Assembly (NCBI GenBank): GCA_029258835.1
Contig: JAPDJY010000039.1
Span: 99,615-163,614, forward strand
DNA: 64,000 bases
DNA from: Thermoproteota archaeon
GTDB lineage: Archaea > Asgardarchaeota > Jordiarchaeia > Jordiarchaeales > Freyrarchaeaceae
Direction of reading: 5' to 3'
Shown here: positions 1 to 64,000 of the stretch, one piece after another
Layout of the letters: every line of letters starts with the position of its first letter
Position numbering within the stretch: the stretch's first letter is position 1
The notes under the pieces: model-generated
What the model saw: only the letters and a program-made list of their open reading frames with translations
Database searches by the model: none
What the model was told of the DNA's origin: nothing
Translations under genes and position numbers: made by a program

Positions 1-2
1 AC

Positions 3-113
3 TTAATAGCAGAGGTCAGCAAGTCCAAGCTTGACGAGTTCTTAAGAAGAATATCCCAAATCCCAGGTGTTACACAGACCGAGGCACATGTCGTCCTTGA
101 ATCAATGTTCTGA
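3..113 (+). CDS. Lrp/AsnC ligand-binding domain protein, C-terminal part (truncated by window edge)
   Basis: Manual translation LIAEVSKSKLDEFLRRISQIPGVTQTEAHVVLESMF* resembles the AsnC C-terminal signature I..IPGV..TET.VV. Confidence 0.6.
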   Translation, partial: LIAEVSKSKLDEFLRRISQIPGVTQTEAHVVLESMF

Positions 114-118
114 GAGCT

Positions 119-1057
119 TCAATCTATTTTTAAGATATCAAGTATTTTACGGGCGATTTCAAGCGCATTTTTCATTTGGCACTCGTTAGTTGATGCACCT
201 ATGTGGGGAGTGCAGATTACATTGGGCAGAGAGATAAGTTTCTTGTTCTTTGGAGGTTCCTCTTGGAAAACGTCTAATGCGGCACCTGCTAGCCACCCAT
301 TTTTCAATGCTTGATAGAGGGCGTCTTCATCTATAACCTCGCCTCGTGAGGTATTAACTAGATATGCCCCTTGCTTCATAAGCCTCAATTCCTTAGAGCC
401 TATTAGCAATCGTGTCTTTTCCGTTAGTGGCACATGTATAGTTACAATATCTGACGTCTTTAAAAGTGATTCAAATGAGTTTCTAGAACTGCCTAAGAAG
501 ACAACCCCCAGTTTTTCAGCATCACTCCTTTTACTTTCGTCTATGTCGTGTGCAAGAACGGTTACTCCAAATGCTAAGGCGCGCTTCGCTACCTCTTGCC
601 CTATTCTTCCAAACCCTATTATGCCGAGAGTTTTCCCGTAAAACTGGCATCCTTCAAGCTCCCTTTTAAGCCACTTCCCTTCCTTCAATGAGCGATCCGC
701 TAGAGGGATACGCCTCAGTAATGCAAGTATCAACCCGATCGTTAACTCCGCCACAGAAATAGACGACGCCTCGGGGGAATTTAGCACCGTAATGCCACGT
801 TCCTCCGCTGCGCTTAAATCCACATTGTCAAGCCCAACCCCACACCTAGCGATAACTGATAGACGGGAGCCGACATTAATAAGCTCCTTAGTAACCTTAG
901 TTCGACTTCTAACAATTATAACGTCGGCGTTCTTTAATAGTTCCTTAAGCTCTTCACGTGACATATCATACGCTTCAACGACGTTTAAGCCGGCTCTTCG
1001 CATCAATTGAATACCACCAGGATGAATAGGGTCTAACACTAGAACCAAATGAGCCAT
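119..1057 (-). CDS. serA: D-3-phosphoglycerate dehydrogenase-like D-2-hydroxyacid dehydrogenase
   Basis: VRSRTKVT, RCGVGLDNVD, GIIGFGRIG Rossmann motif, NTSRGEVIDE, TPHIGAST. Confidence 0.85.
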   Translation of the reverse strand: MAHLVLVLDPIHPGGIQLMRRAGLNVVEAYDMSREELKELLKNADVIIVRSRTKVTKELINVGSRLSVIARCGVGLDNVDLSAAEERGITVLNSPEASSISVAELTIGLILALLRRIPLADRSLKEGKWLKRELEGCQFYGKTLGIIGFGRIGQEVAKRALAFGVTVLAHDIDESKRSDAEKLGVVFLGSSRNSFESLLKTSDIVTIHVPLTEKTRLLIGSKELRLMKQGAYLVNTSRGEVIDEDALYQALKNGWLAGAALDVFQEEPPKNKKLISLPNVICTPHIGASTNECQMKNALEIARKILDILKID

Positions 1058-1290
1058 CTAGCAAACCTCCAAAAATCACTTTCTTGGAAGTAGGCAGGAA
1101 TATTAGAACTACTATTAAAAAGCCAGAAGAGAATACTTTTAAAATTTCCCAAGGGAACCGAGAAAATGTATTTTTAGGATAAAATATTAAGGATATGGAA
1201 GTGGAAGTTAAGCTTGTTAAGTGAAAAAAGCGTACGGCAATTAGATGAAATAAGAGAGGCCGAAAAATGAAGGTAGTGCATGGTGGATCG

Positions 1291-1844
1291 TCAACCTAAC
1301 TTCCGCTTAATGATCTCTTTAACCAAAAGGTTAAATGCAGCTTCCACGTTTTCACCGTTCTTCGCAGAGGTTTCAAAAAAAGAAGCGTTTATTTCTTTCG
1401 CGTATCTTTTGCCGTCCTCTGTCCGCACCTCCCTAAGGTTAGAGAGGTCAACCTTATTTCCAATAACCACCGTGACAGGTTCCTCCTTAACATTCTTTAA
1501 CAATTCCTTACGCCAATTTTCAAGGTTGTCAAAGGTAGAGCGTCGTGTTATATCGTAAACTAGCATCGCCCCGACTGCACCTTGATAAAACGTACTACGT
1601 ACGTGTTTGAAGTGTGGCTGCCCACCTAAGTCCCAAAGCACCAACTTAGCAGTAAGATCGCCTAAGTTAATAATTTTTGAGAAGATATCTATACCTTTAA
1701 CCCGCTGAGTAGCACGAGCTACCAGCGTATAGTCTTCTTGTAGTCGGCCATAAACCTACCGCTAACATACTTTGATATTAAACTAGTTTTTCCCACGGCA
1801 CCATCACCTGCAAGGATCACCTTATAAACAAGTTCCCGTGACAA
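1291..1844 (-). CDS. Rab-like small GTPase, spliced: exon 1 1729-1844, exon 2 1291-1696, 173 aa
   Basis: Exon 1 starts at TTG 1844 and encodes YKVILAGDGAVGKTSLI (G1). Exon 2 encodes WDLGGQ (G3), NKVD (G4) and ETSAK (G5). Removing 1697-1728 restores YKKTIGIDIF (switch I). Confidence 0.9.
1697..1728 (-). other. Candidate BHB intron (32 nt) in the Rab-like GTPase mRNA
   Basis: Minus strand: GACT AT|A CGCTG-GTAGC-TCGT-GCTAC-T-CAGCG GGTT AA|A GGT. Central 4-bp helix GACT/GGTT, two 3-nt bulges, in-frame TAG inside. Confidence 0.85.
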
Positions 1845-1931
1845 CGATGAAACCCCCTTCTCTAACCGCTATTTCCATTTTTACAGATGAAAAACATTCG
1901 CTAAAAGTTTTAAGCATGTTGATTTCCTTAG

Positions 1932-3276
1932 GTGAACTACCACCCGTTAAAACGGGTGGCTTCCAACATTCGGGGCAGGCTTCTCGCCTATCCCCTCATC
2001 TGCTGGTTCGGGGGTTCACAGCTCTCCTCATCCCATGCCTCTCGTTAAGGCATGGGCTAGGTTAATTGCAGAATTTAAATCCCGATTATAGATTAAACTA
2101 CACTTAGGACATCTAAACTCTCTATCATTAACTTTGGGCAACATGCCCACACTATGACACCCCTTTGAGGTATTCTTTGGATTACTATACACTACAGAAA
2201 TTCCCTCTAAATTAGCTTTGTATTCGATGTATTGCTGTAATTTTCGAAAGCTCCAAGCATGCAACCTTCTGTTTAGCTTAGCAGAACTATTCATGTTCTC
2301 TCTAATTCCATCAAGCTTCTCCATTGCTATTACTGGCTTTTCGAACTGGCTTAGCGTAAGCAACGATTTAGTTGGTTATTATATGCAAATGTTAGTTTAC
2401 AATTTTCTTCTCCTTATGACCAAACCGCTTAACCAAAGTCCAGTCTTTTCTTTCTCTGCAAGTTTCTTCTGATGTGTGCGTATTTTCCTCTTATTTCTCT
2501 TATTCTTTGCTCCGTTCCAAAACTGACCCTTTGTAGGTTTTGGATTTTGCTTTGGTATAGCTACTGCAACAGCTACATTCCACTCCCCTAAATCTACTCC
2601 TATAACAGTTTCTGGCTCATCGATTAGTTCAACGTCTTTCTTAAGCGTGAAGTGTGCATACCACTCCCCGTTTCTCTTCACCATCTCAACCGTGCAAAAT
2701 TTCCACTCCCCTTGCAAAGCTTCTTCTATGAATTTTTGCTGTCTCTTCCCAAAGACTATCGGGAGTGTTATCCTCTCCTTGCAATTAAGGGTTAGAGTAG
2801 CCAGCAAGGAGTTAGTTCGTTGTTGTTTTGGCAAAAGAGTAACACCTTTTGTCAAATCTAATTGAAAGTCTCTTCAGCTTGGGTCGTTCTATTTTGACTT
2901 GCCTTTTTTCTTTTTTCATTGAAACTTTTTAGGATTTCCACTGCTTTATCCCTTGCTGTCTGGATTAAGGCGGTGTTCAGGTTGAATAGCTGTTTAGCTT
3001 TCTCATAGCCATTCTTGTGCAGAGAAGCCTTTGATGTAAAATTGAAGCCTTAGATACCAGTTCACAAGTGCATAATATTCTTCCAAACACTTATTCAGAA
3101 CTAAAACTTTCTTCTTGTTTGGTTTGAAAACCGTTCCTACCACAGTTAGCTGAACTTCTTTCCTCACGGGAACGTCCCTAAAGATTTTTTAACTCTCTAA
3201 GTATTTAATATTAACCTATCCACCTCCCCTAATTCATCCACCTTCACAGATAGGCGGTCTTCTTGCGACAAAAATT
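1932..3276 (-). mobile_element. IS200/IS605-family (IS1341-like, tnpB-only) element, decayed
   Basis: tnpB fragments inside. Right-end hairpin CCACCCGT-TAAA-ACGGGTGG (1940-1959) followed by GTTCAC on the minus strand. Imperfect left-end hairpin near 3235-3260 preceded by TTTAT. Exact ends are inferred. Confidence 0.75.
2028..3167 (-). pseudogene. tnpB: TnpB RNA-guided endonuclease pseudogene (several frameshifts and stops)
   Basis: N-terminus from GTG 3167 (RKEVQLTVVGTVFKPN); RuvC-I IGVDLG in 2397-2855; RuvC-II MEKL, W.FRKLQQYIEYKA, CPKC and RuvC-III NRDLNSAINL in 2028-2363. Confidence 0.88.
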
Positions 3277-3454
3277 ATAAATAAAGTATGACAGCAACTC
3301 TAACCACACCACACCGCTTCTTCTATTAGCTATCACATCCATAACAAAATTACTTTAAAGAAAGAAGCTTAAAAATCGTGAAGAATCTGAGAAGTAAACT
3401 TAACATGCTTAATAGATTTCTCCATCTAAAAGCCGCACATGGAACCTCTTATTG

Positions 3455-4288
3455 CTACAGGAACAACGATGCAATAAACCATAAACCAAGAAGAACTAAT
3501 GCGGCACCACATGAAAACATGATGCGCTGATACCATTTAACACTTATTAAGACTTTACCCTTAGCCACAGCAAATGAAATAGATGCATACCATGCAACAT
3601 CACTAAAAAAGTGGCCTATAACTATAGCCAGCCAGCCGGCAAGGGTGGAACCGAGAAAAACATAGTTAAAATCGAAGACACGTGAGAAGTACTGGAATGC
3701 GGCAGAGGATAAATTAGGGTACATTAACAATGAAAGGGAAGAGCCAAAATATTCTGCAAGAAAAACGAGAAAATTATGCCAGATAAGCAAGTACAAGGCA
3801 GGATCCACATTAGCAACAGCTATCAGAGGGGCATAAGTTAACATAGCCAACCCAACTGTCGCCCACCAGATCCAGTAGAAGGGGTTAGTAACGGTAGCAA
3901 CAACCCCAGAAAGCACAGAGTTCAACGAAGAGGACAAAGAAGGAGGCTGAGAAACAGCACCAGACTCGTCTACTAGCCTTAACTCAGCTCGCCTTGAAGA
4001 ATATGCGGTGTACCCTCCAAAAATTAAAAGAGCAATTCCTCCAGCAATAGTAATAGCCGCTTTAATTACATCATCACTTAAGATTACACCAACACCGTAA
4101 GCTAAGGCAACAATCAAAGGAGCCTCCACAAGAAAATGTCCGAAGACAGTAGCTACACCACCAAACCAACCCCTCCTTAAACTGGAATCAATAGTAACAA
4201 CCAAAAGAGGGCCAGGACTTAAAGCACCAGATAAACCAACAGTAAAACTCAACGCAAAAAGAAACACTAATAGTATTAGAGGACTCAA
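3455..4288 (-). CDS. LysE/RhtB family translocator
   Basis: GLSGALSPGPLL, GHFLVE, NPFYWIWWATVG, GHFFSDVAWY motifs; hydrophobic. Confidence 0.85.
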   Translation of the reverse strand: MSPLILLVFLFALSFTVGLSGALSPGPLLVVTIDSSLRRGWFGGVATVFGHFLVEAPLIVALAYGVGVILSDDVIKAAITIAGGIALLIFGGYTAYSSRRAELRLVDESGAVSQPPSLSSSLNSVLSGVVATVTNPFYWIWWATVGLAMLTYAPLIAVANVDPALYLLIWHNFLVFLAEYFGSSLSLLMYPNLSSAAFQYFSRVFDFNYVFLGSTLAGWLAIVIGHFFSDVAWYASISFAVAKGKVLISVKWYQRIMFSCGAALVLLGLWFIASLFL

Positions 4289-4352
4289 GGAAACACCCTC
4301 CGAACCAATAACGAAGCGAAGACGCTTAAAAAATTAACTTTTTTCTAAAAAA

Positions 4353-7061
4353 TTAATGGTAGAAGGAGAAACGTCGCACATCAACTCCGCATGACTTGCA
4401 GGTCCATTGTTCCGGGTCTTTAGAGTCAAATGGGATCTTGAACGATGCAGAACACTTAGGACATATCTGTGTGGCTTCAACCGCAGGGTAGCCCTCACCA
4501 TCCACGCGCTTCTGGATAGGGTGCAGAGGAGATTCGATAATCGGGGGGACATATCCTTGCTCCCTGTAAAGGTATTTACCGGTCTTTGAGTTAACAGTAG
4601 GAACGCCGAACGGGTAACGCCAGAAGGACCATCCCATGTTCGCAGCAACCCTAGCGCAAATTTTCCTTGCTCCGGGAGCAATGTCAATCAAATACTGGTT
4701 AACATACTCAACGCGCTTCTTAAGGGCATCACGCACACGCTTCTCTTCCTCTTTCTCAAACAAACGAGCCCTAACCGACGACAGAAGTTCCCGTATCCGC
4801 TTACCAAGCTTCCTTAAAGTATCAGCAATGAAAACGAAGATTACCTTAGAAGCTTCCGGAACTTGATATTTAGCCAGATCCTCTGGATGCACGGGATCCA
4901 TATCAGGCGTATGAAAGTTCGCGTTAAAATCTACTAGAACTTTGTGCTCCCGTCCGTCAGCAGGAACCCTATAGAAAAGCTCCCGCCAGTGATAATCGCT
5001 CACGATCCACTCTAACTCACCGGTCTCAGCGTTAACCCATAATTCAACTCGCTCGTAATCCTCGTGATATAAACTTCTAGTGGCGATTGTAAATTCCCCA
5101 GGCCACAGGTAAATGTAGCGTAATACCCAGTAATAGTTTCCTTCAAGCCATACTGGAGCATCATGCCTGTTTCTGTACGGGAAGAGAGATCCATGGTCAG
5201 CGTAGAAGTAGAGGTTGTATCGTTCTAGACCAATCACTTGGACTCCAGAAAGGCCTATGAGTAAAGCTGCTATTGCCAAGAATATTGCACCATACAGGCA
5301 TGCTGAGAACAAACGGTTATACGCGAAGAGTACGAGGTTGGCGTTGTACTCAAAGAATGAGAGCCAGTAGTTGAGCCATCGTTCTGGCGGGAGGCCGAGG
5401 AGGATCATGTAGGGAGATGCGATTATGTTTATGTTTAAGAATTCTGCTAGGCGGAGTATGAAGTATTCTAGGAAGACGAAGAGGCCTCCAGCTAAAAGGC
5501 CTATTGTGAAGACTGCTGGAGCTCCTTCTGGCCGTGTAGAAAGAGCTGGGAAGGATTTTATGGCCCAGTATGCTGAGAACAGGATAAGTGCTATTAGGAA
5601 GAGGAATGATGAACCTATTAATAACCATGTTTGCCCTGTCATGAAGAGGGGCCTGTAGGGACTTGCCCAGATGCTGATCCAAGGGGCAATGTTTACATAG
5701 AAGAATGCTGCTGCAGCAATTATGATTACAATTAGGAAGGGTATTAAGGCTTTGACTAAGGTTGCTTGGTATGAAAGGGCGAAGGGGTTCCATATGGGTT
5801 CGTATTTTTCCTCTAAGTAGTCTGGGTTGATGAAGGGCCCTAAGGTTTCCCCTGTTTCAATTACGCGGATGTTACATTTATTGTCTTCGAGAGGGATTAT
5901 TTCCAGTTCGGGTTCAGGCATCGGGGGAATTTCGTCTCTTGGTACGCGGTCCATTTTTTCATAGGTTATATACGTCTCCTTTTCGCCTAGTAGGGCTCTT
6001 ATCTTCGACGTGACTGTTTTTATCGTCTTTTCGAATTCTTTGACTTTATTCTTCCCTAATAGAAAGTAGTTAGACCACAAGTCTCTTAGAATATATGCTT
6101 TTCTGTGAGGCTCTGTTACTTCTGCTGGAGGAGTCGTGTATGTTGAGATTCTTCCTGAGGAGGCCCAGAAGCCGCCCCAGAAGAATGCAACGACTATGAA
6201 TAGGGCTGCCATGGCTGTTGTTGCTACGTAGTATTTTGTTATGCCGCCCTCTACACTGATATAGTAAGGGAGCCATATTAGGTCGTGAATTATCCTCTCT
6301 GATCCGCTTCCAAGGAAACCTATGAATGAAGCTGTGCTTATTGAACTTCCTATTATTGCCCCGCTCCAGAAGCGCTTACTGTAGAAGGAAGGTATTGATG
6401 ATAGAAGGAGAGTGTAAACGAACGCCATCACAAGAAGCTCATTTGTTAGGACGGACCAGTTGAAGAATGTTACTCGCATTGGTGATATGTAAACTATGTT
6501 GGCGAGTTTTCCTGTTATTAAAGGGATTGCTATGAAGAGGCCCCATGGGAGTACGACTTTGGGGTTTTTAAAGCTGTGTTTGAAGGCTTTCCACATAATA
6601 CTGTATATTTGGAATTGAGAGAATATTCCGCCTATGACTCCCGCGAGAACTAATGTTGCAACGATACCATATTCCCATCCAAACCGGTACCTGTACGATA
6701 GGCTGAGAAAGAGAACAAGAATCTGTGTTTGCTTACCGAACGTGAAGACTATGGAAGATAAAGCAGTTACCATTAGTCCGTCAAGTAACCCCTCGCCTAT
6801 TGACGCTATAAGAAACATTAACAATGGAATTACTCCTTGGAATATTTCCTGTATCATATGTGATGTGTAAAAGTCGCGTAAGTAAAAGTGGATGGCAGCA
6901 TTTAGCGGGCTTTCAAAGTAATATATTAAGAAGTAGTCGAGCCATGAAAGAGCTGCGAAGACTACCCCGAGGACTATCAGTAGTGATCGTTTAAGCGTGA
7001 AAAAGGAACGCAGTTTTGACAGTACAGCCGCTCTTACTGTTGTTCCTTTTTCAGTAGGCAA
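4353..7061 (-). CDS. Large multi-pass membrane protein of unknown function with a C-terminal soluble domain and Zn ribbon
   Basis: 902-aa ORF with many hydrophobic segments and C-terminal CPKC...CKSC; GAAGGTGA RBS upstream. Confidence 0.75.
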   Translation of the reverse strand: MPTEKGTTVRAAVLSKLRSFFTLKRSLLIVLGVVFAALSWLDYFLIYYFESPLNAAIHFYLRDFYTSHMIQEIFQGVIPLLMFLIASIGEGLLDGLMVTALSSIVFTFGKQTQILVLFLSLSYRYRFGWEYGIVATLVLAGVIGGIFSQFQIYSIMWKAFKHSFKNPKVVLPWGLFIAIPLITGKLANIVYISPMRVTFFNWSVLTNELLVMAFVYTLLLSSIPSFYSKRFWSGAIIGSSISTASFIGFLGSGSERIIHDLIWLPYYISVEGGITKYYVATTAMAALFIVVAFFWGGFWASSGRISTYTTPPAEVTEPHRKAYILRDLWSNYFLLGKNKVKEFEKTIKTVTSKIRALLGEKETYITYEKMDRVPRDEIPPMPEPELEIIPLEDNKCNIRVIETGETLGPFINPDYLEEKYEPIWNPFALSYQATLVKALIPFLIVIIIAAAAFFYVNIAPWISIWASPYRPLFMTGQTWLLIGSSFLFLIALILFSAYWAIKSFPALSTRPEGAPAVFTIGLLAGGLFVFLEYFILRLAEFLNINIIASPYMILLGLPPERWLNYWLSFFEYNANLVLFAYNRLFSACLYGAIFLAIAALLIGLSGVQVIGLERYNLYFYADHGSLFPYRNRHDAPVWLEGNYYWVLRYIYLWPGEFTIATRSLYHEDYERVELWVNAETGELEWIVSDYHWRELFYRVPADGREHKVLVDFNANFHTPDMDPVHPEDLAKYQVPEASKVIFVFIADTLRKLGKRIRELLSSVRARLFEKEEEKRVRDALKKRVEYVNQYLIDIAPGARKICARVAANMGWSFWRYPFGVPTVNSKTGKYLYREQGYVPPIIESPLHPIQKRVDGEGYPAVEATQICPKCSASFKIPFDSKDPEQWTCKSCGVDVRRFSFYH

Positions 7062-7155
7062 CCATCATTCACCTTCGAAAACTTTTTTGGTTTAAATGTT
7101 ACTACTGCTACAAGAAACTAAAAAATCTTCTCCTTACCAATGTGGGGGTTTACGT

Positions 7156-7878
7156 TTGAGGAAAACCAACGATGAAAAGATCGTTTTAAAGGTAGGTGGC
7201 TCTATCATTCAAAATAACCGGGGGGAGGTCCATGTTGATTTAGTGCGGGAATACGCACTTATGATTAAGGAGTTAAGGAAGGAAGGGTTTGATATTACAG
7301 CCGTGATTGTTGGTGGAGGAGCGGTCTCTAAGAGATTTGCTAGTTACGCCCGTAAACTCGGGGCTTCGGAGGGAGTGTGCGACGTTGTAGGTATTCAGGC
7401 GACGAGGCTAAACGCGTACTTGTTCATTGCAGCGATAGGAGACGACGCATATCAGGTTGTCCCACGGACATTGAATGAGGTGGCCCAGGCGTCAGCGACG
7501 GGAAAAGTCATCGTTGTTGGAGGGTTACAGCCAGGACAATCTACGAGTGCCGTTGCGGCACTTGTAGCTGAGCGGTTGAGGGCAAATAAGCTCATTAATG
7601 CAACCGACGTGAAAGGAGTCTTCACGTCTGACCCGAAAAGAAATCCTGAAGCAAAGATTATTCCTAAAATGACGACTAAAGAACTTCAAGACATTATTTT
7701 ATCTAGTGCTTATGTTGCAGGGGGCTATGAGCTCTTTGACTTGATTGCTTTAAAAGTGATCGAGAGAGCGAGGATACTGCTAGTCGTGTTAGACGGAAGG
7801 AATACCGACAACGTGAGATTAGCTGTTAAAGGAGAACATGTGGGCACATGGGTTTACCCGTGTCCCGGAGGAGATTGA
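7156..7878 (+). CDS. pyrH: UMP kinase
   Basis: IVLKVGGS, IVGGG, GIQATRLNA, GGLQPGQST, TDVKGVFTSDPK; start moved to TTG 7156. Confidence 0.92.
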   Translation: MRKTNDEKIVLKVGGSIIQNNRGEVHVDLVREYALMIKELRKEGFDITAVIVGGGAVSKRFASYARKLGASEGVCDVVGIQATRLNAYLFIAAIGDDAYQVVPRTLNEVAQASATGKVIVVGGLQPGQSTSAVAALVAERLRANKLINATDVKGVFTSDPKRNPEAKIIPKMTTKELQDIILSSAYVAGGYELFDLIALKVIERARILLVVLDGRNTDNVRLAVKGEHVGTWVYPCPGGD

Positions 7879-7879
7879 A

Positions 7880-8155
7880 GTGGGAGTACTTGAAAGAATT
7901 TTTGGAAGGCAGGCTCAGACACGGGTCTTACAGTTTTTGCTTGAAAACAGAGGGAAAATGTTTAATTTATCAGACATAGCAGAAAACGTAGGAGTTTCTC
8001 CTAGTACTGTAAGCAGAGTTATTGAGAAACTCATTGAAGCGGGGATCGTGGAGGAAGTAGCGAGGTGGAGGCAGATGAGAGTAGTTAAACTAAACGAAAA
8101 AAATGTGAGAACCAATGTTTTAATCAGGTTTCTTGAGGAGATAAAGAGAGTTTAA
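7880..8155 (+). CDS. Winged-HTH transcriptional regulator (ArsR/MarR-like)
   Basis: FNLSDIAENVGVSPSTVSRVIEKLIEAGIV; start moved to GTG 7880 after GGAGG. Confidence 0.8.
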   Translation: MGVLERIFGRQAQTRVLQFLLENRGKMFNLSDIAENVGVSPSTVSRVIEKLIEAGIVEEVARWRQMRVVKLNEKNVRTNVLIRFLEEIKRV

Positions 8156-8163
8156 GTAGGGAG

Positions 8164-8310
8164 TGGTGCGGGGGGAGGGAAACTCGGAGATGCATAATTT
8201 AGGGCACCCCTTTCGAACCCCCGAACCCATCCGCAACATCTGCGGGACCGGATCTTGAGTACGGCCGATGTAAGGTGTCCGGCGCCTTTGACCAACTCGG
8301 CAACCCCCGC
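8164..8310 (-). tRNA. tRNA-Leu(CAA) with three introns (about 8259-8276, 8229-8239, 8181-8211); CCA encoded; mature 87 nt
   Basis: Exons rebuild GCGGGGGTTGCCGAGTTGGTCAAAGGCGCCGGACTCAAGATCCGGTCCCGCAGGGGTTCGGGGGTTCGAATCCCTCCCCCCGCACCA; each insert forms a BHB/BHL motif. Confidence 0.92.
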
Positions 8311-8376
8311 ACCTGTAAATGAAGTTTAGCAGCTTTCTAAAAAATATTTTTCCCCTCTTCTTTGTTATGTTATCAA

Positions 8377-9099
8377 TTACCTCTTCAGGTTATACCTCTT
8401 CAGGTTATCTTTGTTTACAATGGAGAGGATTAGGTATTTGAATAAAACTTTTAACCATCTAATTGTGTCTTCAACGTTTCGCATCTTTGATTTCTCCTCA
8501 CCATAAATCGTCTTTATTTTCACTTCTCCTATTTTGAAGCCTTTTCTGTGCGCTTCAATCAGTATTTCCGTTTCTGCCGCGAATCGCGGATCTGAGAAGG
8601 TGACAACTTCTATTACTTTCCTTTTGAAAGCCCGGTAACCACTTTGACTATCTGTTATGGGTAACTTGAAAAAGAGACGTAAGAGACGTGAAGTGATCGT
8701 ATTACTTAGAATTCTGAGGGAAGGCATCCCCTCTATGCTTCCTAGAAACCTTGACCCAACTACTAGGTCGAAGCCGCCATGCATGAGTTTCTTTAGTAGT
8801 TTGGGTATTTCGTTCGGTTCGTGTTGACCATCTGCATCTATCGACACTATAATGTCTGCGTTACGCTTTAAAGCTAGGCTGAATCCGGTTTTTAATGCAG
8901 CACCCTTCCCCATGTTCCTAGGGTGGCGTATAACAATGGCCCCTGCTGCTAATGCCTTCTTAAAGGTGGCATCGGTGCTTCCGTCATCCACCACTATTAC
9001 TTCATCAACATGTTTTAGGGATTCTCTAACTATGCTTGAAACGGTTCGTTCTTCGTTGAAAGCAGGAGAGACGCAGACAATCTTAGCCAACGACACCAT
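8377..9099 (-). CDS. Glycosyltransferase family 2 (DPM1-like)
   Basis: PAFNEE, VVDDGSTD, NMGKGAAL, DADGQH, DSQSGYRA. Confidence 0.92.
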   Translation of the reverse strand: MVSLAKIVCVSPAFNEERTVSSIVRESLKHVDEVIVVDDGSTDATFKKALAAGAIVIRHPRNMGKGAALKTGFSLALKRNADIIVSIDADGQHEPNEIPKLLKKLMHGGFDLVVGSRFLGSIEGMPSLRILSNTITSRLLRLFFKLPITDSQSGYRAFKRKVIEVVTFSDPRFAAETEILIEAHRKGFKIGEVKIKTIYGEEKSKMRNVEDTIRWLKVLFKYLILSIVNKDNLKRYNLKR

Positions 9100-9418
9100 C
9101 CGCCTCTGGTTTTTCCTTAACTTATAAGAGTTTTCTTCTATTGCTTAGTGATTGCTTAGTGGAAGGACTATTATTTAATTTATGTTTTTAATTTTAAGAG
9201 GTAACGGAGGGTGTTAAGAGGAAGATTGTAAAAGACTGTTTGGTAGTTTGAGTAAAAAACATAAAAGCTATTCGGTTAAGTTGAAATAAAGGGGAAAAAT
9301 TCGTCAAATAACGATTTTTTATAGTTAACTTGGGGAAAAACTTTTATTTTAAAGGGCAGACCTTCCTTGCAAGATCTCAAAGTTGCTCTCCTAATTGTCA
9401 AAAGGAGAGAGGCAAAAC

Positions 9419-10351
9419 ATGATTAGCTTAGGTTCCTTATTTGGATTGCAAGTAGGGGAAATCACAAACATTGCTATTGGCTTTATCGTAGTCGGTGGGT
9501 TAGGTTTAGCTTCTGTTAAAGCGAAGGCAGTGGACGTTTCAGGTCTTCTTGCAGGTTTAGTTGTTGGACTGGCAATATGGGTTTTTACAAGCTGGACGTG
9601 GTTTATAATGGTGATGACTTTTCATATAGTTGCAGCTGTGTTTACAAAGTATAAATACGAAAGGAAGAGGAAGCAGGGGGTGGCTCAGGAGAAGGGAGGA
9701 GCACGTGCGTGGACTAATGTGTTTGCAAACGGGGGTGTTGCAGCGTTTTTAGCTGTAATGGAAGGATTATGTTTGCTTGCTATTCCGCTTGGAAACTTTG
9801 ACATGTTTCTGGCGGGTTTCCTTGGAGCGGTAGCTACCGGTACTGCCGACACGCTTGCAACAGAAATCGGGTTACTTTATCCTAAAGATCCAAGGTTGAT
9901 AATTAATCCACTCAAAAGGGTGCCTCCGGGAACTTCAGGGGGAGTTTCACCTCTAGGAGAAATGGCGATTCTTTTAAGCGGTTTAATAATAGGTGGAGTT
10001 GCGGCTTTATTATACCAGTTAAACTTGTTGGATGCTGTTGGAGGCATAAACGGCCTTATCATAAGAGTAATTGATTATCTGGGAATAGGAGTGCCTGTAT
10101 GGACAAAATTGCTCATGATTAGTGTCATGTCAGGGTTTATTGGGAGCACGGTGGATAGCGTAATAGGAGCAACAATTCAGTCACTTTTCAAATGCAATGT
10201 ATGCGGAAAGATAACTGAACGTGAAGAACACTGTGGACAAGTTACAAGGCAGTTAAAGGGATACCGGGTGATAGACAATAACATAGTTAATCTAGCGGCT
10301 ACAGCAGTAGGTGCACTAAGCGGGTTTGTATTTTACCTGTTGCTTTTCTAG
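9419..10351 (+). CDS. DUF92/TMEM19 family membrane protein
   Basis: GARAWTNVFANGG, ADTLATEIG, VPPGTSGGVSPLG, DSVIGATIQ, DNNIVN. Confidence 0.88.
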   Translation: MISLGSLFGLQVGEITNIAIGFIVVGGLGLASVKAKAVDVSGLLAGLVVGLAIWVFTSWTWFIMVMTFHIVAAVFTKYKYERKRKQGVAQEKGGARAWTNVFANGGVAAFLAVMEGLCLLAIPLGNFDMFLAGFLGAVATGTADTLATEIGLLYPKDPRLIINPLKRVPPGTSGGVSPLGEMAILLSGLIIGGVAALLYQLNLLDAVGGINGLIIRVIDYLGIGVPVWTKLLMISVMSGFIGSTVDSVIGATIQSLFKCNVCGKITEREEHCGQVTRQLKGYRVIDNNIVNLAATAVGALSGFVFYLLLF

Positions 10352-10562
10352 TGAAACTTAATGATGAACGCTAAATGGAAAGATGTTAATGTTTGCTCTC
10401 AATAAGTTTTCTTTTTGTTCCTTATTAGGTAAAACCTTACTTATTCCAATCTTTTGCTTAATGAACTAATATTTTGAGAGTTTTCAAAAGAAGAAAAATG
10501 AGAAGAATTTAAGAATTATGCAGCGAACACCTTATACTTTAGAATTTTAGGATTTTTAGCGA

Positions 10563-10793
10563 TTACTGATAGCACATGTCAACGAACGCACTGTAAGCGT
10601 CAACTGGCTCTGAGAGTTTATTAATTTTGACGACCTCCTTTCTTCCGCAACCACCACAACCCACAATTGCAACACCCTCATCCTTTTTCATTTCAACTGT
10701 GACGCTGTTCTCTCCGCAGATTGGACATGAAAAAACATTTGGAATCGTTTTCCTTGGACGCCTTACAACCTTTCTACTTTTTCTACGTCCCAA
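10563..10793 (-). CDS. elf1: Transcription elongation factor Elf1 homolog
   Basis: MGRRK...FSCPICG...CGGCG...LSEPVDAYSAFVD. Confidence 0.9.
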   Translation of the reverse strand: MGRRKSRKVVRRPRKTIPNVFSCPICGENSVTVEMKKDEGVAIVGCGGCGRKEVVKINKLSEPVDAYSAFVDMCYQ

Positions 10794-11098
10794 AACCCAT
10801 CACCTCAAAAAAGGCAATCTATAGGGAAACGCAAGACAAATTAAAATAAAGTGAGGCAAGTTTTAAACTGGAGCAAAGATTCACTTTAACTTACATTTTT
10901 AACATTTTAAAGTATTTCTGGTCAGATTTTAAATTTTAATTAGTTAGATTCAAGGGAGATAACAAAAATAAATTATAAATGTGTAAAGTACCGCAATGGG
11001 TAATTTTCCTTAAAAGATTTTGAAGTTTAAATTTTAAGGCTTTTAAAGCGATTAGAAGTAAGATATTTATAACGTTAAATATTAGATGAGGTTTGGGT

Positions 11099-11226
11099 GC
11101 GGGGGTAGCCAAGCGGACAAGGGTCCGCACAACGGCGCTGATCGGATCCTTTCCTCAGGATCCGAGTGGATGCCTTGAGAGCCAGTTCCCCGTTGGGGAG
11201 CGTGGGTTCGAATCCCACCCCCCGCG
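11099..11226 (+). tRNA. tRNA-Ser(TGA) with two introns (11119-11130, 11141-11171); CCA not encoded
   Basis: Exons rebuild GCGGGGGTAGCCAAGCGGACAACGGCGCTGGCCTTGAGAGCCAGTTCCCCGTTGGGGAGCGTGGGTTCGAATCCCACCCCCCGCG; long variable arm, G discriminator. Confidence 0.9.
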
Positions 11227-11261
11227 CTAATTTTAACTTTTGTTTTGAAAGAAAGGTTGGT

Positions 11262-11606
11262 TTAGTCATATATGTTTGCGAAACACCTCAAGGCCATCTC
11301 GATTATGATTATTATTGCATTAATAATTAAGATATTTCCGCTTAGTGGGTTTACTGTTGCATATCTAACTGTAATAGGTAATGTGAAGAGGAAAAGAGAA
11401 GAAGAAAGAAGAAGGGATACCCAATTAAATGAAAAAATAATAAAAAATGAAGTAAACAACCAAATGATCAAAATGAGAGTTAACTGATCGCCTGTTGAAA
11501 CGACATGAGCGACGTTAATGCTGTTAAGTACAATTGGAAGATGTATAAATAGAAAGAACAAAGTAAGTATTAAGGAGCTTAGGAGGCTCCAAGAAATTCT
11601 GTTCAT
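11262..11606 (-). CDS. Small hypothetical membrane protein
   Basis: Hydrophobic ORF filling an intergenic gap; ATG 11606 preceded by a GAGGGG RBS; AT-rich. Confidence 0.45.
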   Translation of the reverse strand: MNRISWSLLSSLILTLFFLFIHLPIVLNSINVAHVVSTGDQLTLILIIWLFTSFFIIFSFNWVSLLLSSSLFLFTLPITVRYATVNPLSGNILIINAIIIIIEMALRCFANIYD

Positions 11607-11686
11607 TATCAGCCCCTCTAAACATGGAATGCCTTTGAAAAATATAAAAAGGCAACAGGAGGAGACCACTTACGAAAACAGTTAAG

Positions 11687-12232
11687 TTGGTGACGATAAA
11701 AATACCTAATAGTTTAAGCGTTCTTATCACAGAGCTTGCTGACAGCTTATTAAGTATTTTTGCACCCTTAAATTGTGTGGTTGAGAAGGTAGAGGAAAAC
11801 ATTGAGTTTGCATATAACCCTGTAAGAAAGCAGTATGATGCCGAAAAAGTGTTAATACGACTGAAAAGGATTACACAAACAGAGTTTAGGGTATTAGGGA
11901 TAGTATTAGTAGATTTATACGTTCAAGGGTTAAATTTCGTCTTTGGATTAGCGGAGTGCCCAGGGAAAGCGGCATTAATTTCGCTTTACAGACTTAGACC
12001 CGAATTTTATGGCGAACCAAGAGACAAAAGGATACTTTTTGAAAGAATGATGAAGGAAGCCGTACACGAATTAGGACACACATTTGCCCTAAAACATTGC
12101 CCTGAGAAGAGTTGTGTAATGCACTTCTCTAATAGCATCCTTGATATAGACGTGAAGGAAAAAGAGTTCTGCCCGCTCTGTAAAGAAAAACTCAAAAGAA
12201 CATTGAAAAAACATAAAATGAAACTAATATAA
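11687..12232 (+). CDS. amzA: Archaemetzincin Zn metalloprotease
   Basis: AYNPVRKQY, LNFVFGLA, KEAVHELGHTFALKHC, CVMHFSNS, FCPLC. Confidence 0.92.
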   Translation: MVTIKIPNSLSVLITELADSLLSIFAPLNCVVEKVEENIEFAYNPVRKQYDAEKVLIRLKRITQTEFRVLGIVLVDLYVQGLNFVFGLAECPGKAALISLYRLRPEFYGEPRDKRILFERMMKEAVHELGHTFALKHCPEKSCVMHFSNSILDIDVKEKEFCPLCKEKLKRTLKKHKMKLI

Positions 12233-12408
12233 TTAAAAAACTAATAAATTAAATTTAAAATTGCATAGAAAAGTAGAGGAAATAAATTTTATAAATACCT
12301 TAAGGGTTGTATTCTACACTGTTGAAGCTTAAGTAAAGGAAAGCTGGCCAGAAGCACTTAAAATGCATGTTTAAGTGAAAAAAACCAATAGGGATGGAGG
12401 TATTCGAA

Positions 12409-13131
12409 ATGTTCGCTGCGCCTGGTCTAGGATATGATAGGGCAATTACGATTTTCTCTCCTGATGGTAGACTCTTTCAAGTTGAATACGCTATTGAAGC
12501 TGTTCGGAGAGGGACGACTGCAATAGGTGTTAGATGCAAAGACGGGGTAGTTTTAGCCGTTGAAAAAAGGATTCTTTCACTTCAAGACCCAGAAAGCGTA
12601 GAGAAAATATTCATAATAGATGATCATATAGGTGCTGCGATAGCGGGATTAACTGCAGATGCCCGTGTACTTGTAGACCAAGCCCGCGTCCAAGCGCAAG
12701 TTAACAAGTTAACTTATGATGAACCTATCAGTGTTGAAAGCTTAACTAAATACATTGGAGATTTAAAACAAGTTTACACACAACATGCGGGTGTTAGACC
12801 GTTTGGTGTGTCGTTCCTTATCGCTGGAGTTGACGATTCTGGACCACGGCTTTTCATGACAGACCCATCCGGAACATACTGGGGTTACTGGGCCACGGCT
12901 ATAGGGGCTGGGTCGCAGAAAGCTAAAGAGATCCTTGAAAAAGAATATAAAAAGGATTTAAGTTTGGAGGAGGGAATTAAGCTTTCATTAACGGCCCTCA
13001 AAGCCGTTCTCGAGGCGGACTTTGATTCAACTAGAGTAGAGATCGCTGTAGTTGACGTTGAAACAAGGAGGTTCCGTAAAATACCCGTAAGCGAAGTTCA
13101 GAGTTACATTGAAAAGTTAGATAAAAGTTAA
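12409..13131 (+). CDS. psmA: Proteasome subunit alpha
   Basis: GYDRAITIFSPDGRLFQVEYA, GVRPFGVSFL. Confidence 0.97.
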   Translation: MFAAPGLGYDRAITIFSPDGRLFQVEYAIEAVRRGTTAIGVRCKDGVVLAVEKRILSLQDPESVEKIFIIDDHIGAAIAGLTADARVLVDQARVQAQVNKLTYDEPISVESLTKYIGDLKQVYTQHAGVRPFGVSFLIAGVDDSGPRLFMTDPSGTYWGYWATAIGAGSQKAKEILEKEYKKDLSLEEGIKLSLTALKAVLEADFDSTRVEIAVVDVETRRFRKIPVSEVQSYIEKLDKS

Positions 13132-13170
13132 AGAAAATTAAATCATTAGAGAGGCGGGGAAAGGTGGCGA

Positions 13171-13899
13171 ATGTCTCAAATTAGAGGAGAAAAAAGAGTA
13201 GAGTTTGGAGAGAACATATCTATTGTGAAATATGAAAAGTATGGGTTATCCTTTGAAATAATAGTTGATGTCAAGAAAGCATGGGAGTACAAGACAGGTA
13301 AGGAAATCGATCCAACGGAAGTTCTTCAAACATTTGTTATTTACGAGAATGCTCGGCGAGGAGAAAAGGCATCTGAAGAGAACATGCAGAAGATTTTTGG
13401 GACAACAGACCCGCTTGAAATTGCAAAGGTTATTTTGAAGAAAGGAGAGCTACACCTTACAACAGAGCAGCGACGTGAGCTTCTAGAGCAGAAAAAGAAA
13501 AAAATAGTAAATATTTTAGCAAGAACCTGTGTAAATCCTCAAACAGGATTACCTCACCCACCCACGAGGATTGAAAACGCAATGGAAGAAGCAAAGGTCC
13601 AGGTGGATCTATGGAGAAGTGCGGAGGAGCAAGTGAAGGATGTACTTAAAAGGATTCAGAGTGTTATCCCCATAAAAATGGAGACGCTTAGAGTTGCCGT
13701 AAAATTTCCCCCAGAATATGCTGGAAAGGGCTACAATATATTAGAAAGGTTTGGAAGAATAATTAGGGAGGAATGGCAATCGGATGGCTCGTGGATCGCT
13801 ATGATTGAAATACCAGGAGGAGTAAAAGGACAATTATTGAATGTAATTAATACTGCAACTAAGGGTAAAGCGCAGATTAAGTTTCTTCAAAAAACATAG
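13171..13899 (+). CDS. Ribosome maturation factor SBDS/Sdo1
   Basis: IFGTTDPLEIA, LTTEQRRE, NPQTGLPHPPTRIENAM; superoperon position. Confidence 0.95.
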   Translation: MSQIRGEKRVEFGENISIVKYEKYGLSFEIIVDVKKAWEYKTGKEIDPTEVLQTFVIYENARRGEKASEENMQKIFGTTDPLEIAKVILKKGELHLTTEQRRELLEQKKKKIVNILARTCVNPQTGLPHPPTRIENAMEEAKVQVDLWRSAEEQVKDVLKRIQSVIPIKMETLRVAVKFPPEYAGKGYNILERFGRIIREEWQSDGSWIAMIEIPGGVKGQLLNVINTATKGKAQIKFLQKT

Positions 13900-13931
13900 A
13901 AGGCTCTTAAAGGCGCTGAGGAGGAAAAAAT

Positions 13932-14645
13932 TTGACTATTTATTTCAGAAAAAGGCAGATAGTGTTGCCGGGAGAGGTACTGGCTGAAGGTAACAGGATT
14001 AAGCCGGGTGAAGGAACATTTAAGGAAGCAAACAAAATCTTATCAGCCGTTGTCGGGCTGGCTGAAGTTAAAGGTGACACCGTCTTCGTCGTCCCTCTAG
14101 AGGGAGTTTACATTCCTAGACCAGGGGATGTGGTTATAGGTAAAATAGTTAACGTTAAGTTAACATCTTGGGATGTGGATATATTAGCTCCTTACCTAGC
14201 CACCCTTAACCCCGTAAATGCTTTAGGAAAACAATTTGATCCTATTAAAAATGACCTGAGGCGAATATATGATGTAGGAGACATTATAGTCGCCAAAATT
14301 TTAGCTTTTGACAGAACTCAGCCTCCCATACTCACTACAAAAGAAAGAGGACTAGGAAAGCTTCAGGGTGGACGGCTTGTTAGGATGATGCCTACAAGGA
14401 TACCTCGACTCATTGGTAGAAGAGGATCTATGATAAACATGATCAAGAAAAGAACAGGATGCCAAATAGTGATAGGGCAGAACGGGTTAATCTGGATATC
14501 TGGGAAAAACATAGAGGATGAAGAGTTGGTTGTTAGGGCAATAAGGCAAATAGAACGGGAGGCGCATACCTCCGGCCTTACCGACCGTATAAGGGCATTA
14601 ATTTACAGAAACGGAAAGAAAGAGGAGGATTTAAATGAGCATTAA
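13932..14645 (+). CDS. rrp4: Exosome RNA-binding cap subunit Rrp4
   Basis: [11 protein letters not shown] (S1), [12 protein letters not shown] (KH), [14 protein letters not shown]. Confidence 0.95.
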
Positions 14646-15396
14646 GAACTACTCCCAAGAGGAATTATTTAAAGATGGTGTTAGAATTGACGGGCGGGGA
14701 GCAAACGAACTTAGGTCAATAAAGCTCGAAGTGGGCGTTTTATCTCGAGCGGATGGATCAGCGTACATAGAGCAAGGAAACAACAAAATACTTGTAGCCG
14801 TTTATGGACCTAGGGAGCTCCATCCTAAGCATCTCGCAAGACCTGATGCCGCCATCTTACAATGCGTATATAGAATGGCTACGTTCTCCGTGGATGAAAG
14901 GAAAAGCCCTGCGCCTTCAAGAAGAGAACTTGAACTTTCGAAGGTAATTAGAGGGGCTTTAGCTCCTGCAATCTTCTTGAAAAATTTTCCAAGGTCTACG
15001 ATAGATGTTTACATTCAAGTTTTACAGGCTGACGGGGGTACACGGTGTGCAAGCATAACAGCAGCGTCCTTAGCATTAGCAGATGCAGGAGTTCCAATGC
15101 GCGACTTGGTCGCTGCTTGTGCAGTTGGTAAAGTTAATGGTACACTGGTTTTAGATCCCAATGACGTTGAAGATAAACTAGGAGAAGCAGACATGCCTTT
15201 AGCCCTCATGCCTAGGAAAAAGCTCATTACTCTTCTACAAATGGATGGACGAATGAGCAAAGAAGAATTTTTAGAGGCATGTAGGATGGCAATAAATGGA
15301 TGCATGGAAATTTACAGGCTTCAGAGGCAAGCATTAATTAAAAGGTACATGGTAATTAGAGAAGAGTATGAAGGAGGAGAGGAGGAGGATGCATGA
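14635..15396 (+). CDS. rrp41: Exosome core subunit Rrp41
   Basis: [29 protein letters not shown]. Confidence 0.96.
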
Positions 15397-16216
15397 CGTA
15401 CTTTCAGAGATAGAAAGAAGGTTCATAGTTTCACTTGCTAGCAAGGAAAGGCGAGTAGATGGCCGCATGTTAAAGGAGATGAGACCCGTCACAATAGAGA
15501 CCGGGCTGATCAAAAAGGCTGAGGGGTCAGCTAAAGTCTCCCTAGGAGAAACTAAGGTTATTGCGGGAGTTAAAGCAGAGCTAGGATCGCCTTTTCCAGA
15601 TGAGCCAAATAAGGGCGTAATTACATGTAACGCAGAGCTTATTCCATTAGCATCGCCTGTCTTCGAAGTAGGGCCGCCACAGGAAGACGCAATAGAGCTG
15701 GCCCGAGTAGTTGACCGGGGAATAAGAGAATCTGAAATGATTAATCTAGAAAAGCTCTGTGTAATACCAGGCGAGAAAGTCTGGGTGCTTTTTGTGGACC
15801 TTTACATTCTTGATGATAATGGAAACCTTTTTGACGCGTCGTCATATGCAGCTGTCGCAGCTCTTTTAACCACGAAAATACCGGAAGTTGAAGTAAACGG
15901 GGATAACGTGGTAATCCGAGATGAACGAATGCTATTACCTATAGACGAAGTTCCAGTCTCCATAACTTTCAGCCGTGTAGGAGGGCGCCTCCTTCTCGAC
16001 CCAACAATAGATGAGGAAAAAGCGATGGATTGCCGTTTCACAATAGTAACAGATAAAGAGGATAATGTTGTTGCCGTCCAGAAAAGTGGAGATGGAATAT
16101 TAAGTGAAAGAGACGTTAGTGAAGCGTTAGAGGTAGCAATCGAAAAGGGGAGAGAGATACGCGAGAAACACTTTTACCCGATTTTAAAAAGCAGGGAGGC
16201 TAAAGCACATGGGTAG
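15389..16216 (+). CDS. rrp42: Exosome core subunit Rrp42
   Basis: [35 protein letters not shown]. Confidence 0.96.
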
Positions 16217-16472
16217 AACCAAGAAAGTAGGAATTGCTGGTAGATTTGGCGCAAGATATGGTGTACGTGTAAGGGACAGGGTTAAAAAAATAGAGACGCA
16301 GATGAAACAGAAGCATAAATGCCCTAAATGCACTACTAAAGCCGTTAAACGTGTCTCCGTGGGAATATGGACTTGTAGGAAGTGCGGGTACACGTTCGCT
16401 GGTGGAGCGTACATACCGGTGACTGGAGCAGGAAAAGAGAAAGGAAGAGTTGTAGAGTCGCTTGAAAGATGA
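16209..16472 (+). CDS. rpl37ae: Ribosomal protein eL43 (L37Ae)
   Basis: [26 protein letters not shown]. Confidence 0.97.
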
Positions 16473-17002
16473 TATTAATAACGACTTCTAGGCGGCCAAC
16501 AAGGCGTGTAAGGAGTTTTTGCAAGGATTTAGCATTAGTAATACCAAATTCCACTAAAGTTAACAGAGGGAAAAAAAGCCTTCATGATGTTTTAATCGAA
16601 GCCGTCCAGAGAAGACATCCATATTTTCTTATTGTTGAAGCATGGAAAGGAAACCCGGGAAACATGCTATTCTACTCCACAAGTAATCTGCAACTTGAAG
16701 AACCAATAGCCGTCTTCCGGGTTAAAGGCGTTAAACTTCAAAGGGAAATTCAGAGAAGAACGAAGTGGAAGAAAGTAGGAAGCATAGCTGTAATTAAAAA
16801 CCCCACTAACCCTGAGTTAAGCGAGTTTTTTGTAAGGGTTTTCGGTGGAAAATTACGGGAAAAAACCGGGCAAGTGAAAGAGGACGTAACATTAGAAATA
16901 AAGGGAAACGATGAAAATATTTTAAAATTTAAAGATGGAGAAACAGGCATGGAAGTGGGACCACGTGTAAGATTTAAAGTGGTAAAGTTGGGGCTACCTT
17001 GA
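16469..17002 (+). CDS. Brix-domain (Imp4-like) ribosome biogenesis protein
   Basis: [28 protein letters not shown]. Confidence 0.9.
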
Positions 17003-17259
17003 AAGTTAAAGAGGTCAAGGCGGTTATAGAGCTAAAGGTACCATGTCCTGAAGTAGTCTTCAGCTCTATTAACCCTGAGATTAGGGAGCCGCCGACGGAT
17101 AGATATACAGGAAAATTAAAAAAGGATAAAGGTAAAGTAACCTTCGAATTTAAAGCCAAGGATCTCGTTGCATTTAGAGCAGCAATTAATGCTTACATTA
17201 GATGGGTAAGAAGCATATGTGAAATATATGATATATATTTGAAGGAGGGATTAAAATAG
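16999..17259 (+). CDS. pcc1: KEOPS complex subunit Pcc1
   Basis: SINPE...AKDLVAFRAAINAYIRW. Confidence 0.88.
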   Translation: MKVKEVKAVIELKVPCPEVVFSSINPEIREPPTDRYTGKLKKDKGKVTFEFKAKDLVAFRAAINAYIRWVRSICEIYDIYLKEGLK

Positions 17260-17621
17260 CGTCAAGTGAGATACCACCCCAAATTCAACAACAAATACTA
17301 CGAATGCAACAACTTCAGCAGAGCCTAGAACTATTAATATCTCAGCGTACTCAACTTGAACTCCAGTTGAGAGAGACGGAGCATGCTTTAAAGGAGTTGG
17401 AAAACGTACAATCTGGTGAAGCAGTCTACAAGATAGTTGGACCACTACTAGTTAAGGCAGATCCAAACAAAGTAAAGGAAGAGCTGGAAGATTTAAAGGT
17501 GAGCATAGATACTAGGATAAAAACCCTCAAAAGGCAGGAGGAGCGTTCAAGGAAGCAGTTAGAGGAAATGCGAGCGAAGGTCCAAGCAGCACTTCAAGGG
17601 GGAGGAGCCACCGCTGGTTAA
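17256..17621 (+). CDS. pfdB: Prefoldin subunit beta (start probably ATA at 17256; first ATG at 17304)
   Basis: EIPPQIQQQILRMQQLQQ, VYKIVGPLLVK. The conserved N-terminus lies upstream of the first ATG. Confidence 0.9.
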   Translation: MASSEIPPQIQQQILRMQQLQQSLELLISQRTQLELQLRETEHALKELENVQSGEAVYKIVGPLLVKADPNKVKEELEDLKVSIDTRIKTLKRQEERSRKQLEEMRAKVQAALQGGGATAG

Positions 17622-17624
17622 AAA

Positions 17625-17921
17625 ATACAGGAGGAAAGGAAGTTTTTCTCTGTAAGTGAGGAGGAAATAGAGGAAATTTGTAATTTAGCAGAGAAAGCTG
17701 CTCGCAGGTATGTTTTATCTCGTTGCAGAAAACGTGATGTAATAGACTTAAAAATAGTTGTCTCCTCTGAGATTAAGGATGAAATAACATTCAATGTTGA
17801 CCTAGAAGTGCAACTATCACCTTTAGCTAAAGTTGAACCTGAAGAACTAGCTCAAAGAGCCGCAGAGAAAGCTATCGAGAAAATAGAGGAATGGCTGAGG
17901 GACATTGCGGAGCGCACTTAG
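17625..17921 (+). CDS. DUF3194-like protein, missed by the ORF track (no canonical start)
   Basis: Open frame reading SEEEIEEICNLAEKAARRYVLSRCRKRDVIDLKIVV...FNVDLEVQLSPL...; expected position between pfdB and the DHH gene. Confidence 0.7.
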   Translation: MQEERKFFSVSEEEIEEICNLAEKAARRYVLSRCRKRDVIDLKIVVSSEIKDEITFNVDLEVQLSPLAKVEPEELAQRAAEKAIEKIEEWLRDIAERT

Positions 17922-18909
17922 AAAACTGCAAAAATTTTTGAGTGAAGGAGAAGGCGCAAACATGGCTATAATATGTCATCAAAATGCAGATCCTGATGCA
18001 CTTTGCAGTGCATACGCATTAAAGCATTTAATTGGCATACTTGGGTATAAAGGAGAAATATCGGTGCTGTCTGATGAAGTAAGCATTCTTGCATCAAACA
18101 TAGCGGGGATGTTAAATATCGAGTATTCAACCAGTGGAAACTTAAATGCTTTTAACTTGTTTATCGTTGTTGATACGTGCAACCCAGAACAGTTAGGGAA
18201 GTTCCATCAGGCACCGCTCATTAAGCCGACGTTAACTATAGATCATCATTCTCCCAAACCTGAAAAGGGCGTTTTTAAAGAATCTATAGTAGATCCTAAA
18301 GCTACATCTACGTCAGAGATCATTGCTGAACTGTTTAAAAAGTCAGGAAAAGAAATATCCAGAGAGGTCTGCACGGCACTCTTAATAGGAATACTTTATG
18401 ACAGTAGAAGCTTATATTTGGCAACGCCTAGAACGTTAAAGACAGCGGCATTCCTCCTCGAGAAAGGAGGAGACTACACGTTTGCCCACAGAGTGTTAAA
18501 GGGCATCATGGATAGAGCGGAAAAAATAGCACGGTTAAAAGCGGCTAAAAGAGCGGAGATAACGGATGTTAACGGATGGATCATTGTTTTTACACGGGTT
18601 GGATCATATGAGGCAAGTGCATGTAGAGGCCTTATAGAGTTGGGTGCTGATGTGGCCATAGTAGGGACAGAGCGGAAAGACGAGATTAGGATAAGCGCTA
18701 GAGCGACTAAGGAATTTTATGAGAGGACAAGGGTTCACCTCGGAAAGGTAATGAATAAGCTAGGAAAAACGATTGGGGGAAGTGGAGGAGGACACACGTT
18801 AGCTGCAGGGTTTAACGCCACTTCAGGCGACCTTGAGGATGCATTTCAAACACTTCAAACACTTTTAAGAAATGTTATAACAAGGGAAAAGAGGGAAAAT
18901 GATAAATGA
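17905..18909 (+). CDS. DHH/DHHA1 family phosphoesterase
   Basis: HQNADPDA, IDHH, GILYDS, GGGHTLAAG. Confidence 0.92.
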   Translation: MRSALRKLQKFLSEGEGANMAIICHQNADPDALCSAYALKHLIGILGYKGEISVLSDEVSILASNIAGMLNIEYSTSGNLNAFNLFIVVDTCNPEQLGKFHQAPLIKPTLTIDHHSPKPEKGVFKESIVDPKATSTSEIIAELFKKSGKEISREVCTALLIGILYDSRSLYLATPRTLKTAAFLLEKGGDYTFAHRVLKGIMDRAEKIARLKAAKRAEITDVNGWIIVFTRVGSYEASACRGLIELGADVAIVGTERKDEIRISARATKEFYERTRVHLGKVMNKLGKTIGGSGGGHTLAAGFNATSGDLEDAFQTLQTLLRNVITREKRENDK

Positions 18910-19766
18910 TAGTTGTTAAGGACTTAACGTTTACTTATAGTAGTGCAAAAGAGCCAGCGGTTAAAGACGTTAACCTTAAAATAGAAGAAGGCGAGTTCGT
19001 CCTGTTTTTAGGTCCAACGGGATGCGGGAAAACGACATTATGCCGATGCCTAAATGGGCTTATACCGCATTTCTATAGAGGGCACATGATGGGATATGTT
19101 AAAATTGATGGGCTAGACACAAGGAAACACCCGGTTCATTCTTTAGCGTTAAAGGTCGGGTTGGTGTTCCAGAACCCTGAAGAGCAGATGGTAGCTTTAA
19201 CGGTTGAAAGAGAAATAGCCTTTGGGCTTGAAAACTTAGCTGTCCCGCGAAGAGAAATGATAAAGAAATTGGAAGAAATAAGCAGCATTCTTGAAATAGA
19301 ACATTTAATGAAGAGGAGAACGGATGACCTTTCAGGAGGGGAAGTGCAAAAAGTTGCTATAGGGGCAATCCTAGTAACAGAACCAAGCGTCCTTATATTA
19401 GATGAACCAACTGCAAACTTAGATCCTCAAAGCGTTGAGATACTAGCGGGCACTATTAAACGCATAAACCGAAAAGAAGGTATCACGGTTATTTTAACCG
19501 AACACAGGTTGGACCACATAATTCCATATGTTGGTAGGGTGGTTTTAATGAATAAGGGACGTGTATTGATGGATGGGGAGCCAAGAGAGGTCCTTTCGTC
19601 GATTAATGCGGAGGAGACAGGGATATATCTGCCTAGAATTATAGAACTGTACAAGAAGCTCAAAAAGAAAGGTGTTGTACTGGCTCAGCCGCCGATTTCT
19701 ATAGAGGAGTTCTATGAGTTTATGCGAGGGTACATTTATGATTCAAGTGGAGAACGTATGGTATAG
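18906..19766 (+). CDS. ECF transporter ATPase subunit A
   Basis: GPTGCGKTT, VFQNPEEQ, LSGGE, LDEPT, EH. Confidence 0.92.
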   Translation: MIVVKDLTFTYSSAKEPAVKDVNLKIEEGEFVLFLGPTGCGKTTLCRCLNGLIPHFYRGHMMGYVKIDGLDTRKHPVHSLALKVGLVFQNPEEQMVALTVEREIAFGLENLAVPRREMIKKLEEISSILEIEHLMKRRTDDLSGGEVQKVAIGAILVTEPSVLILDEPTANLDPQSVEILAGTIKRINRKEGITVILTEHRLDHIIPYVGRVVLMNKGRVLMDGEPREVLSSINAEETGIYLPRIIELYKKLKKKGVVLAQPPISIEEFYEFMRGYIYDSSGERMV

Positions 19767-20574
19767 TTATGTTGAGGGCCATTACGTTTTGAAGGAAATT
19801 TCCTTTTCAATAAGTAAAGGGGAACTGGTATGTATAATGGGCGCTAATGGTGCGGGGAAAACTACGCTTATAAAGATAATTAGTGGTCTTCTAAAGCCGA
19901 CAAGGGGGAAAGTTTTCTTAGATGGAGTCGACGTGGGGCGCATCCCTCGAGAAGCTATTGTAAGAAAGATTGGAGTGGTTTTTCAGAACCCAGACCATCA
20001 GATTTTCTCTGAAACCGTTGAGGGAGAGGTCTCTTTCGCCCTTAAAAACGTTAGACTTGACGAGAGAGAGATTAAAGAAAAGGTTAAGGAAGCACTATAT
20101 GAACTTGGTATAGAGAAATACAGGTTTACATCACCTTTAACGTTAAGTGAAGGTGAAAGAAAGCTTGTTACCTTAGCATCGGTCATCGCCTTAGACCCTG
20201 AAATAATTATGTTAGATGAACCGACCGCCGGCCAGGATGGAGCGAATAAAAGAAAAATACAAGGTATTATAAGAAAAATGGTCGCTGAAGGAAGAACAGT
20301 AATCGTAGTCACACATGATGTTGAGTTCTGTGCGGAGCTATTACCTAGAGTAATGGTTATGGCTAAAGGGAGGTTAGTGGCTGACGGAGACGCCAGGGAC
20401 ATACTAACAAATTTTGAAATCCTAAGGGAAGCGCGTTTGAAACCTCCTGTAATGGTGGAGCTAGCAAAGAAGCTAGATGGAATGATCCGATTTGAAAAAA
20501 AACCTATTACGGTAGATGAGGCAGCAGAGTTAATTGCTGAAAAATTAGGGTGGCCACATTGCTGCAAGCCTTAG
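19738..20574 (+). CDS. ECF transporter ATPase subunit A'
   Basis: GANGAGKTT, VFQNPDHQ, LSEGE, LDEPTAGQD, THD. Confidence 0.92.
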   Translation: MIQVENVWYSYVEGHYVLKEISFSISKGELVCIMGANGAGKTTLIKIISGLLKPTRGKVFLDGVDVGRIPREAIVRKIGVVFQNPDHQIFSETVEGEVSFALKNVRLDEREIKEKVKEALYELGIEKYRFTSPLTLSEGERKLVTLASVIALDPEIIMLDEPTAGQDGANKRKIQGIIRKMVAEGRTVIVVTHDVEFCAELLPRVMVMAKGRLVADGDARDILTNFEILREARLKPPVMVELAKKLDGMIRFEKKPITVDEAAELIAEKLGWPHCCKP

Positions 20575-21311
20575 AGTACAAAACGAGGGAGAGTAGAATA
20601 CACGACCTTGATCCTCGAACGAAGATATGTTTCTCAGCAATGATCACTTTTTCCTCAATAATTTCGAAAGATCTTACTTTATTGATCGTTTTACAGGCGA
20701 TATCACTTATTCTGGCATGGTACGCTGGGGTTCTAAAGGCTATTTTAAAAGGCATAAAAAATTTCATTTACTTTTTAGTACTAATAGCGGTCATTAATAT
20801 CATGTTATTTTCGCTAGGCTTTTCATTGATAATGTTAATTAAGTTCCTTGTTATAATATCGGTGTTTTCGCTTTTCCTCATGGTTACACCTTCGGATCAG
20901 ATACTCCAAGTAATGGAATGGATGAAATTGCCTGTAGAAATCGTGATAGGGTTTTCCATAGCGTTTCGCTATGTTTCGATCATGGTTAGAGAGGCTAGGT
21001 TGATCCTTGATGCGCAAATGGCTAGGGGTCTTGATTTTCAAAAGGGAAGTATTATCAAGAAGATTAAAGGCTACGTGTACTTGTTGATCCCGTTGGTTGT
21101 ACTCTCTACTAGGAGGGCTGTTCGAATAGCGGAAAGCATGGAGGCTCGAGGGTTTGGTGCGAGAAAGAAGAGAACTCAACTCTACGAGCTTAAAATGAGA
21201 AGAAGAGACTACATGATAATAGCTTTGGTATGCTTGCTCTCTTCTTTAATCTTCTTGTTAGAGTTCAGCTTTGGCTTACCTCCATGGATGACAATTAACG
21301 TTCCACCATAA
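20550..21311 (+). CDS. ECF transporter transmembrane subunit T
   Basis: LDPRTK, AQMARG, AESMEARGF. Confidence 0.92.
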   Translation: MATLLQALEYKTRESRIHDLDPRTKICFSAMITFSSIISKDLTLLIVLQAISLILAWYAGVLKAILKGIKNFIYFLVLIAVINIMLFSLGFSLIMLIKFLVIISVFSLFLMVTPSDQILQVMEWMKLPVEIVIGFSIAFRYVSIMVREARLILDAQMARGLDFQKGSIIKKIKGYVYLLIPLVVLSTRRAVRIAESMEARGFGARKKRTQLYELKMRRRDYMIIALVCLLSSLIFLLEFSFGLPPWMTINVPP

Positions 21312-21335
21312 ATAAATATAAATAAATGAAATGGT

Positions 21336-22034
21336 TTAGAAGAAGGATAATTTGATAGTTTTCGTTTTTCTATCTGCCCACCTAGCCTTTCCAGCCTTAA
21401 CTAAGCTCTTAATTATCGTCTCCAATTCCTCCTGTGGAAGCGTACTGAAGTCCTCTTTAACATTAACTAAATCCGTAAGGCTTAAGTATTCGATTCCCAA
21501 GCTGACAGCCCACTTCCACACTATATCTTGCCATTCTTTAAGAGTTCTCCAGTATATCCGGATTAAAGTTTTTTCTTTATCCCACCATTTACACCACTTC
21601 TTAACACACATGTAATTGAGGATATCTCTTAAATCATCCTCAGAAAGCTTTCTGAACGGATTCTTGGAGATGAGATCATTAACCCCTATGAGGTGTATCA
21701 CCATAGCCTTCGCCCATTGGAGGGTGTATTTAGCCCAATCCTCCCTCCAAGACTGAAGAAAACGCTCATCCGATGGTTTAACGAACATCCATGGACGGTT
21801 AATCCACTCTGGAAGAGGGGGCTCACGTGATTTTTCTTCAGCACGTACAATAGGTTTACCTAGCAGGCTAGACTCCACTTCGGATATTCGCTGCATAATT
21901 ACTTCGATTTCATCTGCAGGGGGCGATTTCTCAGCATACTCTACGCTTCCTTCGGGTATAGCGGGTATATCCTCTTCTTTCTCCTTTGTTTTCTGTAATG
22001 ACTTCTTTTTTAAGCTCTTCTCCAAGGAGTACAC
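21336..22034 (-). CDS. ESCRT-II Vps25-like tandem winged-helix protein with a charged N-terminal extension
   Basis: EWINRPWMFVKP (cf. Vps25 PPFFTLQP), W...W helix, IYWRTLKEWQDIVWKW (cf. IYWRRPEEW..LIY.W), LVKAGKA; directly downstream of Vps4. Confidence 0.75.
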   Translation of the reverse strand: MYSLEKSLKKKSLQKTKEKEEDIPAIPEGSVEYAEKSPPADEIEVIMQRISEVESSLLGKPIVRAEEKSREPPLPEWINRPWMFVKPSDERFLQSWREDWAKYTLQWAKAMVIHLIGVNDLISKNPFRKLSEDDLRDILNYMCVKKWCKWWDKEKTLIRIYWRTLKEWQDIVWKWAVSLGIEYLSLTDLVNVKEDFSTLPQEELETIIKSLVKAGKARWADRKTKTIKLSFF

Positions 22035-22051
22035 GCTCCAAAAACACTCTT

Positions 22052-23218
22052 TTAGTCCACAGCAAATTCTTCAGCCCACTCTTTGAAGCGTGTTATTTCA
22101 GAGGGAGATACTGAGGGCTTAACGATCTTCATTGCTTTAAGAAAGTCATCACGCATAACCGGGCGAATTTTCACGTCGTTCTTTGTTAGCATGCCCGCCT
22201 CATCAAGTTCTCTTATGGGCATCATGAGAGCCTCACGGCATAAAACAGCTATGTCTGCTCCAGAGTAGCCCTCGGTAAGCTTTGCTAACTCGTCGAAATC
22301 CACGTCTTCAGCTAGCTCGACCCCTCTAGTGTGGATCTTAAAGATTTCACGTCGAGCGTCCAGCTCAGGCAAGCCAACATAAATACGTTTTTCAAACCGT
22401 CTACGTACTGCCGGGTCAAGCTCCCAGGGAACGTTGGTGGCACCTAACACTACAACGCGATCTTTATCAGAGGACTTTACACCGTCCATTTCCTGCATAA
22501 ATTGAGTTTTAAGGCGCCGTTCACCGCCGACCTCGTCGCGATCTCTGGCGGTAGCGATGCTGTCAACTTCATCTATGAAAACGATGGCGGGCTGGTTGTT
22601 TCGTGCAGCCTTAAAAAGCTCTCTAACCAGTTTTTCGGACTCACCAAGCCACTTACTAACTAAAGTTGCCGCGGAAACGTTAAAGAAAGCCGCATTAACT
22701 TCTGAGGCAACAGCTTTTGCAAGGAGAGTTTTTCCACATCCAGGAGGGCCGAAGAGGAGGATGCCCTTCCACGGCCTCCTAGCACCCTTGAAAAGGTCGG
22801 GGCGCAACATAGGAAGGATTATGGCTTCCCGCAATGCTTTCTTTGCAGCATCGAGATTAGCCACATCACTCCATTTTACGTTGGGTTTTTCGATAACGAC
22901 CGTGTCTGCGATAGCATCAGCTAATTCTCCACCTTCAACGCTGCCAGCCATCTTGCTTTCGCTTACTCTTGGAGTTAAACGGGAACGTTGCGGTTTAGCA
23001 AGTGCTGCCTTGATCTGTTTGCATCGGTTAACGTATTTTCGCGCCCTTTCAAAGTAGGTCTCCTTAAGCTGAGGGTTCTTAGTTAACTGAATGCATTTGT
23101 AAAGGATTTCAGCTGCTTGTAGGTACTGCTGATATGCTTGCCTGTAGTTTCCCCGCCGGTCATTTTTCGTTGCTTCCGTAGCTATTTCTATGGCAATTCT
23201 GAAAAGCTTTTCAGCCAT
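22052..23218 (-). CDS. vps4: Vps4/CdvC-like AAA+ ATPase with an N-terminal MIT domain
   Basis: MIT (ATKNDRRGNYRQAYQQY), EKPNVKWSDVA, RRPWKGILLFGPPGCGKT, SKWLGESEKLV, RRRFEKRIY, PSVS. Confidence 0.92.
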   Translation of the reverse strand: MAEKLFRIAIEIATEATKNDRRGNYRQAYQQYLQAAEILYKCIQLTKNPQLKETYFERARKYVNRCKQIKAALAKPQRSRLTPRVSESKMAGSVEGGELADAIADTVVIEKPNVKWSDVANLDAAKKALREAIILPMLRPDLFKGARRPWKGILLFGPPGCGKTLLAKAVASEVNAAFFNVSAATLVSKWLGESEKLVRELFKAARNNQPAIVFIDEVDSIATARDRDEVGGERRLKTQFMQEMDGVKSSDKDRVVVLGATNVPWELDPAVRRRFEKRIYVGLPELDARREIFKIHTRGVELAEDVDFDELAKLTEGYSGADIAVLCREALMMPIRELDEAGMLTKNDVKIRPVMRDDFLKAMKIVKPSVSPSEITRFKEWAEEFAVD

Positions 23219-23387
23219 TAATCCACAACTCCTTTAGATGAGACAGGAAAGAAACGCTCTTCCACCATCTTACGTATAGAGAGAAAAGATATATTTACTT
23301 TTGTTAGTGCAAAAGCTCTTTTTAAAAAGAGGGGGAAAGTGAATGTGGAAATGTTTTCTCGATCTCCCCTTTTCGAGGAAGCTTTAG

Positions 23388-24041
23388 TTAGGAGCGATGT
23401 TTTTCTGTCAGGTGCCGCCACGCGTAATATCCTCTCTGGAGAACAGTTAGATGTGATATGACAGCTATAAGAATTACTGCGAAATCGATCAGAGGCAAAG
23501 TTATAGCGTTGTTGAAGAGCGCTCCTTGTAGGAATGTTGCGCCTCCTAAGATAAGTAAGCGTTCTGGCCTTTCAGCGATCCCTATCCCCATTTTACTTAC
23601 TCCTGCAGCTTCGCCTCTAGCTCTAGCATAACTCACCAGTAAAGAGCCTGAGAGAGCTATTACCCCCCAGAGAAGGGAGCAGTAACCCATACATATAAGA
23701 GATATAAGGAAGATAACTTCAGCGTAACGATCTAGTACCGAGTCGAAGAAGCCTCCAAAAGCGGTTACTAGCCCGCCCAGCCTTGCAACTAAGCCGTCTA
23801 AAAGGTCGCATAAGCCAGAGGCTAATATTAAGATGCTTGCAGTTATGAGACGGTTGCCTTCACCGAGGAGAACCAGAAGGTCTAAACGTCCTCCAACGAT
23901 GAACATGGCTGAGAGGATGGAAGCAATAAAACCGGTAATGGTTATGTGATTTGGAGTTACACCGAAGCGAAGTAACATTCCTGCTACAGGCTTAAAAAAT
24001 GAAGATAAGGCTTCTTTGAACTTGCTCAGCATAGCCGGCAC
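23388..24041 (-). CDS. CDP-alcohol phosphatidyltransferase (archaetidylinositol phosphate synthase-like)
   Basis: TPNHIT, DLLDGLVAR...GGFFDSVLDRYAE, SYARARGE, ERPER. Confidence 0.92.
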   Translation of the reverse strand: MPAMLSKFKEALSSFFKPVAGMLLRFGVTPNHITITGFIASILSAMFIVGGRLDLLVLLGEGNRLITASILILASGLCDLLDGLVARLGGLVTAFGGFFDSVLDRYAEVIFLISLICMGYCSLLWGVIALSGSLLVSYARARGEAAGVSKMGIGIAERPERLLILGGATFLQGALFNNAITLPLIDFAVILIAVISHLTVLQRGYYAWRHLTEKHRS

Positions 24042-24094
24042 CTCATCCTTCTTTAATAAAAAGAGGCGTTTTAAAAGCTATGGTAGAACATTCT

Positions 24095-25729
24095 TTATTC
24101 CGCAGCATCCTTAAGTCGCTGTACAAGCCAATCTTTGTCTAGTAATGTGATAAACGACGCAAGCCGAGGGCCATACCTTCTGCCAAGAAGGACTAAGTAA
24201 ATGGTTTCAAAAAATAAACGTGAACCTAAACCGCTTTCCTCCTTAGCAAGCTTATAAAGCTCCTGCTCCAGCTCGCTTTCGGTGAACGACTTGGAGCTGA
24301 GACGTTGAGCTAAAAGCTTGAGAGCGTGCTTCTGCCCGTCTGTCAAGTTCTTCTTAATATCTTCGGGAAGCGTAGTAAGAACACGGATTTTCACCCTTTC
24401 AGGGGCATACTTTTTGAGCCAATTTTCCGCCCTTCTAAGCCGCCCTTCGATCCTCCTCAATTCAAAATCATTTAGATCTCTAACAAGCAAACCCGTGTTT
24501 TTAAGGCGTTCAATAGCCGTCTGGAGAAGGAAGTCCTTCGGTAGCACCTGGACTAAAGTTACAGCATGACTATATTTAAGCTGAAACGGCATGATCTCTG
24601 GGATCTCGCCCATCTGAGCTAGTTCGTAGCTTCTCACTATTTCAAAACGCTCTTTGTCCTGCTCTACGTCTTCTACTCCATAAAAAACGCGTTCTGCATG
24701 ATCATAAATGTCAGAGTAGTCAGGTATCTTAAGAGGGTCAATTATTATGCGTTTCATCGGTTTATTTTTCAAGCAGAGATACCTAAAAACTTCCGGCTCA
24801 GCCACAGACACCCAATCCTCAGGGGTAATCCCTTTAAAGTCACTGGAACCCATGTCGCCTAACTCTTTTCCGCCGTAAGCTAAGGCAACCCATTCGTAGG
24901 GAAGCCCATAGGGAGGCTTACCATTAAAGAATTCTCGCATGAGTTCAACGCAGCTATCCCTAGAGCCGCCAGGAGTTGCATGGTCTTTCCCGTAGGGTTC
25001 AAACTTAACATTCAAGGCAACCCATAAGGCAGCCCATTCCACCCTCCAGTTAAGCTTTCCCAACTCTATCCTTGACCAGCCGTGATCTCCGCAAGCGCCA
25101 CACACGTATTCGACTCTATACGAATTAAGGTCAACGTTCAAGATGCGATGTGAACCAATAACCTTACACTTGTTACAGAGGGGTTCAAATGGAACCCATC
25201 CTTCAGGGTGGGGTTTCCTCCCGCGATACTTGTTAATAATTCTTCTGACATCATCTGACCGCAGAAACACTTCCTTAACGATTGCTCTCATGGATTCTCT
25301 TCTATAAAGCTCCGTCGTAGTGACAACGTGGACGTCTAATGCAAAATCATCGAGATAAGCGCCAAACGGCTCCCAGAAGTGGGTAACCCAATCATCATGA
25401 CATCCAAAGGGATCAGGTATATCTATTAAGCGGTGACCAACCAGCGACTTAGCAAACTCTTTATCGGGAAAAATTTCAACTTGGGGAGGTTTGCCCTTCC
25501 ATTGATCTTGCGTGTAAAGGACCAGTACATGTTCAGCGTTCACTCCCTTCTTTAGCAGCTCTTCCTTAACGGTATTAGTAAGAATTATTTCGCCGCGGAG
25601 GCGGCCTATGTGCTGGAGGCCGGATACTGAAAGGCCACAGCTGCAAACATAATTTTCTACTTTACCCCAGTAATTGAGTAGTTCTTCAACAGCATCATCA
25701 ACCCAATGATGGAAGACCTTCTTAGTCAA
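24095..25729 (-). CDS. lysS: Lysyl-tRNA synthetase, class I
   Basis: HHW, SGLQHIG, GKLNWRVEW, EPYGKDH, MGSS, GPRLA. Confidence 0.95.
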   Translation of the reverse strand: MTKKVFHHWVDDAVEELLNYWGKVENYVCSCGLSVSGLQHIGRLRGEIILTNTVKEELLKKGVNAEHVLVLYTQDQWKGKPPQVEIFPDKEFAKSLVGHRLIDIPDPFGCHDDWVTHFWEPFGAYLDDFALDVHVVTTTELYRRESMRAIVKEVFLRSDDVRRIINKYRGRKPHPEGWVPFEPLCNKCKVIGSHRILNVDLNSYRVEYVCGACGDHGWSRIELGKLNWRVEWAALWVALNVKFEPYGKDHATPGGSRDSCVELMREFFNGKPPYGLPYEWVALAYGGKELGDMGSSDFKGITPEDWVSVAEPEVFRYLCLKNKPMKRIIIDPLKIPDYSDIYDHAERVFYGVEDVEQDKERFEIVRSYELAQMGEIPEIMPFQLKYSHAVTLVQVLPKDFLLQTAIERLKNTGLLVRDLNDFELRRIEGRLRRAENWLKKYAPERVKIRVLTTLPEDIKKNLTDGQKHALKLLAQRLSSKSFTESELEQELYKLAKEESGLGSRLFFETIYLVLLGRRYGPRLASFITLLDKDWLVQRLKDAAE

Positions 25730-25994
25730 CTAAGCTCTCCTCCCAGAGAATTTAAAGGGAACTTTAAGAGGAAGGCAAGACTCGCCGATTAACTGAGGGA
25801 TTTGCTAAGCCATAAAAGAAAAGAAACTTAAATAAATGTATATCTCATTTTACCCCAAATTAACTTCATGAGGCATAAAAATCGGCCTTCAGCAAGCTTT
25901 TTCTAAGACATAACGGGAGCTTATTCAACGTACATACTCCTTTAATTTAATTTAGATGGCTTAAGCGCTCCTGTGAATGGCCGTATTTATCATA

Positions 25995-27173
25995 TCACCG
26001 AATATAGGGAGCACCTTCTAAGGAGTGAGCAACCCTTAACTCATGTAACTTCTCTTCAATAATCGAAAGAAGCGAGGATACGTCTTTTTTCTTAGCAGAG
26101 GTAAACGTCCATTTGAAATGGTTTAGTAAAGGAGACAGGAGGAAAGTTAACTGTAGCTTTCCATTGCTATCAAGCAAATCAGCTTTGTTCAGCGCAACTA
26201 CCATCCGAGATTCGCTCACACCTATCTCTTTAAGAATGGCAAGCGACTCCTTAAGTTTAAGGTAAACGATGTCTGAGGGGTTGTCCAATCCGACAACTAG
26301 AACAACTAGATCCGCGGTTTTTAAATCCAGCAGGTTTAATTTAAACGAATCGATGAGCATAGGGTCCAAGTCAAGTACAAAACCAATTGTATCCACAAAG
26401 AAGATCTTCTGACTTGACAAGCCGTTAAGTTGATATTTGCTTGAAAGTGTTGTGAAGGGAAAATCACATACAGGCCTATTTTCACCACAAAGTACGTTAA
26501 AGAGAGAGGACTTACCTGCATTGTACATTCCACTCAGCACAACGGTAGGAATACCAAGCTTCGAACGCCTCTTAATCTGCTGCAATTTCTCCCATGCAAG
26601 TCGGTCTATCTCTTGCCTAATGCGTTTCTCTCTCTTTTTGATCGCGTTAAGTTCACTATGAAATGCATACTCCCCCATAGATCGGAAGAATGGGTGTTCA
26701 CGCCTGTACTTAAGTGAAGCTTGAAGTTTAAGAAACGGAGCAAGTTTCCTAAGCCGTGCATATTCAATTTGTAACTTAGAAACTTTATCCCCTGCGGATG
26801 CATCAAAAATTAGAAGGGTAAGCTCGTACCTATCAAGCACGTCACATTCTAAGACATTCGAAATTGCCAATTTCTGGCGGCTAGAAAGAGAATTGTAAAA
26901 AATTACATGACCAGCCCGGTGGAGCTTCACAAGTTTCTTAAGCTCCTCAACCTTGCCTCTACCAATTAAAAAATTAGATTTAGGCTTAAGCCTGGTCTGA
27001 ACAATGCGATCGACTATTTCAAAACCAGCAGCTACAGCCAGCCTTTCAAGCTCATCCAAATAGACCTTAAACAGGAAGTGGTCATGTGGATTGGTCTTCA
27101 ACATGCAAAGGATGGCACGCTGACTTCTACCATGCGTAATCCCTTCACACCAAGGCATAGCCACACCATCCAT
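25995..27173 (-). CDS. hflX: HflX-like GTPase (divergent; start uncertain)
   Basis: IGRGKVEE, KLQIEYARL, GMYNAGKSSL, FTTL, DTIGF, NKAD. Confidence 0.85.
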   Translation of the reverse strand: MDGVAMPWCEGITHGRSQRAILCMLKTNPHDHFLFKVYLDELERLAVAAGFEIVDRIVQTRLKPKSNFLIGRGKVEELKKLVKLHRAGHVIFYNSLSSRQKLAISNVLECDVLDRYELTLLIFDASAGDKVSKLQIEYARLRKLAPFLKLQASLKYRREHPFFRSMGEYAFHSELNAIKKREKRIRQEIDRLAWEKLQQIKRRSKLGIPTVVLSGMYNAGKSSLFNVLCGENRPVCDFPFTTLSSKYQLNGLSSQKIFFVDTIGFVLDLDPMLIDSFKLNLLDLKTADLVVLVVGLDNPSDIVYLKLKESLAILKEIGVSESRMVVALNKADLLDSNGKLQLTFLLSPLLNHFKWTFTSAKKKDVSSLLSIIEEKLHELRVAHSLEGAPYIR

Positions 27174-27430
27174 AAATACACAGAAAAATTAAGAAAATAA
27201 AAACATGCCGAGTCATAAGCCCCGCAAAGGTAAAAAACGATAACAAGCATCTAAAAATGAACAACCTTAACATTTTGTTAAAAAAGGAAAATAGCCAACA
27301 TAGGCCAACCCTCACGAAAACGAAGGGCCACCACCTAAAACTTAACAAGTAAACTTTAAAGGTAGAACCGCCTTATTTAAAAACAAGAATGCTAACGATC
27401 ATTTGTAAAGAACATCAAGAGGCAAACTAA

Positions 27431-27844
27431 ATGAACAAGGAAGTTTTAGAAGAGTTCAAAGAAACGCTTGATGAATTAAAAGAATACTCGAAGATGGGGA
27501 TACCGATAATAGTCGAAGGGCAAAAGGACGAAGCAAGCCTTAGGGAGATAGGGATCACCGGGCCAATAATAACGATTTCAGGGATGAAATTATTGGAAAT
27601 AGCAGAAATGCTTGAAAAAGAGGAAATCATAGTCCTCACAGACTTCGACAGAAGAGGAGATAAAATGGCATTAACAATCCTCTCCTACAGGGTAGGAGAC
27701 AGTACACTCACAAAGTACTTCAGAAGTAAAATAAGAAAGTTAAAAGCACACATAACACCATGCGTGGAGGGGTTCGCTAAAACATACCTCAAAGCATGTA
27801 GAATGGAAAAAACATACAAGAACCCGTTTAGAAGGTTAAATTAG
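27431..27844 (+). CDS. Stand-alone Toprim domain protein
   Basis: IIVEGQKD, IVLTDFDRRG. Confidence 0.9.
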   Translation: MNKEVLEEFKETLDELKEYSKMGIPIIVEGQKDEASLREIGITGPIITISGMKLLEIAEMLEKEEIIVLTDFDRRGDKMALTILSYRVGDSTLTKYFRSKIRKLKAHITPCVEGFAKTYLKACRMEKTYKNPFRRLN

Positions 27845-27957
27845 GAACAAAAAATAGGAGGCTTTCATCTAAAAGAGAGTTAAGAGCACTAGTTAGTTAC
27901 CGTCCACTCAATCATTTCCCAATAGGGTTATGTGTTAAATTGGGAGGTGAAGTTCAC

Positions 27958-29176
27958 ATGGCTAATCGAAATGAAGTTGGAACAATAAAGTACATTATAA
28001 AGGCGAAGATAGAAGTAAACGGGGTGGTCGAGAAGCCTGACGTTATAGGCGCGATTTTTGGTCAAGTACGTTGAGCTCACCGCTCACGTAGACCAATTAG
28101 AGGGGCTTCTCGGCTCTGAATTAGACCTTCGAGAGTTGCAACGTACGGGTAGGATAGGTAGGATAAGAGCGAACATTGAGACGCACGGTGGGAAATCTGT
28201 AGGTGAGATTATTATTCCATCAAGTTTGGATAAGGTTGAAACAGCCATCCTTGCTGCGGCGCTTGAAACTATTGATAGAATTGGGCCGTGTAGTGCGAAG
28301 GTAAGTTTTGAGGCAATTGAAGACGTGAGGGAGAGTAAACGCAAGAAGATTATTGAGAGAGCGGTAGAAATTCTTAGGAGGTGGCCTGAGGAGGTTGCCC
28401 CTGAAACGGAGCAAATAATGAATAAGGTAATTGAGGCTGTGCGCGTTGAGGAAATTTGTAAGTATGGTAAGGAAGGGTTGCCGGCTGGGCCTGAAATAGA
28501 TTCTGCTGATGAGGTTATAGTAGTCGAGGGAAGGGCAGACGTGTTAAACATGTTGAAGTATGGTTTTAAAAATGTCATTGCAGTGGAGGGAACCAGCATA
28601 CCGAGAACTATAGTGGAACTTAGTAAAAGAAAAACTATTACAGCATTTCTTGATGGGGATAGGGGCGGGGATTTGATTTTGAAGGAGCTTCTTCAGGTTG
28701 CAGAGGTCGATTATGTTGCTAGGGCTCCACTGGGGAGGGAGGTGGAGGATCTTAGTTTTAAGGAGATTATGAAGGCGTTGAATAACAAGCTTCCCGTTGA
28801 GCAGGCGGTGGAACATGAGGCAGTAAAAAGGAGAGAGGAGAGGAAGCCTTTAATGGTAAGAAGGGGCATTAGACAGGTTCCCCATGAGATCTTGGAGCAC
28901 GCTAGGCGGATTTTTGGTTCAGGTAAGGCGGTTATTTTGGGAGAGCAGTTTAATGTTGTTGCGGAGGTCGACGTATCAGAGCTTGCAGAATACCTTAAGA
29001 GCATGGATGGGAGAGCTGAAGCAGTTATTCTTGATGGAATAGCAACCCAGAGGCTTGTTGACATCTCTCAGGAGAGGGGAATACAGTGGCTCGTCAGCGT
29101 CAGACAGGAAAACATCGTTAAAAAGCCCCCCGACCTTAAAATATTAGAGTTTAACGAAATATTAGGGCATGATTGA
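27958..29176 (+). CDS. dnaG: Archaeal DnaG (primase-like, exosome-associated), spliced: exon 1 27958-28065, exon 2 28097-29176, 395 aa
   Basis: ATG 27958 after GGAGGTGA. Exon 1 encodes KYIIKAKIEVNGVVEKPDVIGAIFGQ; exon 2 encodes LEGLLGSELDLRELQRTGRIGRI, VEGRADV and DGDRGG. Confidence 0.93.
28066..28096 (+). other. Candidate BHB intron (31 nt) in dnaG mRNA
   Basis: GGTC AA|G TACG-T-TGAGC-TCACC-GCTCA-CGTA GACC AA|T; perfect GGTC/GACC central helix; in-frame TGA inside. Confidence 0.9.
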
Positions 29177-29194
29177 AGGGAGTGTAGATGGAAA

Positions 29195-30325
29195 GTGGTT
29201 AGCGGAGAGCTGGGAAAAGGAAGCGTAGGATATAGAAGAGAGGAGGTCTCCAAGAGGAGGAAGGGCGGACGAAGACGTTGGAAAGCTGTGAGTATGATAG
29301 AGCTGGAGCCGTTAGGATACCCTCTCAGAGCTGCAGGGGAGGAGGGGGAAACTGTTTTAACTACCGATAATCCCGAGATATTTCAGGCATATGCCAGAGA
29401 GCAGTGGGGAGGCTTATATGTTAAGAAAGGAGACTTACTTTTTGACCGGTCTCTTTTTCCAGACTTCGCTTTTAAAATAGTCGAAATGGCGCCAAGTGAG
29501 GGGCAGATAACCAATAGAACAGTGTTTAAGCTTAGCAGGAGAAGAAGGCCGGAAGTTCACGGGTTGGCTAAAATTAGTTTTTCAGACGTAGTAGGACAGG
29601 AGAGGGCGAAAAGAAAGTGTATGATAATAAAAAGGTACTTGGAAGAGCCAGAGTTCTTTAAGGAGTGGGCGCCCAAAGCGGTTCTTTTTTACGGCCCTCC
29701 CGGGACAGGGAAAACGATGATGGCGCAAGCTTTAGCTAATGAGGCGAAAGCGTCCTTTTTCTTCGTTAAGTCACCAGAGCTTATAGGCACCCATGTCGGT
29801 GACGCAGCCAATAGGATACATAGACTTTTCAAAAGGGCAAGAGATGGATCACCCAGTATTGTATATATAGATGAAATAGATGCTGTAGGTTTAGATAGGA
29901 GGTTTCAGAGTGTTCGAGGCGACGTGACGGAAGTTGTTAACGCCCTCCTTGCTGAAATGGACGCACTAGAAGGTGAGAGAGGCGTGGTATGTATTGGGGC
30001 AACAAACAACATTATGCTTCTCGACGCTTCCCTAAGAAGCAGGTTTGAAGAGGAAATAGAATTTACATTACCCAACCTAGAGGAAAGAAAGAGGATACTT
30101 GAAATGTATGCAGCGAAAATTCCTTTAAGGGTTGAAGCAGATTTCAATAAAATAGCTAGGATAACGGAGGGGTTCTCTGGGAGAGACCTTAAGGAAAAGG
30201 TGCTTAAGGCGGTATTCCATCAAGCGATAGCTGAGGGTGTGGATGTTATAACACACCAGATGATTGAAGAATCTGTAAGGGGATTGATTAGGAAGGATAA
30301 GGGTACCGAGAGACTTTTTATTTAA
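29195..30325 (+). CDS. AAA family ATPase (COG1223-like)
   Basis: PLGYPL, FQAYAREQW, WAPKAVLFYGPPGTGKT, IDEIDA, RGDVTEVVNALL. Confidence 0.9.
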   Translation: MVSGELGKGSVGYRREEVSKRRKGGRRRWKAVSMIELEPLGYPLRAAGEEGETVLTTDNPEIFQAYAREQWGGLYVKKGDLLFDRSLFPDFAFKIVEMAPSEGQITNRTVFKLSRRRRPEVHGLAKISFSDVVGQERAKRKCMIIKRYLEEPEFFKEWAPKAVLFYGPPGTGKTMMAQALANEAKASFFFVKSPELIGTHVGDAANRIHRLFKRARDGSPSIVYIDEIDAVGLDRRFQSVRGDVTEVVNALLAEMDALEGERGVVCIGATNNIMLLDASLRSRFEEEIEFTLPNLEERKRILEMYAAKIPLRVEADFNKIARITEGFSGRDLKEKVLKAVFHQAIAEGVDVITHQMIEESVRGLIRKDKGTERLFI

Positions 30326-30348
30326 TGCGTGCCTGCTGAGGGGTCGAG

Positions 30349-30939
30349 TTGAAGAAGGTTATTGCAATAGTAGGCATGCCTGGAAGTGGGAAGAGTGTTG
30401 CTACAGGCGTAGCTGCAAGAGAGGGGTTCCCGGTAATTTCAATGGGCGACGTAATACGTGAAGAGGCAATGTTAAGAGGGTTAAACCCTTCTCCAGAAAA
30501 CATAGGTAGGATCATGTTGGAGCTTAGAGATGAAGAGGGAGATGACGCCGTAGCGAGGCGATGCATCCCTAGGATAGAAGCAGAAAAGTCTAATGTTGTT
30601 ATTGTTGAAGGAATAAGAAGCATGGCGGAGGTTGAGGCATTTAAAAGAAAATATCCAGATTTCATTCTTATCGGAGTGCATGCGTCCCCAGAGACGCGAC
30701 TAAGGAGATTAGTAGCAAGAGGGAGAGAAGACGATCCTAGGACATTAAGTCATTTTAGGGAAAGAGACAAACGCGAGTTACAAGTGGGGATAGGGAATGC
30801 TATAGCGATGGCAGACTATATGCTGGTAAACGAGGGAGACATAGAAGAATTCAAAGAAAAGGTGAGGAAACTTCTTAGGAGGGTAATAGATGAGAATAAG
30901 GGTGGAGACCCCTCTAAACCCGACAGAAGATTTAAGTAA
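30349..30939 (+). CDS. UPF0200 nucleotide-kinase-like P-loop protein
   Basis: IVGMPGSGKS, SMGDVIR, EGIRS, RGREDD. Confidence 0.88.
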   Translation: MKKVIAIVGMPGSGKSVATGVAAREGFPVISMGDVIREEAMLRGLNPSPENIGRIMLELRDEEGDDAVARRCIPRIEAEKSNVVIVEGIRSMAEVEAFKRKYPDFILIGVHASPETRLRRLVARGREDDPRTLSHFRERDKRELQVGIGNAIAMADYMLVNEGDIEEFKEKVRKLLRRVIDENKGGDPSKPDRRFK

Positions 30940-31318
30940 AGTTATAAAGGCACTTAAAACTGTTTTGGAAACCGAATACTCCGTACAGGAAGAGGAAGAT
31001 ACTAGGAAAGTGGTGGGAGAGGCTGAAGGCATAGATAGGTTGCAACAGTTTTACAATAGGTTACGTGAACAGTACATTGTAGAGGCCGCCAGAGGACTGC
31101 TTAAGAAGAGAGCCAGAGAAAGGGAGGTTATCTTCTTTTTAAATAAGCAAGCAGCCTATGTGGGTAAAATAAGTTTTTGCGCTCCTGAAAAAGAATCACC
31201 TATGGGAGCAATAAAGGTGACAATAACTAGCGATAAGATAGAAGAGGTTATTGATTGGCTTTGCCCAAAAACGGTTAAGGGAAAACCTCAGGAGGTTGAA
31301 CCTCCAATTGATGCTTGA
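30890..31318 (+). CDS. UPF0201 (COG1931) putative RNA-binding protein
   Basis: PTEDLSKV, LNKQAAYVG, IDWLCPKT. Confidence 0.88.
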   Translation: MRIRVETPLNPTEDLSKVIKALKTVLETEYSVQEEEDTRKVVGEAEGIDRLQQFYNRLREQYIVEAARGLLKKRAREREVIFFLNKQAAYVGKISFCAPEKESPMGAIKVTITSDKIEEVIDWLCPKTVKGKPQEVEPPIDA

Positions 31319-32140
31319 ACATGGTAGAAAGCGAATTGAAGATGAAGCTAAGCATTTCGACGCTTATCCATTTGAAAGACCCTTTTGAGAAGATATTTGA
31401 AACAATCGAGAAAGTGGCACAGACAGATGTTGGCGTATATGTTAAATTATTGGAATTGATCGAAGACGGTTTTCACATGCCGACTAAGGAGAGGATAAAG
31501 CGGTTGAATGAGTTGCTGAAGGCTCCAACATAACAAAGTTTACCGTTCACGTATCATTTCTGATATAAACATAGCAGCTAATTTCGCCTTCTCATCAAAA
31601 GGGTTTTAGGGTTTTTATTGGAAGCTCTGGAAGGAGCTGTGAAAACTAATGCGAAAGTATGGTTTCTTCATCCAGGGTGGCCGTCACCATTCTCCGTAAA
31701 CTTTCCCGAGAAAGCATGAGAAAAACAGAGAGGAACAGTGAAGTGCTTGTAGAGCAGGTGGGGAAACTGGGAGAAGTGAAGGGTGGTCGTGGAAAAATAT
31801 GGCGCCACCTTACCGTTTCTTATTAAGGAGCCACGGGTAATAATCAAGTTTTTCAAGGAAGTGAAAGGGGGCTGGCTTAAGTTTCGATATGGGGTACGCC
31901 TCAAAGACGGGAAGAATAGGGGGAACAGTGAAAAAGGTTAGGCAGCATATAGCCCATGTTCATATTCATGGCAATACACGGGGCGAGAGCAGCATTTACC
32001 TATTGGTAAAGGGAGCATGAATTGGAAAGCGGTCACATTGGAAGTAGCCTAGAGGAGGATCTAAAGGAATGCTTTATAGCTGAAAATTATTAGGTTAAAG
32101 GACGCATTAGAAACCATAGAGAAATGGGGAAATTCCTAAC
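31315..32140 (+). pseudogene. Sugar phosphate isomerase/epimerase (TIM barrel) pseudogene
   Basis: Motif remnants in shifting frames (TVH, DINIA, FLHPG, FDMG, HVHIHGN, HLPIGKG) with several stops and frameshifts; end approximate. Confidence 0.7.
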
Positions 32141-32191
32141 AAAAAAGAGAGGTTCTAAGCGGGGGAATGCCTGACTGAGAGTGGTGGACGC

Positions 32192-33139
32192 TTAGGGTGA
32201 TGGAGGAAGTACGGTAAAGGACCCTTTAAGATCTAGGAGAACCCGCATGAAGTCTTGGGCAACGACCGTGTTTGGAAAAATGTTCTTTGCTTGCTGAAGT
32301 AGCAGGTCTGCATTAGAGTACCTAGAGCTGATATGCGTGAGAACCAATAGTTTAACTTCTGCTTTATGGGCGATGTGGGCAGCTTGAACGCTTGTCGAAT
32401 GCTTTGTCTCTATAGCTTTTTTTTCAAGGGTATGGTCGAAGGTGCTTTCATGAATTAAAACATCTGCGGATTTGCTTAGCTCTAGAAGATGCTGGCACGG
32501 GGTGGTATCTCCTGAGTATACGATTTTACGGCCACTTTGGGGGGGGTCCACGACGGCTTCCGGCTTTATGACACGACCATTTTTTAATGTTACTGGTTCT
32601 CCCAACTGAAGCCTTTTCCAAAGAGGCCCCATCGGAACACCTAGTTCAATAGCCTTTTCAGGATGAAATTTTCCCGGCCGAGGTTTTTCTTCAAATGAAT
32701 AAGCGTATGCATCGATAGAGCCGTGATTCACCCTGCAACATTTAACGTAATAGTAGGGAGACTCGCAAATAACTCCGGGATGTACTGGGTGGACGTATAA
32801 ATCGAAGGACAAGCCAAACTCTAGATTTTCTATAAGAGCTCTAATAAATTCTGCGAGAGAGGGGGGGCCATAAACATGAAGTGGAGTTTCCCTTTCCATC
32901 AAGGAAAGGGTTTGCAAAAGCCCTGGAAGACCCATAACGTGATCGCCATGAAGATGGGAAATAAATATTTTTGAGATGCGGGCCACGCTCATTTTTGCCT
33001 TAAGCATTTGCCTTTGGGTTCCCTCGGCACAATCAAAGAGGACTATTTCCCTGCCTCTAGCCAAAGCGATCGCCGGCAGGTTTCTCTCGGGGGTCGGCAC
33101 GCTTCCTGAGGTACCTAAGAAGACGATTTTAATCATCAA
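32192..33139 (-). CDS. rnz: Ribonuclease Z
   Basis: FLGTSGSVP, DCAEGTQRQ, SHLHGDH, YSGDT, HEST, HST, THISSRY. Confidence 0.96.
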   Translation of the reverse strand: MMIKIVFLGTSGSVPTPERNLPAIALARGREIVLFDCAEGTQRQMLKAKMSVARISKIFISHLHGDHVMGLPGLLQTLSLMERETPLHVYGPPSLAEFIRALIENLEFGLSFDLYVHPVHPGVICESPYYYVKCCRVNHGSIDAYAYSFEEKPRPGKFHPEKAIELGVPMGPLWKRLQLGEPVTLKNGRVIKPEAVVDPPQSGRKIVYSGDTTPCQHLLELSKSADVLIHESTFDHTLEKKAIETKHSTSVQAAHIAHKAEVKLLVLTHISSRYSNADLLLQQAKNIFPNTVVAQDFMRVLLDLKGSFTVLPPSP

Positions 33140-33169
33140 AGAAGTGCACTCCCCGTTCTTTGCTTAATT

Positions 33170-34198
33170 CTAGAAACGTGAAACAATTATCTTTCGAGTC
33201 AAACTTTTATGAACTCTGATATAATATATTTCAACTATCCGGAGGCCATGTGAAGCCATAACGTCCTCTATGTTTATTACTGAAGGGGAAGCTATGCAGA
33301 ACCATCCGTCTTTCCTTAGAAAGGAAACAGCGGAGGAGAGGAAGTCCCGTATAAGCACGTCAGGTGGAGATCCCTTAGTTGACGAGGCGCGGCCGTAAGG
33401 GGGGTCTGTTACCACACGGTCTACACGGGATAAAAAGGGATCACGCGCATCCGCTAAAACTAATTCGCTAGGAACGCCATAATACTTGAGGTTTCTTTTA
33501 GCTCCGAGGAGAACATTCCGGTCTAGGTCACACCCCACAACTCGGCATCCTATGAGAGCGGCTTCGATCAGTATGCTTCCAGCACCACAAAAGGGGTCTA
33601 ATAGAATATGGTGACGAGATGCCCGAGCCAAGTTAACCATTGCCCTAGCAAGGTAGGGATTCATGGATGATGGTGTGAAAAAGGGGCGAAACCTAGGTAG
33701 ACGTGCTCTAAGCGTTCTTCTAATAGAACTGCCAATGTATAAGCCAAGGAGGAAGCATCCCTCTGAGAGTACTCCCAACAGCAACTTATTCGGGGATTTT
33801 AGGTCCACCTTTGCCCCAGTGACTTCTCTCACATGCCTGCCTATGACACGCTCAAGCATTAGCCTGTTAATACTGAGAGAGTGCTGCTTAACACGTTTTA
33901 CCCTCACAGCGAAGGTATCGGATGCAGAAATGAACATGGGTAGGTTAGAAATGTGAATGCTTTCAATTATTTCATCGATGCAGGCTGGCGACTTTGCTAG
34001 GAGCAAGCAGCCACAATGACACAAAGCTGCACGTTTTAAAATTAGATTGGCAGCGGCGTAGTCCGTTTTCACTATAAAAACTTGGTCCAACACCGAGTAG
34101 TTAAAAGTAAAGCTGCCGCTTTCAAGAATGGCCTTGCATTCAGCAGAAGGTAGTAAGGAATGCTCACCTGATAGTAGAAAGAAAAACGATGCCTTCAA
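33170..34198 (-). CDS. tRNA m2G10 methyltransferase (THUMP + MTase, Trm11/TrmG10)
   Basis: LLSGEH, RPFFTPSSM, LDPFCGAGS, TDPPYGR. Confidence 0.9.
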   Translation of the reverse strand: MKASFFFLLSGEHSLLPSAECKAILESGSFTFNYSVLDQVFIVKTDYAAANLILKRAALCHCGCLLLAKSPACIDEIIESIHISNLPMFISASDTFAVRVKRVKQHSLSINRLMLERVIGRHVREVTGAKVDLKSPNKLLLGVLSEGCFLLGLYIGSSIRRTLRARLPRFRPFFTPSSMNPYLARAMVNLARASRHHILLDPFCGAGSILIEAALIGCRVVGCDLDRNVLLGAKRNLKYYGVPSELVLADARDPFLSRVDRVVTDPPYGRASSTKGSPPDVLIRDFLSSAVSFLRKDGWFCIASPSVINIEDVMASHGLRIVEIYYIRVHKSLTRKIIVSRF

Positions 34199-35100
34199 CT
34201 TTCCAATGCCCCAGCAATAAGAGGTGCTAGGGATATTAGACTGACATCACTGGGTACGCTATCTGTTCCCACGAGGCTCCTTGCACCGGCGTTAAATATT
34301 TTGAGGCGGGCGTCGCCTATCAGAAGTGGATGAACGCATGCGACGTGAACAGCCCTTGCCCCCTGTTTAACAGCCATTGAAATGGCGTTCACCACCGTGC
34401 CACCAGTACTTATTATGTCATCTACTATGATCACATCGCTTCCAGACACGTCTATATGCTTTTCCTTAGTGACGATCTCTCCAGTATACTTGTCTCTGTG
34501 CTTCTCAAGGAACACGAAGTTGCAGTCTAAAATCCTTGCAACAGCCTCCCCCTCTTTACAGGCTCCTTCATCGGGTGCTAAAACTATTGGGTTCTTCAGA
34601 GAAAAAGACTTAAAATGCTCTCCAATTAAAGGAGCTGCATTTAAATCAACAAATGGAACATTCAATCCATCGAAAACACGCGTATTATGAATGTTAACGG
34701 TTATCACCTTATTTACACCGCAATCACATAGCATACGGCAGATATATCTTCCACTAACAGCTTCTCCAGGCAAAAACGCTTTATCTTGGCGAGCATAAGC
34801 AAGGTAAGGAATAACGGCGGTAACACTATTAGCTCCCTGATCAATCACTCCGTTGACTAATAGGAAGAGTTCGATTAGATTTGAGTCCTGAGGAGGAGGC
34901 GTTGACTGAACAACGATCACATCGCAGCCCTCCACCGAGTCAAGTAACCTAACATAAAGTTCGCCATCAGGGAATCTCTTAAAGGATACAGGTACAAGTT
35001 TTAACCCGAGAAGACGGGAGATCTTAACCGTTAAAAGCTGGGAAGCTGAGCCAGCTACAAGCACCATATTGTCCAAGTTACTCATAGAAAAACCCTCCAT
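34195..35100 (-). CDS. prs: Ribose-phosphate pyrophosphokinase
   Basis: RFPDGE, PYLAYARQD, APDEG, IVDDIISTGGT. Confidence 0.95.
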   Translation of the reverse strand: MEGFSMSNLDNMVLVAGSASQLLTVKISRLLGLKLVPVSFKRFPDGELYVRLLDSVEGCDVIVVQSTPPPQDSNLIELFLLVNGVIDQGANSVTAVIPYLAYARQDKAFLPGEAVSGRYICRMLCDCGVNKVITVNIHNTRVFDGLNVPFVDLNAAPLIGEHFKSFSLKNPIVLAPDEGACKEGEAVARILDCNFVFLEKHRDKYTGEIVTKEKHIDVSGSDVIIVDDIISTGGTVVNAISMAVKQGARAVHVACVHPLLIGDARLKIFNAGARSLVGTDSVPSDVSLISLAPLIAGALES

Positions 35101-35315
35101 CCTCTCTTTAAGGAAAAAATGAAGACAATACCTAGTAAAACCTTTCCCACCAGAAACCTTTCAGGTTTAAGCGGCGCTGCAAAGGCTTCGCAAAATAATA
35201 AAGATTCCCTTCTAATAGGCACCGGGTTAAAGCGTTAACGAGGAGAGCGAAATTAAGAAATAAGGTAGGAGTCTAAGTTTAAAGAAGCTGACTTCACACT
35301 AATAGAGGTGAAGAA

Positions 35316-36344
35316 ATGATAAGAGAGGCGCGTTTTTACGAGGTTAAAGGCGAGGGGGACGTCGTCTGTCTCTTATGCCCTAACAAATGTTTTATTAAAA
35401 ATGGGAAGCGGGGGAGCTGTGGTGTTAGGGAAAACAGGGAGGGAACGCTTTACACGTTAATTTATGGATCAGTGTCCTCGATGGCGGTTGACCCGATAGA
35501 GAAAAAGCCGCTTTTCCATTTCTGGCCAGGAAGCGACATATTTTCGATAGCTACTGTTGGGTGCAATCTTCATTGCATGCACTGCCAGAACTGGCACATA
35601 TCTCAAGTGTCTATTGAAAGCGGGTTAACGAGAGATATATTACCGGAGGAGATAATTAAGGCCGTCGAGGAAAGCGGCAGTAAGTCTATTGCATACACTT
35701 ATAACGAACCTTTCATATGGTATGAGTACGTTTACGATGTCGCAAAGCTAGCTCATAAGAAAGGGATACTAAACGTGCTGGTTACTAACGGTTATATTCT
35801 AGAGGAGCCATTAAGAGAAATAGCACCTTACATTGACGCTGCAAACGTCGATGTGAAGGCTATGCGTGACGAATTTTATAAAAAAATATGTAAAGTTTCA
35901 AGTGTGAAGCCAGTCCTAGAAACAGTAGTTATAATGAAGGAGTTGGGTATTCACGTCGAATTAACGTACCTAGTGATACCGACCCTCAATGATGATGAAG
36001 ATGAAATAAGAAAATTTGTAAGGTGGGTTAAAGAGGATGTAGACAGCGACACGCCAGTACACTTCTCAAGGTTTTACCCACATTATAAGTTAAGCGAGCT
36101 ACCCCCGACACCAGTTTCAACCATTATGAAAGCTCAGAAGATAGCGTTAGATGAGGGGCTTCATTATGTTTACGCAGGTAACGTTCCAGGGTACGGGGAA
36201 GACACGTACTGTCCACGGTGCGGCGAGAAGGTAGTTGAAAGGTACGGGTTTACTGTGAGAAAATGCAACCTAAGAGGCGGGAAGTGTCCTAAATGCGGAG
36301 AGACAATAGCGATAGTTGGAGAATGTAAGGAAACAGTATGGTAA
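35316..36344 (+). CDS. AmmeMemoRadiSam system radical SAM enzyme
   Basis: CLLCP, DPIEKKPLFHF, GCNLHCMHCQNW, AYTYNEP, HFSRFYP, YVYAGNV. Confidence 0.92.
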   Translation: MIREARFYEVKGEGDVVCLLCPNKCFIKNGKRGSCGVRENREGTLYTLIYGSVSSMAVDPIEKKPLFHFWPGSDIFSIATVGCNLHCMHCQNWHISQVSIESGLTRDILPEEIIKAVEESGSKSIAYTYNEPFIWYEYVYDVAKLAHKKGILNVLVTNGYILEEPLREIAPYIDAANVDVKAMRDEFYKKICKVSSVKPVLETVVIMKELGIHVELTYLVIPTLNDDEDEIRKFVRWVKEDVDSDTPVHFSRFYPHYKLSELPPTPVSTIMKAQKIALDEGLHYVYAGNVPGYGEDTYCPRCGEKVVERYGFTVRKCNLRGGKCPKCGETIAIVGECKETVW

Positions 36345-36358
36345 GGCGGCAACGTCAT

Positions 36359-37504
36359 TTAGCTAACTGGGCGCCAGACTAAACCCAGTTCATCAGCAAG
36401 CTGATAGGCTTTTTGCATCTCCTCGGGTGAAACACGGCGATTTATATCACGATAATTTTTGCTTTTAGGCACAAGATGTGTTGGATAATACTGAGACATT
36501 ACATTTACCAATGCTTTAGGACAGTTTTCAGCGATCCATTCTAAGACGGGGCGGGTGCAGCACTCAACATGTCCTGGCAGAACAAGGTGGCGAATTATCA
36601 TTCCAGAGGAGCCGTTAGCGACTGTTTGCTCGTATGCTAGCTTATGGTTCCGCGAGACAACTTCCCAGTAGTTTTTAACCTTGCTTAGCTTTTCGGCACA
36701 TTCATTATTGCCATACTTAAAGTCAGGCAACCAGAAATCCATGACATCTAATAAAAGCATCATGCATTCCTTAGAGCAGTACATGTTTGAGTTCCAAAGC
36801 TGAGGTATATTAACTCTAAGTTGCCTAATGGCGTCGAGGATTATCCACGTGGATGGAGTAGGGTCTCCGCCAACATAATTTATGTTTCGTGCACCCTCAC
36901 GCTTCAACGTTCTAGCTATGCTGGCCAGGTCGGCGGCAGTTACCTCTGCACCGTTCAGAGGATCCGTGCTTATATCGTGATTCTGACAGAAAACACAGGA
37001 AAAAGTGCAACTAGTGAAGAAGAATGCACCGCTGGACGTTCATCCAGCGATTGTGCCTGAGGGCACTAGGGGTGCTTCCTCACCCATGTGCAGAAACGCT
37101 GTGGAAACGTAAGCTTTAGCACCAAGTTTGCAGAAGCCAAGCTTACCTTCTAAACGGTTTACACCACACCTTCTTTCGCAAAAATGGCAGTTAACAAGGA
37201 TTCGCTTGGCAAGCTCTGCCTTTAGGTCAAGATAGGATGTTTGAGGTGTGTCAAGCTCGCCTAGCTCCACAGATCCTTGATCCACTTTCGTAAGGAGTCT
37301 ACGGAATTGCTTACTGGCACGTTCATGAACATTCCAAAGCATCTCGGTAGGAGAATTAAGGGGTACATCAATGTTTACCTTACTAGCTATTAAAAACTTT
37401 GCAGGCCGCTTATCGTTGAAAACGTCATAGTACCTTTTAAGCCGTTCTAAAACTACGTTATCACTCCACACTTTAAGCGAATCAGGTCTTACCACACGCC
37501 ACAT
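36359..37504 (-). CDS. PflX-like radical SAM protein, spliced: exon 1 37051-37504, exon 2 36359-37023, 372 aa
   Basis: CHFCERRCGVNR, HMGEEAPLVPSGT|IFFTSCTFSCVFCQNHDIS, NINYVGGDPTP, DFKYGN, IIRHLVLPGH. Confidence 0.9.
37024..37050 (-). other. Candidate BHB intron (27 nt) in the PflX-like radical SAM mRNA
   Basis: Minus strand: AG GCAC AA|T CGCTGGA-TGAACG-TCCAGCG GTGC AT|T CT; perfect GCAC/GTGC helix; in-frame TGA. Confidence 0.9.
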
Positions 37505-37912
37505 AATAGATCTCCCTCAATTGAATTAAAAACGAAGTCTTATTAGATAACTTTTATCACATTTCCATTTTATCAAATATTTATCAAAAAGGGACTAAGG
37601 GGAAAATTAAGTGTCGATTCCGCACCCCATTTCATCTATTTCTGCAGTGAGGGGGAGGGGGGATAAACCACACAGAACAGAAATAGTTTTGGGGTTTTGC
37701 GTCGACACCATTCTCCCACCACTACACTGGTCTCTCAAGAAGCTTTTTCAATAAAAAGTTTTCGCCTTGGAGATAAATAAAGGTAATTTTCTGAGGTATT
37801 CTGCCATATTTCATTAGAAGTTTTAAAATGAAGATACGGTGAGCGCCGAAGGCAATGGAGCGTAAGCGGAAGAGCGGCAGGACACCGCCATCATTTAGTG
37901 TGCAGCGAGAAA

Positions 37913-38461
37913 TTATAAAGTAGCGAGTACACTGTCTAGCGGAAGCACTTCAAGTTTAAGCACGTTTTCCATTTGACGGAGAGCCCATTCATGATCTTCA
38001 TCACTTATTGAGGCGACGCAATCCTTTGGAATAACTACCTTATAGCCGAGCATAGCTGCGGTTGCAGCCGTGTAAAGTACACAGATATTTGTTAGAACGC
38101 CAGTTATAATTAATGTATTTATTCCTCTACTTCTTAAGACAAGGTCTAGCATCGTCCCTAAGAAGCCATCATACTTAAGCTTCTTAACTATAACATCGTT
38201 TTTTTGCGGCTTAAGGGGATCTATAACTTCTGCACCCTCCGTTCCCTCTACGGCGTGAGGGGGCCATACCGCAAACTCAGGGTCATCTGAAGTATGGCTA
38301 TCACACACGTACACCACTAAAATACCTTTATTTCTAGCATTATCAATTAACCGTTTTATGTTTGGAGCGATCTCTCTTCCCTTTGGAACCTCCAAGACGG
38401 CGCCTTCCTCTATAAAATCTTTTAACATATCAACTACTAAAACGGCTTTTCCAGACGACAT
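37913..38461 (-). CDS. Isochorismatase/nicotinamidase family cysteine hydrolase
   Basis: VVDMLKDF, DSH, WPPHA, GVLTNICV. Confidence 0.92.
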   Translation of the reverse strand: MSSGKAVLVVDMLKDFIEEGAVLEVPKGREIAPNIKRLIDNARNKGILVVYVCDSHTSDDPEFAVWPPHAVEGTEGAEVIDPLKPQKNDVIVKKLKYDGFLGTMLDLVLRSRGINTLIITGVLTNICVLYTAATAAMLGYKVVIPKDCVASISDEDHEWALRQMENVLKLEVLPLDSVLATL

Positions 38462-38463
38462 TT

Positions 38464-40125
38464 TCAGCTCCTCCCTTCCAGCAAAAACTGGAGAGTATAT
38501 TCAAATGCAGCTACAGGATACTCCAGTTTAAAATTATTTAATACTTCTGGATGAATTTCTCCAACCACGCCTATTACATTCCCATTCACGTCAACTTCAG
38601 CGCATCTTCCAGGAGTAAAACTAGGATGATCTGCCGCCTTAAAAACGTAACCGCGAACGTTAAGCTCCCTTAACACGCCTTCTGCAATAGATTTGATCTC
38701 CGTGAAATTTGCCTCTACGTGGGTTACTGCCCCAGCAAGGTGCAGCTCGCGGCTAGCTCCGGTTTCAGCCCTATCATCCAAAACAGCCACGTCGCCAACC
38801 TCAAAGATCATTTGAGGAAAAGGTTCATGTTTGTTAGTACTTATAACCTTTAGGAGGCAGGGTAAAAGATGTGAACGCATTATGTCGTATTCCGCGCTTA
38901 TCGGGTTAAGCAGCCGCACAGGGTCCCCGTGAAGCCTCATGTACTCATAGTGCTCCTTATAGTTTGCAAGCGTAAAATTAACAACCTCCATGAAGCCAAA
39001 GCCAACCATTATTAAGCGTACTTTATTTGAAATTTTCTGGACTGGATTTTGACTGGCAACAGTGACAGTACGTGGAACAGTTGGCTCAAGGTTGAAGTAT
39101 CCGTACCCTATAGCAACCTCTTCAACTAGGTCGACTTCATGCATTATGTCATACCTGTAAGCAGGAACCAGAACCGATAATGTTTTACCTATTCGTTCAA
39201 CACCAAGTCGAGCCTTTTCTAAGCATTTAGCTATGGTTTTAGGTTTCAACTTTAACCCAAGTAGCTTGTTAACATAATCCACACTTAAGGACCAGCGAGA
39301 AGGCGTTAAATCAGGCGTGATGAGTGTTTTATCAGGGTAGTTGACGGTCACATGTTCTAGATGGCCTCCCATTTCAGCAAAGGCGGTGACTAGGATGCTT
39401 AAGGTTGCCATGACAGCGTTTAAACTCGTACCTGTTACGTCTATGAAGAGGTTTCTTGTCTCTTCAGTTACCCGTGTTAAAACGCCGTTTATAATTGGAG
39501 GAAAGGAAAGGACATTTCCCTCACTATCGGTGATTAGAGGGTACTTGTCTGCGTCCTTAAGGATGTGTGCATACATTACCCCTTTAGGATGTTTAGCTAA
39601 GATCTCACGTGGAGTCATCTCTATATCCATATCTAAAGGAACGAAGCGGACTTCGTTGGGGTCTACGGCATGGTAGGTGAAAGGAGGCTTAACGGCGTCA
39701 AGGTTGTGCAAGCCTATCGATGACTTAGCCCTGTTCCTGCCTATGGCCCAGTCAAGGTCCTCCTGCATTCCTATAATTTCCAATATTCGCTCTTCGTCAA
39801 GCCTAATTCCTCTAACTACGCCGCAAACAATCCATGGTCGTACAGGTAAAACAGACGGGTCAGCGTTTAACACTATGCTCCCTCGCTCAACAGAGTAGCT
39901 GGGAAGCCCTGTTTCAATTTCCATGAAGCCTCTTAGGGCTCGTGCTATGCCTTCTTGGCTTGAAAAATCAGGCCGGTTAGGATTATATTCTATTTTAACA
40001 TAATCTTCGCCTGTTTCCTCTATGTCTACCCCGAGCCAAGGAACTAGACGTTCAAGCTCAGCAACGGATAGTTTACGTCCTAGGAGCTCGCTCATCCTTT
40101 GAGTTTTAAGAACAACCGTCGGCAT
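38464..40125 (-). CDS. pheT: Phenylalanyl-tRNA synthetase beta subunit
   Basis: PNRPD, SFPPIIN, DLVEEVAIGYG, GEIHPEVL. Confidence 0.96.
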   Translation of the reverse strand: MPTVVLKTQRMSELLGRKLSVAELERLVPWLGVDIEETGEDYVKIEYNPNRPDFSSQEGIARALRGFMEIETGLPSYSVERGSIVLNADPSVLPVRPWIVCGVVRGIRLDEERILEIIGMQEDLDWAIGRNRAKSSIGLHNLDAVKPPFTYHAVDPNEVRFVPLDMDIEMTPREILAKHPKGVMYAHILKDADKYPLITDSEGNVLSFPPIINGVLTRVTEETRNLFIDVTGTSLNAVMATLSILVTAFAEMGGHLEHVTVNYPDKTLITPDLTPSRWSLSVDYVNKLLGLKLKPKTIAKCLEKARLGVERIGKTLSVLVPAYRYDIMHEVDLVEEVAIGYGYFNLEPTVPRTVTVASQNPVQKISNKVRLIMVGFGFMEVVNFTLANYKEHYEYMRLHGDPVRLLNPISAEYDIMRSHLLPCLLKVISTNKHEPFPQMIFEVGDVAVLDDRAETGASRELHLAGAVTHVEANFTEIKSIAEGVLRELNVRGYVFKAADHPSFTPGRCAEVDVNGNVIGVVGEIHPEVLNNFKLEYPVAAFEYTLQFLLEGRS

Positions 40126-40139
40126 TATATCACCTCAGG

Positions 40140-41678
40140 CTAGAATAGCACGGGTGTTTTCCTAAGCCACCCTAAAGAGTTACGGTAAAGGTCTCTAATA
40201 TCTTCTAGGCCTAGCCTGAGCATGGCGATCCTTTCAAACCCGCCTCCCCATGCTAGGACGGGTGATTTAACTCCGAGAGGCAAGGTGACTTCAGGCCTGA
40301 AGATCCCGGCTCCGCACAGTTCCACCCAAGACCTGTACTCTTCAACGTAGACGGTAGATTGAACGGATGGCTCCGTGTAAGGGAAGAAACTCGGCCAGAA
40401 CTGAACTTTCTTAAATCCTAATTTCCAATAGAACTCCTTTAAAACACCCATTAAATCCCGTAAAGTAGCATTATCATCAACTATTATCCCTTCAATTTGA
40501 TGGAATTCCGCGAGGTGCTTATAGTCTAGCTTTTCATTCCTATAAACGCGATCCACCGAAAAAACCTTTACTGGAGGGTCTCTATGCTCAGCAAGATAAC
40601 GTATGGTGGTAGCAGTGGTATGAGTCCTCAGGATCGCTTGTTGAGCATTTTCAATGTTCCAAGCGTACCCCCAACCCCTTGAGCCAGTCTCCCATCCGTC
40701 CTCGTGCGTCCTCGCCACCCTATGTACTAGATCTTCACTTGGCAGTTGCGTCTTAGATGGTCTTTTTAGGTAAAATGTGTCATGCATTTCCCGGGCTGGA
40801 TGATCCTGTGGGGTAAATAGAACGTCAAAGTTCCAGAAGGAGGATTCAACCAATGGCCCCCTGATCTCCTCGAAACCCATACTTAGAAAGATCTCTCTTA
40901 TCTCATTTATAAGCTGGATGACCGGATGTATTTTTCCAGGGTAAACAGCTTTAACAGGAGCTTCGACGTTGAACCTCCGTAATTTAACCTTTCTCCAAGC
41001 CCTGGTTCTTATTAATTCAGGAGTAAGGAGGCTAACCCCCTCCTCAACTTCTACACCTTTTTTCAGGGCGTTAATTCCGGCATTGGTTACCCACGCAAAA
41101 GTTAGCGTCTCCGTATCTTTCTTTACTAGGTTCCGTCTACGAAGAACATCGGCTACACGCCTTAAGTTCTTGGGAATATCAGAGAGGCTGGCTTCCCCCT
41201 TCTGCATCCATAAAAGCTCTATGAGAAGTTCATCTTCTCCTTTAGGAGGGGAGGGGGTGAGGGCTTTAAGCGTAAGCTTACCGTCTGCCTTTGAGACTTG
41301 CACCCATCCTTTACGACGAGCCCACCCAACTGAGATATTAACCAAGGAAGCAGGGAGGATGTTAGCGTTTAAAACATCATCTAAAAGTGCTTCGCCTCCC
41401 TGCTCTACAATGAAATTTAGAAGAGTTCGTTCAGGCAACATTGTAGAAGCATATTCTTTACCTTCCTCGGTGAGGGAGATGCGTTCAATAAGCTTTGATT
41501 CCGTGGAGATTAAGCCTTTCTCTTCAAGCCATGCTAAAGACTTTACTAAAGTAGCATAATCATAACCTGTCCCAGCGATGAGCTCATCGAGTGATGCCTT
41601 ATCACGCTTATTAGCGAGAAAACGAAGGACCCTGACTTCAACTTCACGAAGAGATGCAGCGGACGCAGCCAAACGCAA
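40140..41678 (-). CDS. pheS: Phenylalanyl-tRNA synthetase alpha subunit
   Basis: FWNFDVLFTPQDHPAREMHDTF, LRTHTT, EFHQIEG, FPYTEPS, GIFRPEV. Confidence 0.97.
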   Translation of the reverse strand: MRLAASAASLREVEVRVLRFLANKRDKASLDELIAGTGYDYATLVKSLAWLEEKGLISTESKLIERISLTEEGKEYASTMLPERTLLNFIVEQGGEALLDDVLNANILPASLVNISVGWARRKGWVQVSKADGKLTLKALTPSPPKGEDELLIELLWMQKGEASLSDIPKNLRRVADVLRRRNLVKKDTETLTFAWVTNAGINALKKGVEVEEGVSLLTPELIRTRAWRKVKLRRFNVEAPVKAVYPGKIHPVIQLINEIREIFLSMGFEEIRGPLVESSFWNFDVLFTPQDHPAREMHDTFYLKRPSKTQLPSEDLVHRVARTHEDGWETGSRGWGYAWNIENAQQAILRTHTTATTIRYLAEHRDPPVKVFSVDRVYRNEKLDYKHLAEFHQIEGIIVDDNATLRDLMGVLKEFYWKLGFKKVQFWPSFFPYTEPSVQSTVYVEEYRSWVELCGAGIFRPEVTLPLGVKSPVLAWGGGFERIAMLRLGLEDIRDLYRNSLGWLRKTPVLF

Positions 41679-41848
41679 CAGCCTCCCTACATGCTTTCGT
41701 TAAAGGAGTAGAACCAAAAAGAATATTAAAAACATTATGGCAAGAAAGCAGAGCAGCTTTTTGGAAGAGGAATCCAAGAGGCACTTACAGGCTGATAAAC
41801 TATAGGAGTAAGCAACTGGAAAAGTAAGAAAAGTAAGTTTTGACGGTT

Positions 41849-42334
41849 TCACAAGGGTGCCCCTTTAAGGGGGCGGCCATCCTCGTCTATTTCTCCCTTT
41901 CTGATACGTGTACTGCTTATTCGCTCGCCGTTTTCAGCTTTAACTAATGGCACCACCACTAGTTCTAGTGGCTTTAATCCTTTCTCTACTCTAATCTTAT
42001 TTATTTCATCCACTCTCCAAGCAACATCCTCACCAGCAACGATAGCTTCAAGTCCAACGTCCTCGATTGCGGGGCCATAAGGATCATTAAGTTTTATAAT
42101 TTCGACTCTTGGAAGGGCGCTTACTTCCTCGAAAAAGCGCATCAAACGAGCACGCCTAACAGAAAATGGATCTATTCGCTCAGATAAACTCTTCCTTGAA
42201 CACATTTCATCAGACGTAAGGCCGACCATTACCTTCTCACCGATTTCCAGCGCCTTACTCAGCAAAACCCGATGTCCTTTATGGAGTTTGTCAAAAGTCC
42301 CAGAGACGCCTACAAGTTTAAACCTGTAAGTCAA
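41849..42334 (-). CDS. coaD: Phosphopantetheine adenylyltransferase (archaeal type)
   Basis: GTFDKLHKGH, DPYGPA, RISSTRIR.GEID. Confidence 0.9.
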   Translation of the reverse strand: MTYRFKLVGVSGTFDKLHKGHRVLLSKALEIGEKVMVGLTSDEMCSRKSLSERIDPFSVRRARLMRFFEEVSALPRVEIIKLNDPYGPAIEDVGLEAIVAGEDVAWRVDEINKIRVEKGLKPLELVVVPLVKAENGERISSTRIRKGEIDEDGRPLKGAPL

Positions 42335-42472
42335 AAAACCCCTCCGGCCTTTTGCTAGAAGACACCCTCTAACATTAAATATTTAAAAAATTAACGAGAA
42401 AGCAGCATCCGTTACTTAAGGAGGGTTTGCTACTTTATAAAGGCACTTTAACATGAAGTAGAGGAGGGTGAC

Positions 42473-42655
42473 ATGAAGGGGGGGAAGAAAAGAGAATTAC
42501 CCTTAGAAAAACGTAGGAGGCGCTTTAAGAATATTAAGAATATAAAGCGACTTTTCTCCACCTTTCCCGAATGGTATGAAAGGGAAGTGTTAAAGCAGGA
42601 ATCCTTACTTGCAGGTAATGGAGGGAACGAAAGCTTTATGAAGGGAGCTAGTTGA
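42473..42655 (+). CDS. Possible small basic protein
   Basis: 60-aa ORF with strong GGAGGGTGA RBS; no recognised family. Confidence 0.35.
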   Translation: MKGGKKRELPLEKRRRRFKNIKNIKRLFSTFPEWYEREVLKQESLLAGNGGNESFMKGAS

Positions 42656-42709
42656 GTAAGGGATCGCAACAGAAATTAGAGTACGTAAAAAATAAGGAGG
42701 GCTTAGAAA

Positions 42710-43123
42710 ATGGTTAAAGTAGATGACATCCAGATACCGGATGATTTACTTTATAACGAAACGCATCAATGGGCTAAAATTGAGGACGGGAAAGTCCGCG
42801 TAGGAATTACCGATTACGCACAGAAGGCATTAAGAGAAGTTGTTTACGTTGAGCTTCCTGAGGTAGGCGACGAGGTCAGTCAGGGAGATGAGTTTGGCAC
42901 TATAGAATCTGTGAAAGCGGTCTCGGAGCTATATGCTCCGGTAAGTGGGAAAATTGTAGAAGTTAACAGCGCCCTAGAGGATTCGCCCGAATTAGTTAAC
43001 AGTGATCCCTATGGTGAAGGTTGGATGATTGTGATTGAAGCGTCAAATCTTGACGAGGAAAAGGAGGGCCTATTGTCGGCTGAAGATTACGCGGAAATCG
43101 TGGAAAAGGAGATGGAAAAGTAA
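42710..43123 (+). CDS. gcvH: Glycine cleavage system H protein (lipoyl carrier)
   Basis: GITDYAQ, IESVKAVSE, APVSG, NSDPYGEGW. Confidence 0.96.
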   Translation: MVKVDDIQIPDDLLYNETHQWAKIEDGKVRVGITDYAQKALREVVYVELPEVGDEVSQGDEFGTIESVKAVSELYAPVSGKIVEVNSALEDSPELVNSDPYGEGWMIVIEASNLDEEKEGLLSAEDYAEIVEKEMEK

Positions 43124-43214
43124 GCTTTCGTTAGGTTTTTACTTTCTTCTTTTTTGAAAAATTACTTTTTTATCAACTAACTAGTTTTGTTAATGGCGGG
43201 TTGGGTGGTGAAGT

Positions 43215-45101
43215 TTGGGTCTTTACTTAGGAGCGGTTAAGCTTTTCTGGTGTGAGACGTGCAATGTCCCGCTCCTAGATGAGAAATGCTCTCTCTGCGG
43301 GGGGGTAGGGACTAAAGTTAATATTTCTCCTCCAGGAGACGCACGCCCAGCATTTAGAGGCGAAATCGAGATCTTACAAAAGGCCGTGATGAAGCAGTTT
43401 GGAGTTCGCCTACCCCACGGTTGTATAGTCCTGAATAAAGTCCCCTACCTAGACCATATGGATGAGGTTATTATTAATGGAGTGATTCTAGGTGCATTAA
43501 GGTTTAACATTTTCAAATTTGACTGGGAATTCGTTCCGAGGCTTGCAGGAGGATGCAAAATTTGGCAGTTTGGAGGGAAAAAATGGGTTTGTGTGGATGA
43601 AGGAGCTGTAAATGCGATCCTAAAAGGAAGTGCGAACCTTCTTGGCCCAGGAGTGGTGGACTGCGACCCCGAAATCAATGTTGATGACCAAGTTATCCTC
43701 GTAACACGTGAAGGAGATGTTTTCGGTGTCGGCGTTGCTAAGAAGTCAGGAGAAGGGATGCTAAGAAGAGAAAAAGGAGTGGCTGTTAAGGTGAGGGAAA
43801 AAGGAGTATGGAGAGAGAAGGAGGGAAAAGAGGGAGGGACATGGGAGAATGCTGTTAAAGCAAATGAGGAAGCACTAGCCGAGTTTGAAAGAAAAGCAAT
43901 ACGTTTCATTAGAAACGTAGCGAGAAATTATGGAAGACCTGTGACCGTGGCGTTTTCTGGTGGAAAAGACTCTTTAGTAACCCTTCTACTTGCTGTAAAG
44001 GCACTTGGATTAGAAAATCTTAAAGTGTTATTCATAGATACGGGGGTGGAGTTTCCAGAAACTGTCAAGTACACGTATGAGATCGTTGAAAAGTTAGGAG
44101 TTAATCTTTTGACAGCTGAGGTTGGGGAGGAGGCATTCTGGGAGCTTGTTGAAATGTTTGGTCCTCCAGGAAGAGATTATAGGATATGCTGTAAACGATG
44201 CAAGCTAGGGCCACTAACAAAGCTTATCGAGGAAAACTTTCCAGAAGGATGTGTTACATTTATAGGTCGGAGAAGCTACGAGTCTGAGGCAAGGTTTAGA
44301 GAGCCTAAGGTCAGCGTGAACCCCTGGGTTCCAAAGCAAATTTCCGCGTACCCCATAAAGGACTGGACTGCCCTCCACGTCTGGCTCTACATTTTCAGGG
44401 AAAAGGCAGATTATAATCCTCTATACGAGATCGGGTTTAACAGGATCGGCTGTTGGCCTTGCCCAGCTAGTAAGGTTTCTGAAATTAGGCTGCTTAAGGA
44501 GCGCCATAGAGAACTTTACGATAAGTTAATGTCGGTGCTTGAAACATGGCGGGAAAGGTATGGCTACCCTAAAGAATGGATAAAATACGGTTTTTGGAGG
44601 TGGAAGAGGCTACCGAGAGGGCATATTAAGCTGGCGGAGCGGTTAGGGGTGAATGTTCCTGCCGAGAGGCCGGCAGGAGGGGAAAAGATATCTTACAGCG
44701 TCGAGGAAGAACGGTGGAATGTGACAGGGGTGCTTAGGGGAAGATTTAACTGTAGCATGGACATGCCCCGAATTAAGAACATTGCGAATGTAATCGGGAA
44801 GGTTACCGAGGATAAAAGTGAAATAATAGTGGAAGGAAGGGAAGGGGTTTGCCGCCTCTCTGTAGACGGAACATTTGAAATTCTAGGAGAAAGTAGAGGT
44901 AAACTGAAAAGATTAGAGAAGCTTATGTTTCACGTAGTTGTGAGGGCTATGAGGTGTGTGGGTTGCGGTGAGTGCACCTCAGCCTGTAAGAAGGAGGCTA
45001 TTTTAATTAAATGGGGACTTGCATGGATTATGGAAGATAGGTGTATTCACTGCTCCAAGTGTTTAAAGTCAAGGTGTACGGCGTTTTATGCTAACGCGTA
45101 A
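43215..45101 (+). CDS. PAPS reductase family protein with PUA and C-terminal 4Fe-4S domains
   Basis: WCETCNVPL, PUA domain, FSGGKDS, CCKRCK, RIGCWPCP, CVGCGEC. Confidence 0.9.
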   Translation: MGLYLGAVKLFWCETCNVPLLDEKCSLCGGVGTKVNISPPGDARPAFRGEIEILQKAVMKQFGVRLPHGCIVLNKVPYLDHMDEVIINGVILGALRFNIFKFDWEFVPRLAGGCKIWQFGGKKWVCVDEGAVNAILKGSANLLGPGVVDCDPEINVDDQVILVTREGDVFGVGVAKKSGEGMLRREKGVAVKVREKGVWREKEGKEGGTWENAVKANEEALAEFERKAIRFIRNVARNYGRPVTVAFSGGKDSLVTLLLAVKALGLENLKVLFIDTGVEFPETVKYTYEIVEKLGVNLLTAEVGEEAFWELVEMFGPPGRDYRICCKRCKLGPLTKLIEENFPEGCVTFIGRRSYESEARFREPKVSVNPWVPKQISAYPIKDWTALHVWLYIFREKADYNPLYEIGFNRIGCWPCPASKVSEIRLLKERHRELYDKLMSVLETWRERYGYPKEWIKYGFWRWKRLPRGHIKLAERLGVNVPAERPAGGEKISYSVEEERWNVTGVLRGRFNCSMDMPRIKNIANVIGKVTEDKSEIIVEGREGVCRLSVDGTFEILGESRGKLKRLEKLMFHVVVRAMRCVGCGECTSACKKEAILIKWGLAWIMEDRCIHCSKCLKSRCTAFYANA

Positions 45102-45108
45102 GCTGGCC

Positions 45109-45468
45109 TTAGGTTATGTTTGAAACCATTGTTCTTATCTCTTCTATGAGTTCCTTCCTTAATTTCTGGGCGTCCCTTATTTCTAGGGGCTCAGCCTCCT
45201 TCGCCACGTTTTTCAACTGAACCACACTTCCCACAGCGCTCACATTGGAAACATCAACCGAGAACTCCACCTCTAACCCCTTAACTACTATTTCAACTTT
45301 TGCAGGAGGAAGCGTCAACTTAACGCTTCTTACAATCCCAACTATCCTTGCTGCACCATCAATTACTAATTTCCCTGTAAGTTCTCCTGGAACCATAAGC
45401 TCATAAAGCTCAGATTGAATGCCTGAAAGCCCTTCTTGACCAAGGGCTGCAAGTTCCATTTCAATCAC
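45109..45468 (-). CDS. PRC-barrel-like domain protein
   Basis: LTGKLVIDGAARIVGIV...V.AVG.VV pattern. Confidence 0.6.
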   Translation of the reverse strand: MIEMELAALGQEGLSGIQSELYELMVPGELTGKLVIDGAARIVGIVRSVKLTLPPAKVEIVVKGLEVEFSVDVSNVSAVGSVVQLKNVAKEAEPLEIRDAQKLRKELIEEIRTMVSNIT

Positions 45469-45583
45469 CTTTCACCCATTGTGCTGCTTTTTACAGGTAG
45501 TGTGGAAATATATAATATTAGATAAGACGGAGGGAACATTGAAGTGTTTTAGTGGAAGAGCCACTAAATAATAATTATAATCA

Positions 45584-47869
45584 ATGTTGAAAAAGGGAAG
45601 AAAGAGAATGAGAGATGCTGCTTCAGAAGAGAAATATGTTTTGCACCCTTTAGTTAAGGAGGGGGTTGTTGAGCGTAGAGCCTATCAGGAGGCAATAGTT
45701 GCTAAGGCTCTAGAGGGGAACACGCTTGTAATATTACCTACTGGTTTAGGGAAAACCATTATCGCAGCTCTAGTTATTGCACATAGGCTAAGCATGTTTA
45801 AGAGTGGAGTGGGTGTGGTTCTAGCTCCTACTAGGCCTCTTGTGAGTCAGCATGCAGAAACACTTAGAGGCGTGTTAAACCTACCTGACAGATACATAAG
45901 AGTGTGTACTGGAGATGTAACGCCGAGTGAAAGGGAGACCATGTGGAAGGGGAAAGGAGTCGTGGTGGCGACGCCTCAAGTGGTTGAAAATGACGTGATT
46001 TCGGGGAGAGCTGACCCTTCAAAGTGGGTTGTCATGGTTTTCGATGAGGCTCACAGGGCTGTAGGCAGGTATCCTTACGTTTTCATAGCAGAGGAATATA
46101 TGAGGAGAACTGCAAACCCGCTTATTTTAGCCCTCACAGCATCTCCCGGTTCTCAAAAAGAGAAAGTTCTGGAGATATGCAAGAATTTACACATAGTTAA
46201 TGTTGAGGTTAGAAGTGAACGTAGTCCAGATGTAACCCCTTACATTAAAGGCATTAGAATGGAATGGGTTAATGTTAACCTTCCCATGGAGGTTAAAGGG
46301 GTTAGAGAAGTGCTTGAGGAAGCCATTCAGAAACATTTGAATGTGTTAAGAGAGGCAGGCTACGTTCAACGGAGAAAAAAGTGGAGAAGAAAGGATCTTT
46401 TGGAGGTTCAAGAGAGACTCTTAAGGATGGAAGAAAAGGGGGAGAAAGAATATGAGTGTATGTCCTCTGTAGCTGCAGCTATACGCTTAAGCTATGCACA
46501 TGAAATATTAGAGACGCAGGGAATTAGGGCTTTAAAGAAGTATTTTGATTCTTTAGAGGAAAAGTTGAGGATGCGAGGAGGGAGAGGGTTAAAGGCACTC
46601 TTAGAGGACCCTCTTATTTGTACTATAAGAGAGAAAATAGCAGAGATGGTTGAGAGGCAGGCTACCCACCCTAAGATTAATACGCTCATTGATGTTCTTA
46701 AGAAGCAGCTAAAAGCAAAACCTTTGTCACGGGTGATAGTTTTCACTCAATTTAGAAGTACAGTTGAAGAGATTTTGGACGCATTAAAGCAGCATGACGT
46801 TAACGCTGAAAGGTTTGTTGGGCAGTCTAGTAGGGGCGGTGATCCAGGTCTAACACAAAAAATGCAAAAAGAAATCATTGACAGGTTTAGGAGGGGGGAA
46901 GTTAATGTCCTAATCGCCACTAGTGTGGCGGAGGAGGGACTTGATGTAAGCGAATGTGACTTGGTTGTATTCTATGACATTGCACCCAGTGCCATAAGAT
47001 TTGTTCAGAGAAAAGGACGGACAGGCAGGCGTAGACCCGGAAGAGTTGTCTTCCTTATTACTCGGGGGACAAGGGATGAGGCATATTATTGGTCGGTAAG
47101 ACGGAGAGAAGGAGAGATGCGGGAAGCAATAGGGAACCTTGAAAAAGAGAAGAGAAAGCTGCAGAGAGAAAGGGACCAGCAAGTAACTTTAGAAGAGTAC
47201 TTCGCTGAAAAAGAAAAACTGACTATTTACGCGGATGTTAGAGAAGGGAGCTCTCCTGTAATTCAGGAGTTAGCTAGGATGGAAATTGAAGTCGTTTTAA
47301 CAAGGCTGGACATAGGAGACTACATTGTCTCAGACAGGGTAGGAATAGAGCGCAAAACAGTAGATGATTTCCTTCGGTCAATAATTGATCAACGCATTTT
47401 CAGACAGCTTACAGAATTGTCGAAAGTTTACGAAATACCTATTTTAATAATAGAAGGAGAGGGGCTTTACGAAAGGAGAGGAATAAGGCCTGAAGCGATC
47501 GGAGGGGCTTTAGCAAGTATAGCGCTGGACTTTAAAACACCTGTACTTTGGACGAAGAACGCAAAGGAGACTGCAGAGATAATTAAGGCCTTAGCTCGGA
47601 GGGAAAGGGAGGCAGGCAGGCGAAGGATCCGTCTTGGAGTCAAGAAGCCAAGTACAATTAAGGAATTACAAGAATACTTGGTGGCTGCTTTGCCCGGGGT
47701 CGACCATGTGCTAGCTAGAAGGCTTCTTCAAAAATTTAGAACCGTTGAAAGGGTGTTTACTGCCAGTGAGAAGGAACTAATTGAGGTCTATGGCGTGGGG
47801 GAGAAAAAGGCTAAGAAAATAAGGGAGGTTCTAGAGGCAGAATATACAAAGGAAAAAGATTTAGGTTAA
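45584..47869 (+). CDS. hef: Hef helicase/nuclease (SF2 helicase + ERCC4 + HhH; FANCM-like)
   Basis: LPTGLGKT, DEAH, TASPG, QRKGRTGR, GDY..ERKT..DF, LPGV/GVG HhH motifs. Confidence 0.95.
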   Translation: MLKKGRKRMRDAASEEKYVLHPLVKEGVVERRAYQEAIVAKALEGNTLVILPTGLGKTIIAALVIAHRLSMFKSGVGVVLAPTRPLVSQHAETLRGVLNLPDRYIRVCTGDVTPSERETMWKGKGVVVATPQVVENDVISGRADPSKWVVMVFDEAHRAVGRYPYVFIAEEYMRRTANPLILALTASPGSQKEKVLEICKNLHIVNVEVRSERSPDVTPYIKGIRMEWVNVNLPMEVKGVREVLEEAIQKHLNVLREAGYVQRRKKWRRKDLLEVQERLLRMEEKGEKEYECMSSVAAAIRLSYAHEILETQGIRALKKYFDSLEEKLRMRGGRGLKALLEDPLICTIREKIAEMVERQATHPKINTLIDVLKKQLKAKPLSRVIVFTQFRSTVEEILDALKQHDVNAERFVGQSSRGGDPGLTQKMQKEIIDRFRRGEVNVLIATSVAEEGLDVSECDLVVFYDIAPSAIRFVQRKGRTGRRRPGRVVFLITRGTRDEAYYWSVRRREGEMREAIGNLEKEKRKLQRERDQQVTLEEYFAEKEKLTIYADVREGSSPVIQELARMEIEVVLTRLDIGDYIVSDRVGIERKTVDDFLRSIIDQRIFRQLTELSKVYEIPILIIEGEGLYERRGIRPEAIGGALASIALDFKTPVLWTKNAKETAEIIKALARREREAGRRRIRLGVKKPSTIKELQEYLVAALPGVDHVLARRLLQKFRTVERVFTASEKELIEVYGVGEKKAKKIREVLEAEYTKEKDLG

Positions 47870-48202
47870 CCGTTTTATACGCTCTAGCACTTCCAGCAGG
47901 CCAACAGCTACTCTTAATGCTTCCTGTAAGCGATCCATATCTCTTGCACTTCTAATTTCTTCTTCTATTTCTTTTAATTTATCGTAAATAGTGTTGGCTA
48001 AACTAGAGAGCATTAAGCTGCTTAGCTCCGGTGGAGGAGGCTCTCCTTCCCGAACTACAACCACTTGCTTCTCGCAGGTGGGACACCAGATCTTGTCTCC
48101 TATCTTAAAGAGAGGTGAACTGCAGACAGGACAAGATTTGGAAAGTAATGTTGCACCACGCCTAAGCATGTCAACCATTTTTTGTAGGTTCTCGGATTCC
48201 AA
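47861..48202 (-). CDS. UPF0148 / Sjogren autoantigen-1 family Zn-ribbon protein
   Basis: LRRGATLLSKSCPVCSSPLF, CPTC. Confidence 0.9.
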   Translation of the reverse strand: MESENLQKMVDMLRRGATLLSKSCPVCSSPLFKIGDKIWCPTCEKQVVVVREGEPPPPELSSLMLSSLANTIYDKLKEIEEEIRSARDMDRLQEALRVAVGLLEVLERIKRLT

Positions 48203-48481
48203 GGCAATTCACCTAAGGGAAATAGACCCCCTAAAGGAGCCTTGAGGAGAAAAAAGATAGGGCTGTAAATAAACGTTTCCAGTAAAGGTGACAGCTCAGC
48301 GTTTCTGTTTGATAGCATAGAGCGGTTGAGGGATTAAGTCTTAGTTTTTAGCTAGTGCCGGCGTAAGGTAAAAATAGGCTGATAGATCAACATTAGAATG
48401 ACTACGTTCAAATGCTTAAGTAATTATTTTTAAAAGGATATGTTTTGAGAATTTAAGAGAAAAAACGTGGAGGTTTAGTAG

Positions 48482-48745
48482 ATGAGTGATGCTGCTGAAA
48501 AAATGGAACAGGCGATAGCGATACTAAAGCAAATATCAGAAGATAACGCCACGCCAAGAAACATAAGGAGGGCCGCTAACGAGGCAATAGAAGCACTTAA
48601 GGAAGACAAGTATACGCCTGCTGTTAAGGCGTCAAACGCCATATCGATCTTAGAAGAGGTGTCACAAGACCCTAATTGCCCCTTGCATAGTAGAACGAAG
48701 ATATGGAACGCAGTTTCTATTTTGGAAACCGTAAGAGATGAGTAG
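48482..48745 (+). CDS. UPF0147 family protein
   Basis: TPRNIRRAA, AISILEEVSQDPNCPLHSRT. Confidence 0.92.
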   Translation: MSDAAEKMEQAIAILKQISEDNATPRNIRRAANEAIEALKEDKYTPAVKASNAISILEEVSQDPNCPLHSRTKIWNAVSILETVRDE

Positions 48746-48833
48746 CATTTCTCGAAGCCGACAGGCGAATCTTCCTTATTTATTAATTCCCTTCCTCTAA
48801 GGGAAGGGTCCGAGAAGGTTAGAGGTGGCATAA

Positions 48834-50249
48834 GTGAAAGAGAACGTGATCCAAGTAAGGGTTCGAGGGATATATTCGACTGCACTCTGTAAGCTTTTTC
48901 TAGATCATGGATTCACAATAACTCAAGCATCATCGGTTCTAGCTGAAAGATTAAACATTGAAAAGACCATGTACCCTCCAAACGTTGAAGTCTATGATAC
49001 TAAGAACAGGCAAGGGGTCGTGGTAGTTGGAGAAAGGGAGCCGCTAGAAAAAACACTTAATGCCATTAGAGAAGAAGTAGAGGATGTGGTGACAAGGAGG
49101 CCAAGCGTTAACCTTAATGCAATATACATGGGTCGCATAATAAGGAAGTTTAACGGAAAAGCGATTGCAGATATTGGACACATGAGGATCATTGTAACTC
49201 CACCATTTGCAGATGAAGGAAAAGTACAACTCTTAAGAATATCTGAAGTGGATCCTAAACCTATTGCATCCGGGAAGATATCCATCGCTGGAAAGTACGT
49301 AGTTCTAACCACCAACAACCAAATTGGTGTAAGCAATAAGATTAAAAGCAAGGATGTAAGGAAGATCCTGTACCACTTTGGAGAAAAAATGAAGCCGGTA
49401 AACATGGGCATTATTTTCAGAACCGCAGCAGGAAGCGTCGACCTCGCCCTGGTCTCCGAAGAAATAGAAAAAATAAGTAAAGAAATGGAGGAAGTTATTA
49501 ATATCTCAGCAAGTTTGGAGGAGCCAACCTTAGTTAGGGAAGGAGAGGCTGTTGTCGTCACCGAGTTCCCTGCAAGCGCCAAGAGAGCCCTCGATGACGT
49601 AAGAAAGAGCGTGGTTCCAACCGTTAAAGGACACCACTTTTACAAGGCTTCAGGGGATAACATAGCCTGTCTTGTTGACTTTGCAGAAGAGATTTTATCG
49701 AGGCATCCGGAGCTACACGGTGAAATCAGTAGCACTCTAGAAAGGAAGGTGCTAGAAAAGAACATTAGAAACGGAAACGAAGTTAAAATTGAGCATGTTA
49801 AACCTAATGGTAAAATAATTTACCTTTACGGGAGGGTTGCTCAAGCAAAACTTCCCCAAGGCGAGATAGTTATTAGGAGAACGTTTAGAGGTAAAGGTTA
49901 CTATGATGGGTTAAACGTACCGAAGGATCCAGGAGACCATGGAGTTACAATAATAATGCCAGAAGAATGGTTCTTCAAAACAGAATACTATTCTAAGGAT
50001 GGAACGTTTAAGGGAGCATTCTATAATATTAACACGCCCATAGAAGTCTACCCTCACAAAATACGTTACATAGACTTGGAGATAGATGTGGTGGAGTGGC
50101 CTGACGGAACGGTGAGAGTTATAGATCAAAGCACCTTAGAGGAGGCATATATTAAGGGATACATACCCAGAAAACTTAAGGAAAAAGCAGAAAAAGTGGC
50201 AGAAAGGATAATGAATGAAATAGTAAATCGGAGACGTATGGAAAAATAA
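48834..50249 (+). CDS. FAU-1 AU-rich RNA-binding ribonuclease (RNase E/G-like + DUF402)
   Basis: RVRGIYSTAL, PTVKGHH, YDGL, YNINTPIE, YIDLEIDVV. Confidence 0.9.
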   Translation: MKENVIQVRVRGIYSTALCKLFLDHGFTITQASSVLAERLNIEKTMYPPNVEVYDTKNRQGVVVVGEREPLEKTLNAIREEVEDVVTRRPSVNLNAIYMGRIIRKFNGKAIADIGHMRIIVTPPFADEGKVQLLRISEVDPKPIASGKISIAGKYVVLTTNNQIGVSNKIKSKDVRKILYHFGEKMKPVNMGIIFRTAAGSVDLALVSEEIEKISKEMEEVINISASLEEPTLVREGEAVVVTEFPASAKRALDDVRKSVVPTVKGHHFYKASGDNIACLVDFAEEILSRHPELHGEISSTLERKVLEKNIRNGNEVKIEHVKPNGKIIYLYGRVAQAKLPQGEIVIRRTFRGKGYYDGLNVPKDPGDHGVTIIMPEEWFFKTEYYSKDGTFKGAFYNINTPIEVYPHKIRYIDLEIDVVEWPDGTVRVIDQSTLEEAYIKGYIPRKLKEKAEKVAERIMNEIVNRRRMEK

Positions 50250-50289
50250 AAAAATTTTTGAAGGGGTTGCTTCATGATAATTTTAGAGT

Positions 50290-50428
50290 GCGGGGGTGCC
50301 CGAGTCTGGTCAAAGCTATTCGAGAAGCGGCTTAAGGGGGCAGGCTCAGGACCTGCTGGCGTAGGCGCTTAGGCGGCGTATGCCTGCGTGGGTTCACTTC
50401 GGGCCCATAAATCCCATCCCCCGCACCA
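50290..50428 (+). tRNA. tRNA-Leu(CAG) with three introns (50314-50334, 50365-50381, 50396-50408); CCA encoded; mature 88 nt
   Basis: Exons rebuild GCGGGGGTGCCCGAGTCTGGTCAAAGGGGGCAGGCTCAGGACCTGCTGGCGTAGGCCTGCGTGGGTTCAAATCCCATCCCCCGCACCA; each insert forms a BHB. Confidence 0.93.
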
Positions 50429-50566
50429 AATTGATATGAAATTCTAAAAAATTCTAAAAAAGAAGGCGTGTATTGTCTAAAACATTCCTCTAATTTTTCT
50501 TATTTTTAAGAAATTTAGAAATTTTTTTAAGAGTCGTACAGGAGATACTTTAGAGAGGGGTTCCTG

Positions 50567-51457
50567 ATGAGGTTAGAGTACTTCAGGACGCTAATTGAGG
50601 TGGCGAGGCGAGGAGGATTTTTAAAGGCTGCTAGAGGACTTGGTGTAACGCAGGCTACTGTAAGTAATCACATAGCGGCTCTGGAGAAATTTTTCGGAGT
50701 TGAACTTTTCGATAGGACGAAGCGAACTGTTAGTCTAACTAAGGAAGGAGAGATCCTGCTGGAAAAAGCCAAAGAAATTCTGAGGATTGTGAATGAAGCC
50801 AAGGAGGAACTAAAAAAAGTAAGTGAGGAAGAAGAGGGGACCATAAGGGTAGCGGCAAGCACTATTCCAGGAGAACACGTCTTACCGGGATTAATAGCGC
50901 AGTTTAAGAGGGAACACCCAAAGGTAAGTTTTGAAGTAAAAATTATGGATACAGGCACTGCATTAGAAGCCTTACTCCAAGGTGAAGCAGACTTGGCTGC
51001 AGTGGGAAGTTTAATGGGAAGAAGTACTAGAGAATTAGACGCTCTTCCCATTGGAAAGGAAAAATTGATTTTCATCTGTCCTGTTGAACATGAGTTAACT
51101 AGAAAGGAGGTGGTGACCCTTGACGATTGCTTGGCGTTTCCGTTCGTTTTTAGAGGAGTTAACTCGGGAACGCGAGCAGAAGTGGAGAAAAAATTTAAAG
51201 AAATAGGGGCTCCAGTCGAGAAGGTTAACATTTCACTTGAAGTAGGTAGTACAGAGGCGGTTATGACGGCTGTGTCGGAGGGGTTAGGGATAAGCGTTGT
51301 TTCCGAGATTGCTGCAAGGAAGGCGGAGGCAGCAGGACTCATAAAAATCCTTAACGTCAAGGGATGGGATGCTGAACGTACGCTTTACCTTGTTAGAGAT
51401 AAAAGCAAAAGGCCAACGCGAGGAGTTAAACTATTCTGGAATTTCTTGTCAAAATAG
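50567..51457 (+). CDS. LysR family transcriptional regulator
   Basis: FLKAARGLGVTQATVSNHIAALE, LFDR, AASTIPGEH, SGTR, GSTEAV. Confidence 0.93.
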   Translation: MRLEYFRTLIEVARRGGFLKAARGLGVTQATVSNHIAALEKFFGVELFDRTKRTVSLTKEGEILLEKAKEILRIVNEAKEELKKVSEEEEGTIRVAASTIPGEHVLPGLIAQFKREHPKVSFEVKIMDTGTALEALLQGEADLAAVGSLMGRSTRELDALPIGKEKLIFICPVEHELTRKEVVTLDDCLAFPFVFRGVNSGTRAEVEKKFKEIGAPVEKVNISLEVGSTEAVMTAVSEGLGISVVSEIAARKAEAAGLIKILNVKGWDAERTLYLVRDKSKRPTRGVKLFWNFLSK

Positions 51458-51477
51458 CAGGGGGGAGTTGATAGAGG

Positions 51478-52446
51478 TTACGATAGGAGGAGCCTTATTA
51501 GCAGGCGGGGGATTTCTGAAAACTTTTTCACAACCACAAAGCGTCCTTTCCCAGCTTTTGCAATCTTCTTACATGCTTCTAATCCATACTTGGCAATTTT
51601 TCCCTTACTTGGAGTTGCTATCACATGTAAGAGGGGGAACTTGGCAGCTACCAGTGTTGGGTCGCCTCCCACGTTCCACTCCCCGTCGGTTATTAGAATG
51701 CCCCACCGTTTCCCGCTGCGCTTCACCTTAGAAAGCTCCTTTAACCCCTTAGATAATCCATCGCTCATATTCGAGTAACCAAGAGCTTTTATGTCTAAGA
51801 TCTCCTCCACCACTCTCCCAATATCCTTTCGTTCATTCATGGCTTTAAGTATGAATGCCCTCGTACTAAAACCTATCACAGCGTAATTTTCGCTTCGCAT
51901 GTGGTAGGCCAGAACAGCCGTTGAAAGTGCAGCGTTAAATAGCTTCTCCTCGGTCATGCTCCCACTAGAGTCGAAAATAAGCACTCCAGATTTCGCCTGC
52001 GAACGCCTTTCCAATCCTACAATGTCTTCATAGGAAACATACCCTTTCTCCAAAAGAAAGTCTATTGTTGCTTCCTCATCAAACTCCATTAAGCCAGGGT
52101 AGTAAGGCACTTTTTTACGGAGAGGCCCCTTAAGGCCACGGCCACTAATCCTTAGGGAGGATTTAAGAATAGCCATTTTCGCAAGCCTTTTAAAAATGCG
52201 TTTATATTTTGGATTAAGGTTTCCCCGTAATAGCAAGTATATTTCAACTGGACTCTGCACTTCACCGTAGGAGATGCGTCTAGCAACGAGGAGTGCGGCA
52301 TCGGGGCTAGAGAGAGCATCGGCCACGGCAACTTTGTTAACCCTTGACAGGCCCTTTATCGCAGTGAGGTTGCTGCATTTCAAAGCCAGCTCCGCAGCGT
52401 TTTTTATGGAAACGTAATCCATGTTCCTTGCTAAGTCAGTATACAC
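51478..52446 (-). CDS. vWA domain protein (frame open upstream to 52563; possibly expressed as a -1 frameshift fusion with the MoxR ATPase)
   Basis: MIDAS motif DSSGSM, GYSN, LITDG. Confidence 0.88.
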   Translation of the reverse strand: MYTDLARNMDYVSIKNAAELALKCSNLTAIKGLSRVNKVAVADALSSPDAALLVARRISYGEVQSPVEIYLLLRGNLNPKYKRIFKRLAKMAILKSSLRISGRGLKGPLRKKVPYYPGLMEFDEEATIDFLLEKGYVSYEDIVGLERRSQAKSGVLIFDSSGSMTEEKLFNAALSTAVLAYHMRSENYAVIGFSTRAFILKAMNERKDIGRVVEEILDIKALGYSNMSDGLSKGLKELSKVKRSGKRWGILITDGEWNVGGDPTLVAAKFPLLHVIATPSKGKIAKYGLEACKKIAKAGKGRFVVVKKFSEIPRLLIRLLLS

Positions 52447-52516
52447 GTAAAGGGGGGCTTCACCTAAGGAAATTTCTTCTAGGAGGAGGTCTAGACGTGA
52501 AGGAAGCGTTGCACGC

Positions 52517-52563
52517 GGAAGTTCATCGGAGGCGGCAGCCGCCCCCTCCCTTACATAAAACCC
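52517..52563 (-). promoter_or_regulatory. Candidate -1 programmed ribosomal frameshift signal
   Basis: G GGT TTT heptamer (52563-52557) in the MoxR frame, 6-nt spacer, then GC stem-loop GGGA-GGGGGCGG-CTG-CCGCCTCC-GATGAAC-TTCC; the -1 frame is the vWA frame. Confidence 0.7.
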
Positions 52564-53414
52564 TCAAAACATTCATCAACTATTTCCTTTATGACTTCCT
52601 CAACTGTTTTGTCAACTCCGTCCTCTAGCTCAACACGTGTTCCAAGGGACATTATGGCGACTTGAGTCCAGAGTTCACGTATGTTAGTCTTAGACCCATC
52701 ATAATGAGATATGAGACGCACCATGTCAATTGCTCCTCTAACCGATGCCCCCCTACGTAGGTCCTCGTGAATGCGCGTAGCCCTAACTATTTTCACAGCT
52801 AAGCTAATCTTCTCTGGATCAGAACATCCTGACTTAAGGGCTACGATCTTTCTCTCTTCCTCCTCGCTTTGATAATCGAGGCGTATCCAGCAAAACCTGT
52901 CTCTCAAAGCTTCTCCTAGAGCCGTTACTCCTACATGTTCAAGAGGATTTTGCGTGGCAATGATGAAGAAGCCGGGCTTAGCTACGATCTCGCCTATTTT
53001 AGGAATCCCCAGTCTACCTTCGTCCATAACCGGTAAAAGCACATTCTGAGTTGATTCGCTTAATCTATTTATCTCGTTTATGAATAAAATTCCCCCTTCA
53101 AGCATTGCAAGTGTGAGAGGGCCCGGAACAAAAGCATCCTTCGTATAGCCGTACTTTAGAACGGCAGGAGGATCAAACCACCCAGTTAGTTTTGCCTCTG
53201 TGTAGCGTTCGTCACCATCTACGCGGAAAATCGGCTGGTTAAAGTATTTTGCAATGGCATCCGCTAGGGTGGTCTTACCGACACCAACCTCCCCCTCTAT
53301 TAGCAGGTGGCGCTCCGCTAACTTCGCAGCTAAAGCTTTCTTTAACTCCTCTAACCTGCCGACGATGTTGAAACGAGACTGTATCTCGCGAGCCATTTCA
53401 TCTATGGACTTCAT
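52551..53414 (-). CDS. MoxR family AAA+ ATPase
   Basis: LLIEGEVGVGKT, FVPGPL, NEINR, ATQNP, EALRDRF, GASVRGAID. Confidence 0.92.
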   Translation of the reverse strand: MKSIDEMAREIQSRFNIVGRLEELKKALAAKLAERHLLIEGEVGVGKTTLADAIAKYFNQPIFRVDGDERYTEAKLTGWFDPPAVLKYGYTKDAFVPGPLTLAMLEGGILFINEINRLSESTQNVLLPVMDEGRLGIPKIGEIVAKPGFFIIATQNPLEHVGVTALGEALRDRFCWIRLDYQSEEEERKIVALKSGCSDPEKISLAVKIVRATRIHEDLRRGASVRGAIDMVRLISHYDGSKTNIRELWTQVAIMSLGTRVELEDGVDKTVEEVIKEIVDECFEGFM

Positions 53415-53482
53415 GGAAGACCCCCGTTTAACACATTTTGCAAGATGCTTTTCAACGTTTGCCTAACGCAATCAGAAGGAGG

Positions 53483-54457
53483 TTATGCTAAGTCGGCTAT
53501 ATCAACGCCGCACTCGCTTATCCTATCCAACATATCAACTACAGTACTCACTGGAAGCGAAATCTTTACAGGTTGCCCCACGAGGGTCTTATAGGCTTCT
53601 TCAACAGCCTGATCTCTCTTAGGCTTCATATTAATAGTCTTCGCAGCGAGCACGCTATCCTTTCTGACAAGTGCCTCGATAGCATTAGAGTGCATTTCAT
53701 GTGCTATACGATTTATACGGGTGATGCTATCTAAAACGCTTTCAGGTATGTCAACATCTAAAAGCAGTCTGGTTTGCTCTGCTATTTTAACGGCGTAATC
53801 AGCCATAGTCTCTATGCTCTTGACAGCAACCCGGTAGTCTAAGCATTCTATAGGGGTAACACCAATCTTCTCGGCTAAACGAGGATCCACTATTGCAGAA
53901 CGAAGCTGGCGTACAATTAAGAAGTATAACCTGTCAACGTCTTCATCCCGAACCACCACATTTTCAGCAAGGCTAAGATCCTTATCTTTGACCGCTGCCA
54001 CAGCGTCATCCTGCATCTTCGCCGCTATAAGATACGTCCGTTTTATTGTACGTCTCAGCGGAACAGCAGACGGTGAAAGAAGACATTGCAAGGTGATCTC
54101 TTTAGCGCTTTCCTCAACTATTTCAACACCTACAAGCTGCTGCAAGGACCGCTTAATAGCGTCCCTTTGATCGGGAGTAATACCCGTTTTCGACCTGATC
54201 CTTATTATATCATATCCGTAAAGGAAGTTGGCTGTTATTTCCCTCGTGAAGTTTTCACCTACATCTATGATAGCCGTTTTAAGCTCTTCCTTCTCAGAAT
54301 AGCGAGGGTCCACTATAAGAGAGCCGTCACCACGCTCTATAATGGCTACAAGGTCGCCCTGCTTCAAACCCAAACGCTTAATCCAGTTCTTAGGAAGACT
54401 AAGCAAGTACGTACTACCACCTGTTTTTTGAAGTTTTCGAATTTCTATTTTCGACAT
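53483..54457 (-). CDS. phoU: Archaeal phosphate uptake regulator (AbrB + PhoU domains)
   Basis: RKLQKTGGSTYLLSLPKNW, DEDVDRLYFLIVRQ. Confidence 0.9.
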   Translation of the reverse strand: MSKIEIRKLQKTGGSTYLLSLPKNWIKRLGLKQGDLVAIIERGDGSLIVDPRYSEKEELKTAIIDVGENFTREITANFLYGYDIIRIRSKTGITPDQRDAIKRSLQQLVGVEIVEESAKEITLQCLLSPSAVPLRRTIKRTYLIAAKMQDDAVAAVKDKDLSLAENVVVRDEDVDRLYFLIVRQLRSAIVDPRLAEKIGVTPIECLDYRVAVKSIETMADYAVKIAEQTRLLLDVDIPESVLDSITRINRIAHEMHSNAIEALVRKDSVLAAKTINMKPKRDQAVEEAYKTLVGQPVKISLPVSTVVDMLDRISECGVDIADLA

Positions 54458-54771
54458 AAAATAACCTCCTTTTTTTAGGATCATGAAAGCAACCTAAATA
54501 TCAGAAGGATAATGATTATAGACAATATATATTTTTTATGTATGACAAAAAACACGGTGTTTTCTCGGAACATATTGAAAAAAGAAAATTATTAAGAAGA
54601 AAACACCTAATTTCTTAACCTTTACTTGGAAATCGCCAAATCAATAAATTAGTAGGAAGTAAAAAGTAGCCAAGAGATACTTGTCAGTGAACTAGTTACG
54701 AAGAAGGAAATGCCTCTATAACACGTAAAAACTTAAAGATGAGGAAGAGTATAGGAACTTGAGGCGGGAAC

Positions 54772-56295
54772 TTGACAGAAGTAGCCTACACCGCGAAGAA
54801 GACAATTAAAGACATTTTAGCAGCAGGGGTGCAGCTCACTCCAGAAGCACTGAAAATAATTCTTTCGTTAAAAAACCCCGCCGTGGTATTAGAAATAGTG
54901 GAGGAGGCAAAAAAAGCTAGTGAGGCAGTTGTCCTAACAAGGAGAGACGTGGAGGAAATAATCAGGAATAAAAAAAGTAGTGTTGAAGGCTTTAATGTGC
55001 AAGTAGGCAGGAAGGAGAGGGGGGGCGTTGCATCCCCGGTGATCCAAAGCGTCCTTGAGTCAGAACCAAACATTACTGCTAAAGACGTAGAGGAGGACTT
55101 TCAAGTCATCTTAGATCCCACATCTAGGATAGGGTCGAACGGAACCTTAGACGATTTCATAAAGTATTTTAGAGATAGGTATATGCGCCTTTCAAACATT
55201 TTCTTAAGAAGGGGAGACATAAAAAGGTTCTACAAAATATCAGAAATAGACGGAATTAAAGAGGGGCAAATAATAGGGATGGTAAGGGAAATTTCAAAGA
55301 CGCGCAGCGGAGCAGTAATCTTAGAGTTAGAAGATTTAGAAGCATCCATCAAAGTGATGATTCCAGAAGATATTGCCGGTAAAGCCAGAAACCTGATGCT
55401 GGACCAAGTGGTCTGCATAGAGGGAAAAAGTAATGGAAACCTATTCATAGCGAATAACATTCTCTGGCCTGACGTGCCCTTTAACCATAAACCAAGGAGG
55501 GCAGAAGACCCTGTGCTGGCAGTTTTCATATCGGACACACACGTTGGAAGCAGAGAATTTCTGGAAAAACCATTCAGAAAGTTCCTAGAGTGGCTGCAAG
55601 GAGACAGAGGCGATGAAAAAACAAGAGAACTAGCCAAACGAGTTAAATACCTAATTATAGCAGGAGACATTGTCGACGGAGTCGGAGTATATCCTGGACA
55701 GGAGGAAGACCTCATCATCGACGAACTCTACACTCAGTACGAAGCCACAGCCAGGTATCTTGAAGATGTACCAGACTACATAAAAATAATAGCAATACCA
55801 GGAGGGCATGATGCAACAAGGCAAGCACTCCCCCAGCCGGCAATACCCAAAGAGTATGGTGAACCCCTATACGAGATAGGAGTAGAAATACTCGGAAACC
55901 CGGCGCACTTCAGGATCCATGGAGTAGAAGTCTTGGCTTTTCACGGAGATTCCTTAAACGACGTCCTAATAGCACTCTCAATAGAGCAGAGCCAACCCCA
56001 GAAAGCAATGGTAGAACTTCTCAGAGGAAGGCACCTAGCTCCAATCTACGGATCAACGCCAATAGCACCCGAACCAGTAGACTTCTTAGTAATAGAAAAA
56101 ATCCCCGACATACTTCACTGCGGGCACCTCCATGTTAACGGACAGGAAAACTACAGGGGAATAACGGTAATAAACTCAGGGACGTTCCAAGCACAAACGA
56201 GCTACCAGAAATCCATGGGGTTAACGCCGACGCCGGGTAAGCCATACATTGTAAACTTGCAAAACTTAAAAGTAACCCAGTTAGAGTTCGCCTAG
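54772..56295 (+). CDS. polB: DNA polymerase D small subunit DP1
   Basis: YFRDRY, ISDTHVGS, AGDIVDGVGVYPGQ, GGHD, FHG, HLAP, HCGHLH, NSGTFQ. Confidence 0.95.
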   Translation: MTEVAYTAKKTIKDILAAGVQLTPEALKIILSLKNPAVVLEIVEEAKKASEAVVLTRRDVEEIIRNKKSSVEGFNVQVGRKERGGVASPVIQSVLESEPNITAKDVEEDFQVILDPTSRIGSNGTLDDFIKYFRDRYMRLSNIFLRRGDIKRFYKISEIDGIKEGQIIGMVREISKTRSGAVILELEDLEASIKVMIPEDIAGKARNLMLDQVVCIEGKSNGNLFIANNILWPDVPFNHKPRRAEDPVLAVFISDTHVGSREFLEKPFRKFLEWLQGDRGDEKTRELAKRVKYLIIAGDIVDGVGVYPGQEEDLIIDELYTQYEATARYLEDVPDYIKIIAIPGGHDATRQALPQPAIPKEYGEPLYEIGVEILGNPAHFRIHGVEVLAFHGDSLNDVLIALSIEQSQPQKAMVELLRGRHLAPIYGSTPIAPEPVDFLVIEKIPDILHCGHLHVNGQENYRGITVINSGTFQAQTSYQKSMGLTPTPGKPYIVNLQNLKVTQLEFA

Positions 56296-57530
56296 AAGCG
56301 TAACCCATCATCTAGGGCAAGTTTCCTTATCATAGGATCCTCGTCCAGAACATCTCTAATTTGGCTTACAGGAACGTTAATCTTCACCTCCTTCGACAGG
56401 CCGTGCCGTCCCCTGCTCTTAAGATGGGCTGAAACCACACCAAGCATGTCAAGCTCGTTTATAAGCCCACTAATCCTCCTCTGGGTTAACGGCTCAACAT
56501 GAAGATACCTGCAAACATCCAAATAGTAATTGTAAATGTCCCCCGTCCTAGCGCGCCCTTTCCCCTGCTTAGTTAAGGCAAAAATGGTGTAAAGAACCAG
56601 CTTAGAATGCATGGGCAGCGTCCTCAAAGCCTCCGTCACATGGTCACGCTCAATCACTCGCTGGGCAGCTCTAACATGATCCTCCGTAACCTTCTCCGCT
56701 CCTTCACGCTCAGCAAGCTCCCCTGCAACCCTCAACAAGTCTAACGCCCGACGGGCGTCGCCATGCTCCTTAGCAGCTATAGCAGCGCAAAGATTTATAA
56801 CGCCATCCTCCAAGACTCTATCCCTGAAAGCCAGGCGGGCACGTTGCCAAAGAATGTCCTTAAGCTCAGATGCAGTATATGGAGGGAAAACCAGCTCTTC
56901 TTCTCCTAGGCTACTCAGCACCCTAGGATCAAGACTATCCTTAAACGTCAAGTCGTTAGTAATACCTATTATGCTAACACGTGCTTGCTTAAGCACGGTA
57001 TGATTCATCCTAGTAAGGTCGTAGAGCACGTTGCTGCCATCCCTCTCAACCAACCGCTCAACCTCGTCGAGAACTATAAACATTAACACGTCCCTGCTGT
57101 CAAGAGCACCCTTAAACCTGCTGTAAACTTCATCGGTGGGCAACCCAGTAAACGGAACCTCAACCCCCAGATACGAGCAAAGCCTAGCCAAAACACGGTA
57201 ATTAGTATTAACGATCCTACAGTTAAGGTAAGCAGGCACGGGCTCCGGCACCCCAAGTTCACGGCACTTCATAACTAAATGCTTAAGAACATACCTCACG
57301 ACGGCAGTTTTACCCGTACCCGTCTTCCCATAAATAAAAACGTTCGAAGGCGTACCTCCCTTAAGCGCAGACGCCAAAATGAGACCTACCTTCTCGATTT
57401 GCTCATCCCTATGAGGTAACTTGTCAGGAACATACGTGTGGCTCAAGACATCACGATTCTTGAAAATCTTGGTCGAAAGGAACCTCTCAAAAACAGCCTC
57501 AAGGGAACGGTCACTCAACTCAACCACCAC
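56292..57530 (-). CDS. cdc6: Orc1/Cdc6 replication initiator
   Basis: YVPDKLPHR, YGKTGTGKT, LDEVE, LDPRVLSSLGEEELVFPPY, HGDARRALDLL, wHTH. Confidence 0.97.
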   Translation of the reverse strand: MVVELSDRSLEAVFERFLSTKIFKNRDVLSHTYVPDKLPHRDEQIEKVGLILASALKGGTPSNVFIYGKTGTGKTAVVRYVLKHLVMKCRELGVPEPVPAYLNCRIVNTNYRVLARLCSYLGVEVPFTGLPTDEVYSRFKGALDSRDVLMFIVLDEVERLVERDGSNVLYDLTRMNHTVLKQARVSIIGITNDLTFKDSLDPRVLSSLGEEELVFPPYTASELKDILWQRARLAFRDRVLEDGVINLCAAIAAKEHGDARRALDLLRVAGELAEREGAEKVTEDHVRAAQRVIERDHVTEALRTLPMHSKLVLYTIFALTKQGKGRARTGDIYNYYLDVCRYLHVEPLTQRRISGLINELDMLGVVSAHLKSRGRHGLSKEVKINVPVSQIRDVLDEDPMIRKLALDDGLRF

Positions 57531-57626
57531 CCTCCCTTAGCTCCAGTGGAAACAGAGGTACATAAGCGTTACGGACGGGCAAATATATCCATTAGTATTA
57601 CAGCGAGAACATGGACCAGAGCGCAG

Positions 57627-58079
57627 CTACGGGAGAAGTTGAAGAAGCTCGCTAAACCTAGAGGTCTTAAACCGGGAGCTATCCTTAACCCGGTAATAAT
57701 ACTGTTTCTTCGTCCCCCTACGCTCCAAGCAACCCTCACCACTATAAAGCCTCGCCAAATAAGTGGAGATAACACTCAGAGAAGTATCCCCAAAAACCCG
57801 GGTGAACTGCTCATAAACATCATTAGAAGTAAACCACCCATACTGGAAGTACTTCAGCAAAATGAGCTCAACCTTATCCTTCATCGACAGATTGTCAGGG
57901 TCAGGATACAATTCAAGCTCAGAACCACCCTCTAACACCTTACCCTCAGACAGCTTCTCAGAAAGCTCCTCAACCAAGGACGCCGCCAGCTGGGGGGAAA
58001 CGTCGCCTTCAAGAGTCAGAACAGCCTTCCTATTACGTTCAGTATCGACTATCTCGATCTTGTAGCGTTTCGCCCCCAA
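57627..58079 (-). CDS. Winged-helix DNA-binding protein upstream of cdc6
   Basis: WFTSNDVYEQF...LSVISTYLARLY...LERRG...YYYRV; start moved to TTG 58079. Confidence 0.75.
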   Translation of the reverse strand: MGAKRYKIEIVDTERNRKAVLTLEGDVSPQLAASLVEELSEKLSEGKVLEGGSELELYPDPDNLSMKDKVELILLKYFQYGWFTSNDVYEQFTRVFGDTSLSVISTYLARLYSGEGCLERRGTKKQYYYRVKDSSRFKTSRFSELLQLLP

Positions 58080-58288
58080 CTGGCACACCATCCACTGGAA
58101 ATCAAGGTGAGTTAGATCTTCTATTTGGCAGTATATATGTTTATCTATTACTCCGAGAACGTGAAGCAAGAAAGGCAGGCAGAGAAGCGAACCACCAGCA
58201 AACCTAAGACAAAATGCAACACCCGTCAGCAACAACTCAAGACCCAAAACAACTCAAAGGCCTCCCAAAACAACCCAAACACTCAGAA

Positions 58289-58714
58289 AGTTAACGCAGA
58301 CCCCTTAAAAGAGAAAAAAAGAGAAAAAGACTGCCAAATGGAAGCAAGAAAACTATACTGCAAATGTAACATGAAACTGTGAACTTGTTAACCTAATAAC
58401 GTGCCTATCCAGCAAAGAAATAAAAGGAAAATAAAAGGTCTTATTTATGAAAAGAGGAAAATAAAAACATGTTAACAATAAAATAGGTTAAAAAATGGAA
58501 GTTTGACGAAAAAGAATAATTTTCTCCATTGATATTAAGAATAGACGTTAACAGAACGTGTTAACAACGGAAAGCAAGGAAAAGATCATCCAGATTTTAC
58601 CTCCACTTGAAGCAAAGGGGTTACATTTTAACTAGGAAAATCACCTTATAAACGGCAAAGAACTAGTGTTTTTTTGGGGGAAGGCGTTCTTCACATGATG
58701 TTAACGTGTTAACA
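58289..58714. repeat. Cluster of seven (T)GTTAAC(A) palindromes inside the origin region
   Basis: Copies at 58289, 58386, 58470, 58546, 58559, 58699, 58707. Confidence 0.6.
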
Positions 58715-58772
58715 TGTCGAGATGATTTTGAAAACACAAGTATACTTTAAAGAGAAAGTGGAAAGGGAACGG

Positions 58773-59078
58773 ATGGTGAAAACATTGAGAATATACGTTT
58801 ACGACGTTAGGCCTGGAATGGCTAATGACCCTCGAAGGGTGAAGTTTTCTAAGGAGCTCTTCGGGTACAGCTATAAGTGGAGAAAAGGGAAGGACAAGAG
58901 AACCGTGATGAAGTATAAGTCAGGTCTTATAGATCTAGACGGGTGTGAAAGAGCAGGGGATAGCGCTATACTGGTTCCCGATGAGCATGTTAAAGAGTTT
59001 AATAGTTTATTTAGAAAGTATAATGACGTGATTAGGTGTCGAGTTTTCGTAGTTGAGAGGGAGGAAGTGATTTATTAG
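58773..59078 (+). CDS. Cas2/VapD-like small protein
   Basis: IYVYDV...RRVKFSKELFGY...RAGDSAILVP pattern resembles the Cas2/VapD ferredoxin-like fold. Confidence 0.55.
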   Translation: MVKTLRIYVYDVRPGMANDPRRVKFSKELFGYSYKWRKGKDKRTVMKYKSGLIDLDGCERAGDSAILVPDEHVKEFNSLFRKYNDVIRCRVFVVEREEVIY

Positions 59079-59426
59079 AACTTGTGTTCTAATTTCCAGT
59101 ATCAATGAAAGGCAAGCAACTCAAACACCCCTCTATTTCAACTGGAAGAAGTAAACTCCTTTAGGAGTATAAATAATAAACTTTTAGAATAAAACTCCTT
59201 CCCCAATAATAAATGGAGGAAGAATTATATAAATTTTTGCTGTAAAAGATTACACTACGTTTTTTCTTTTACAAACTCCCATATTTTTTCCAGTTGAAAT
59301 GAGGGGGTCTTCGTTAGAACTGTGAATTCGCTTCTTGATGTCCGATATCAATGTCAGATGTCGCTATTCTAACATGATTTCAGGTAAAGGTTTATAGGTC
59401 TCTCCCTAGATATTCTAATTTGACAG

Positions 59427-59789
59427 GTGGTTGGAGTGAGTGAAATTGATGAACTCGCAAAGGCCCTTGTAGAGGGCAATCATAAAAGGGCTCTTAGTGT
59501 AATTAGGGCTGTCTTGGAGGAGTCTAAGTTTAAGGATGAATGGGTTAAGCTCGCCTGGCGTGGATGGCTAGTGGGGCTTGAAAAGTTTAATTCTCTTTCT
59601 TTGATTGTTAGGTTATTGAATGGTGTTTCACCTGAGGATGTTAAGCGTTACATTAGTTACTTCGAATCTCTGTCTCGTACTGTTGCTGGAAACGTTCCTT
59701 CTAAAGTTGGCTTTGCTAAAGGCTACTTGAAGGTTTGGATCAACCTTTTGAACTCTTATGTTTCTTTTAAGCGTGATAAGTCGTCTTAG
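59427..59789 (+). CDS. Hypothetical alpha-helical protein
   Basis: 120-aa ORF with protein-like composition and a TTTATA box upstream. Confidence 0.7.
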   Translation: MVGVSEIDELAKALVEGNHKRALSVIRAVLEESKFKDEWVKLAWRGWLVGLEKFNSLSLIVRLLNGVSPEDVKRYISYFESLSRTVAGNVPSKVGFAKGYLKVWINLLNSYVSFKRDKSS

Positions 59790-60159
59790 AACATATGTTC
59801 TAAAGACTGTCTCTTACATGGAATATTGTTTTGGGAATGCGGAGGTATGCTGCCTGTATTTCTTATATTTATCCTTTTCTCCTTCGTGGGTTTTTCCTTT
59901 CCTCTCTTTCAGGGTATACTTTTTTGTAAACCTTCCTTTCTTGCTGCTTTCTTCCCTTGGGTTTCTTGATGTTTTTGCTGGATCCTCCTTCCTCTGCTTA
60001 TGGCCACGTGCTGCCTGGTTGGTGTTGTCCTCGTGTTACATGTATATTACAATGCTTTTTCTTTTGGCTTTCTGTTTCTGATTTTTGAGTTTGATTTCAG
60101 GTATCTGGTATCTGTGTTGGGTATCCGTGTTAGATATCGTTTGCTGATATCGTTAGGAG

Positions 60160-61224
60160 GTGGTTGGGGTGGAGAATGTTGGTGCGGTGGGTCGACTTTA
60201 CCCTTCTGTGGCCGAGGTGCGTAACTCATACTATGCTCTTTTTGGATGGCGTTGGAATCCGTTTTCTAGTGTTCGGCTGAGTGACCCTGAGCTTTTCGTG
60301 GCGCCTTACGATGTTGTGCTGGAGATCGATGACTACATTAAGGCTAGGGAGCGGCATATTTTGATAACTAGCAAGTCTCCTGGAATGGGTAAGACTACTC
60401 TTTTGGAGTTGATTTATGGTGACCTTCTGGAGCTTTCTAGGCGAGGTGACCCTGAGTACATGTTTTTCCCTGTTATGGTGAGTCAGAGTAAGCTTTACGT
60501 TAGGCAGATGGCTGAGGTTTTGGCTAGGAAGCTGAGGGTTCCTTACCCGCGTTCAGCCAATGCGGAGGACATTTACACCTTGATAAAGTATGACATTATG
60601 CTTCGTTACCTTTTGAGCAGGCATTTGACTTTGATTTTCATAGATGACTTTGGGGAGAATGATGTTGAGGTTTTCATTAAGGTTAAGGAAGTTGGGGATT
60701 TGACGTTGAAGGATGCTAAAAGGTTTGTTTTGGAGGAAGAGGACGAGTTTAAACGTTTCCTTAAGCTTAAAGGCTTGAAGCTTAGCGGCGAGGAACTGGC
60801 TAAGGTGAGGCGGATTGCTGAGGAGGGTGACGAAGACCAGATGATTTGCATGCTTATTTTGACCGGCACTAAGACTCATGTTATTGGCCTGAGGGAAGGG
60901 GTCCCTCACTTGTATGACCGGTGCTGGGAGGTGGAGCTTGAACCGCTGAGCGATGAGGGTGTTCGGGAGTTCATTGGTAGGCGGCTTTATTGGGCAAGTG
61001 GCAGGCTTAAGGAGTTCGACGAGTCTAATTTTGAAATTTACCCTTTCAAGGATGATGCTGTGCCTCTCCTGAGACGCAAGTCTAAGGGTGTTGGGCGAAG
61101 CCTCCGATTACTTTGTAATCAAGCGGTCTTCGTAGCTGCAAACCGTTTCAAGGATGGTGGAAGCCCGGAGATTGGGCGGGGTATTGTGGAGGTACTTCCG
61201 GATATTGAGGACGTTTCGGAGTAA
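60160..61224 (+). CDS. P-loop AAA ATPase (ExeA/AAA_22-like)
   Basis: Y..FGWRWNPFS, SPGMGKTT, LIFIDD, LILTGT, LEPLS..GVREFIGRRL, SKGVGRSLRLLC. Confidence 0.85.
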   Translation: MVGVENVGAVGRLYPSVAEVRNSYYALFGWRWNPFSSVRLSDPELFVAPYDVVLEIDDYIKARERHILITSKSPGMGKTTLLELIYGDLLELSRRGDPEYMFFPVMVSQSKLYVRQMAEVLARKLRVPYPRSANAEDIYTLIKYDIMLRYLLSRHLTLIFIDDFGENDVEVFIKVKEVGDLTLKDAKRFVLEEEDEFKRFLKLKGLKLSGEELAKVRRIAEEGDEDQMICMLILTGTKTHVIGLREGVPHLYDRCWEVELEPLSDEGVREFIGRRLYWASGRLKEFDESNFEIYPFKDDAVPLLRRKSKGVGRSLRLLCNQAVFVAANRFKDGGSPEIGRGIVEVLPDIEDVSE

Positions 61225-61275
61225 TTTGAAATCGACATCTGATATCGAAATCTTGTGTTAAATGCTGGTGAGAGG

Positions 61276-61737
61276 ATGACGCGGCTGGTTAACATAGCAA
61301 AGAAGGTTAGGGAGCAAGAGCGTTCTAAGAATGATTTCTCCTCTCCTACTTCCTCCCTCTCTTCCTCTGAAGGCTTCAGAGTTGCGGCTGCCCCCTCTCT
61401 AAGCCATGAGGCCTCCTCTCTTCCCTCAGATTCCTCTCAGGATGCGGGTTTTACTCCTATTCAAACTCCGGTTCGCATCGTGGAAAAGATTGTTTATGTT
61501 AGAAAGGATCCGAAGACGCGGCTGGATCAGAACTTTAATGTTCGAATGCCTGGCAGCTTTCTCCTGCTTTTGAAGAGGCGGTTTGGTGAGAGAGGTGCTA
61601 CTGTTTTCTGTAGGCTTGCAATTTTAGAGAAAATGAGGGGTGTTTTTGATGAATCCGAGTTGAAGGACATCGGTTTCTTTCAGCTTTTAGAGGAGCAGTA
61701 TGCGTTGTTCGAGAAGGCTAAGAGTAGGAGAGGTTGA
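61276..61737 (+). CDS. Ribbon-helix-helix protein with a long Ser-rich disordered N-terminal tail
   Basis: QNFNVRMP (strand), GSFLLLLKRRF (helix), G, ATVFCRLAILEKM (helix). Confidence 0.65.
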   Translation: MTRLVNIAKKVREQERSKNDFSSPTSSLSSSEGFRVAAAPSLSHEASSLPSDSSQDAGFTPIQTPVRIVEKIVYVRKDPKTRLDQNFNVRMPGSFLLLLKRRFGERGATVFCRLAILEKMRGVFDESELKDIGFFQLLEEQYALFEKAKSRRG

Positions 61738-62246
61738 TGTTGAGGTGTCCGGAAGTCGAGTTGGACGGCATTAAAAGTGCATTGCAAAGCGTTTTTAGTG
61801 ACCCTGTGGTGTCGCGGCTGCTTGCATCATCTAACCTGACCAAGATTCAGTTTGAAACGTTAATGATACATTTCTTGCTTGACGAGAATGTTGGTAGGCG
61901 GGTACGCTACTCTCTTAAGGGGCTTATGAGGTCTTCTAGGTTTCCTAGAGGTGGGCGGAAGCCGAAGTTTTCTCGGGGTGTCAGTAAGGGGGCTTTTAGG
62001 CGTGTGCTGGGTCAGGCTTGCAGGAACGTTATCAAGTCGATTTACACGCTTGTTCTTTTAGGCTACGTGGGTCTTCTCGATACGCCGAACCTGTTTCCAT
62101 ACCTTGAACTTTCGAACATAGTTTCCAGTTACCGTGAGCAGTTGGAGCGTGGAGACTTGCCTTTACACTTGAGGAAGTTGGAGGAAAGTTTGGTTAAAAT
62201 GATTGAGCAGTACGCGGAGCCTTTCAGACTGGTGAGCGCCATCTAG
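61734..62246 (+). CDS. Hypothetical HTH-like protein
   Basis: SNLTKIQFETL...GVSKGAFRRVLGQA...SIYTLVLLGYVG; overlaps the stop of the previous gene. Confidence 0.7.
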   Translation: MMLRCPEVELDGIKSALQSVFSDPVVSRLLASSNLTKIQFETLMIHFLLDENVGRRVRYSLKGLMRSSRFPRGGRKPKFSRGVSKGAFRRVLGQACRNVIKSIYTLVLLGYVGLLDTPNLFPYLELSNIVSSYREQLERGDLPLHLRKLEESLVKMIEQYAEPFRLVSAI

Positions 62247-64000
62247 CTTTCCATTGTTTTGCATGCTGCTACTATGGCTTGTCCTATGCTTACTCCTGCG
62301 TCTCCTGGTGGTATTTCTGAGTGTTGAAGGAAAACTAGGTTGTTTTCCTCGACGTAACGTTTAATTGTTTTCGTTATGGCTTCATTGTATGCTACGCCTC
62401 CCGTGAACCCTACGTACTTCACCCCTCTTTCTTGAGCTGCTTCTACGGCCATTTGCGCTAGTCCTAACGCTACTGCATGCTGGGCTGACGCAGCTAAGTC
62501 TTCAACCTTATGGCTTCCTTTAGCGTTCAGGACTTCTAATAGTATCTGTGTAGTATCTAAAACCTGTCTTCCATTCATTACGTATACTTCGGGTTTTATC
62601 TTGAGGGCTGGCTTCCCTCTTGTGGCTGCTGCCTCCAGCCTCATCGCTGGCTCTCCCTGATACGTTTTTTCCATGCATATCTTTAGGAGGGCTGCTACGG
62701 CGTCTAAAACCCGTCCAGTACTTGTCGTCAGGGGTGCTCTTCCACTCCTGAGCGTTTTTAAGATTAGTTCTACCTCTGTTTCCCCATACTTGAACCCTTC
62801 GATGTACTCTGACGTCAACATGTTTCTTAACTCATCTTCTGAGAGTGCTCGACTGAGAATTGCCGCCATCATCCTAGCCGGGTACTTGACTGCTAGGTCT
62901 CCTCCTGGCATGAGCTGTGGCGCTAAGTGTCCAAGTCTTTCAATTGAATTATAGTCTACCAGCAGAACTTCCCCCCCCCAAACTGTTCCATCGGTACCAT
63001 AGCCTACACCATCGCCTGCGATACATATTATCTGTTCATGCACTTTGTTTTCAGCCATTAGGGCTGCTGCATGGGCGTGGTGATGCTGAACTTTTATGAC
63101 GGGAACCCTCCATTTTTCACCGTATTCTTCCGCTATCCTCGTGGTTATGAACTGAGGGTGAAGGTCGCATGCTACGGCTTCCGGCTTCACATTAAATATT
63201 TTCAATAGATGATTGATGGTGTTTTCATGGAACTCTACTACGTCGAGGTCTCCTGAGATGTCCCCTATGTGTTGGCTGGCGAAGCACCTGTTCCCTTTCA
63301 TGACTGTTACTGTTACCGATAGCTCCGGACCTACCGCTAGAATTCCTTTCCCCTTGTATGGGATCTCCGTATCTATGGGTTCTGGGACATATCCTCTTGA
63401 CCTGCGTATTATCTTGGTTTTTCCGTCGACGAATCTTACTACGGAGTCGTCGCACCTTTGATATATTCCTCGGTTGTGGATTAAGAGGTAGTCTGCCAGC
63501 CGGGTTAAATGTGAGAAAATTTCTTTGTTGCTTGCAGCTATCGGCTTCCCTGAAACGTTTCCACTTGTCATGATGACTGCAGGGTCCGATATTTGGCGTA
63601 AAAGCAGAATGTGGATACCTGAGTATGGCAGCATTACGCCTATGTTGTGCAGCCCGGGGCTGATCCACTTTGAGAGGGGGAACTCGTCCCTTTTCTTGAG
63701 GAGAACTATGGGTCTCCTGAAAGATGTTAAAAGCTTCTCCTCCTCTTTGGTGACTTCTGCGTACTCCTTAACTTTCTCAATGTTAGGAGACATGACCGCG
63801 AAGGGCTTATACCTCCTATCTCTTTTCCTTTGTCGTAGCCTTAAGATGCAGTCGTCATCTGTGGTGAGGGCTGCTAGGTGGCTTCCGCCAATACCCTTTA
63901 TCGCCACTATGAATCCTTCATTTATCAGTTTGGCTGCTTCTGCTATTGGGTCCTTACACTCTATGATTTCCCCATTTACATTATGAATGCTCATCGTAGG
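62243..64000 (-). CDS. hypF: [NiFe]-hydrogenase maturation carbamoyltransferase HypF (5' part beyond window)
   Basis: IKGIGGSHL, KPFAVM, GVMLPY, MTSGN, CDDSV, CDLHP, QHHHAH, DGVGYG, PPGDAGVSIGQ. Confidence 0.96.
   Translation of the reverse strand, partial: PTMSIHNVNGEIIECKDPIAEAAKLINEGFIVAIKGIGGSHLAALTTDDDCILRLRQRKRDRRYKPFAVMSPNIEKVKEYAEVTKEEEKLLTSFRRPIVLLKKRDEFPLSKWISPGLHNIGVMLPYSGIHILLLRQISDPAVIMTSGNVSGKPIAASNKEIFSHLTRLADYLLIHNRGIYQRCDDSVVRFVDGKTKIIRRSRGYVPEPIDTEIPYKGKGILAVGPELSVTVTVMKGNRCFASQHIGDISGDLDVVEFHENTINHLLKIFNVKPEAVACDLHPQFITTRIAEEYGEKWRVPVIKVQHHHAHAAALMAENKVHEQIICIAGDGVGYGTDGTVWGGEVLLVDYNSIERLGHLAPQLMPGGDLAVKYPARMMAAILSRALSEDELRNMLTSEYIEGFKYGETEVELILKTLRSGRAPLTTSTGRVLDAVAALLKICMEKTYQGEPAMRLEAAATRGKPALKIKPEVYVMNGRQVLDTTQILLEVLNAKGSHKVEDLAASAQHAVALGLAQMAVEAAQERGVKYVGFTGGVAYNEAITKTIKRYVEENNLVFLQHSEIPPGDAGVSIGQAIVAACKTMES

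Follow-up and report, generated by a model that had tools for sequence, protein, structure and literature searches.

Hairpin inserts in three protein-coding genes of an uncultured Asgard archaeon as probable relaxed bulge-helix-bulge introns

How are protein-coding genes expressed when each is broken by a hairpin shaped like a tRNA intron? The question is raised by a 64,000-nt stretch of DNA (the window) from an uncultured Asgard archaeon (Jordarchaeales), in which the genes for a Ras-like GTPase, DnaG, and a PflA/PflX-like radical-SAM enzyme each contain an insert of 27-32 nt (Table 1). The sequence was re-read at all three sites, and the inserts lie where the initial annotation had placed them. 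They are very likely genuine archaeal bulge-helix-bulge (BHB) introns, of the relaxed HBh' type, inside protein-coding genes. Because hairpins of this shape break the three genes, the mRNAs very probably require cleavage and religation by the enzymes of tRNA splicing. The core of the initial reading, EndA-type BHB introns in mRNA, is supported on comparative, structural, and enzymatic grounds. To our knowledge, mRNA splicing of such introns in archaea has been shown experimentally for one gene only, cbf5.

Table 1. Features of the three interrupted genes (positions in the window)
Feature	Position	Strand	Remarks and evidence
Site 1, GTPase exon 1	1729..1844	-	P-loop GDGAVGKT, 38 aa; Pfam Ras model positions 1-31
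Site 1, intron 1, 32 nt	1697..1728	-	within switch I (T-I/G); frameshift and in-frame TAG
Site 1, central helix 5' strand GACT	1731..1734	-	followed by 5' bulge ATA (1730-1728), cut after 1729; paired in minimum-energy structure
Site 1, central helix 3' strand GGTT	1699..1702	-	two G-U pairs; followed by AAA (1698-1696), cut after 1697; sequence and minimum-energy structure
Site 1, inner hairpin (h')	1703..1727	-	10 bp, one bulged U; minimum-energy structure
Site 1, GTPase exon 2 with stop codon	1291..1696	-	Pfam Ras model positions 33-161
Site 2, dnaG exon 1	27958..28065	+	probable ATG at 27958, 36-42 aa; orthologue alignment; dN/dS 0.015 vs G002
Site 2, intron 2, 31 nt	28066..28096	+	between codons FGQ and LEG; frameshift and in-frame TGA
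Site 2, central helix 5' strand GGTC	28060..28063	+	5' bulge AAG (28064-28066); sequence and minimum-energy structure
Site 2, central helix 3' strand GACC	28091..28094	+	3' bulge AAT (28095-28097); sequence and minimum-energy structure
Site 2, inner hairpin	28067..28090	+	minimum-energy structure; G002 and G001 have a different loop and stem
Site 2, dnaG exon 2 with stop codon	28097..29176	+	Toprim domain, 359 residues; NF003108 DnaG from model position 28 onward
Site 3, radical-SAM exon 1	37051..37504	-	dN 0.25 vs G002, dS saturated
Site 3, intron 3, 27 nt	37024..37050	-	just before CxxxCxxC motif; in frame, carries TGA
Site 3, central helix 5' strand GCAC	37053..37056	-	5' bulge AAT (37052-37050); minimum-energy structure; 100% of the 8 relatives compared form the pairs
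Site 3, central helix 3' strand GTGC	37026..37029	-	3' bulge ATT (37025-37023); minimum-energy structure; comparison of 8 relatives
Site 3, inner hairpin	37030..37049	-	7-8 bp stem; minimum-energy structure; two pairs change on both sides among relatives
Site 3, radical-SAM exon 2 with stop codon	36359..37023	-	Radical_SAM domain; domain match

Structure of the inserts and restoration of the reading frames

The three inserts fold in the same way. In the RNAfold minimum-energy structures, a hairpin is stacked on the 3' strand of a 4-bp helix with a 3-nt bulge, and the energies at sites 1, 2, and 3 are -17.4, -17.5, and -17.7 kcal/mol (z-scores against shuffles -2.7, -3.3, and -3.7). At all three sites the central helix and the 5' bulge form in these structures, the three bases of the 3' bulge come directly after the helix, and the helix, bulge, GC hairpin, and in-frame stop listed in the initial annotation are present in every insert. 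The second of its "two 3-nt bulges" lacks a true outer helix to close it, as in a full two-bulge BHB: this helix is missing at sites 1 and 2 and has 2 bp at site 3. The motif is therefore the relaxed HBh' and not the strict hBHBh' form, and cleavage would rely on an endonuclease with relaxed specificity. Relaxed HBh' motifs need (alpha-beta)2 or epsilon2 endonucleases (PMC5829648).

As had been proposed, the frame and the protein motif are restored in all three genes when each bulge is cut behind its second base. At site 1, exon 1 ends in ACT AT and exon 2 starts with A GGT ATA, giving K-K-T-I-G-I-D, and the unspliced frame meets TAG two codons later. The site 2 junction, GGT CAA/TTA GAG GGG, encodes F-G-Q-L-E-G, and the unspliced frame meets TGA. 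At site 3, ACA A/TC TTC TTC gives G-T-I-F-F. Intron-less orthologues were aligned for all three genes and are colinear with the predicted spliced products (DYKMTLGTNIFSK in the GTPase, GAIFGQTEGLLG in DnaG, and SGTIFFTSC in the radical-SAM enzyme).

A strict search motif was defined as a 4-bp helix with at most two G-U pairs, a 3-nt bulge, and at least four Watson-Crick closing pairs. The genome offers ~5.7e8 position-length combinations, and 44,728 of them have this motif (~8e-5 per combination), so its presence at the exact frame-restoring place in three gene breaks is far beyond chance.

Each insert has a stable hairpin and meets an in-frame stop early, which would also suit translational bypassing. 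In that case the ribosome would leave the message ahead of the hairpin and resume beyond it, and the insert would be skipped and not removed from the RNA. Ribosome hopping is known from phage T4 gene 60. The site 2 insert is preceded by one CAA and ends in another, and a hop between the two would yield the product expected from splicing. However, matching take-off and landing codons of the T4 gene 60 type are possible at this site only. The sole matching landing codon at site 1, ATA, drops the conserved glycine of T-I-G, and site 3 has none that keeps the frame open. Relatives conserve the 4-bp helix, the bulge geometry, and the cut rule, not pairs of take-off and landing codons, and the same geometry is found at the cbf5 site, at which crenarchaeal splicing has been documented (PMC2738675). 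Bypassing is very improbable, and BHB splicing is the preferred reading.

The GTPase, DnaG, and radical-SAM genes could instead be split genes that encode two separate polypeptides, with the hairpin acting as an intergenic terminator or structural element. Gene callers indeed give an exon 2 ORF with an alternative start, and public Jordarchaeales DnaG entries are 348-375 aa. Entries of this length cannot hold both DnaG exons, so the initial suggestion that interrupted genes are misannotated is correct for DnaG. However, the first residues of the public DnaG exon 2 ORF are translated from the intron itself. Moreover, motifs that cannot be divided are interrupted (switch I in the GTPase and, halfway along, the N-terminal motif in DnaG), the radical-SAM break lies 6 residues before the cysteine motif, and exon 1 is short in the GTPase and DnaG. 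Insert length varies among relatives, yet the BHB cut always restores colinearity. Split genes are a very unlikely alternative to introns.

Conservation of the introns in related genomes

The inserts recur at the same codons in relatives, with different lengths (27, 28, or 31 nt in the radical-SAM gene, 30 or 32 nt in the GTPase gene, and 31, 32, or 34 nt in dnaG). The length differences between homologous inserts are not multiples of 3, and the flanking exons stay open. The radical-SAM intron has 27 or 28 nt in the f1 genomes, all five of which carry it, and 31 nt in five f2 genomes, and it is absent from the orthologue loci inspected in other families. Inserts in dnaG are found in two genomes of the same family (G001 and G002) and in two of another family (G012 and G023), while 15 orthologue loci from other families read FGQTEGLLG without interruption. 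The GTPase orthologue of G001 has a 30-nt intron, with a different 9-bp hairpin between identical flanks, and the f2 orthologues have no intron.

The introns are conserved as RNA structure and the exons as coding sequence. Among homologous introns the sequence and length of the hairpin vary, and the helix and bulges are kept. In eight radical-SAM copies the structure is 89% paired, compared with 30-58% when the partners are slid; pairing of the central helix reaches 100%, and two pairs have compensatory changes. One position of the dnaG central helix is mismatched in G001 and G002. Purifying selection acts on the exons, with dN of 0.02-0.25, dS saturated or above 1, and no stops (for example, dN 0.13 and saturated dS for GTPase exon 2 in comparison with G001).

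Read naively, each gene shows a frameshift or premature stop, as a pseudogene or a sequencing or assembly artefact would. A dN/dS near 1 would mark dead genes, and the low dN and saturated dS indicate purifying selection instead. The exons have no other defects, in contrast to a decayed TnpB in the same window (2028-2855), where multiple frame changes and stops crowd into 120 nt and a BHB is absent. The inserts are also seen again in several species whose assemblies are independent, as well as in Logan contigs from a vent metagenome; DNA contigs from this independent assembly of the vent metagenome run carry two inserts colinearly. Together, same-codon inserts of varying length, compensatory pairs, and purifying selection effectively exclude pseudogenes and assembly artefacts, an explanation that is largely refuted and exceedingly unlikely.

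The in-frame stops might also be recoded as Sec or Pyl and the inserts translated. The site 3 insert has a length of 27 nt and a single TGA in frame, and stop-codon recoding has been proposed for some Jordarchaeia genes (PMC9723677). However, with 32 and 31 nt, the first two inserts cause frameshifts, homologues of the site 3 insert have 28 and 31 nt, which are not multiples of 3, and this insert evolves as a hairpin and not as codons. The probability of recoding is negligible.

In addition, the GTPase gene of one relative has a second insert of 44 nt that is off by one from the strict cut rule.

Splicing enzymes, transcripts, and proposed pathway

The genome contains candidates for both splicing enzymes. 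PF01974 matches twice, to an EndA alpha subunit with Tyr/His/Lys and to a paralogue without the catalytic His. RtcB is also present (PF01139, 607 bits). The alpha subunit (190 aa) is most similar to the crenarchaeal one. It gives a near-gapless alignment to Aeropyrum pernix alpha (E = 4e-46), in which residues 11-190 align to 10-186 and both the histidine of GPGIDHAP and the loop region near the N terminus are retained. The second paralogue lacks this histidine in the alignment and is closer to the EndA of Methanopyrus and Methanocaldococcus than to crenarchaeal beta. The crenarchaeal-type (alpha-beta)2 endonuclease has an L1 or Crenarchaea-specific loop (PDB 3P1Z, 3AJV, 2ZYZ; PMC5829648, PMC3241643), and an Asgard (alpha-beta)2 EndA with the L1 loop has been described (PMC5829648). 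The host enzyme is similar to the crenarchaeal one in that alpha keeps the catalytic His and the loop region and the second paralogue is His-less. It is different in that the second paralogue is nearer to the Methanopyrus and Methanocaldococcus EndA noted above, and the pairing of the subunits and their substrate range are putative. Homology suggests that the host encodes an endonuclease able to cut relaxed motifs, along with the ligase RtcB.

In the proposed pathway, the genes would be transcribed with the insert included. In the pre-mRNA, the last four bases of exon 1 before the bulge would form pairs with the intron's last four bases ahead of the 3' cut, and the remainder of the intron would fold as a hairpin. 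A heteromeric (alpha-beta)2 tRNA-splicing endonuclease would cut each 3-nt bulge after its second base, and RtcB would ligate the exons and probably circularise the intron. Full-length GTPase, DnaG, and radical-SAM protein would be encoded by the spliced mRNA only. We infer that cleavage and ligation do take place and are constitutive; the ON-switch role suggested initially is speculative. Metatranscriptome contigs showed no spliced transcript; they cover exon 2 only of dnaG (28164-28391 and 28732-29156) and end 68 nt short of the junction, and spliced-junction patterns were not found in JGI contigs.

Further introns and comparison with known systems

The same genome has at least ten more such introns, in cbf5, aIF2-gamma, GatE, SelD, PCMT, ahcY, and other genes, and the suggestion of a system-level phenomenon in this lineage is borne out by them. 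They come from the genome-wide BHB scan proposed in the initial annotation, in which ten candidates besides the three in the window combine a strict central helix with cuts that restore the frame; seven of the ten have family matches on the exons. Pfam/NCBIfam coordinates are contiguous across the junctions (Ras 1-31/33-161, PCMT 2-59/61-208, AIRS 2-48/49-100). A genome-wide offset control shows an excess of ~60 frame-restoring motifs. At least 13 introns in protein genes have been found, and the total is plausibly a few dozen.

The cbf5 intron of this genome (27 nt, C27:11929-11955) splits the catalytic Asp codon between its bases 1 and 2, and five of the 18 sampled Asgard families have a cbf5 intron at this codon. 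The three introns in the window are not of the cbf5 type by location, as their hosts are other genes. A BHB intron in crenarchaeal cbf5 pre-mRNA was reportedly described by Watanabe in 2002 and by Yoshinari in 2006. Such introns are found in Aeropyrum, Sulfolobales, and Desulfurococcales (Yokobori 2009, PMC2738675), and their cleavage, at the catalytic Asp codon, separates the second bulge residue from the third (PMC2738675). The crenarchaeal and Asgard cases have in common a short intron within a gene that encodes a protein, a relaxed BHB motif with the cut at the second/third bulge residue, dependence on a hetero-oligomeric endonuclease, and a variable intron interior with conserved boundary pairing; the cbf5 intron of this genome is also at the identical place in the Asp codon. 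They differ in that the host here is an Asgard archaeon, the genes in the window encode a small GTPase, DnaG, and a radical-SAM enzyme, and at least 13 such genes are found in one genome as opposed to one, known here from DNA sequence and not from cDNA.

The chances appear about even that EndA/RtcB splicing of mRNA is a genome-wide, essential layer of expression in Jordarchaeia and several other Asgard lineages. If it is, dozens of core genes (such as those for DnaG, aIF2-gamma, GatE, SelD, Cbf5, and small GTPases) could yield their products only after splicing, and introns would be gained and lost at codons of conserved motifs. The intron at the cbf5 Asp codon would predate the Asgard/TACK split or have been repeatedly re-acquired, and splicing efficiency might be a regulatory handle.

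The lineage is known for extremely intron-rich tRNA genes. Two preprints (bioRxiv 10.1101/2023.11.21.568159, 10.64898/2026.10.13.758758) report non-canonical and multiple tRNA introns in Thermoproteales and in the Asgard families Freyrarchaeaceae, Jordiarchaeaceae, and Atabeyarchaeaceae, and as far as their text is searchable they deal with introns in tRNA genes only. The introns described here share with them the lineage, the size range, the BHB or HBh' element, and presumably the enzymes. In contrast to tRNA introns, the substrate is an mRNA and the reading frame constrains the cut. Rfam detected no tRNA in the window, and the eight tRNA introns counted there initially were not reproduced, although at least three were recovered. 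ARAGORN finds one interrupted tRNA (11099-11227), and a splice-then-scan script finds a second, a tRNA-Leu(CAA) with two introns (8164-8310, minus strand). In the whole genome, ARAGORN finds 23 tRNA genes, 18 of them interrupted.

Interrupted genes and the motif at the breaks

Three genes of the window are broken by short inserts, and removal of each insert restores a continuous reading frame (table). The positions of all three inserts in the initial annotation match exactly when the sequence is read again. Family matches agree with the predicted spliced products of the three genes. In Pfam, positions 1-31 of the Ras model fall on exon 1 of the GTPase gene and positions 33-161 on exon 2, while the Toprim domain of dnaG and the Radical_SAM domain of the third gene are located in their second exons. 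NCBIfam identifies the site 2 gene as DnaG, with exon 2 beginning at model position 28, and gives only weak PflA-like matches for the site 3 gene. An intact AmmeMemoRadiSam-type radical-SAM gene (35316-36344, plus strand) is convergent with the interrupted PflA-like gene and lies 15 nt from it.

RNAfold gives one architecture at all three sites. The central helix forms between the four exon bases 5' of the first cut and the four intron bases 5' of the 3' cut (GACU/GGUU at site 1, GGUC/GACC at site 2, and GCAC/GUGC at site 3). On the 5' side the helix is followed by a 3-nt bulge, and the rest of the intron forms a hairpin stacked on the helix. The folds have energies near -17.5 kcal/mol, and their z-scores relative to dinucleotide shuffles range from -2.7 to -3.7. 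The second cut falls within the three bases 3' of the helix's 3' strand, following the rule that cbf5 introns are cut between the second and third bulge residues (PMC2738675). The outer helix closing these three bases has only 0-2 bp, so that of the bulge-helix-bulge (BHB) motif in the initial annotation the 4-bp helix, the 5' bulge and the hairpin stand, but a proper outer helix is lacking, the sole correction required. In Marck and Grosjean's terms the modeled motif is the relaxed HBh' rather than the strict hBHBh' form. Strict motifs occur in the whole genome at about 8e-5 per position-length combination, so three exact matches at as many broken genes cannot be put down to chance.

The genome encodes candidate enzymes for removing such inserts. 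A profile search finds two tRNA_int_endo genes, at C1:12233.. and C6:39796.., and one RtcB. The 190-aa tRNA-splicing endonuclease (EndA) aligns almost end to end with the Aeropyrum pernix alpha subunit, the catalytic one of that heterotetramer (E = 4e-46), and retains the GPGIDHAP histidine, the Tyr and the Lys, as well as the N-terminal loop segment that confers broad specificity in Crenarchaeota (PMC5829648, PMC3241643). The second paralogue lacks His at the aligned position and would fit the role of a structural subunit. The (alpha-beta)2 EndA type with an L1 loop reported for Asgard archaea (PMC5829648) makes it plausible that the predicted (alpha-beta)2 enzyme of this host cuts relaxed motifs.

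Inserts in the window and candidate introns elsewhere in the genome
Gene	Intron	Length (nt)	Strand	Reading or family match
Ras/Rab-like GTPase (site 1)	1728..1697	32	minus	unspliced K-K-T-I then R-W-stop; without insert T-I-G-I-D-I-F-S-K..W-D-L-G-G-Q; removal gives ACT AT + A GGT ATA
dnaG (site 2)	28066-28096	31	plus	unspliced G-A-I-F-G-Q then V-R-stop; without insert F-G-Q-L-E-G-L-L-G-S-E-L-D-L-R-E-L-Q
Radical-SAM gene (site 3)	37050..37024	27	minus	unspliced P-S-G-T-I-A-G-stop; without insert S-G-T-I-F-F-T-S-C-T-F-S-C-V-F-C
cbf5	C27:11929-11955			DKCLD on exon 1, TruB_N on exon 2
aIF2-gamma				break in P-loop GHVDHG|K|TT
PCMT				model positions 2-59 and 61-208
SelD-like AIRS protein				model positions 2-48 and 49-100
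FAD oxidase				FAD_binding_4 on both exons
GatE				GatB_N on both exons
Hexapeptide acyltransferase				match on at least one exon

Comparison with relatives and alternative explanations

The decisive support for the predicted introns comes from sequence comparison with related genomes. In dnaG, 15 loci of other families are uninterrupted and read G-A-[IV]-F-G-Q-T-E-G-L-L-G. Inserts of 31, 31, 34 and 32 nt are found directly 3' of the GGx-CAA codons in the window's genome, two genomes of the same family, and two of another family (f4). Each has an individual hairpin, and the same cut rule brings back the frame in each. The f4 inserts (L017 and L018, from G012 and G023) occupy the dnaG codon that is interrupted in the window's family, and the sister family (f2) does not have one. 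By this pattern, either f2 has lost the intron or the intron was gained independently at one site.

The other two genes also have orthologues with and without inserts. Six f2 orthologues of the GTPase are uninterrupted. In the same-family genome G001 the codon broken in the window carries a 30-nt insert with identical flanks (GACU AUA .. GGUU AAA), whose 9-bp hairpin is wholly unlike that of the window's insert. The radical-SAM insert occupies one codon in all five genomes of the window's family (27 or 28 nt) and in five f2 genomes (31 nt), and the orthologous loci read in other families are intact. In an alignment of eight copies 89% of the proposed structure is paired, whereas sliding the partners gives 30-58%; pairing reaches 100% in the central helix, and in the hairpin two pairs are changed on both sides. 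At L022:1345-1400 a further 44-nt insert interrupts the P-loop (GDG|TVGKT) of the G001 GTPase gene, which thus has two introns in that species; this insert has a BHB-like fold, for which the strict cut rule is one base off. A small-GTPase query gives 49-57 matches in the relatives G017, G027 and G037 of the same phylum versus 10 in the window's genome, which is the known Asgard GTPase expansion.

Only precise removal of the inserts fits these data, since insert lengths differ by 1-4 nt between species and both exons are open. Stop-codon recoding has been proposed for the host's class (PMC9723677), but it cannot explain the breaks because it is powerless against frameshifting insert lengths. 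Ribosomal bypassing of the inserts fits only site 2. Expression of the exons as separate proteins is implausible, since the breaks fall at unsuitable places in the proteins.

The interrupted genes do not resemble dead pseudogenes, a possibility for which the initial annotation had proposed a test. Exon dN is 0.02-0.25 against synonymous sites that are saturated or exceed 1, and no stop is present, indicating that the exons are under purifying selection. Nor are the inserts assembly artefacts: they are common to independent assemblies of several species, and contigs of 14 kb and 5.3 kb from one vent metagenome run in Logan, which may be the source sample, are colinear over both sites in 27500-37499. 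No DNA joints skipping the inserts are found in the Logan contigs of that run. The stretch is present in vent and sediment metagenomes from many studies.

Two metatranscriptome runs and two DNA runs were compared with 27500-37499 of the window. RNA contigs from one study map to segments of dnaG exon 2 and of the neighboring gene; they end 68 nt from the dnaG junction, reach neither junction and include no RNA that lacks an intron. Exact spliced-junction patterns of dnaG and the radical-SAM gene, in their own and f2 forms, are not found in JGI metagenome contigs, and the DnaG homologues include no full-length protein of the spliced form at 95% identity or above.

Extent in the genome and tRNA introns

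A genome-wide BHB scan of the 2.72-Mb assembly (91 contigs), which demanded the motif together with a restored ORF and coding potential, finds the three window sites and ten further candidates with strong hairpins. Seven have a family match on at least one exon (table), and in PCMT, AIRS, FAD_binding_4 and GatB_N both exons fall in one family. The other three are judged by the reconstituted peptide alone, and one of them resembles ahcY. When the 3' cut is moved by 1-2 bases as a control, about 356 frame-restoring motifs are found versus 416 at the true offset, an excess of about 60 with wide error. The excess is seen only with short introns or a bulge-base filter; offset controls across all intron lengths show none, since boundaries between genes on the same strand make up most of the background. 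A crude genome-wide count of ORF fusions is powerless (276 real versus 247 for parallel-pairing decoys), and a mirror-repeat decoy is inflated by low-complexity sequence. A fair estimate for the genome is at least 13 such predicted introns, and plausibly a few dozen, among about 2,700 genes. BLAST of the 13 intron sequences against the genome finds no repeated family, and thus nothing points to recent transposition.

Most 13-20-nt "introns" of the scan resemble ordinary operon gene boundaries; the other candidates in the window are such boundaries, and no fourth intron gene is found there. A TnpB-like gene (2028-2855, minus strand) was rejected as such because it is decayed and lacks a BHB; in contrast to the three interrupted genes, it passes through three frames and meets in-frame stops over a span of about 120 nt. 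A structured stretch just downstream (1850-2030) may be its guide (omega) RNA.

In cbf5 the intron splits the catalytic Asp codon after its first base (G|AC), the identical codon position to that reported in Crenarchaeota (PMC2738675). The interruption occurs in five of 18 sampled Asgard families: f1 (the window's own), f2, f13, f16 and f18 (L061/L068, L069-L079, L091, L094-L097).

The genome also has many interrupted tRNA genes. ARAGORN finds only 23 tRNA genes, of which 18 are interrupted, and two reports (10.64898/2026.10.13.758758; 10.1101/2023.11.21.568159) describe a heavy tRNA intron load for the class. The eight tRNA introns claimed for the window could not be reproduced; two interrupted tRNA genes were recovered. 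Rfam finds no tRNA in the window at either threshold, and a T-arm pattern search finds one. tRNA-Leu(CAA) at 8164-8310 (minus strand) is detectable only after removal of a 31-nt BHB insert (8181-8211), which leaves an 18-nt anticodon-loop intron, two introns in total; it is missed by Rfam and plain ARAGORN. The gene at 11099-11227 (plus strand), also missed by Rfam, has one or more inserts totaling 54-57 nt. ARAGORN reads it as Arg(ACG) with a 57-nt intron, while removal of 11125-11178 leaves a 75-nt Gly(CCC) whose D-arm is poor.

Significance and annotation

The mechanism is already known, and what is new is its host, the genes concerned and the scale. In the literature searched, cbf5 is the one confirmed case of archaeal mRNA splicing (PMC2738675), and the two Asgard intron reports searched (10.64898/2026.10.13.758758; 10.1101/2023.11.21.568159) mention tRNA introns alone. 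If the transcripts are spliced, a single-gene curiosity grows to 13 or more genes of a single genome, and genes for replication, translation and signaling would require EndA and RtcB for their expression. With this host, interrupted protein genes occur in the nearest prokaryotic relatives of eukaryotes. That some families have an intron which others lack, together with the cbf5 intron at the crenarchaeal position, makes gain and loss directly testable, and likewise how far protein-only splicing extended before the spliceosome. A splicing-dependent ON switch, also put forward in the initial annotation, is pure speculation.

Gene callers split or truncate such genes, which biases the gene content, the number of pseudogenes and the metabolism reconstructed for Asgard genomes; gene calling that takes BHB motifs into account is needed. 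The misannotation that had been predicted is borne out for DnaG. Exon 1 encodes 36-42 aa and exon 2 encodes 359 aa, and public Jordarchaeales DnaG entries, at 348-375 aa, are too short to contain exon 1. The public DnaG of 28058-29176 is a 372-aa ORF with its start inside the intron.

What the first reader, a model, noticed from the sequence alone, without database searches (positions are those of the whole stretch)
1291..1844. Rab-like GTPase (eukaryotic signature protein) with a BHB intron in switch I
The ORF track shows only a G3-G5 fragment; G1 (GDGAVGKT) lies upstream in another frame. The 32-nt insert GACT AT|A CGCTGGTAGCTCGTGCTACTCAGCG GGTT AA|A splits the Ile codon of T-I-G. Unspliced mRNA stops at TAG after about 41 codons, while spliced mRNA gives a complete 173-aa GTPase with no C-terminal Cys prenylation motif. 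Inference: expression of a eukaryote-like signalling switch may depend on tRNA-splicing machinery, loosely recalling non-spliceosomal HAC1/XBP1 splicing (analogy only).
Basis: partly seen in the sequence, partly recalled or inferred. Interest (0 to 1): 0.9.

Follow-up and report, generated by a model that had tools for sequence, protein, structure and literature searches.

The report
tRNA-type intron in Asgard Rab gene
A Rab-like GTPase gene of an Asgard archaeon is broken by a 32-base hairpin insert shaped like a tRNA intron; relatives keep an insert at the same codon, so the mRNA is very probably spliced by the tRNA-splicing enzymes, a process published so far for only one archaeal protein gene (cbf5).

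Summary
On the minus strand, 1844..1291 encodes a small GTPase interrupted by 32 nt (1728..1697) inside the Ile codon that follows the switch-I Thr. Removing the insert gives a 173-aa protein. The two pieces match the Pfam Ras profile at positions 1-31 and 33-161.

The insert folds as a relaxed bulge-helix-bulge (BHB) motif:
- a 4-bp helix, GACU/GGUU
- two bulges, AU^A and AA^A
- a 10-bp inner hairpin
- no outer helix

Four independent metagenome assemblies carry the insert in DNA. Four other versions of the gene from relatives have a 30- or 31-nt insert at the same codon. In these the helix and bulges are invariant, the stem shows compensatory changes and the loops differ. These relatives also carry a second insert in the P-loop.

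Both exons are under strong purifying selection (pN about 0.1; pS 0.8-0.95 over the whole gene). The genome encodes a crenarchaeal-type EndA alpha subunit with the extra loop, a second EndA paralogue and RtcB. I read inserts of the same type in dnaG, cbf5, pcm, a PflX-like gene and an Fe-S gene of this genome.

No RNA data could be found, so splicing is inferred. This scan had already noted the two-intron orthologue in another genome. Verdict: a genuine BHB mRNA intron and a new member of the cbf5-type kind. Interest is high.

The parts
1729..1844 (-). Exon 1. TTG start at 1844, P-loop GDGAVGKT, ends with the first two bases (AU) of the Ile codon after the switch-I Thr.
   Evidence: Pfam Ras profile positions 1-31. 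The start codon and the Shine-Dalgarno-like GGAGG/GGGGG sit at the same position in the orthologues.
1697..1728 (-). 32-nt BHB-type intron: A + CGCUGGUAGC + loop UCGU + GCUAC(U)CAGCG + GGUU + AA.
   Evidence: Present in four independent metagenome assemblies. Unique in the genome; other matches are 16 nt or shorter.
1291..1696 (-). Exon 2. Third base of the Ile codon, then GIDIF..., G3 WDLGGQ, G4 GNKVD, G5 ETSAK, stop at 1293..1291.
   Evidence: Pfam Ras profile positions 33-161. Best PDB matches are Thorarchaeota Rab 7EZB and eukaryotic Rab11/2/14/4/8.
1731..1734 (-). 5' strand of central helix H (GACU, in exon 1). It pairs with GGUU at 1702..1699.
   Evidence: Invariant in all 5 distinct sequences.
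1728..1730 (-). 5' bulge AU^A. The predicted cut lies between 1729 and 1728.
   Evidence: This cut register gives T-I-G.
1703..1727 (-). Inner hairpin h' (10 bp with one bulged U, loop UCGU).
   Evidence: Compensatory changes among orthologues. A population variant at 1706 turns U:A into U:G.
1699..1702 (-). 3' strand of central helix H (GGUU, in the intron).
   Evidence: Invariant although non-coding.
1696..1698 (-). 3' bulge AA^A. The predicted cut lies between 1697 and 1696.
   Evidence: Invariant in the orthologues.

Best explanation
The 32 nt at 1728..1697 are an archaeal bulge-helix-bulge intron inside the pre-mRNA of a Rab-like small GTPase.

Proposed mechanism:
1. The transcript folds so that exon bases GACU pair with intron bases GGUU.
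2. This 4-bp helix is flanked by two 3-nt bulges (AUA, AAA) and stacks on a 10-bp intron hairpin.
3. The heteromeric (alpha-beta)2 splicing endonuclease EndA cuts after the second base of each bulge.
4. RtcB joins the exons.
5. The repaired mRNA encodes a complete 173-aa GTPase with an intact switch I (YKKTIGIDIF).

Shown: the anatomy, the restoration of frame and motif, conservation of the intron site with compensatory stem changes, purifying selection on both exons, and the presence of the enzymes.

Inferred: that cutting and ligation actually occur on this mRNA.
For: 1. Splicing at the BHB register restores the frame and makes the product colinear with the Ras profile (1-31 / 33-161) and with the intronless homologues.

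2. Five distinct versions of the gene carry an insert at the same codon, of 32, 30, 30, 31 and 31 nt. They are this genome, G001/L122, L121, L057/L058 and L118-120. The frame effect therefore differs between versions, and the in-frame 30-nt inserts contain stop codons.

3. H (GACU/GGUU) and both bulges are invariant, although GGUU and AA are non-coding. In the stem, 55 of 55 cells pair, against 23-45% when the partner is slid. Two pairs changed on both sides (G:C<->A:U; C:G<->U:A via U:G). The loops differ freely. A population variant in the stem gives U:A->U:G.

4. The relatives carry a second insert (44 or 54 nt) in the P-loop. The same cut rule regenerates GDGAVGKT there.

5. Over the whole gene pN is 0.08-0.12 against pS of 0.81-0.94, and both exons taken separately show the same pattern. 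Gene order LysE-Rab-2-hydroxyacid dehydrogenase is conserved. The gene is therefore functional in all these lineages despite the interruption.

6. The genome has an EndA alpha subunit with catalytic Tyr/His/Lys. It aligns without gaps to the A. pernix alpha subunit across the crenarchaeal extra loop. There is also a second EndA paralogue lacking the His, and RtcB. The literature ties this enzyme type to relaxed BHB motifs and to cbf5 mRNA splicing (PMC2738675, PMC5829648, PMC2724299).

7. The same rule repairs other genes of this genome. dnaG is colinear on NF003108 at positions 1-26 / 28-273. cbf5, pcm, a PflX-like radical-SAM gene and an Fe-S gene were read by eye.
Against: There is no transcript evidence of any kind. 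The motif lacks the outer exon-exon helix, so the 3' bulge is defined on one side only; cleavage of such a substrate by this particular enzyme is assumed from crenarchaeal work. Two of the four central-helix pairs are G:U. Only five distinct sequences, all close kin, support the covariation (33 of 500 shuffles reach the observed score). My genome-wide motif-plus-frame scan gave no enrichment over chance.
Confidence: 0.85

Rival explanations
1. Pseudogene. A short insertion inactivated the GTPase gene and nothing functional is made.
For: The unspliced frame stops after 41 codons. The NCBI annotation of a relative calls only a truncated 149-aa product.
Against: Both exons show pN about 0.1 with saturated pS across three diverged lineages that all carry the insert. 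The start codon, SD and synteny are conserved. The insert itself evolves under a structural constraint. The other roughly 10 small-GTPase genes of this genome are uninterrupted.
Confidence: 0.04
2. Translational bypassing or recoding. Ribosomes hop over the hairpin, as in phage T4 gene 60, without any RNA splicing.
For: There is a stable hairpin with an in-frame UAG soon after the break. For the P-loop insert of two relatives, a GGA-to-GGA hop would give the same protein.
Against: At the switch-I insert no matched take-off and landing codons are conserved (AUA, then AUA in this genome but AUC in the relatives). Such a hop would also delete the conserved Gly of T-I-G. The stop lies three codons after the break, not adjacent to it. 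In G001 the GGA hop at the P-loop insert would give GTV instead of the conserved GAV. What is conserved instead is the 4-bp helix plus 3-nt bulge geometry, which is the EndA signature.
Confidence: 0.04
3. Split protein. A 41-aa P-loop peptide and a separately initiated C-terminal fragment assemble non-covalently.
For: An ORF of 117 aa starts at a TTG inside exon 2.
Against: That TTG lies downstream of switch I and has no SD. The break falls inside a codon. In the relatives the gene would be in three pieces, one of only about 25 codons. Insert length varies from 30 to 32 nt without any conserved start codon.
Confidence: 0.03
4. Assembly or sequencing artefact, or a strain-specific insertion.
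For: The genome is a 91-contig metagenome bin with 6% contamination.
Against: Contigs from four runs of four studies span the site with no indel and no joint. Relatives have the insert at the same codon.
Confidence: 0.01

Closest known systems
BHB intron in the cbf5 (pseudouridine synthase) pre-mRNA of Crenarchaeota (Watanabe 2002; Yoshinari 2006; Yokobori 2009, PMC2738675)
   Same: A short insert inside a coding sequence with an often relaxed BHB motif. It occurs in organisms with a hetero-oligomeric EndA that carries the extra loop. The intron is present or absent among relatives.
   Different: The host gene is a Rab-like signalling GTPase, not cbf5. The lineage is Asgard (Jordarchaeales by the NCBI names of near relatives), not Crenarchaeota. 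Orthologues carry two introns in one gene. It is one of several interrupted genes in this genome, cbf5 among them. Splicing of cbf5 was shown experimentally; here it is inferred.
Archaeal tRNA and rRNA BHB introns
   Same: Same geometry (3-nt bulge, 4-bp helix, 3-nt bulge), same cut rule and the same size range as tRNA introns (PMC2738675 gives 11-175 nt). The same enzymes are encoded.
   Different: It lies in an mRNA with no tRNA body. The outer helix is missing. The exon half of the motif is constrained by codons (AAG ACU AU).
HAC1/XBP1 unconventional mRNA splicing (IRE1 plus tRNA ligase/RtcB)
   Same: Spliceosome-independent removal of a short frame-changing intron by an endonuclease that recognises RNA structure, followed by a tRNA-type ligase. 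RtcB does this in metazoa (established knowledge).
   Different: The nuclease is different (IRE1, not EndA) and so is the motif (twin stem-loops, not BHB). HAC1/XBP1 splicing is a regulated stress switch; no evidence of regulation exists here.
Asgard Rab-like GTPases (e.g. Thorarchaeota Rab, PDB 7EZB)
   Same: Best PDB match to exon 2 (E = 3.7e-33). G1-G5 motifs are present and there is no C-terminal prenylation Cys.
   Different: The solved Thorarchaeota protein matched only as a protein sequence, and I did not look at its gene. In this genome this is the only interrupted gene among about 11 small-GTPase genes.

Membership tests
Archaeal BHB intron (EndA substrate) | [quoted passage not shown] | tested here: met
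   GACU/GGUU (4 of 4 pairs, two of them G:U), with bulges AUA and AAA. Identical in 5 distinct sequences.
Archaeal BHB intron (EndA substrate) | Flanking helices: inner h' and outer exon-exon h (canonical hBHBh') | tested here: inconclusive
   h' is present (10 bp). The outer h has 0 contiguous pairs adjacent to the bulge. Only distant exon pairings appear in MFE folds. This fits the relaxed HBh' class, not the canonical one.
Archaeal BHB intron (EndA substrate) | Cutting after the 2nd base of each bulge yields a functional, colinear product | tested here: met
   The frame is restored, T-I-G is rebuilt, and the Ras profile matches at 1-31 / 33-161. The same rule works for the orthologues and for their P-loop intron.
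Archaeal BHB intron (EndA substrate) | Structure conserved by compensatory change while the sequence drifts | tested here: met
   100% of cells paired, 2 pairs with double changes, loops and lengths vary. The sample is small and the sequences are related.
Archaeal BHB intron (EndA substrate) | Host encodes a broad-specificity EndA (alpha-beta type with extra loop) and the RtcB ligase | tested here: met
   The role of the loop in specificity is taken from PMC2724299 and PMC5829648.
Archaeal BHB intron (EndA substrate) | Spliced RNA and excised (often circular) intron observed | not testable with these tools
   No RNA run holds the locus.
Rab/Ras-superfamily small GTPase | G1-G5 motifs and a match to the family profile | tested here: met
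   GDGAVGKT, T of TIG, WDLGGQ, GNKVD and ETSAK are present. PF00071 scores 128 bits for exon 2 alone.
Eukaryotic Rab proper | C-terminal Cys prenylation motif | tested here: not met
   The C-terminus ...EIIKRKLG has no Cys. The protein is therefore 'Rab-like'. The top 60 PDB hits are all Rabs or the yeast Rab homologues Ypt31/32 where the molecule is named; three carry only generic names. RabF motifs and the phylogeny were not tested.
Gene-60-type translational bypass | Matched take-off and landing codons, with a stop codon directly after take-off | tested here: not met
   AUA is followed by AUA in this genome but by AUC in the relatives. The UAG lies three codons downstream.

The most novel reading that the evidence does not exclude
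The Rab intron is one visible piece of a general layer of gene expression in Jordarchaeia-type Asgard archaea. In this reading, dozens of ordinary protein-coding mRNAs (signalling, replication, translation, metabolism) need EndA/RtcB splicing, and introns are gained and lost between genera (the P-loop intron is present in the sister genus and absent here). That would make these archaea prokaryotes with routinely interrupted protein genes, with splicing capacity as a possible global or gene-specific control point.
Probability: 0.5. Interest if true: 0.9.

Novelty: new member of a known kind. Interest (0 to 1): 0.78.

Why it matters
In the literature I could search, enzymatic (BHB) splicing inside an archaeal coding sequence is documented only for cbf5 of Crenarchaeota.

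Here the same mechanism is strongly indicated for a eukaryote-signature GTPase in an Asgard archaeon. The intron site is conserved across genera, a second intron occurs in relatives, and there are sister cases in dnaG, cbf5 and other genes of the same genome.

If confirmed, three things follow:
- Annotation pipelines systematically truncate or miss such genes. NCBI calls a 149-aa fragment in a relative.
- Asgard proteomes and ESP inventories are under-read.
- The closest prokaryotic relatives of eukaryotes carry interrupted protein genes that depend on protein-only splicing enzymes. This bears directly on ideas about how cells tolerated introns before the spliceosome.

Tried and rejected
1. 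RNA evidence. No RNA holder was listed for the locus in either search, so expression and splicing could not be examined.

2. Genome-wide census. A structural BHB scan was combined first with open-frame tests and then with a trained codon-usage model. Frame-consistent candidates came out at about one third, which is chance. The motif alone carries too little information. Only homology-checked cases are reported, and no count of introns is claimed.

3. The shared CGCTGG...CAGCG pattern occurs 32 times in the genome against 26-40 in shuffles. The Rab intron has no other match longer than 16 nt. The claim is not supported.

4. Rfam and ARAGORN on the window gave no hits.

5. The genome-contig scan returned only distant paralogues.

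6. The orthologue was not found with this query in G002-G004, which are 73-92% complete.

7. The homologues in the sister family are the closest intronless relatives (56-61% identity), but they do not share the LysE/2-hydroxyacid dehydrogenase neighbours within 1.5 kb. I therefore do not claim strict orthology or a direction of gain or loss.

9. ARAGORN on the genome found 25 tRNAs, 20 of them with intron calls. These calls are noisy, so I use them only as a hint that tRNA genes are heavily interrupted.

Full report
**What is there**

The window is G000:C1:99615-163614 of a 2.72-Mb, 91-contig genome with 48.8% GC. On the minus strand, a TTG at 1844 preceded by GGGGG opens a frame that reads MSRELVYKVILAGDGAVGKTSLISKYVSGRFMADYKKTI and then RW-stop. 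A second frame, offset by +2, reads GIDIFSK...WDLGGQ...GNKVD...ETSAK... down to the stop at 1291. Deleting the 32 nt at 1728..1697 joins the two frames into a 173-aa protein.

Pfam Ras (PF00071) matches exon 1 at profile positions 1-31 and exon 2 at 33-161. Exactly one position is missing, the split Ile codon that follows the switch-I Thr. The best matches to solved structures are a Thorarchaeota Rab (7EZB) and eukaryotic Rab11/2/14/4/8. There is no C-terminal Cys.

**Shape of the insert**

The core (1738..1694) folds as follows:
- GACU, then the bulge AUA
- a 10-bp hairpin (CGCUGGUAGC, loop UCGU, GCUAC-U-CAGCG)
- GGUU, which pairs back to GACU
- AAA

The energy is -17.4 kcal/mol, z = -3.3 against shuffles. 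This is the bulge-helix-bulge geometry with the inner helix h'. Cutting after the second base of each bulge (AU^A, AA^A) removes exactly the 32 nt. No exon-exon outer helix adjoins the 3' bulge, so the motif belongs to the relaxed HBh' class.

**It is real DNA**

Contigs from four runs of four different studies (sediment and hydrothermal-vent metagenomes) span the site at 99% identity or more, with no indel and no joint.

Their few differences are informative:
- Two exon variants are synonymous.
- One variant (N107T) matches the residue found in the orthologues.
- One variant inside the stem (1706) turns U:A into U:G.

**Comparative evidence**

A sister-genus genome (G001, 82% protein identity) has a 30-nt insert at the same codon, and also a 44-nt insert inside the P-loop, between GDG and AVGKT. 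Further versions of the gene come from several sources:
- metagenome contigs L057/L058
- three NCBI MAGs labelled Jordarchaeales (L118-120)
- a Logan contig (L121)

These carry switch-I inserts of 31, 31 and 30 nt and P-loop inserts of 54, 54 and 44 nt.

Five distinct switch-I inserts therefore have lengths 32, 30, 30, 31 and 31, each with a different effect on the frame. The in-frame 30-nt inserts contain stop codons, so the insert is not translated. GACU, AU^A, GGUU and AA^A are identical in all five, although GGUU and AA are non-coding. In the stem all 55 cells pair, against 23-45% when the partner is slid. Two pairs changed on both sides (G:C<->A:U; C:G<->U:A with a U:G intermediate). The loops are unrelated.

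Applying the same cut rule to the P-loop inserts (H = ACGG/CCGG, bulges AG^A and AA^C or AG^C) regenerates GDGAVGKT. The spliced products (171-173 aa) are colinear with the uninterrupted homologues of the sister family.

**Selection**

Between the three lineages, over the whole gene, pN is 0.08-0.12 while pS is 0.81-0.94, which is saturated; both exons taken separately show the same pattern. The start codon, the SD and the gene order LysE-Rab-2-hydroxyacid dehydrogenase are conserved. A gene that was dead since before these lineages split would not look like this. The other roughly ten small-GTPase genes of the genome are uninterrupted.

**Machinery**

The genome encodes two proteins with the EndA catalytic fold and one RtcB.

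The 190-aa EndA protein has these features:
- It keeps the catalytic Tyr/His/Lys.
- It matches the catalytic chains of the A. pernix and P. aerophilum heterotetramers best.
- It aligns without a gap across the crenarchaeal extra loop.

The second EndA protein lacks the His, as a structural subunit would.

Published work ties this enzyme type and its loop to cleavage of relaxed motifs outside a tRNA context and to cbf5 mRNA splicing (PMC2738675, PMC2724299). It also reports the loop-bearing (alpha-beta)2 enzyme in Asgard archaea (PMC5829648).

**Not an isolated case**

Several other genes of this genome carry inserts that obey the same rule.

| Gene | Location | Insert | Helix and bulges | Check |
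|---|---|---|---|---|
| dnaG | window 28066-28096, + | 31 nt | GGUC/GACC, AA^G, AA^U | Exons hit NF003108 at positions 1-26 and 28-273 |
| PflX-like radical-SAM gene | window 37050..37024, - | 27 nt, in frame, contains a stop | GCAC/GUGC, AA^U, AU^U | Read by eye |
| cbf5 | C27:11929-11955 | 27 nt | not listed | Splits the Asp codon of GTLDPKVTG |
| Protein-L-isoaspartate methyltransferase (pcm) | C8:8772-8796 | 25 nt | not listed | Read by eye |
| Fe-S protein | C1:66062-66089 | 28 nt | not listed | Read by eye |

My attempts to turn this into a statistical census failed, so I give no total.

**Alternatives**

- Pseudogene: contradicted by the evidence for purifying selection.
- Artefact: contradicted.
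- Ribosomal bypassing: lacks conserved matched codons at this site and would delete the conserved Gly.
- Split protein: lacks start signals, and the break falls inside a codon.

**Literature and earlier notes**

Full-text searches found BHB introns within archaeal coding sequences only for crenarchaeal cbf5. They found nothing on Asgard mRNAs. A 2026 preprint (10.64898/2026.10.13.758758) describes heavily interrupted Asgard tRNA genes and widespread two-paralogue EndA.

Earlier notes of this scan had already described the two-intron orthologue in another genome (e1-2514431, e1-5423879) and listed other interrupted genes in this genome. I re-derived the orthologue evidence independently. One earlier claim, that the Rab and PflX introns share a common origin, was tested and not supported.

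**Verdict**

This is a genuine BHB-type intron in a Rab-like GTPase mRNA (confidence 0.85) and a new member of the cbf5-type kind. What is missing is direct RNA evidence.

Noticed in passing
window 28066-28096 (+): The dnaG primase gene is interrupted by a 31-nt BHB insert (H = GGUC/GACC, bulges AA^G and AA^U). Exon 1 (27958-28065) and exon 2 (28097-29176) hit NCBIfam DnaG NF003108 at positions 1-26 and 28-273.
   Followed up: yes
window 37024-37050 (-): A PflX-like radical-SAM activase gene carries a 27-nt in-frame insert containing UGA (H = GCAC/GUGC, bulges AA^U and AU^U). Removing it gives ...PSGTIFFTSCTFSCVFCQN.... Exon 1 had no NCBIfam hit, so this case rests on reading the motif.
   Followed up: partly
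G000:C27:11929-11955 (outside the window): The cbf5 gene of this Asgard genome has a 27-nt BHB insert that splits the catalytic Asp codon of GTLDPKVTG (H = CACU/GGUG, bulges AG^A and AA^A). cbf5 is the one gene family for which mRNA BHB splicing is published, in Crenarchaeota.
   Followed up: partly
G000:C8:8772-8796 and G000:C1:66062-66089 (outside the window): A protein-L-isoaspartate methyltransferase gene (GQTISAP|HM) and an Fe-S cluster protein gene (CGY|CIEECP) each carry a BHB-type insert of 25-28 nt that obeys the same cut rule. Both were read by eye only.
   Followed up: partly
window 1928-2865: Fragmented TnpB/IS605-like ORFs (2028-2855, -) lie between the Rab gene and the LysE gene, which are adjacent in relatives. 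A 32-nt hairpin element at 1931-1962 occurs on many other metagenome contigs at higher depth and is probably the transposon end.
   Followed up: no
whole genome G000: ARAGORN finds only 25 tRNA genes, 20 of them with intron calls, and none in this 64-kb window. This fits reports of heavily interrupted, hard-to-detect Asgard tRNA genes.
   Followed up: no
L002:1356-1399, L057:1045-1098, L121:426-469: The sister-genus orthologues carry a second BHB insert (44 or 54 nt) between GDG and AVGKT of the P-loop. It is absent from this genome, so the presence of this intron varies between genera.
   Followed up: yes

What the first reader, a model, noticed from the sequence alone, without database searches (positions are those of the whole stretch)
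27958..28096. dnaG split by a 31-nt BHB intron within the conserved GAIFGQ-xEGLLG motif
The real start is ATG 27958 (GGAGGTGA RBS); the ORF-track N-terminus MVKYVELTAHVDQ is mostly translated intron. The central helix GGTC/GACC is perfect, the bulges are AA|G and AA|T, and the inner hairpin has 9 bp. Splicing gives FGQLEGLLG and a 395-aa protein; unspliced mRNA stops at TGA two codons into the intron. Archaeal DnaG is an exosome-associated RNA-binding subunit (established). As with cbf5, an RNA-processing factor would be gated by splicing (inference).
Basis: partly seen in the sequence, partly recalled or inferred. Interest (0 to 1): 0.88.

Follow-up and report, generated by a model that had tools for sequence, protein, structure and literature searches.

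The report
tRNA-type intron splitting Asgard dnaG
The only dnaG gene of this Jordarchaeales-type Asgard archaeon is interrupted by a 31-base intron shaped like those cut out of archaeal tRNAs, so the protein can almost certainly be made only after the mRNA is cut and rejoined, something published for just one other archaeal protein gene (cbf5).

Summary
dnaG runs 27958-28065 (36 aa), then a 31-nt insert (28066-28096), then 28097-29176. Removing the insert gives a 395-aa DnaG that matches the family profile and an intact orthologue without a gap. [quoted passage not shown] The outer exon helix is weak (HBh' type). Such a motif arises at a fixed site and length about once in 10,000 trials.

It is the only dnaG locus in the genome. 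The genome also encodes a catalytic and a non-catalytic EndA subunit plus RtcB.

The strongest evidence is comparative. Same-site introns of 31-40 nt occur in three separate Asgard families, with compensatory changes in both helices. Within one genus, carriers and intact genes coexist, and the intact genes read exactly like the predicted spliced product. A Hermod-type family has a separate BHB intron 13 nt downstream.

No RNA read spans the junction, so splicing is inferred. The "gating of an RNA-processing factor" idea is unsupported: a GTPase gene and a radical-SAM gene in this window carry similar introns.

This scan has already reported dnaG BHB introns in other Asgard genomes. I found no publication describing them.

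The parts
27943..27950 (+). Shine-Dalgarno-like GGAGGTGA, 7 nt before the start codon
   Evidence: Read directly. The same box and spacing occur in G001 and G002.
27958..28065 (+). dnaG exon 1 (36 codons, MANRNEVGT...IGAIFGQ)
   Evidence: Residues 11-36 match positions 1-26 of NCBIfam NF003108 DnaG. Aligns without gaps to the intact Freyarchaeum-type orthologue.
28060..28063 (+). 5' strand of the 4-bp central helix (GGUC, exon 1)
   Evidence: Pairs with 28091-28094 at 4 of 4 positions. Its third base is the Gly codon wobble base and covaries with the intron partner across lineages.
28064..28066 (+). 5' bulge AAG; predicted cut between 28065 and 28066
   Evidence: Unpaired in the predicted fold. 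The bulge reads AAN or AGA in all 20 distinct homologous introns.
28066..28096 (+). 31-nt BHB intron
   Evidence: Its removal restores the frame and the conserved motif. Intact orthologues lack exactly this position.
28067..28090 (+). Inner hairpin h' (UACGU-U-GAGC / GCUC-ACGUA, loop UCACC)
   Evidence: 9 bp in the minimum-energy fold. The stem is conserved while the loop varies in G001, G002, L140 and L141, and pair 5 shows the series U-A, U.G, C-G.
28072..28074 (+). TGA that ends translation of unspliced mRNA after 38 residues
   Evidence: ORF 27940-28074 ends GQVR*.
28091..28094 (+). 3' strand of the central helix (GACC, intron)
28095..28097 (+). 3' bulge AAU; predicted cut between 28096 and 28097
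   Evidence: Position fixed by the BHB rule and by the protein frame. It is not closed by a strong outer helix.
28097..29176 (+). dnaG exon 2 (359 codons plus TGA), containing the Toprim domain
   Evidence: NF003108 gives 460.7 bits (cut-off 300) from profile position 28. Pfam Toprim_4 and Toprim match.

Best explanation
This is an archaeal bulge-helix-bulge (tRNA-type) intron inside the dnaG pre-mRNA.

Proposed mechanism:
- The transcript folds so that the last exon-1 bases (GGUC) pair with GACC near the 3' end of the intron. This 4-bp helix is flanked by two 3-nt bulges and stacked on a 9-bp intron hairpin (HBh' type, with a weak outer helix).
- The heterotetrameric (alpha-beta)2 splicing endonuclease EndA cuts after the second base of each bulge (28065|28066 and 28096|28097).
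- RtcB joins the exons.
- The spliced mRNA encodes a 395-aa DnaG. Unspliced mRNA yields only a 38-residue peptide.

What is shown: the motif, exact frame and motif restoration, the single gene copy, purifying selection, the presence of the enzymes, and conservation with covariation of the motif in other lineages.

What is inferred: that cleavage and ligation really occur on this RNA. The intron is most simply a tolerated, structure-constrained insertion in a lineage whose tRNA genes are almost all interrupted. It need not be a regulatory device.
For: (1) Exon 1 matches profile positions 1-26 and exon 2 matches from position 28 of NF003108, so nothing is missing or extra. The alignment to intact G006 DnaG has no gap in its first 80 columns, which span the junction.

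(2) The BHB geometry has 4/4 central pairs and a 9-bp inner stem. The chance rate is about 1.5e-4 per fixed site and length, and 2 of 20,000 intron shuffles reached it.

(3) There is one dnaG locus in a genome that is 94.7% complete.

(4) Against relative G002, pN is 0.245 and pS is 0.79 (saturated), with no other frame defects. Yet all 18 stem bases of the intron hairpin are identical between the two.

(5) Same-site introns occur in G001 and G002 (f1), G012 and G023 (f4), G017, G027 and G037 plus 16 of 54 genomes of genus g10 (f9). Their interiors are unrelated, but the central helix is kept in 78 of 80 cells, against 37-42 of 80 when the partner strand is slid by one base. Central pair 3 is U-A, C-G, A-U or U.G, and the first three inner pairs also switch type.

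(6) Intact g10 orthologues read GGNCAA|ACNGARGG, which is exactly the predicted ligation product.

(7) L141 and L140 give the series U-A, U.G, C-G at inner pair 5.

(8) The genome encodes a 190-aa EndA with the Tyr/His/Lys positions, a second EndA-fold protein without the His, and one RtcB. Asgard EndA is described as (alpha-beta)2 with the L1 loop that gives broad specificity (PMC5829648).

(9) The size is within the 16-44 nt range of cbf5 introns (PMC2738675).
Against: No transcript evidence exists for the junction. The only RNA-library contigs found lie inside exon 2 (28164-28391 and 28732-29156), and they could even be DNA carry-over.

The 3' bulge is not enforced by a solid outer helix, and the unconstrained minimum-energy fold pairs its two A residues with upstream U.

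In the closest relatives (genus g2, L140, L141) the central helix has only 3 of 4 pairs, reading GGCC/GGCA.

The folding z-score of the 71-nt region is modest at -2.1.
Confidence: 0.88

Rival explanations
1. Regulated ('gated') splicing. The intron exists to make DnaG synthesis depend on EndA/RtcB activity, coupling an exosome-associated RNA-binding protein to the state of the RNA-processing machinery. It builds on the intron being real and is not exclusive of the best explanation.
For: Unspliced mRNA cannot give DnaG because of the TGA at 28072. The intron has been kept under selection for a long time in family f1. cbf5, the published case, is also an RNA-modification gene (PMC2738675).
Against: The same window carries equally good BHB introns in a Rab-like GTPase gene and a radical-SAM gene. 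Earlier unchecked notes list many more unrelated genes in this genome. Sister lineages (f2, and most of genus g10) do well with an intact dnaG. No condition-dependent data exist.
Confidence: 0.12
2. Translational bypassing ('hopping'). The ribosome takes off at CAA 28063-65, skips 31 nt over the hairpin and lands at CAA 28094-96, as in phage T4 gene 60. No RNA splicing occurs.
For: In this genome the take-off and landing codons are identical (CAA/CAA). A hairpin and a nearby stop codon lie in the gap.
Against: The matched codon pair is not conserved. The landing triplet is AAA in G001, G002, L140 and L141, and UAA in f4, G027 and genus g10. The BHB pairs, in contrast, are conserved and covary. 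The Hermod-type intron has its own BHB at another site.
Confidence: 0.03
3. A truly split or N-terminally truncated gene. Exon 2 is translated on its own, and the 38-residue exon-1 peptide is separate or dispensable.
For: Gene callers and databases list exactly such 348-375-aa products for this clade.
Against: There is no ribosome-binding site before TTG 28058. In f4 and f9 a stop codon lies directly before exon 2 in its own frame, so no upstream start is possible. The exon-1 peptide is highly conserved and continues the family profile seamlessly.
Confidence: 0.04
4. A pseudogene, or a frameshift artefact of assembly.
For: The annotation-level picture is a broken ORF. The genome is a 91-contig metagenome assembly.
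Against: It is the only dnaG copy. The insert sits at the same position in independent assemblies from several families. Purifying selection is strong and there is no other defect. The insert is structured and covaries.
Confidence: 0.02

Closest known systems
cbf5 pre-mRNA BHB intron of Crenarchaeota (Aeropyrum, Sulfolobales, Desulfurococcales; Watanabe 2002, Yoshinari 2006, Yokobori 2009 = PMC2738675)
   Same: A short intron (16-44 nt there; 28-40 nt here) inside a protein-coding gene. It is bounded by a BHB-like motif, removed by EndA rather than a spliceosome or self-splicing, found in organisms with a hetero-oligomeric EndA, and shows lineage-specific presence and absence.
   Different: The host gene is dnaG, not cbf5, and the phylum is Asgard, not Crenarchaeota. 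The same codon boundary is occupied in at least three separate families, and a second site lies 13 nt away in a fourth. Splicing is demonstrated experimentally for cbf5 but not here.
Non-canonical (HBh'-type) tRNA introns of Asgard and Thermoproteales archaea (PMC5829648; PMC11291895; bioRxiv 10.64898/2026.10.13.758758)
   Same: The same motif rule applies: a 4-bp helix, two 3-nt bulges and one strong flanking helix. The presumed enzymes are the same. Freyarchaeia and Atabeyarchaeia have introns in 92-95% of their tRNA genes.
   Different: The substrate is an mRNA coding region, so the excised length must also restore a reading frame. [quoted passage not shown]
HAC1/XBP1 unconventional mRNA splicing in eukaryotes (Ire1 cleavage; RtcB or Trl1 ligation). 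Comparison from general knowledge, not tested here.
   Same: A non-spliceosomal, endonuclease-plus-RNA-ligase removal of a short intron that changes the reading frame of an mRNA. RtcB is the ligase in metazoa.
   Different: The endonuclease is Ire1, not EndA, and the recognition motif is twin stem-loops, not a BHB. That system is a regulated stress response, and no regulation is shown here.
Phage T4 gene 60 translational bypass
   Same: A short non-coding gap with a hairpin, a stop codon near the take-off site, and identical flanking codons in this one genome.
   Different: Matched codons are not conserved in relatives, whereas the BHB is.

Membership tests
Archaeal BHB (EndA-dependent) intron | 4-bp central helix formed by the four exon bases before the 5' bulge and the four intron bases before the 3' bulge | tested here: met
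   GGUC 28060-63 pairs with GACC 28091-94 at 4/4 Watson-Crick positions. Across homologues 78 of 80 cells are paired.
Archaeal BHB (EndA-dependent) intron | Two 3-nt bulges on opposite strands that contain the cut sites | tested here: inconclusive
   The 5' bulge AAG is unpaired in the predicted fold. The 3' bulge AAU is positionally correct but is not closed by a firm outer helix, and the unconstrained fold pairs its two A residues. This is acceptable for the relaxed HBh' class.
Archaeal BHB (EndA-dependent) intron | At least one flanking helix (h or h') of 2 or more contiguous pairs | tested here: met
   The inner helix h' has 5 contiguous pairs and 9 bp in total. The outer helix has a U.U mismatch followed by 4 weak pairs.
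Archaeal BHB (EndA-dependent) intron | Cutting after base 2 of each bulge gives a functional product | tested here: met
   The 395-aa product is continuous with the NF003108 profile and with intact orthologues. Intact g10 genes equal the predicted ligation product.
Archaeal BHB (EndA-dependent) intron | Structure maintained by compensatory change in relatives | tested here: met
   Central pair 3 is U-A, C-G or A-U. Inner pairs 1-3 have 2-3 pair types each. Inner pair 5 shows U-A, U.G, C-G within family f1.
Archaeal BHB (EndA-dependent) intron | Host encodes a splicing endonuclease able to cut relaxed motifs, plus an RNA ligase | tested here: met
   Two PF01974 hits: a 190-aa protein with Tyr/His/Lys and a second protein lacking the His. 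One RtcB at 607 bits. The L1 specificity loop itself was not examined.
Archaeal BHB (EndA-dependent) intron | Spliced RNA or in-vitro cleavage observed | tested here: inconclusive
   The RNA-library contigs found do not reach the junction. Raw reads could not be examined.
Archaeal DnaG (NCBIfam NF003108, Toprim protein) | Whole-protein score above the curated cut-off, and a Toprim domain | tested here: met
   Exon 2 alone scores 460.7 bits (cut-off 300). Exon 1 adds profile positions 1-26. Toprim_4 E-value is 1e-11.
Programmed translational bypass (T4 gene 60 type) | Matched take-off and landing codons conserved among homologues | tested here: not met
   CAA/CAA occurs here and in G037, but the pair is CAA/AAA or CAA/UAA in most relatives.

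The most novel reading that the evidence does not exclude
The dnaG intron is one visible piece of a genome-wide layer of EndA/RtcB-dependent mRNA splicing in Jordarchaeales and other Asgard archaea, affecting many unrelated protein genes. The FGQ|TEG codon boundary of dnaG has been invaded or retained independently in several lineages because the conserved codons GGN-CAA supply half of a BHB motif. That would mean the closest prokaryotic relatives of eukaryotes routinely interrupt coding sequences with introns removed by a protein-only splicing machinery, and that intron gain is guided by exon sequence.
Probability: 0.45. Interest if true: 0.9.

Novelty: new member of a known kind. Interest (0 to 1): 0.78.

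Why it matters
For over twenty years cbf5 has been the only archaeal protein-coding gene with a published tRNA-type (BHB) intron. A second host gene changes that picture in several ways.
- It lies in Asgard archaea, the closest prokaryotic relatives of eukaryotes.
- It is conserved with covariation across families and occupies two sites 13 nt apart.
- It shows that endonuclease/ligase mRNA splicing is not a crenarchaeal oddity.

There is also a practical consequence. Gene callers mis-annotate these genes as truncated or as pseudogenes: every database DnaG of this clade starts inside the intron. This affects completeness estimates, phylogenomics and metabolic reconstruction for Asgard genomes.

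The presence/absence polymorphism within one genus offers a tractable system for studying how such introns are gained and lost.

Tried and rejected
- RNA evidence. Two run searches found one metatranscriptome (X17) holding parts of the gene. Laying X17, X24, X25 and the DNA run X13 gave only exon-2 contigs for the RNA run (28164-28391 and 28732-29156). The DNA contig stopped at 28056, and no joints were reported. This says nothing for or against splicing.
- RNAalifold on a MAFFT alignment of 15 introns gave no structure, because MAFFT misaligned the 3' ends of introns of unequal length. I replaced it with an end-anchored core alignment in Python.
- ARAGORN found no tRNA genes in the window, so there is no tRNA intron to compare locally.
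- Literature searches for dnaG, Asgard or Jordarchaeia together with BHB or mRNA introns returned only cbf5 papers and tRNA-intron papers. Subscription journals are not covered.
- The genome-contig scan returned a broad archaeal sample rather than close relatives. It served as a negative survey: 78 of 80 dnaG loci are uninterrupted at this site, and the 2 exceptions carry the Hermod-type intron.
- Pseudogene, split-gene and bypass readings were considered and rejected. See the rival explanations.
- One g10 locus with an in-frame stop (L049, G213) did not match my motif search and was not resolved.

Full report
**What is there.** Reading 27800-29400 and the ORF list shows a 44-codon frame ending ...PDVIGAIFGQVR* at TGA 28072-74. 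A 372-codon ORF starts at TTG 28058 and begins MVKYVELTAHVDQLEGLLG.... Joining 27958-28065 to 28097-29176 gives a 395-aa protein reading ...IGAIFGQ|LEGLLGSELDLR.

NCBIfam NF003108 (archaeal DnaG) matches exon-1 residues 11-36 to profile positions 1-26. It matches exon 2 from its second residue to profile position 28 onward, at 460.7 bits against a cut-off of 300. Nothing is therefore missing or added at the joint. Pfam finds the Toprim domain in exon 2.

The spliced protein aligns to the intact DnaG of G006 (same order, family f2) from residue 1, with no gap in the first 80 columns, which span the junction. The ATG at 27958 and the GGAGGTGA box 7 nt upstream are conserved in G001 and G002.

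**The RNA motif.**
- GGUC (28060-63, exon 1) pairs with GACC (28091-94, intron).
- AAG (28064-66) and AAU (28095-97) are the two 3-nt bulges.
- 28067-28090 is a 9-bp hairpin with one bulged U and a UCACC loop.
- Cutting after the second base of each bulge removes exactly 28066-28096.
- The outer exon-exon helix is weak: a U.U mismatch, then U-A, U.G, U-A, U.G. This places the motif in the relaxed HBh' class.
- The unconstrained minimum-energy fold extends the central helix over the two A of the 3' bulge. I count this as the main structural caveat.

Protein homology fixes both the site and the length independently of the fold, so the relevant chance is that a fixed (site, length) pair shows 4/4 central pairs plus at least 5 contiguous inner pairs. 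That rate is 1.4-1.7e-4 over all sites and lengths of 14-60 nt on both strands of the window. It occurred in 2 of 20,000 shuffles of the intron.

**Not a pseudogene, and the only copy.** The genome (2.72 Mb, 91 contigs, 94.7% complete) has a single dnaG locus. Against G002, the 395 codons align without gaps or stops. pN is 0.245 and pS is 0.79, which is saturated. Despite that saturation, all 18 stem bases of the intron hairpin are identical between the two genomes while the loop differs.

**Comparative evidence.** A search of 41 genomes (the window's own plus 40 relatives) and then of 400 genomes of the phylum showed the same split in several families. In each case a short match to profile positions 1 to about 27 lies in one frame and the rest of the gene in another. 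Reading the DNA gave the following:

| Lineage | Genomes | Intron length | Central helix |
|---|---|---|---|
| Family f1 | G001, G002 | 34 and 31 nt | GGCC/GGCA (3 of 4 pairs) |
| Family f4 | G012, G023 | 32 nt | GGCC/GGUU |
| Family f9 | G037, G027 | 31 nt | GGAC/GUUC, GGAC/GUUU |
| Family f9 | G017 | 40 nt | GGCC/GGCU |
| Genus g10 of f9 | 16 of 54 genomes | 37-40 nt | GGCC/GGCU (GGUC/GGCU in one, L041) |

All of these sit between the Gln codon CAA/CAG and the next codon. Of the 16 g10 carriers, 13 shift the frame and 3 are in-frame but contain stop codons.

The intron interiors are unrelated between families. In an end-anchored alignment of 20 distinct introns the central helix is paired in 78 of 80 cells, against 37-42 of 80 when the partner strand is slid by one base. 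Central pair 3 involves the wobble base of the Gly codon and is U-A, C-G, A-U or U.G. The first three inner pairs each show two or three pair types.

Two further f1-clade contigs (L140, L141) add a stepwise series at inner pair 5: U-A here, U.G in L141 and C-G in L140.

The intact g10 orthologues read GGNCAA|ACNGARGG, which is exactly what EndA cutting and ligation would produce from their intron-bearing congeners.

**A second site.** In family f12 all 18 genomes with a match have two matches. In the 12 whose main match is listed, it starts at profile position 26-29. Two records, one titled Hermod and one labelled Thorarchaeota, carry the same interruption. There the only BHB-compliant solution near the break lies 13 nt downstream of the Gln codon, inside the second Leu codon. 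It has central helix GCCU/GGGC or GCCU/GGGU and an intron of 28-29 nt, and it restores the consensus TEGLLGEDLDLR.

**Distribution.** Of 80 dnaG loci sampled across Archaea (Archaeoglobi, Thermococci, methanogens, Bathyarchaeia and others), 78 are uninterrupted at this site. The two exceptions are the Hermod-type genes.

On a DnaG tree the same-site carriers fall into three separate clades. Family f1 is sister (99% support) to intron-free f2. At least four state changes are needed overall. The single-gene tree is poorly resolved at depth, so I cannot decide between one old gain with many losses and repeated gains.

**Enzymes.** The genome encodes two EndA-fold proteins. One is a 190-aa protein that keeps the Tyr, His and Lys positions of catalytic subunits. 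The other lacks the His. This fits an (alpha-beta)2 enzyme. There is one RtcB at 607 bits. Asgard EndA is reported as (alpha-beta)2 with the L1 loop associated with broad specificity (PMC5829648). I did not check that loop here.

**Identity of the organism.** The nearest named database proteins, at 76-80% identity, are labelled Candidatus Jordarchaeales. Family f2 corresponds to Candidatus Freyarchaeum deiterrae, a 3.58-Mb contig. Every database DnaG of the f1 clade is 348-375 aa long and begins inside the intron or after it, for example MANYVELIARVGK|LEGLLG. The intron has therefore been systematically mis-annotated.

Freyarchaeia and Atabeyarchaeia are reported to have introns in 92-95% of their tRNA genes. 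That paper does not mention introns in protein genes (PMC11291895).

**RNA data.** One metatranscriptome holds parts of the gene, but its contigs lie only inside exon 2, and no joint was seen. Splicing in this organism is therefore inferred, not observed.

**Rivals.**
- Translational bypass is formally possible in this genome, which has CAA before both the gap and the landing site. The matched codons are not conserved in relatives, whereas the BHB is.
- Independent translation of exon 2 is contradicted by the lack of a ribosome-binding site. In f4 and f9 a stop codon also lies directly before exon 2 in its own frame.
- A pseudogene or assembly error is contradicted by the single copy, by purifying selection and by recurrence in independent assemblies.
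The window holds two more BHB-compliant, frame-restoring introns in unrelated genes. One is at 1697-1728 (minus strand) in a Rab-like GTPase gene, with central helix GACU/GGUU and 6 inner pairs. The other is at 37024-37050 (minus strand) in a radical-SAM gene, inside the CxxxCxxC region, with central helix GCAC/GUGC and 8 inner pairs.

**Comparison with what is known.** The closest published system is the cbf5 intron of Crenarchaeota: 16-44 nt, BHB-like, cut by EndA, with lineage-specific loss (PMC2738675). This case works the same way on paper. It differs in host gene and phylum and in the two nearby sites, and it lacks experimental proof. I found no paper describing a dnaG or any Asgard mRNA BHB intron.

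Earlier notes of this scan had already reported dnaG BHB introns in other Asgard genomes. These include Hermod-type genomes, a Jordarchaeia/Freyarchaeia-group genome, and two Loki-type genomes for which spliced environmental RNA was reported. I treated those notes as leads. I re-derived the Hermod-type and Jordarchaeales-type cases independently, but I could not check the RNA claims.

**Verdict.** This is a real, conserved BHB intron in the only dnaG gene, at confidence about 0.88. It is a new member of a known kind, of high interest to archaeal RNA biology and to Asgard genome annotation. Direct RNA evidence for this genome is still missing.

Noticed in passing
window 1697-1728 (minus strand): A 32-nt BHB-compliant insert (central helix GACU/GGUU, bulges AUA/AAA, 6 inner pairs). 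Its removal gives a continuous Rab/Ras-like GTPase reading ...GDGAVGKTS...WDLGGQ....
   Followed up: partly
window 37024-37050 (minus strand): A 27-nt BHB-compliant insert (central helix GCAC/GUGC, bulges AAU/AUU, 8 inner pairs). Its removal restores a radical-SAM CxxxCxxC region (...CTFSCVFCQNHD...).
   Followed up: partly
L021, L029, L086, L101 (family f12, Hermod-type dnaG): A separate 28-29-nt BHB intron lies 13 nt downstream of the site used here, inside the second Leu codon of TEGLLG. All 18 f12 genomes that have a dnaG match appear to carry it.
   Followed up: yes
L050 (G232), L051 (G243), genus g10 of family f9: Same-site introns of 39 nt. They are in-frame but contain TAA/TAG stops, so a frameshift test alone would miss them.
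   Followed up: partly
L036-L051 (g10 introns): These introns contain two copies of CGGC(U)AA(A/U), the second being the 3' splice motif. This could be a duplicated or alternative 3' site. The first copy would give only 3 of 4 central pairs and an out-of-frame product.
   Followed up: no
P0001-P0006 (database DnaG of the Jordarchaeales clade): All are 348-375 aa and start inside or after the intron. Public annotation of this clade's DnaG lacks the conserved 36-residue N-terminus.
   Followed up: yes
window 27431-27844 (+) and 29195-30325 (+): dnaG is flanked upstream by a 137-aa stand-alone Toprim protein and downstream by a PRS2-type AAA ATPase. The same three-gene order is seen in L140 and L141.
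   Followed up: no
L058 862-1788 (G000 contig C6): The putative EndA beta subunit ORF has a long Ser/Thr/Pro-rich N-terminal extension if it is read from the first ATG. The true start is probably further downstream.
   Followed up: no

What the first reader, a model, noticed from the sequence alone, without database searches (positions are those of the whole stretch)
36359..37504. PflX-like radical SAM gene with a 27-nt, stop-containing, near-perfect BHB intron just before the CxxxCxxC motif
The two ORF-track fragments share one frame and are separated by a TGA that sits at the start of the loop of a 7-bp hairpin. The structure AG GCAC AA|T [CGCTGGA TGAACG TCCAGCG] GTGC AT|T CT is a full hBHBh'. 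Removing it restores PSGTIFFTSCTFSCVFCQN. The insert is a multiple of 3, so the TGA alone makes splicing obligatory.
Basis: partly seen in the sequence, partly recalled or inferred. Interest (0 to 1): 0.84.

Follow-up and report, generated by a model that had tools for sequence, protein, structure and literature searches.

The report
tRNA-type intron in Asgard enzyme gene
A 27-base insert with a stop codon breaks the only PflX-like radical SAM gene of this Asgard (Jordarchaeia) archaeon; it has the shape cut by the tRNA-splicing enzyme and is kept at the same spot in all relatives found, so the mRNA is very probably spliced, which the papers I could search report for one archaeal coding gene (cbf5).

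Summary
The minus-strand gene at 36359-37504 carries a 27-nt insert (37024-37050) with an in-frame TGA. All 19 aligned orthologues lack it.

The insert folds as a bulge-helix-bulge (BHB): a GCAC/GUGC helix, two 3-nt bulges and an 8-bp inner hairpin. The outer exon helix has only 2 bp. Cutting after the second nucleotide of each bulge restores PSGTIFFTSC.

Main evidence:
- **Same-site inserts in relatives.** Eleven distinct Jordarchaeia sequences carry an insert here, of 27, 28, 31 or 34 nt. All but the window's shift the frame.
- **Conserved shape.** The BHB core is the same in all eleven, and the hairpin differs by compensatory changes.
- **Selection.** Both exons are under strong purifying selection.
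- **Machinery.** The genome encodes a crenarchaeal-type EndA alpha subunit with its specificity loop, a second non-catalytic paralogue, and RtcB.
- **Real in DNA.** DNA contigs from three studies carry the insert unchanged.

*Odinarchaeum* has a separate 29-nt BHB intron ten codons downstream.

No RNA read covers the junction, so splicing itself is inferred. The BHB motif alone is not enriched genome-wide.

This scan already noted the orthologous introns on other DNA. I found no published report. Verdict: a new member of a known kind (cbf5-type pre-mRNA intron).

The parts
37051..37504 (-). Exon 1 (454 nt) of the PflX-like radical SAM gene: N-terminal domain up to ...PSGT plus the first base of the Ile codon
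   Evidence: ORF and translation; aligned to 19 orthologues; the spliced ORF is 372 aa.
37024..37050 (-). 27-nt BHB intron, first base T (37050), last base T (37024)
   Evidence: Absent from all 19 orthologues. Same-site inserts of 28, 31 and 34 nt in relatives. Unchanged in DNA contigs of three studies.
36359..37023 (-). Exon 2 (665 nt including the stop codon): TC of the Ile codon, FFTSCTFSCVFCQN cluster motif and the rest of the radical SAM domain
   Evidence: Pfam PF04055 Radical_SAM 2.6e-13 and Fer4_12; alignment.
37053..37056 (-). Central helix H, exon strand GCAC (third base of the Gly codon plus AC of the Thr codon)
   Evidence: Pairs with 37026-37029; 100% paired in 11 sequences. Synonymous sites are frozen only in intron-bearing lineages.
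37026..37029 (-). Central helix H, intron strand GTGC
   Evidence: Invariant in all 11 distinct introns.
37050..37052 (-). Bulge 1 (AAT); predicted 5' cut between 37051 and 37050
   Evidence: A cut after the second bulge nucleotide is the rule stated in PMC2738675.
37023..37025 (-). Bulge 2 (ATT); predicted 3' cut between 37024 and 37023
   Evidence: The third bulge base T is invariant because it forms the Ile codon A|TC.
37030..37049 (-). Inner helix h': 8-bp hairpin (CGCTGGAT / GTCCAGCG) with loop GAAC
   Evidence: MFE fold; four pairs show compensatory changes across relatives.
37040..37042 (-). In-frame TGA inside the intron (T is the last base of the 5' arm, GA is in the loop)
37057..37058 (-). 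Outer helix h, 5' strand (AG), pairing with CT at 37021-37022; only 2 bp
   Evidence: G-C in 11 of 11; the second pair is A-U or G-U in 9 of 11.

Best explanation
The 27 nt at 37024-37050 are an archaeal bulge-helix-bulge (tRNA-type) intron inside a protein-coding gene.

Proposed mechanism, inferred rather than observed:
1. In the pre-mRNA, the exon bases GCAC pair with the intron bases GUGC to form the 4-bp central helix.
2. This helix is flanked by two 3-nt bulges and an 8-bp intron hairpin.
3. The splicing endonuclease EndA, here an alpha/beta two-subunit enzyme of the crenarchaeal broad-specificity type, cuts after the second nucleotide of each bulge.
4. RtcB joins ...GGCACAA to TCTTCTTC....

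The spliced mRNA encodes a 372-aa PflX-like radical SAM protein with an intact strand beta-1 and CxxxCxxC motif. Unspliced mRNA would end at the TGA after 154 residues, without the cluster motif.

The intron was gained before the Jordarchaeia (Freyarchaeia) lineages sampled here diverged and has been kept since.
For: 1. **Insert absent elsewhere.** It is missing from all 19 aligned orthologues, and its removal restores the invariant PSGTI-FF.
2. **Canonical BHB geometry.** It appears in the MFE fold, z = -3.7.
3. **Distribution.** All 10 Jordarchaeia species genomes in which the gene was found are interrupted at the same site; the gene was not found in G005. Three further metagenomic contigs add distinct inserts. 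None of the 29 other Asgard genomes searched has an insert at this site.
4. **Lengths.** The inserts are 27, 28, 31 or 34 nt. All but the window's shift the frame, so read-through cannot rescue them.
5. **Junction.** The only junction that gives T-I-F-F in every lineage is the cut after ACA A. This is the canonical BHB cut between bulge nucleotides 2 and 3 (rule from PMC2738675).
6. **Structure conservation.** 85.5% of cells are paired, against 33-59% for slid controls. H is 100% paired, 4 h' pairs have changes on both sides, and the covariation score is reached by 3 of 500 shuffles.
7. **Synonymous sites.** Gly GGC/GGT, Thr ACA and Ile ATC are fixed in the 11 intron-bearing sequences. The same codons vary freely in 17 loci that lack an insert at this site, and neighbouring codons vary in both sets.
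8. **Selection.** All 15 spliced ORFs are 372-375 aa. pS is 0.68-0.85 (saturated) and pN is 0.075-0.22.
9. **Single copy.** The gene occurs once in the genome.
10. **Machinery.**
   - The EndA alpha subunit is most similar to the *A. pernix* alpha subunit (3p1z_B, 4e-46) and keeps the equivalents of K44 and R46 of the specificity loop (PMC3241643).
   - A second EndA paralogue lacks the catalytic His.
   - RtcB is intact.
11. **Real in DNA.** DNA contigs of three studies, one from a strain about 1% divergent, carry the insert with no change.
12. **Other introns of this kind.**
   - ppsA in the same genome is split by a 19-nt BHB insert exactly between Pfam PPDK_N positions 113 and 114.
   - *Odinarchaeum* has an independent 29-nt BHB intron in this same gene.
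13. **Lineage.** The lineage is published as having introns in 92-95% of its tRNA genes (PMC11291895).
Against: - No RNA evidence exists for this junction. The single metatranscriptome contig found covers only 37326-37488.
- The outer helix h has only 2 bp, and 1 bp in two relatives.
- The BHB motif, alone or combined with ORF restoration, is not enriched over decoy pairing rules genome-wide. The motif therefore carries little weight by itself.
- The eleven sequences come from one clade, so the covariation and codon counts are not independent.
- The EndA subunit architecture and its activity on this substrate are inferred from sequence.
Confidence: 0.88

Rival explanations
1. The gene is a pseudogene: a 27-nt palindromic insertion with a stop codon inactivated it, and the BHB-like fold is coincidental.
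For: There is an in-frame TGA. BHB-like motifs of this strength occur about 100 times per genome by chance. No RNA evidence of removal exists.
Against: The interruption sits at the same site in 11 distinct sequences across at least three genera whose synonymous sites are saturated. No other lesion occurs in any copy, and pN is far below pS. The intron core is conserved although it is non-coding, with compensatory changes. The gene is single-copy and otherwise near-universal in the Asgard genomes searched.
Confidence: 0.03
2. The TGA is read through or recoded (for example as selenocysteine) and the nine extra residues stay in the protein.
For: In this genome the insert is a multiple of three. 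Relatives of this lineage are reported to have Sec machinery (PMC11291895).
Against: The codon lies in an insert that no orthologue has, so it aligns with no Cys or Sec position. In the ten other distinct sequences the insert is 28, 31 or 34 nt and shifts the frame, some with several stops. In the AlphaFold model of the read-through protein, residues 155-161 are the only segment with pLDDT below 50 and interrupt strand beta-1 just before the cluster loop.
Confidence: 0.03
3. Ribosomes bypass the insert by translational hopping, as in phage T4 gene 60: a take-off codon followed by a stop in a hairpin.
For: GGA is followed directly by TGA at the top of a stable hairpin, which superficially resembles the gene 60 arrangement (my own knowledge).
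Against: No landing codon matching the take-off codon would yield T-I-F-F. A GGA to GGT hop would leave four extra residues. The relatives have no in-frame stop after a comparable take-off codon, yet they keep the 4-bp helix and 3-nt bulges that only EndA recognition explains.
Confidence: 0.03
4. The gene is truly split and makes two polypeptides, an N-terminal domain and a radical SAM domain, that assemble.
For: Gene callers annotate two ORFs in every Jordarchaeia genome.
Against: In the window no ATG, GTG or TTG lies between the TGA and the CxxxCxxC motif. The next in-frame start gives a 182-aa product that lacks the cluster motif. The break falls inside strand beta-1. This model does not explain the conserved BHB geometry.
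Confidence: 0.03

Closest known systems
BHB intron in the cbf5 pre-mRNA of Crenarchaeota (Watanabe 2002; Yoshinari 2006; Yokobori 2009, PMC2738675)
   Same: A short bulge-helix-bulge intron inside a coding sequence. The predicted cuts lie between bulge nucleotides 2 and 3. The motif is relaxed, and the host has a hetero-oligomeric (alpha/beta) EndA. The intron sits next to catalytic residues and has been kept over a whole clade.
   Different: A different gene (PflX-like radical SAM rather than a pseudouridine synthase) and a different phylum (Asgard, Jordarchaeia). Splicing here has not been shown experimentally. The same genome holds further such introns: I checked ppsA and an HMPTM-like radical SAM gene, whereas published work confirms cbf5 as the only coding-region case.
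Non-canonical tRNA introns of Freyarchaeia/Jordarchaeia and Atabeyarchaeia (PMC11291895; bioRxiv 10.64898/2026.10.13.758758)
   Same: The same lineage, the same BHB motif, the same presumed EndA/RtcB machinery and similar small sizes. These introns were gained repeatedly at sites where a BHB can form.
   Different: Those are in tRNA genes. Neither paper mentions protein-coding introns in the passages I searched.
BHB intron in the 5' UTR of Haloferax volcanii HVO_1309 mRNA (Schwarz 2020, PMC7714728)
   Same: An mRNA processed by the tRNA splicing endonuclease at a BHB motif.
   Different: That intron is in the untranslated leader, so the reading frame does not depend on it. The host has a homodimeric EndA.
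29-nt BHB intron in the orthologous gene of Candidatus Odinarchaeum yellowstonii LCB_4 (L025:787-815)
   Same: The same gene family and the same motif type, only ten codons away and next to or inside the Fe-S cluster motif.
   Different: It has a different position (phase 0, between RCAY and CQN), a different sequence and a different class, so it is an independent gain. I found no publication on it.

Membership tests
Archaeal BHB intron (EndA substrate) | [quoted passage not shown] | tested here: met
   GCAC/GUGC with bulges AAU and AUU. Present in the MFE fold and in all 11 same-site introns.
Archaeal BHB intron (EndA substrate) | Flanking helices h' (intron side) and h (exon side) | tested here: inconclusive
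   h' is strong (8 bp, covarying). h has only 2 bp (G-C plus A-U), and 1 bp in L020 and L036. This is a relaxed motif of the kind accepted by alpha/beta EndAs according to PMC3241643.
Archaeal BHB intron (EndA substrate) | Cuts after the second nucleotide of each bulge give a functional product | tested here: met
   The junction ACA A|TC restores T-I-F-F as in 19 orthologues. It is the only junction valid in all lineages.
Archaeal BHB intron (EndA substrate) | Host encodes the splicing endonuclease and the RtcB ligase | tested here: met
   There are two PF01974 loci. The alpha subunit resembles 3p1z_B and has the specificity loop. The second paralogue lacks the catalytic His. RtcB scores 1.6e-182.
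Archaeal BHB intron (EndA substrate) | Intron removed at the RNA level (spliced junction or circular intron observed) | tested here: inconclusive
   Of 23 runs listed, one is RNA. Its single contig covers 37326-37488 only.
Radical SAM superfamily, PflX-like (COG1313-type) group | CxxxCxxC cluster motif and a Radical_SAM domain | tested here: met
   PF04055 at 2.6e-13 in exon 2. The CTFSCVFC motif is invariant in the alignment. Sources name the orthologues 'putative pyruvate formate lyase activating enzyme'.
Pyruvate formate-lyase activating enzyme PflA (TIGR02493 equivalog) | Score above the curated equivalog cut-off | tested here: not met
   29.6 bits against a cut-off of 231.75. This is not a true PflA, and the substrate is unknown.
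Selenocysteine UGA recoding | UGA aligned with Cys or Sec in orthologues | tested here: not met
   The codon lies in an insert absent from all orthologues. A SECIS element was not searched for.
Programmed translational bypass (T4 gene 60 type) | Matched take-off and landing codons that restore the conserved protein | tested here: not met
   No matching pair gives T-I-F-F in the window or its relatives.

The most novel reading that the evidence does not exclude
The intron may not be a neutral passenger. Two Asgard classes gained BHB introns independently within ten codons of each other in this gene. In this genome a second radical SAM gene is split inside its CxxxCxxC motif. Earlier notes of this scan report further Fe-S motifs split the same way. 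This pattern could mean one of two things: BHB introns are preferentially inserted or retained at Cys-codon-rich Fe-S motifs, or splicing by EndA/RtcB acts as an all-or-none checkpoint on the synthesis of Fe-S enzymes in the closest prokaryotic relatives of eukaryotes.
Probability: 0.12. Interest if true: 0.88.

Novelty: new member of a known kind. Interest (0 to 1): 0.72.

Why it matters
In the papers I could search, splicing of an archaeal coding sequence by the tRNA machinery is documented for one gene (cbf5, Crenarchaeota), plus one 5' UTR in *Haloferax*. [quoted passage not shown]

With the other split genes of this genome, it suggests that protein-enzyme mRNA splicing is routine in Jordarchaeia.

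Practically, every Jordarchaeia genome examined mis-annotates this gene as two fragments. Gene callers and metabolic reconstructions for these lineages therefore need an intron-aware step.

The locus also gives a compact test substrate of about 60 nt for EndA specificity. The clade-wide series of 27-34-nt variants of one intron can be used to study how such introns evolve.

Tried and rejected
1. **RNA evidence.** The look-up of sequencing runs listed 23 runs, one of them RNA. Laying X19 (RNA) gave a single 163-nt contig at 37326-37488 and nothing at the junction. It shows neither splicing nor its absence.
2. **Motif plus ORF scans of the genome.**
   - With L up to 160 nt: 66 real hits against 90 decoy hits.
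   - With L up to 45 nt: 128 real against 134 and 96 decoy.
   - Stricter ORF-flank filters gave no separation from decoy 1.
3. **Strict motif scan.** 135 real hits against 137 and 110 decoy hits. Altered bulge geometries gave similar counts. The motif cannot be used alone to count introns in this genome, and I make no claim about their total number.
4. **Candidate at window 34180-34203.** This is the overlap of the prs stop with the start of the next gene, not an intron.
5. **Splits of the orthologue in G029 and G024.** G029 has a single extra G, a plain frameshift. G024 is intact.
6. **Outer 6-bp helix.** The CUAGUG/CACUAG helix in the MFE fold is not conserved in relatives, so I do not count it as part of the motif.
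7. **RNA gene searches of the window.** Default ARAGORN and Rfam at gathering threshold found no RNA gene.
8. **Selenocysteine, translational bypass, split-protein and pseudogene readings.** These are treated under the rival explanations.

Full report
**What is in the sequence**

The gene lies on the minus strand at 36359-37504. Read straight through, it gives ...PSGTIAG*TSSGAFFFTSCTFSCVFCQN..., with the stop (TGA) at 37040-37042.

Around the stop, the minus strand reads:
- AG
- GCAC
- AAT
- an 8-bp hairpin (CGCTGGAT, loop GAAC, GTCCAGCG)
- GTGC
- ATT
- CT

RNAfold of 37005-37075 returns the GCAC/GUGC helix, the AAU bulge and the hairpin as its minimum-free-energy structure. The energy is -26.9 kcal/mol, z = -3.7, and none of 200 shuffles folds as well.

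The predicted cuts fall after the second nucleotide of each bulge. The intron is then 37024-37050 (27 nt), exon 1 is 37051-37504 and exon 2 is 36359-37023. The spliced ORF is 372 aa.

**Comparison with orthologues**

The read-through protein finds thousands of full-length relatives of 365-380 aa. The closest are Asgard proteins (Baldrarchaeia 66%, Odinarchaeia, Promethearchaeota), followed by Thermoproteota.

In an alignment with 19 of them, the nine codons are an insertion unique to the window. Every orthologue reads PSGT(I/V)F(F/L) without a gap. Removing the 27 nt gives PSGTIFFTSC.

**The same intron in relatives**

I searched 40 related genomes with the protein. The gene appeared as two adjacent hits breaking at residue ~153 in four genomes of the same family (G001-G004) and five of the same order (G006-G010). 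In G005 the gene was not found with this query. More distant Asgard genomes have an uninterrupted gene.

The DNA shows an insert directly after GGCACAA in every one of these genomes.

Fragments returned by a protein search are named Jordarchaeaceae and Jordarchaeum, which places the window's organism in Jordarchaeia. Their contigs added three more distinct inserts. One comes from a relative at 84% protein identity.

This gives eleven distinct same-site inserts:
- 27 nt: the window
- 28 nt: L030, L016, L031, L017, L018, L019
- 31 nt: L020, L021, L023
- 34 nt: L036

Only the window's insert is a multiple of three. All the others shift the frame, so neither read-through nor recoding can rescue them.

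**Junction and structure**

All eleven keep G(C/U)AC ... GUGC, 3-nt bulges (AAN and ANU) and closing CGC/GCG pairs. The body of the hairpin differs: CGCTGGAT/ATCCAGCG in the window's genus, CGCCAGAG/CTCTGGCG in the sister genus, and an offset AAGAG/CTCTT or GAGAGCC/GGCTC helix in the other family.

On the MAFFT alignment A2:
- 85.5% of cells pair, against 33-59% when the partners are slid.
- Helix H is paired in 100% of cells.
- Four h' pairs change on both sides.
- The covariation score is reached by 3 of 500 shuffles.

The eleven sequences belong to one clade, so these numbers support the reading but are not independent tests.

The junction can be pinned down by comparison. In the window three cut positions give the same product, and in the sister genus two do. 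The only position valid in both is after ACA A. This is the canonical BHB cut between bulge nucleotides 2 and 3, the rule stated for cbf5 (PMC2738675).

**Selection**

All 15 loci give complete spliced ORFs of 372-375 aa with no other lesion. Between lineages pS is 0.68-0.85 (saturated), while pN is 0.075-0.22. One pair gives dN/dS of about 0.04. This rules out a decaying pseudogene.

The exon bases that build the motif are frozen at synonymous sites only where the intron exists:
- Gly is GGC in 10 sequences and GGU in 1; both pair with G.
- Thr is ACA in 11 of 11.
- Ile is AUC in 11 of 11.

In 17 loci that lack an insert at this site, the same codons use all synonymous forms. The flanking Pro, Ser and Phe codons vary in both sets.

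**The insert is real DNA**

Logan contigs from three separate studies span 37016-37066 with no base change or indel. One of them comes from a strain about 1% divergent. No DNA contig lacks the insert.

**Machinery**

The genome has two PF01974 loci.
- The 190-aa protein is most similar to the catalytic alpha subunit of the *Aeropyrum pernix* heterotetramer (3p1z_B, 4e-46). It aligns without gaps through the Crenarchaea-specific loop, with Lys at the positions of K44 and R46. Those residues confer broad substrate specificity (PMC3241643).
- The second paralogue keeps the Tyr and Lys of the catalytic triad but has no His at the corresponding place. This fits a structural beta subunit, but it is an inference.
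- An intact RtcB lies at C1:78966-80273.

The lineage, called Freyarchaeia in PMC11291895, is published as having introns in 92-95% of its tRNA genes, often at non-canonical positions.

**Other introns**

*Odinarchaeum yellowstonii* LCB_4 (name) and two relatives carry a different 29-nt canonical BHB insert ten codons downstream. Its motif is GCGT, ATA, a 7-bp hairpin, ACGC, ACT. It splits RCAY|CQN inside the cluster motif, and splicing gives a 352-aa ORF. This is an independent gain in the same gene.

In the window's own genome, my scan recovered two more cases:
- A 19-nt BHB insert in ppsA (C1:87579-87597). Its two exons match Pfam PPDK_N positions 2-113 and 114-315.
- A 55-nt insert in an HMPTM-like radical SAM gene (C19:4619-4673), inside CNLRCP|ICF.

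**Limits**

The only RNA run that holds part of the locus does not reach the junction, so splicing itself is inferred.

Motif-based genome scans showed no enrichment over decoy pairing rules. A BHB-like fold alone is weak evidence. The case rests on the coincidence of the motif with the insert boundaries defined by orthologues, and on conservation.

The outer helix h has only 2 bp.

The AlphaFold model of the read-through protein (pLDDT 86.9) puts the insert (residues 155-161) in its only segment with pLDDT below 50, directly after strand 149-153. This fits an insert foreign to the fold, but it is weak evidence.

**Known or new**

The papers I could search describe one coding-region BHB intron (cbf5) and one 5' UTR case in *Haloferax*. 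The Asgard tRNA-intron papers do not mention protein genes in the passages I searched.

Earlier notes of this scan had already described the orthologous 28- and 31-nt introns in other Jordarchaeia genomes, the *Odinarchaeum* intron, and a set of mRNA mini-introns in this genome. I re-derived the first two, and the ppsA case, independently.

Verdict: a new member of a known kind, well supported by comparative evidence and still awaiting RNA proof.

Noticed in passing
L025:787-815 (G011, Candidatus Odinarchaeum yellowstonii LCB_4); also L026:770-798 and L027:776-804: An independent 29-nt canonical BHB insert in the orthologous gene, phase 0. It splits the cluster motif between RCAY and CQN, and the H helix varies by wobble-preserving changes. 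The fragment is annotated as a hypothetical protein.
   Followed up: yes
G000 contig C1:87579-87597 (about 12 kb before the window start); locus L041:580-598: A 19-nt BHB insert in the PEP synthase gene. The two exons match Pfam PPDK_N positions 2-113 and 114-315, so they are exactly contiguous after removal.
   Followed up: yes
G000 contig C19:4619-4673 (minus strand); locus L040: A 55-nt BHB insert with bulges AAA and AAT and an 8-bp hairpin, inside the CNLRCP|ICF cluster motif of an HMPTM-like radical SAM gene. Exon 1 holds the Zn-ribbon domain and exon 2 the Radical_SAM domain from model position 14.
   Followed up: partly
Default ARAGORN and Rfam at gathering threshold find no tRNA anywhere in the 64-kb window. 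This fits heavily interrupted tRNA genes that escape standard tools.
   Followed up: partly
L029 (G029:C9, about 33977-34029): The orthologue in this more distant Asgard genome is broken by one extra G in a G run (NVNW-G-VGGDP). This is a plain frameshift or sequencing error, not an intron.
   Followed up: yes
window 35316-36344 (+) and 36359 (-): An AmmeMemoRadiSam-system radical SAM gene (TIGR04337, 2.7e-109) converges on the PflX-like gene with only 14 nt between the two stop codons. The same pairing of neighbours is seen in several relatives' contigs.
   Followed up: no
whole genome G000: BHB motif hits, alone or with ORF restoration, are no more frequent than with decoy pairing rules. Motif-only intron finders would be dominated by false positives in this genome.
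   Followed up: yes
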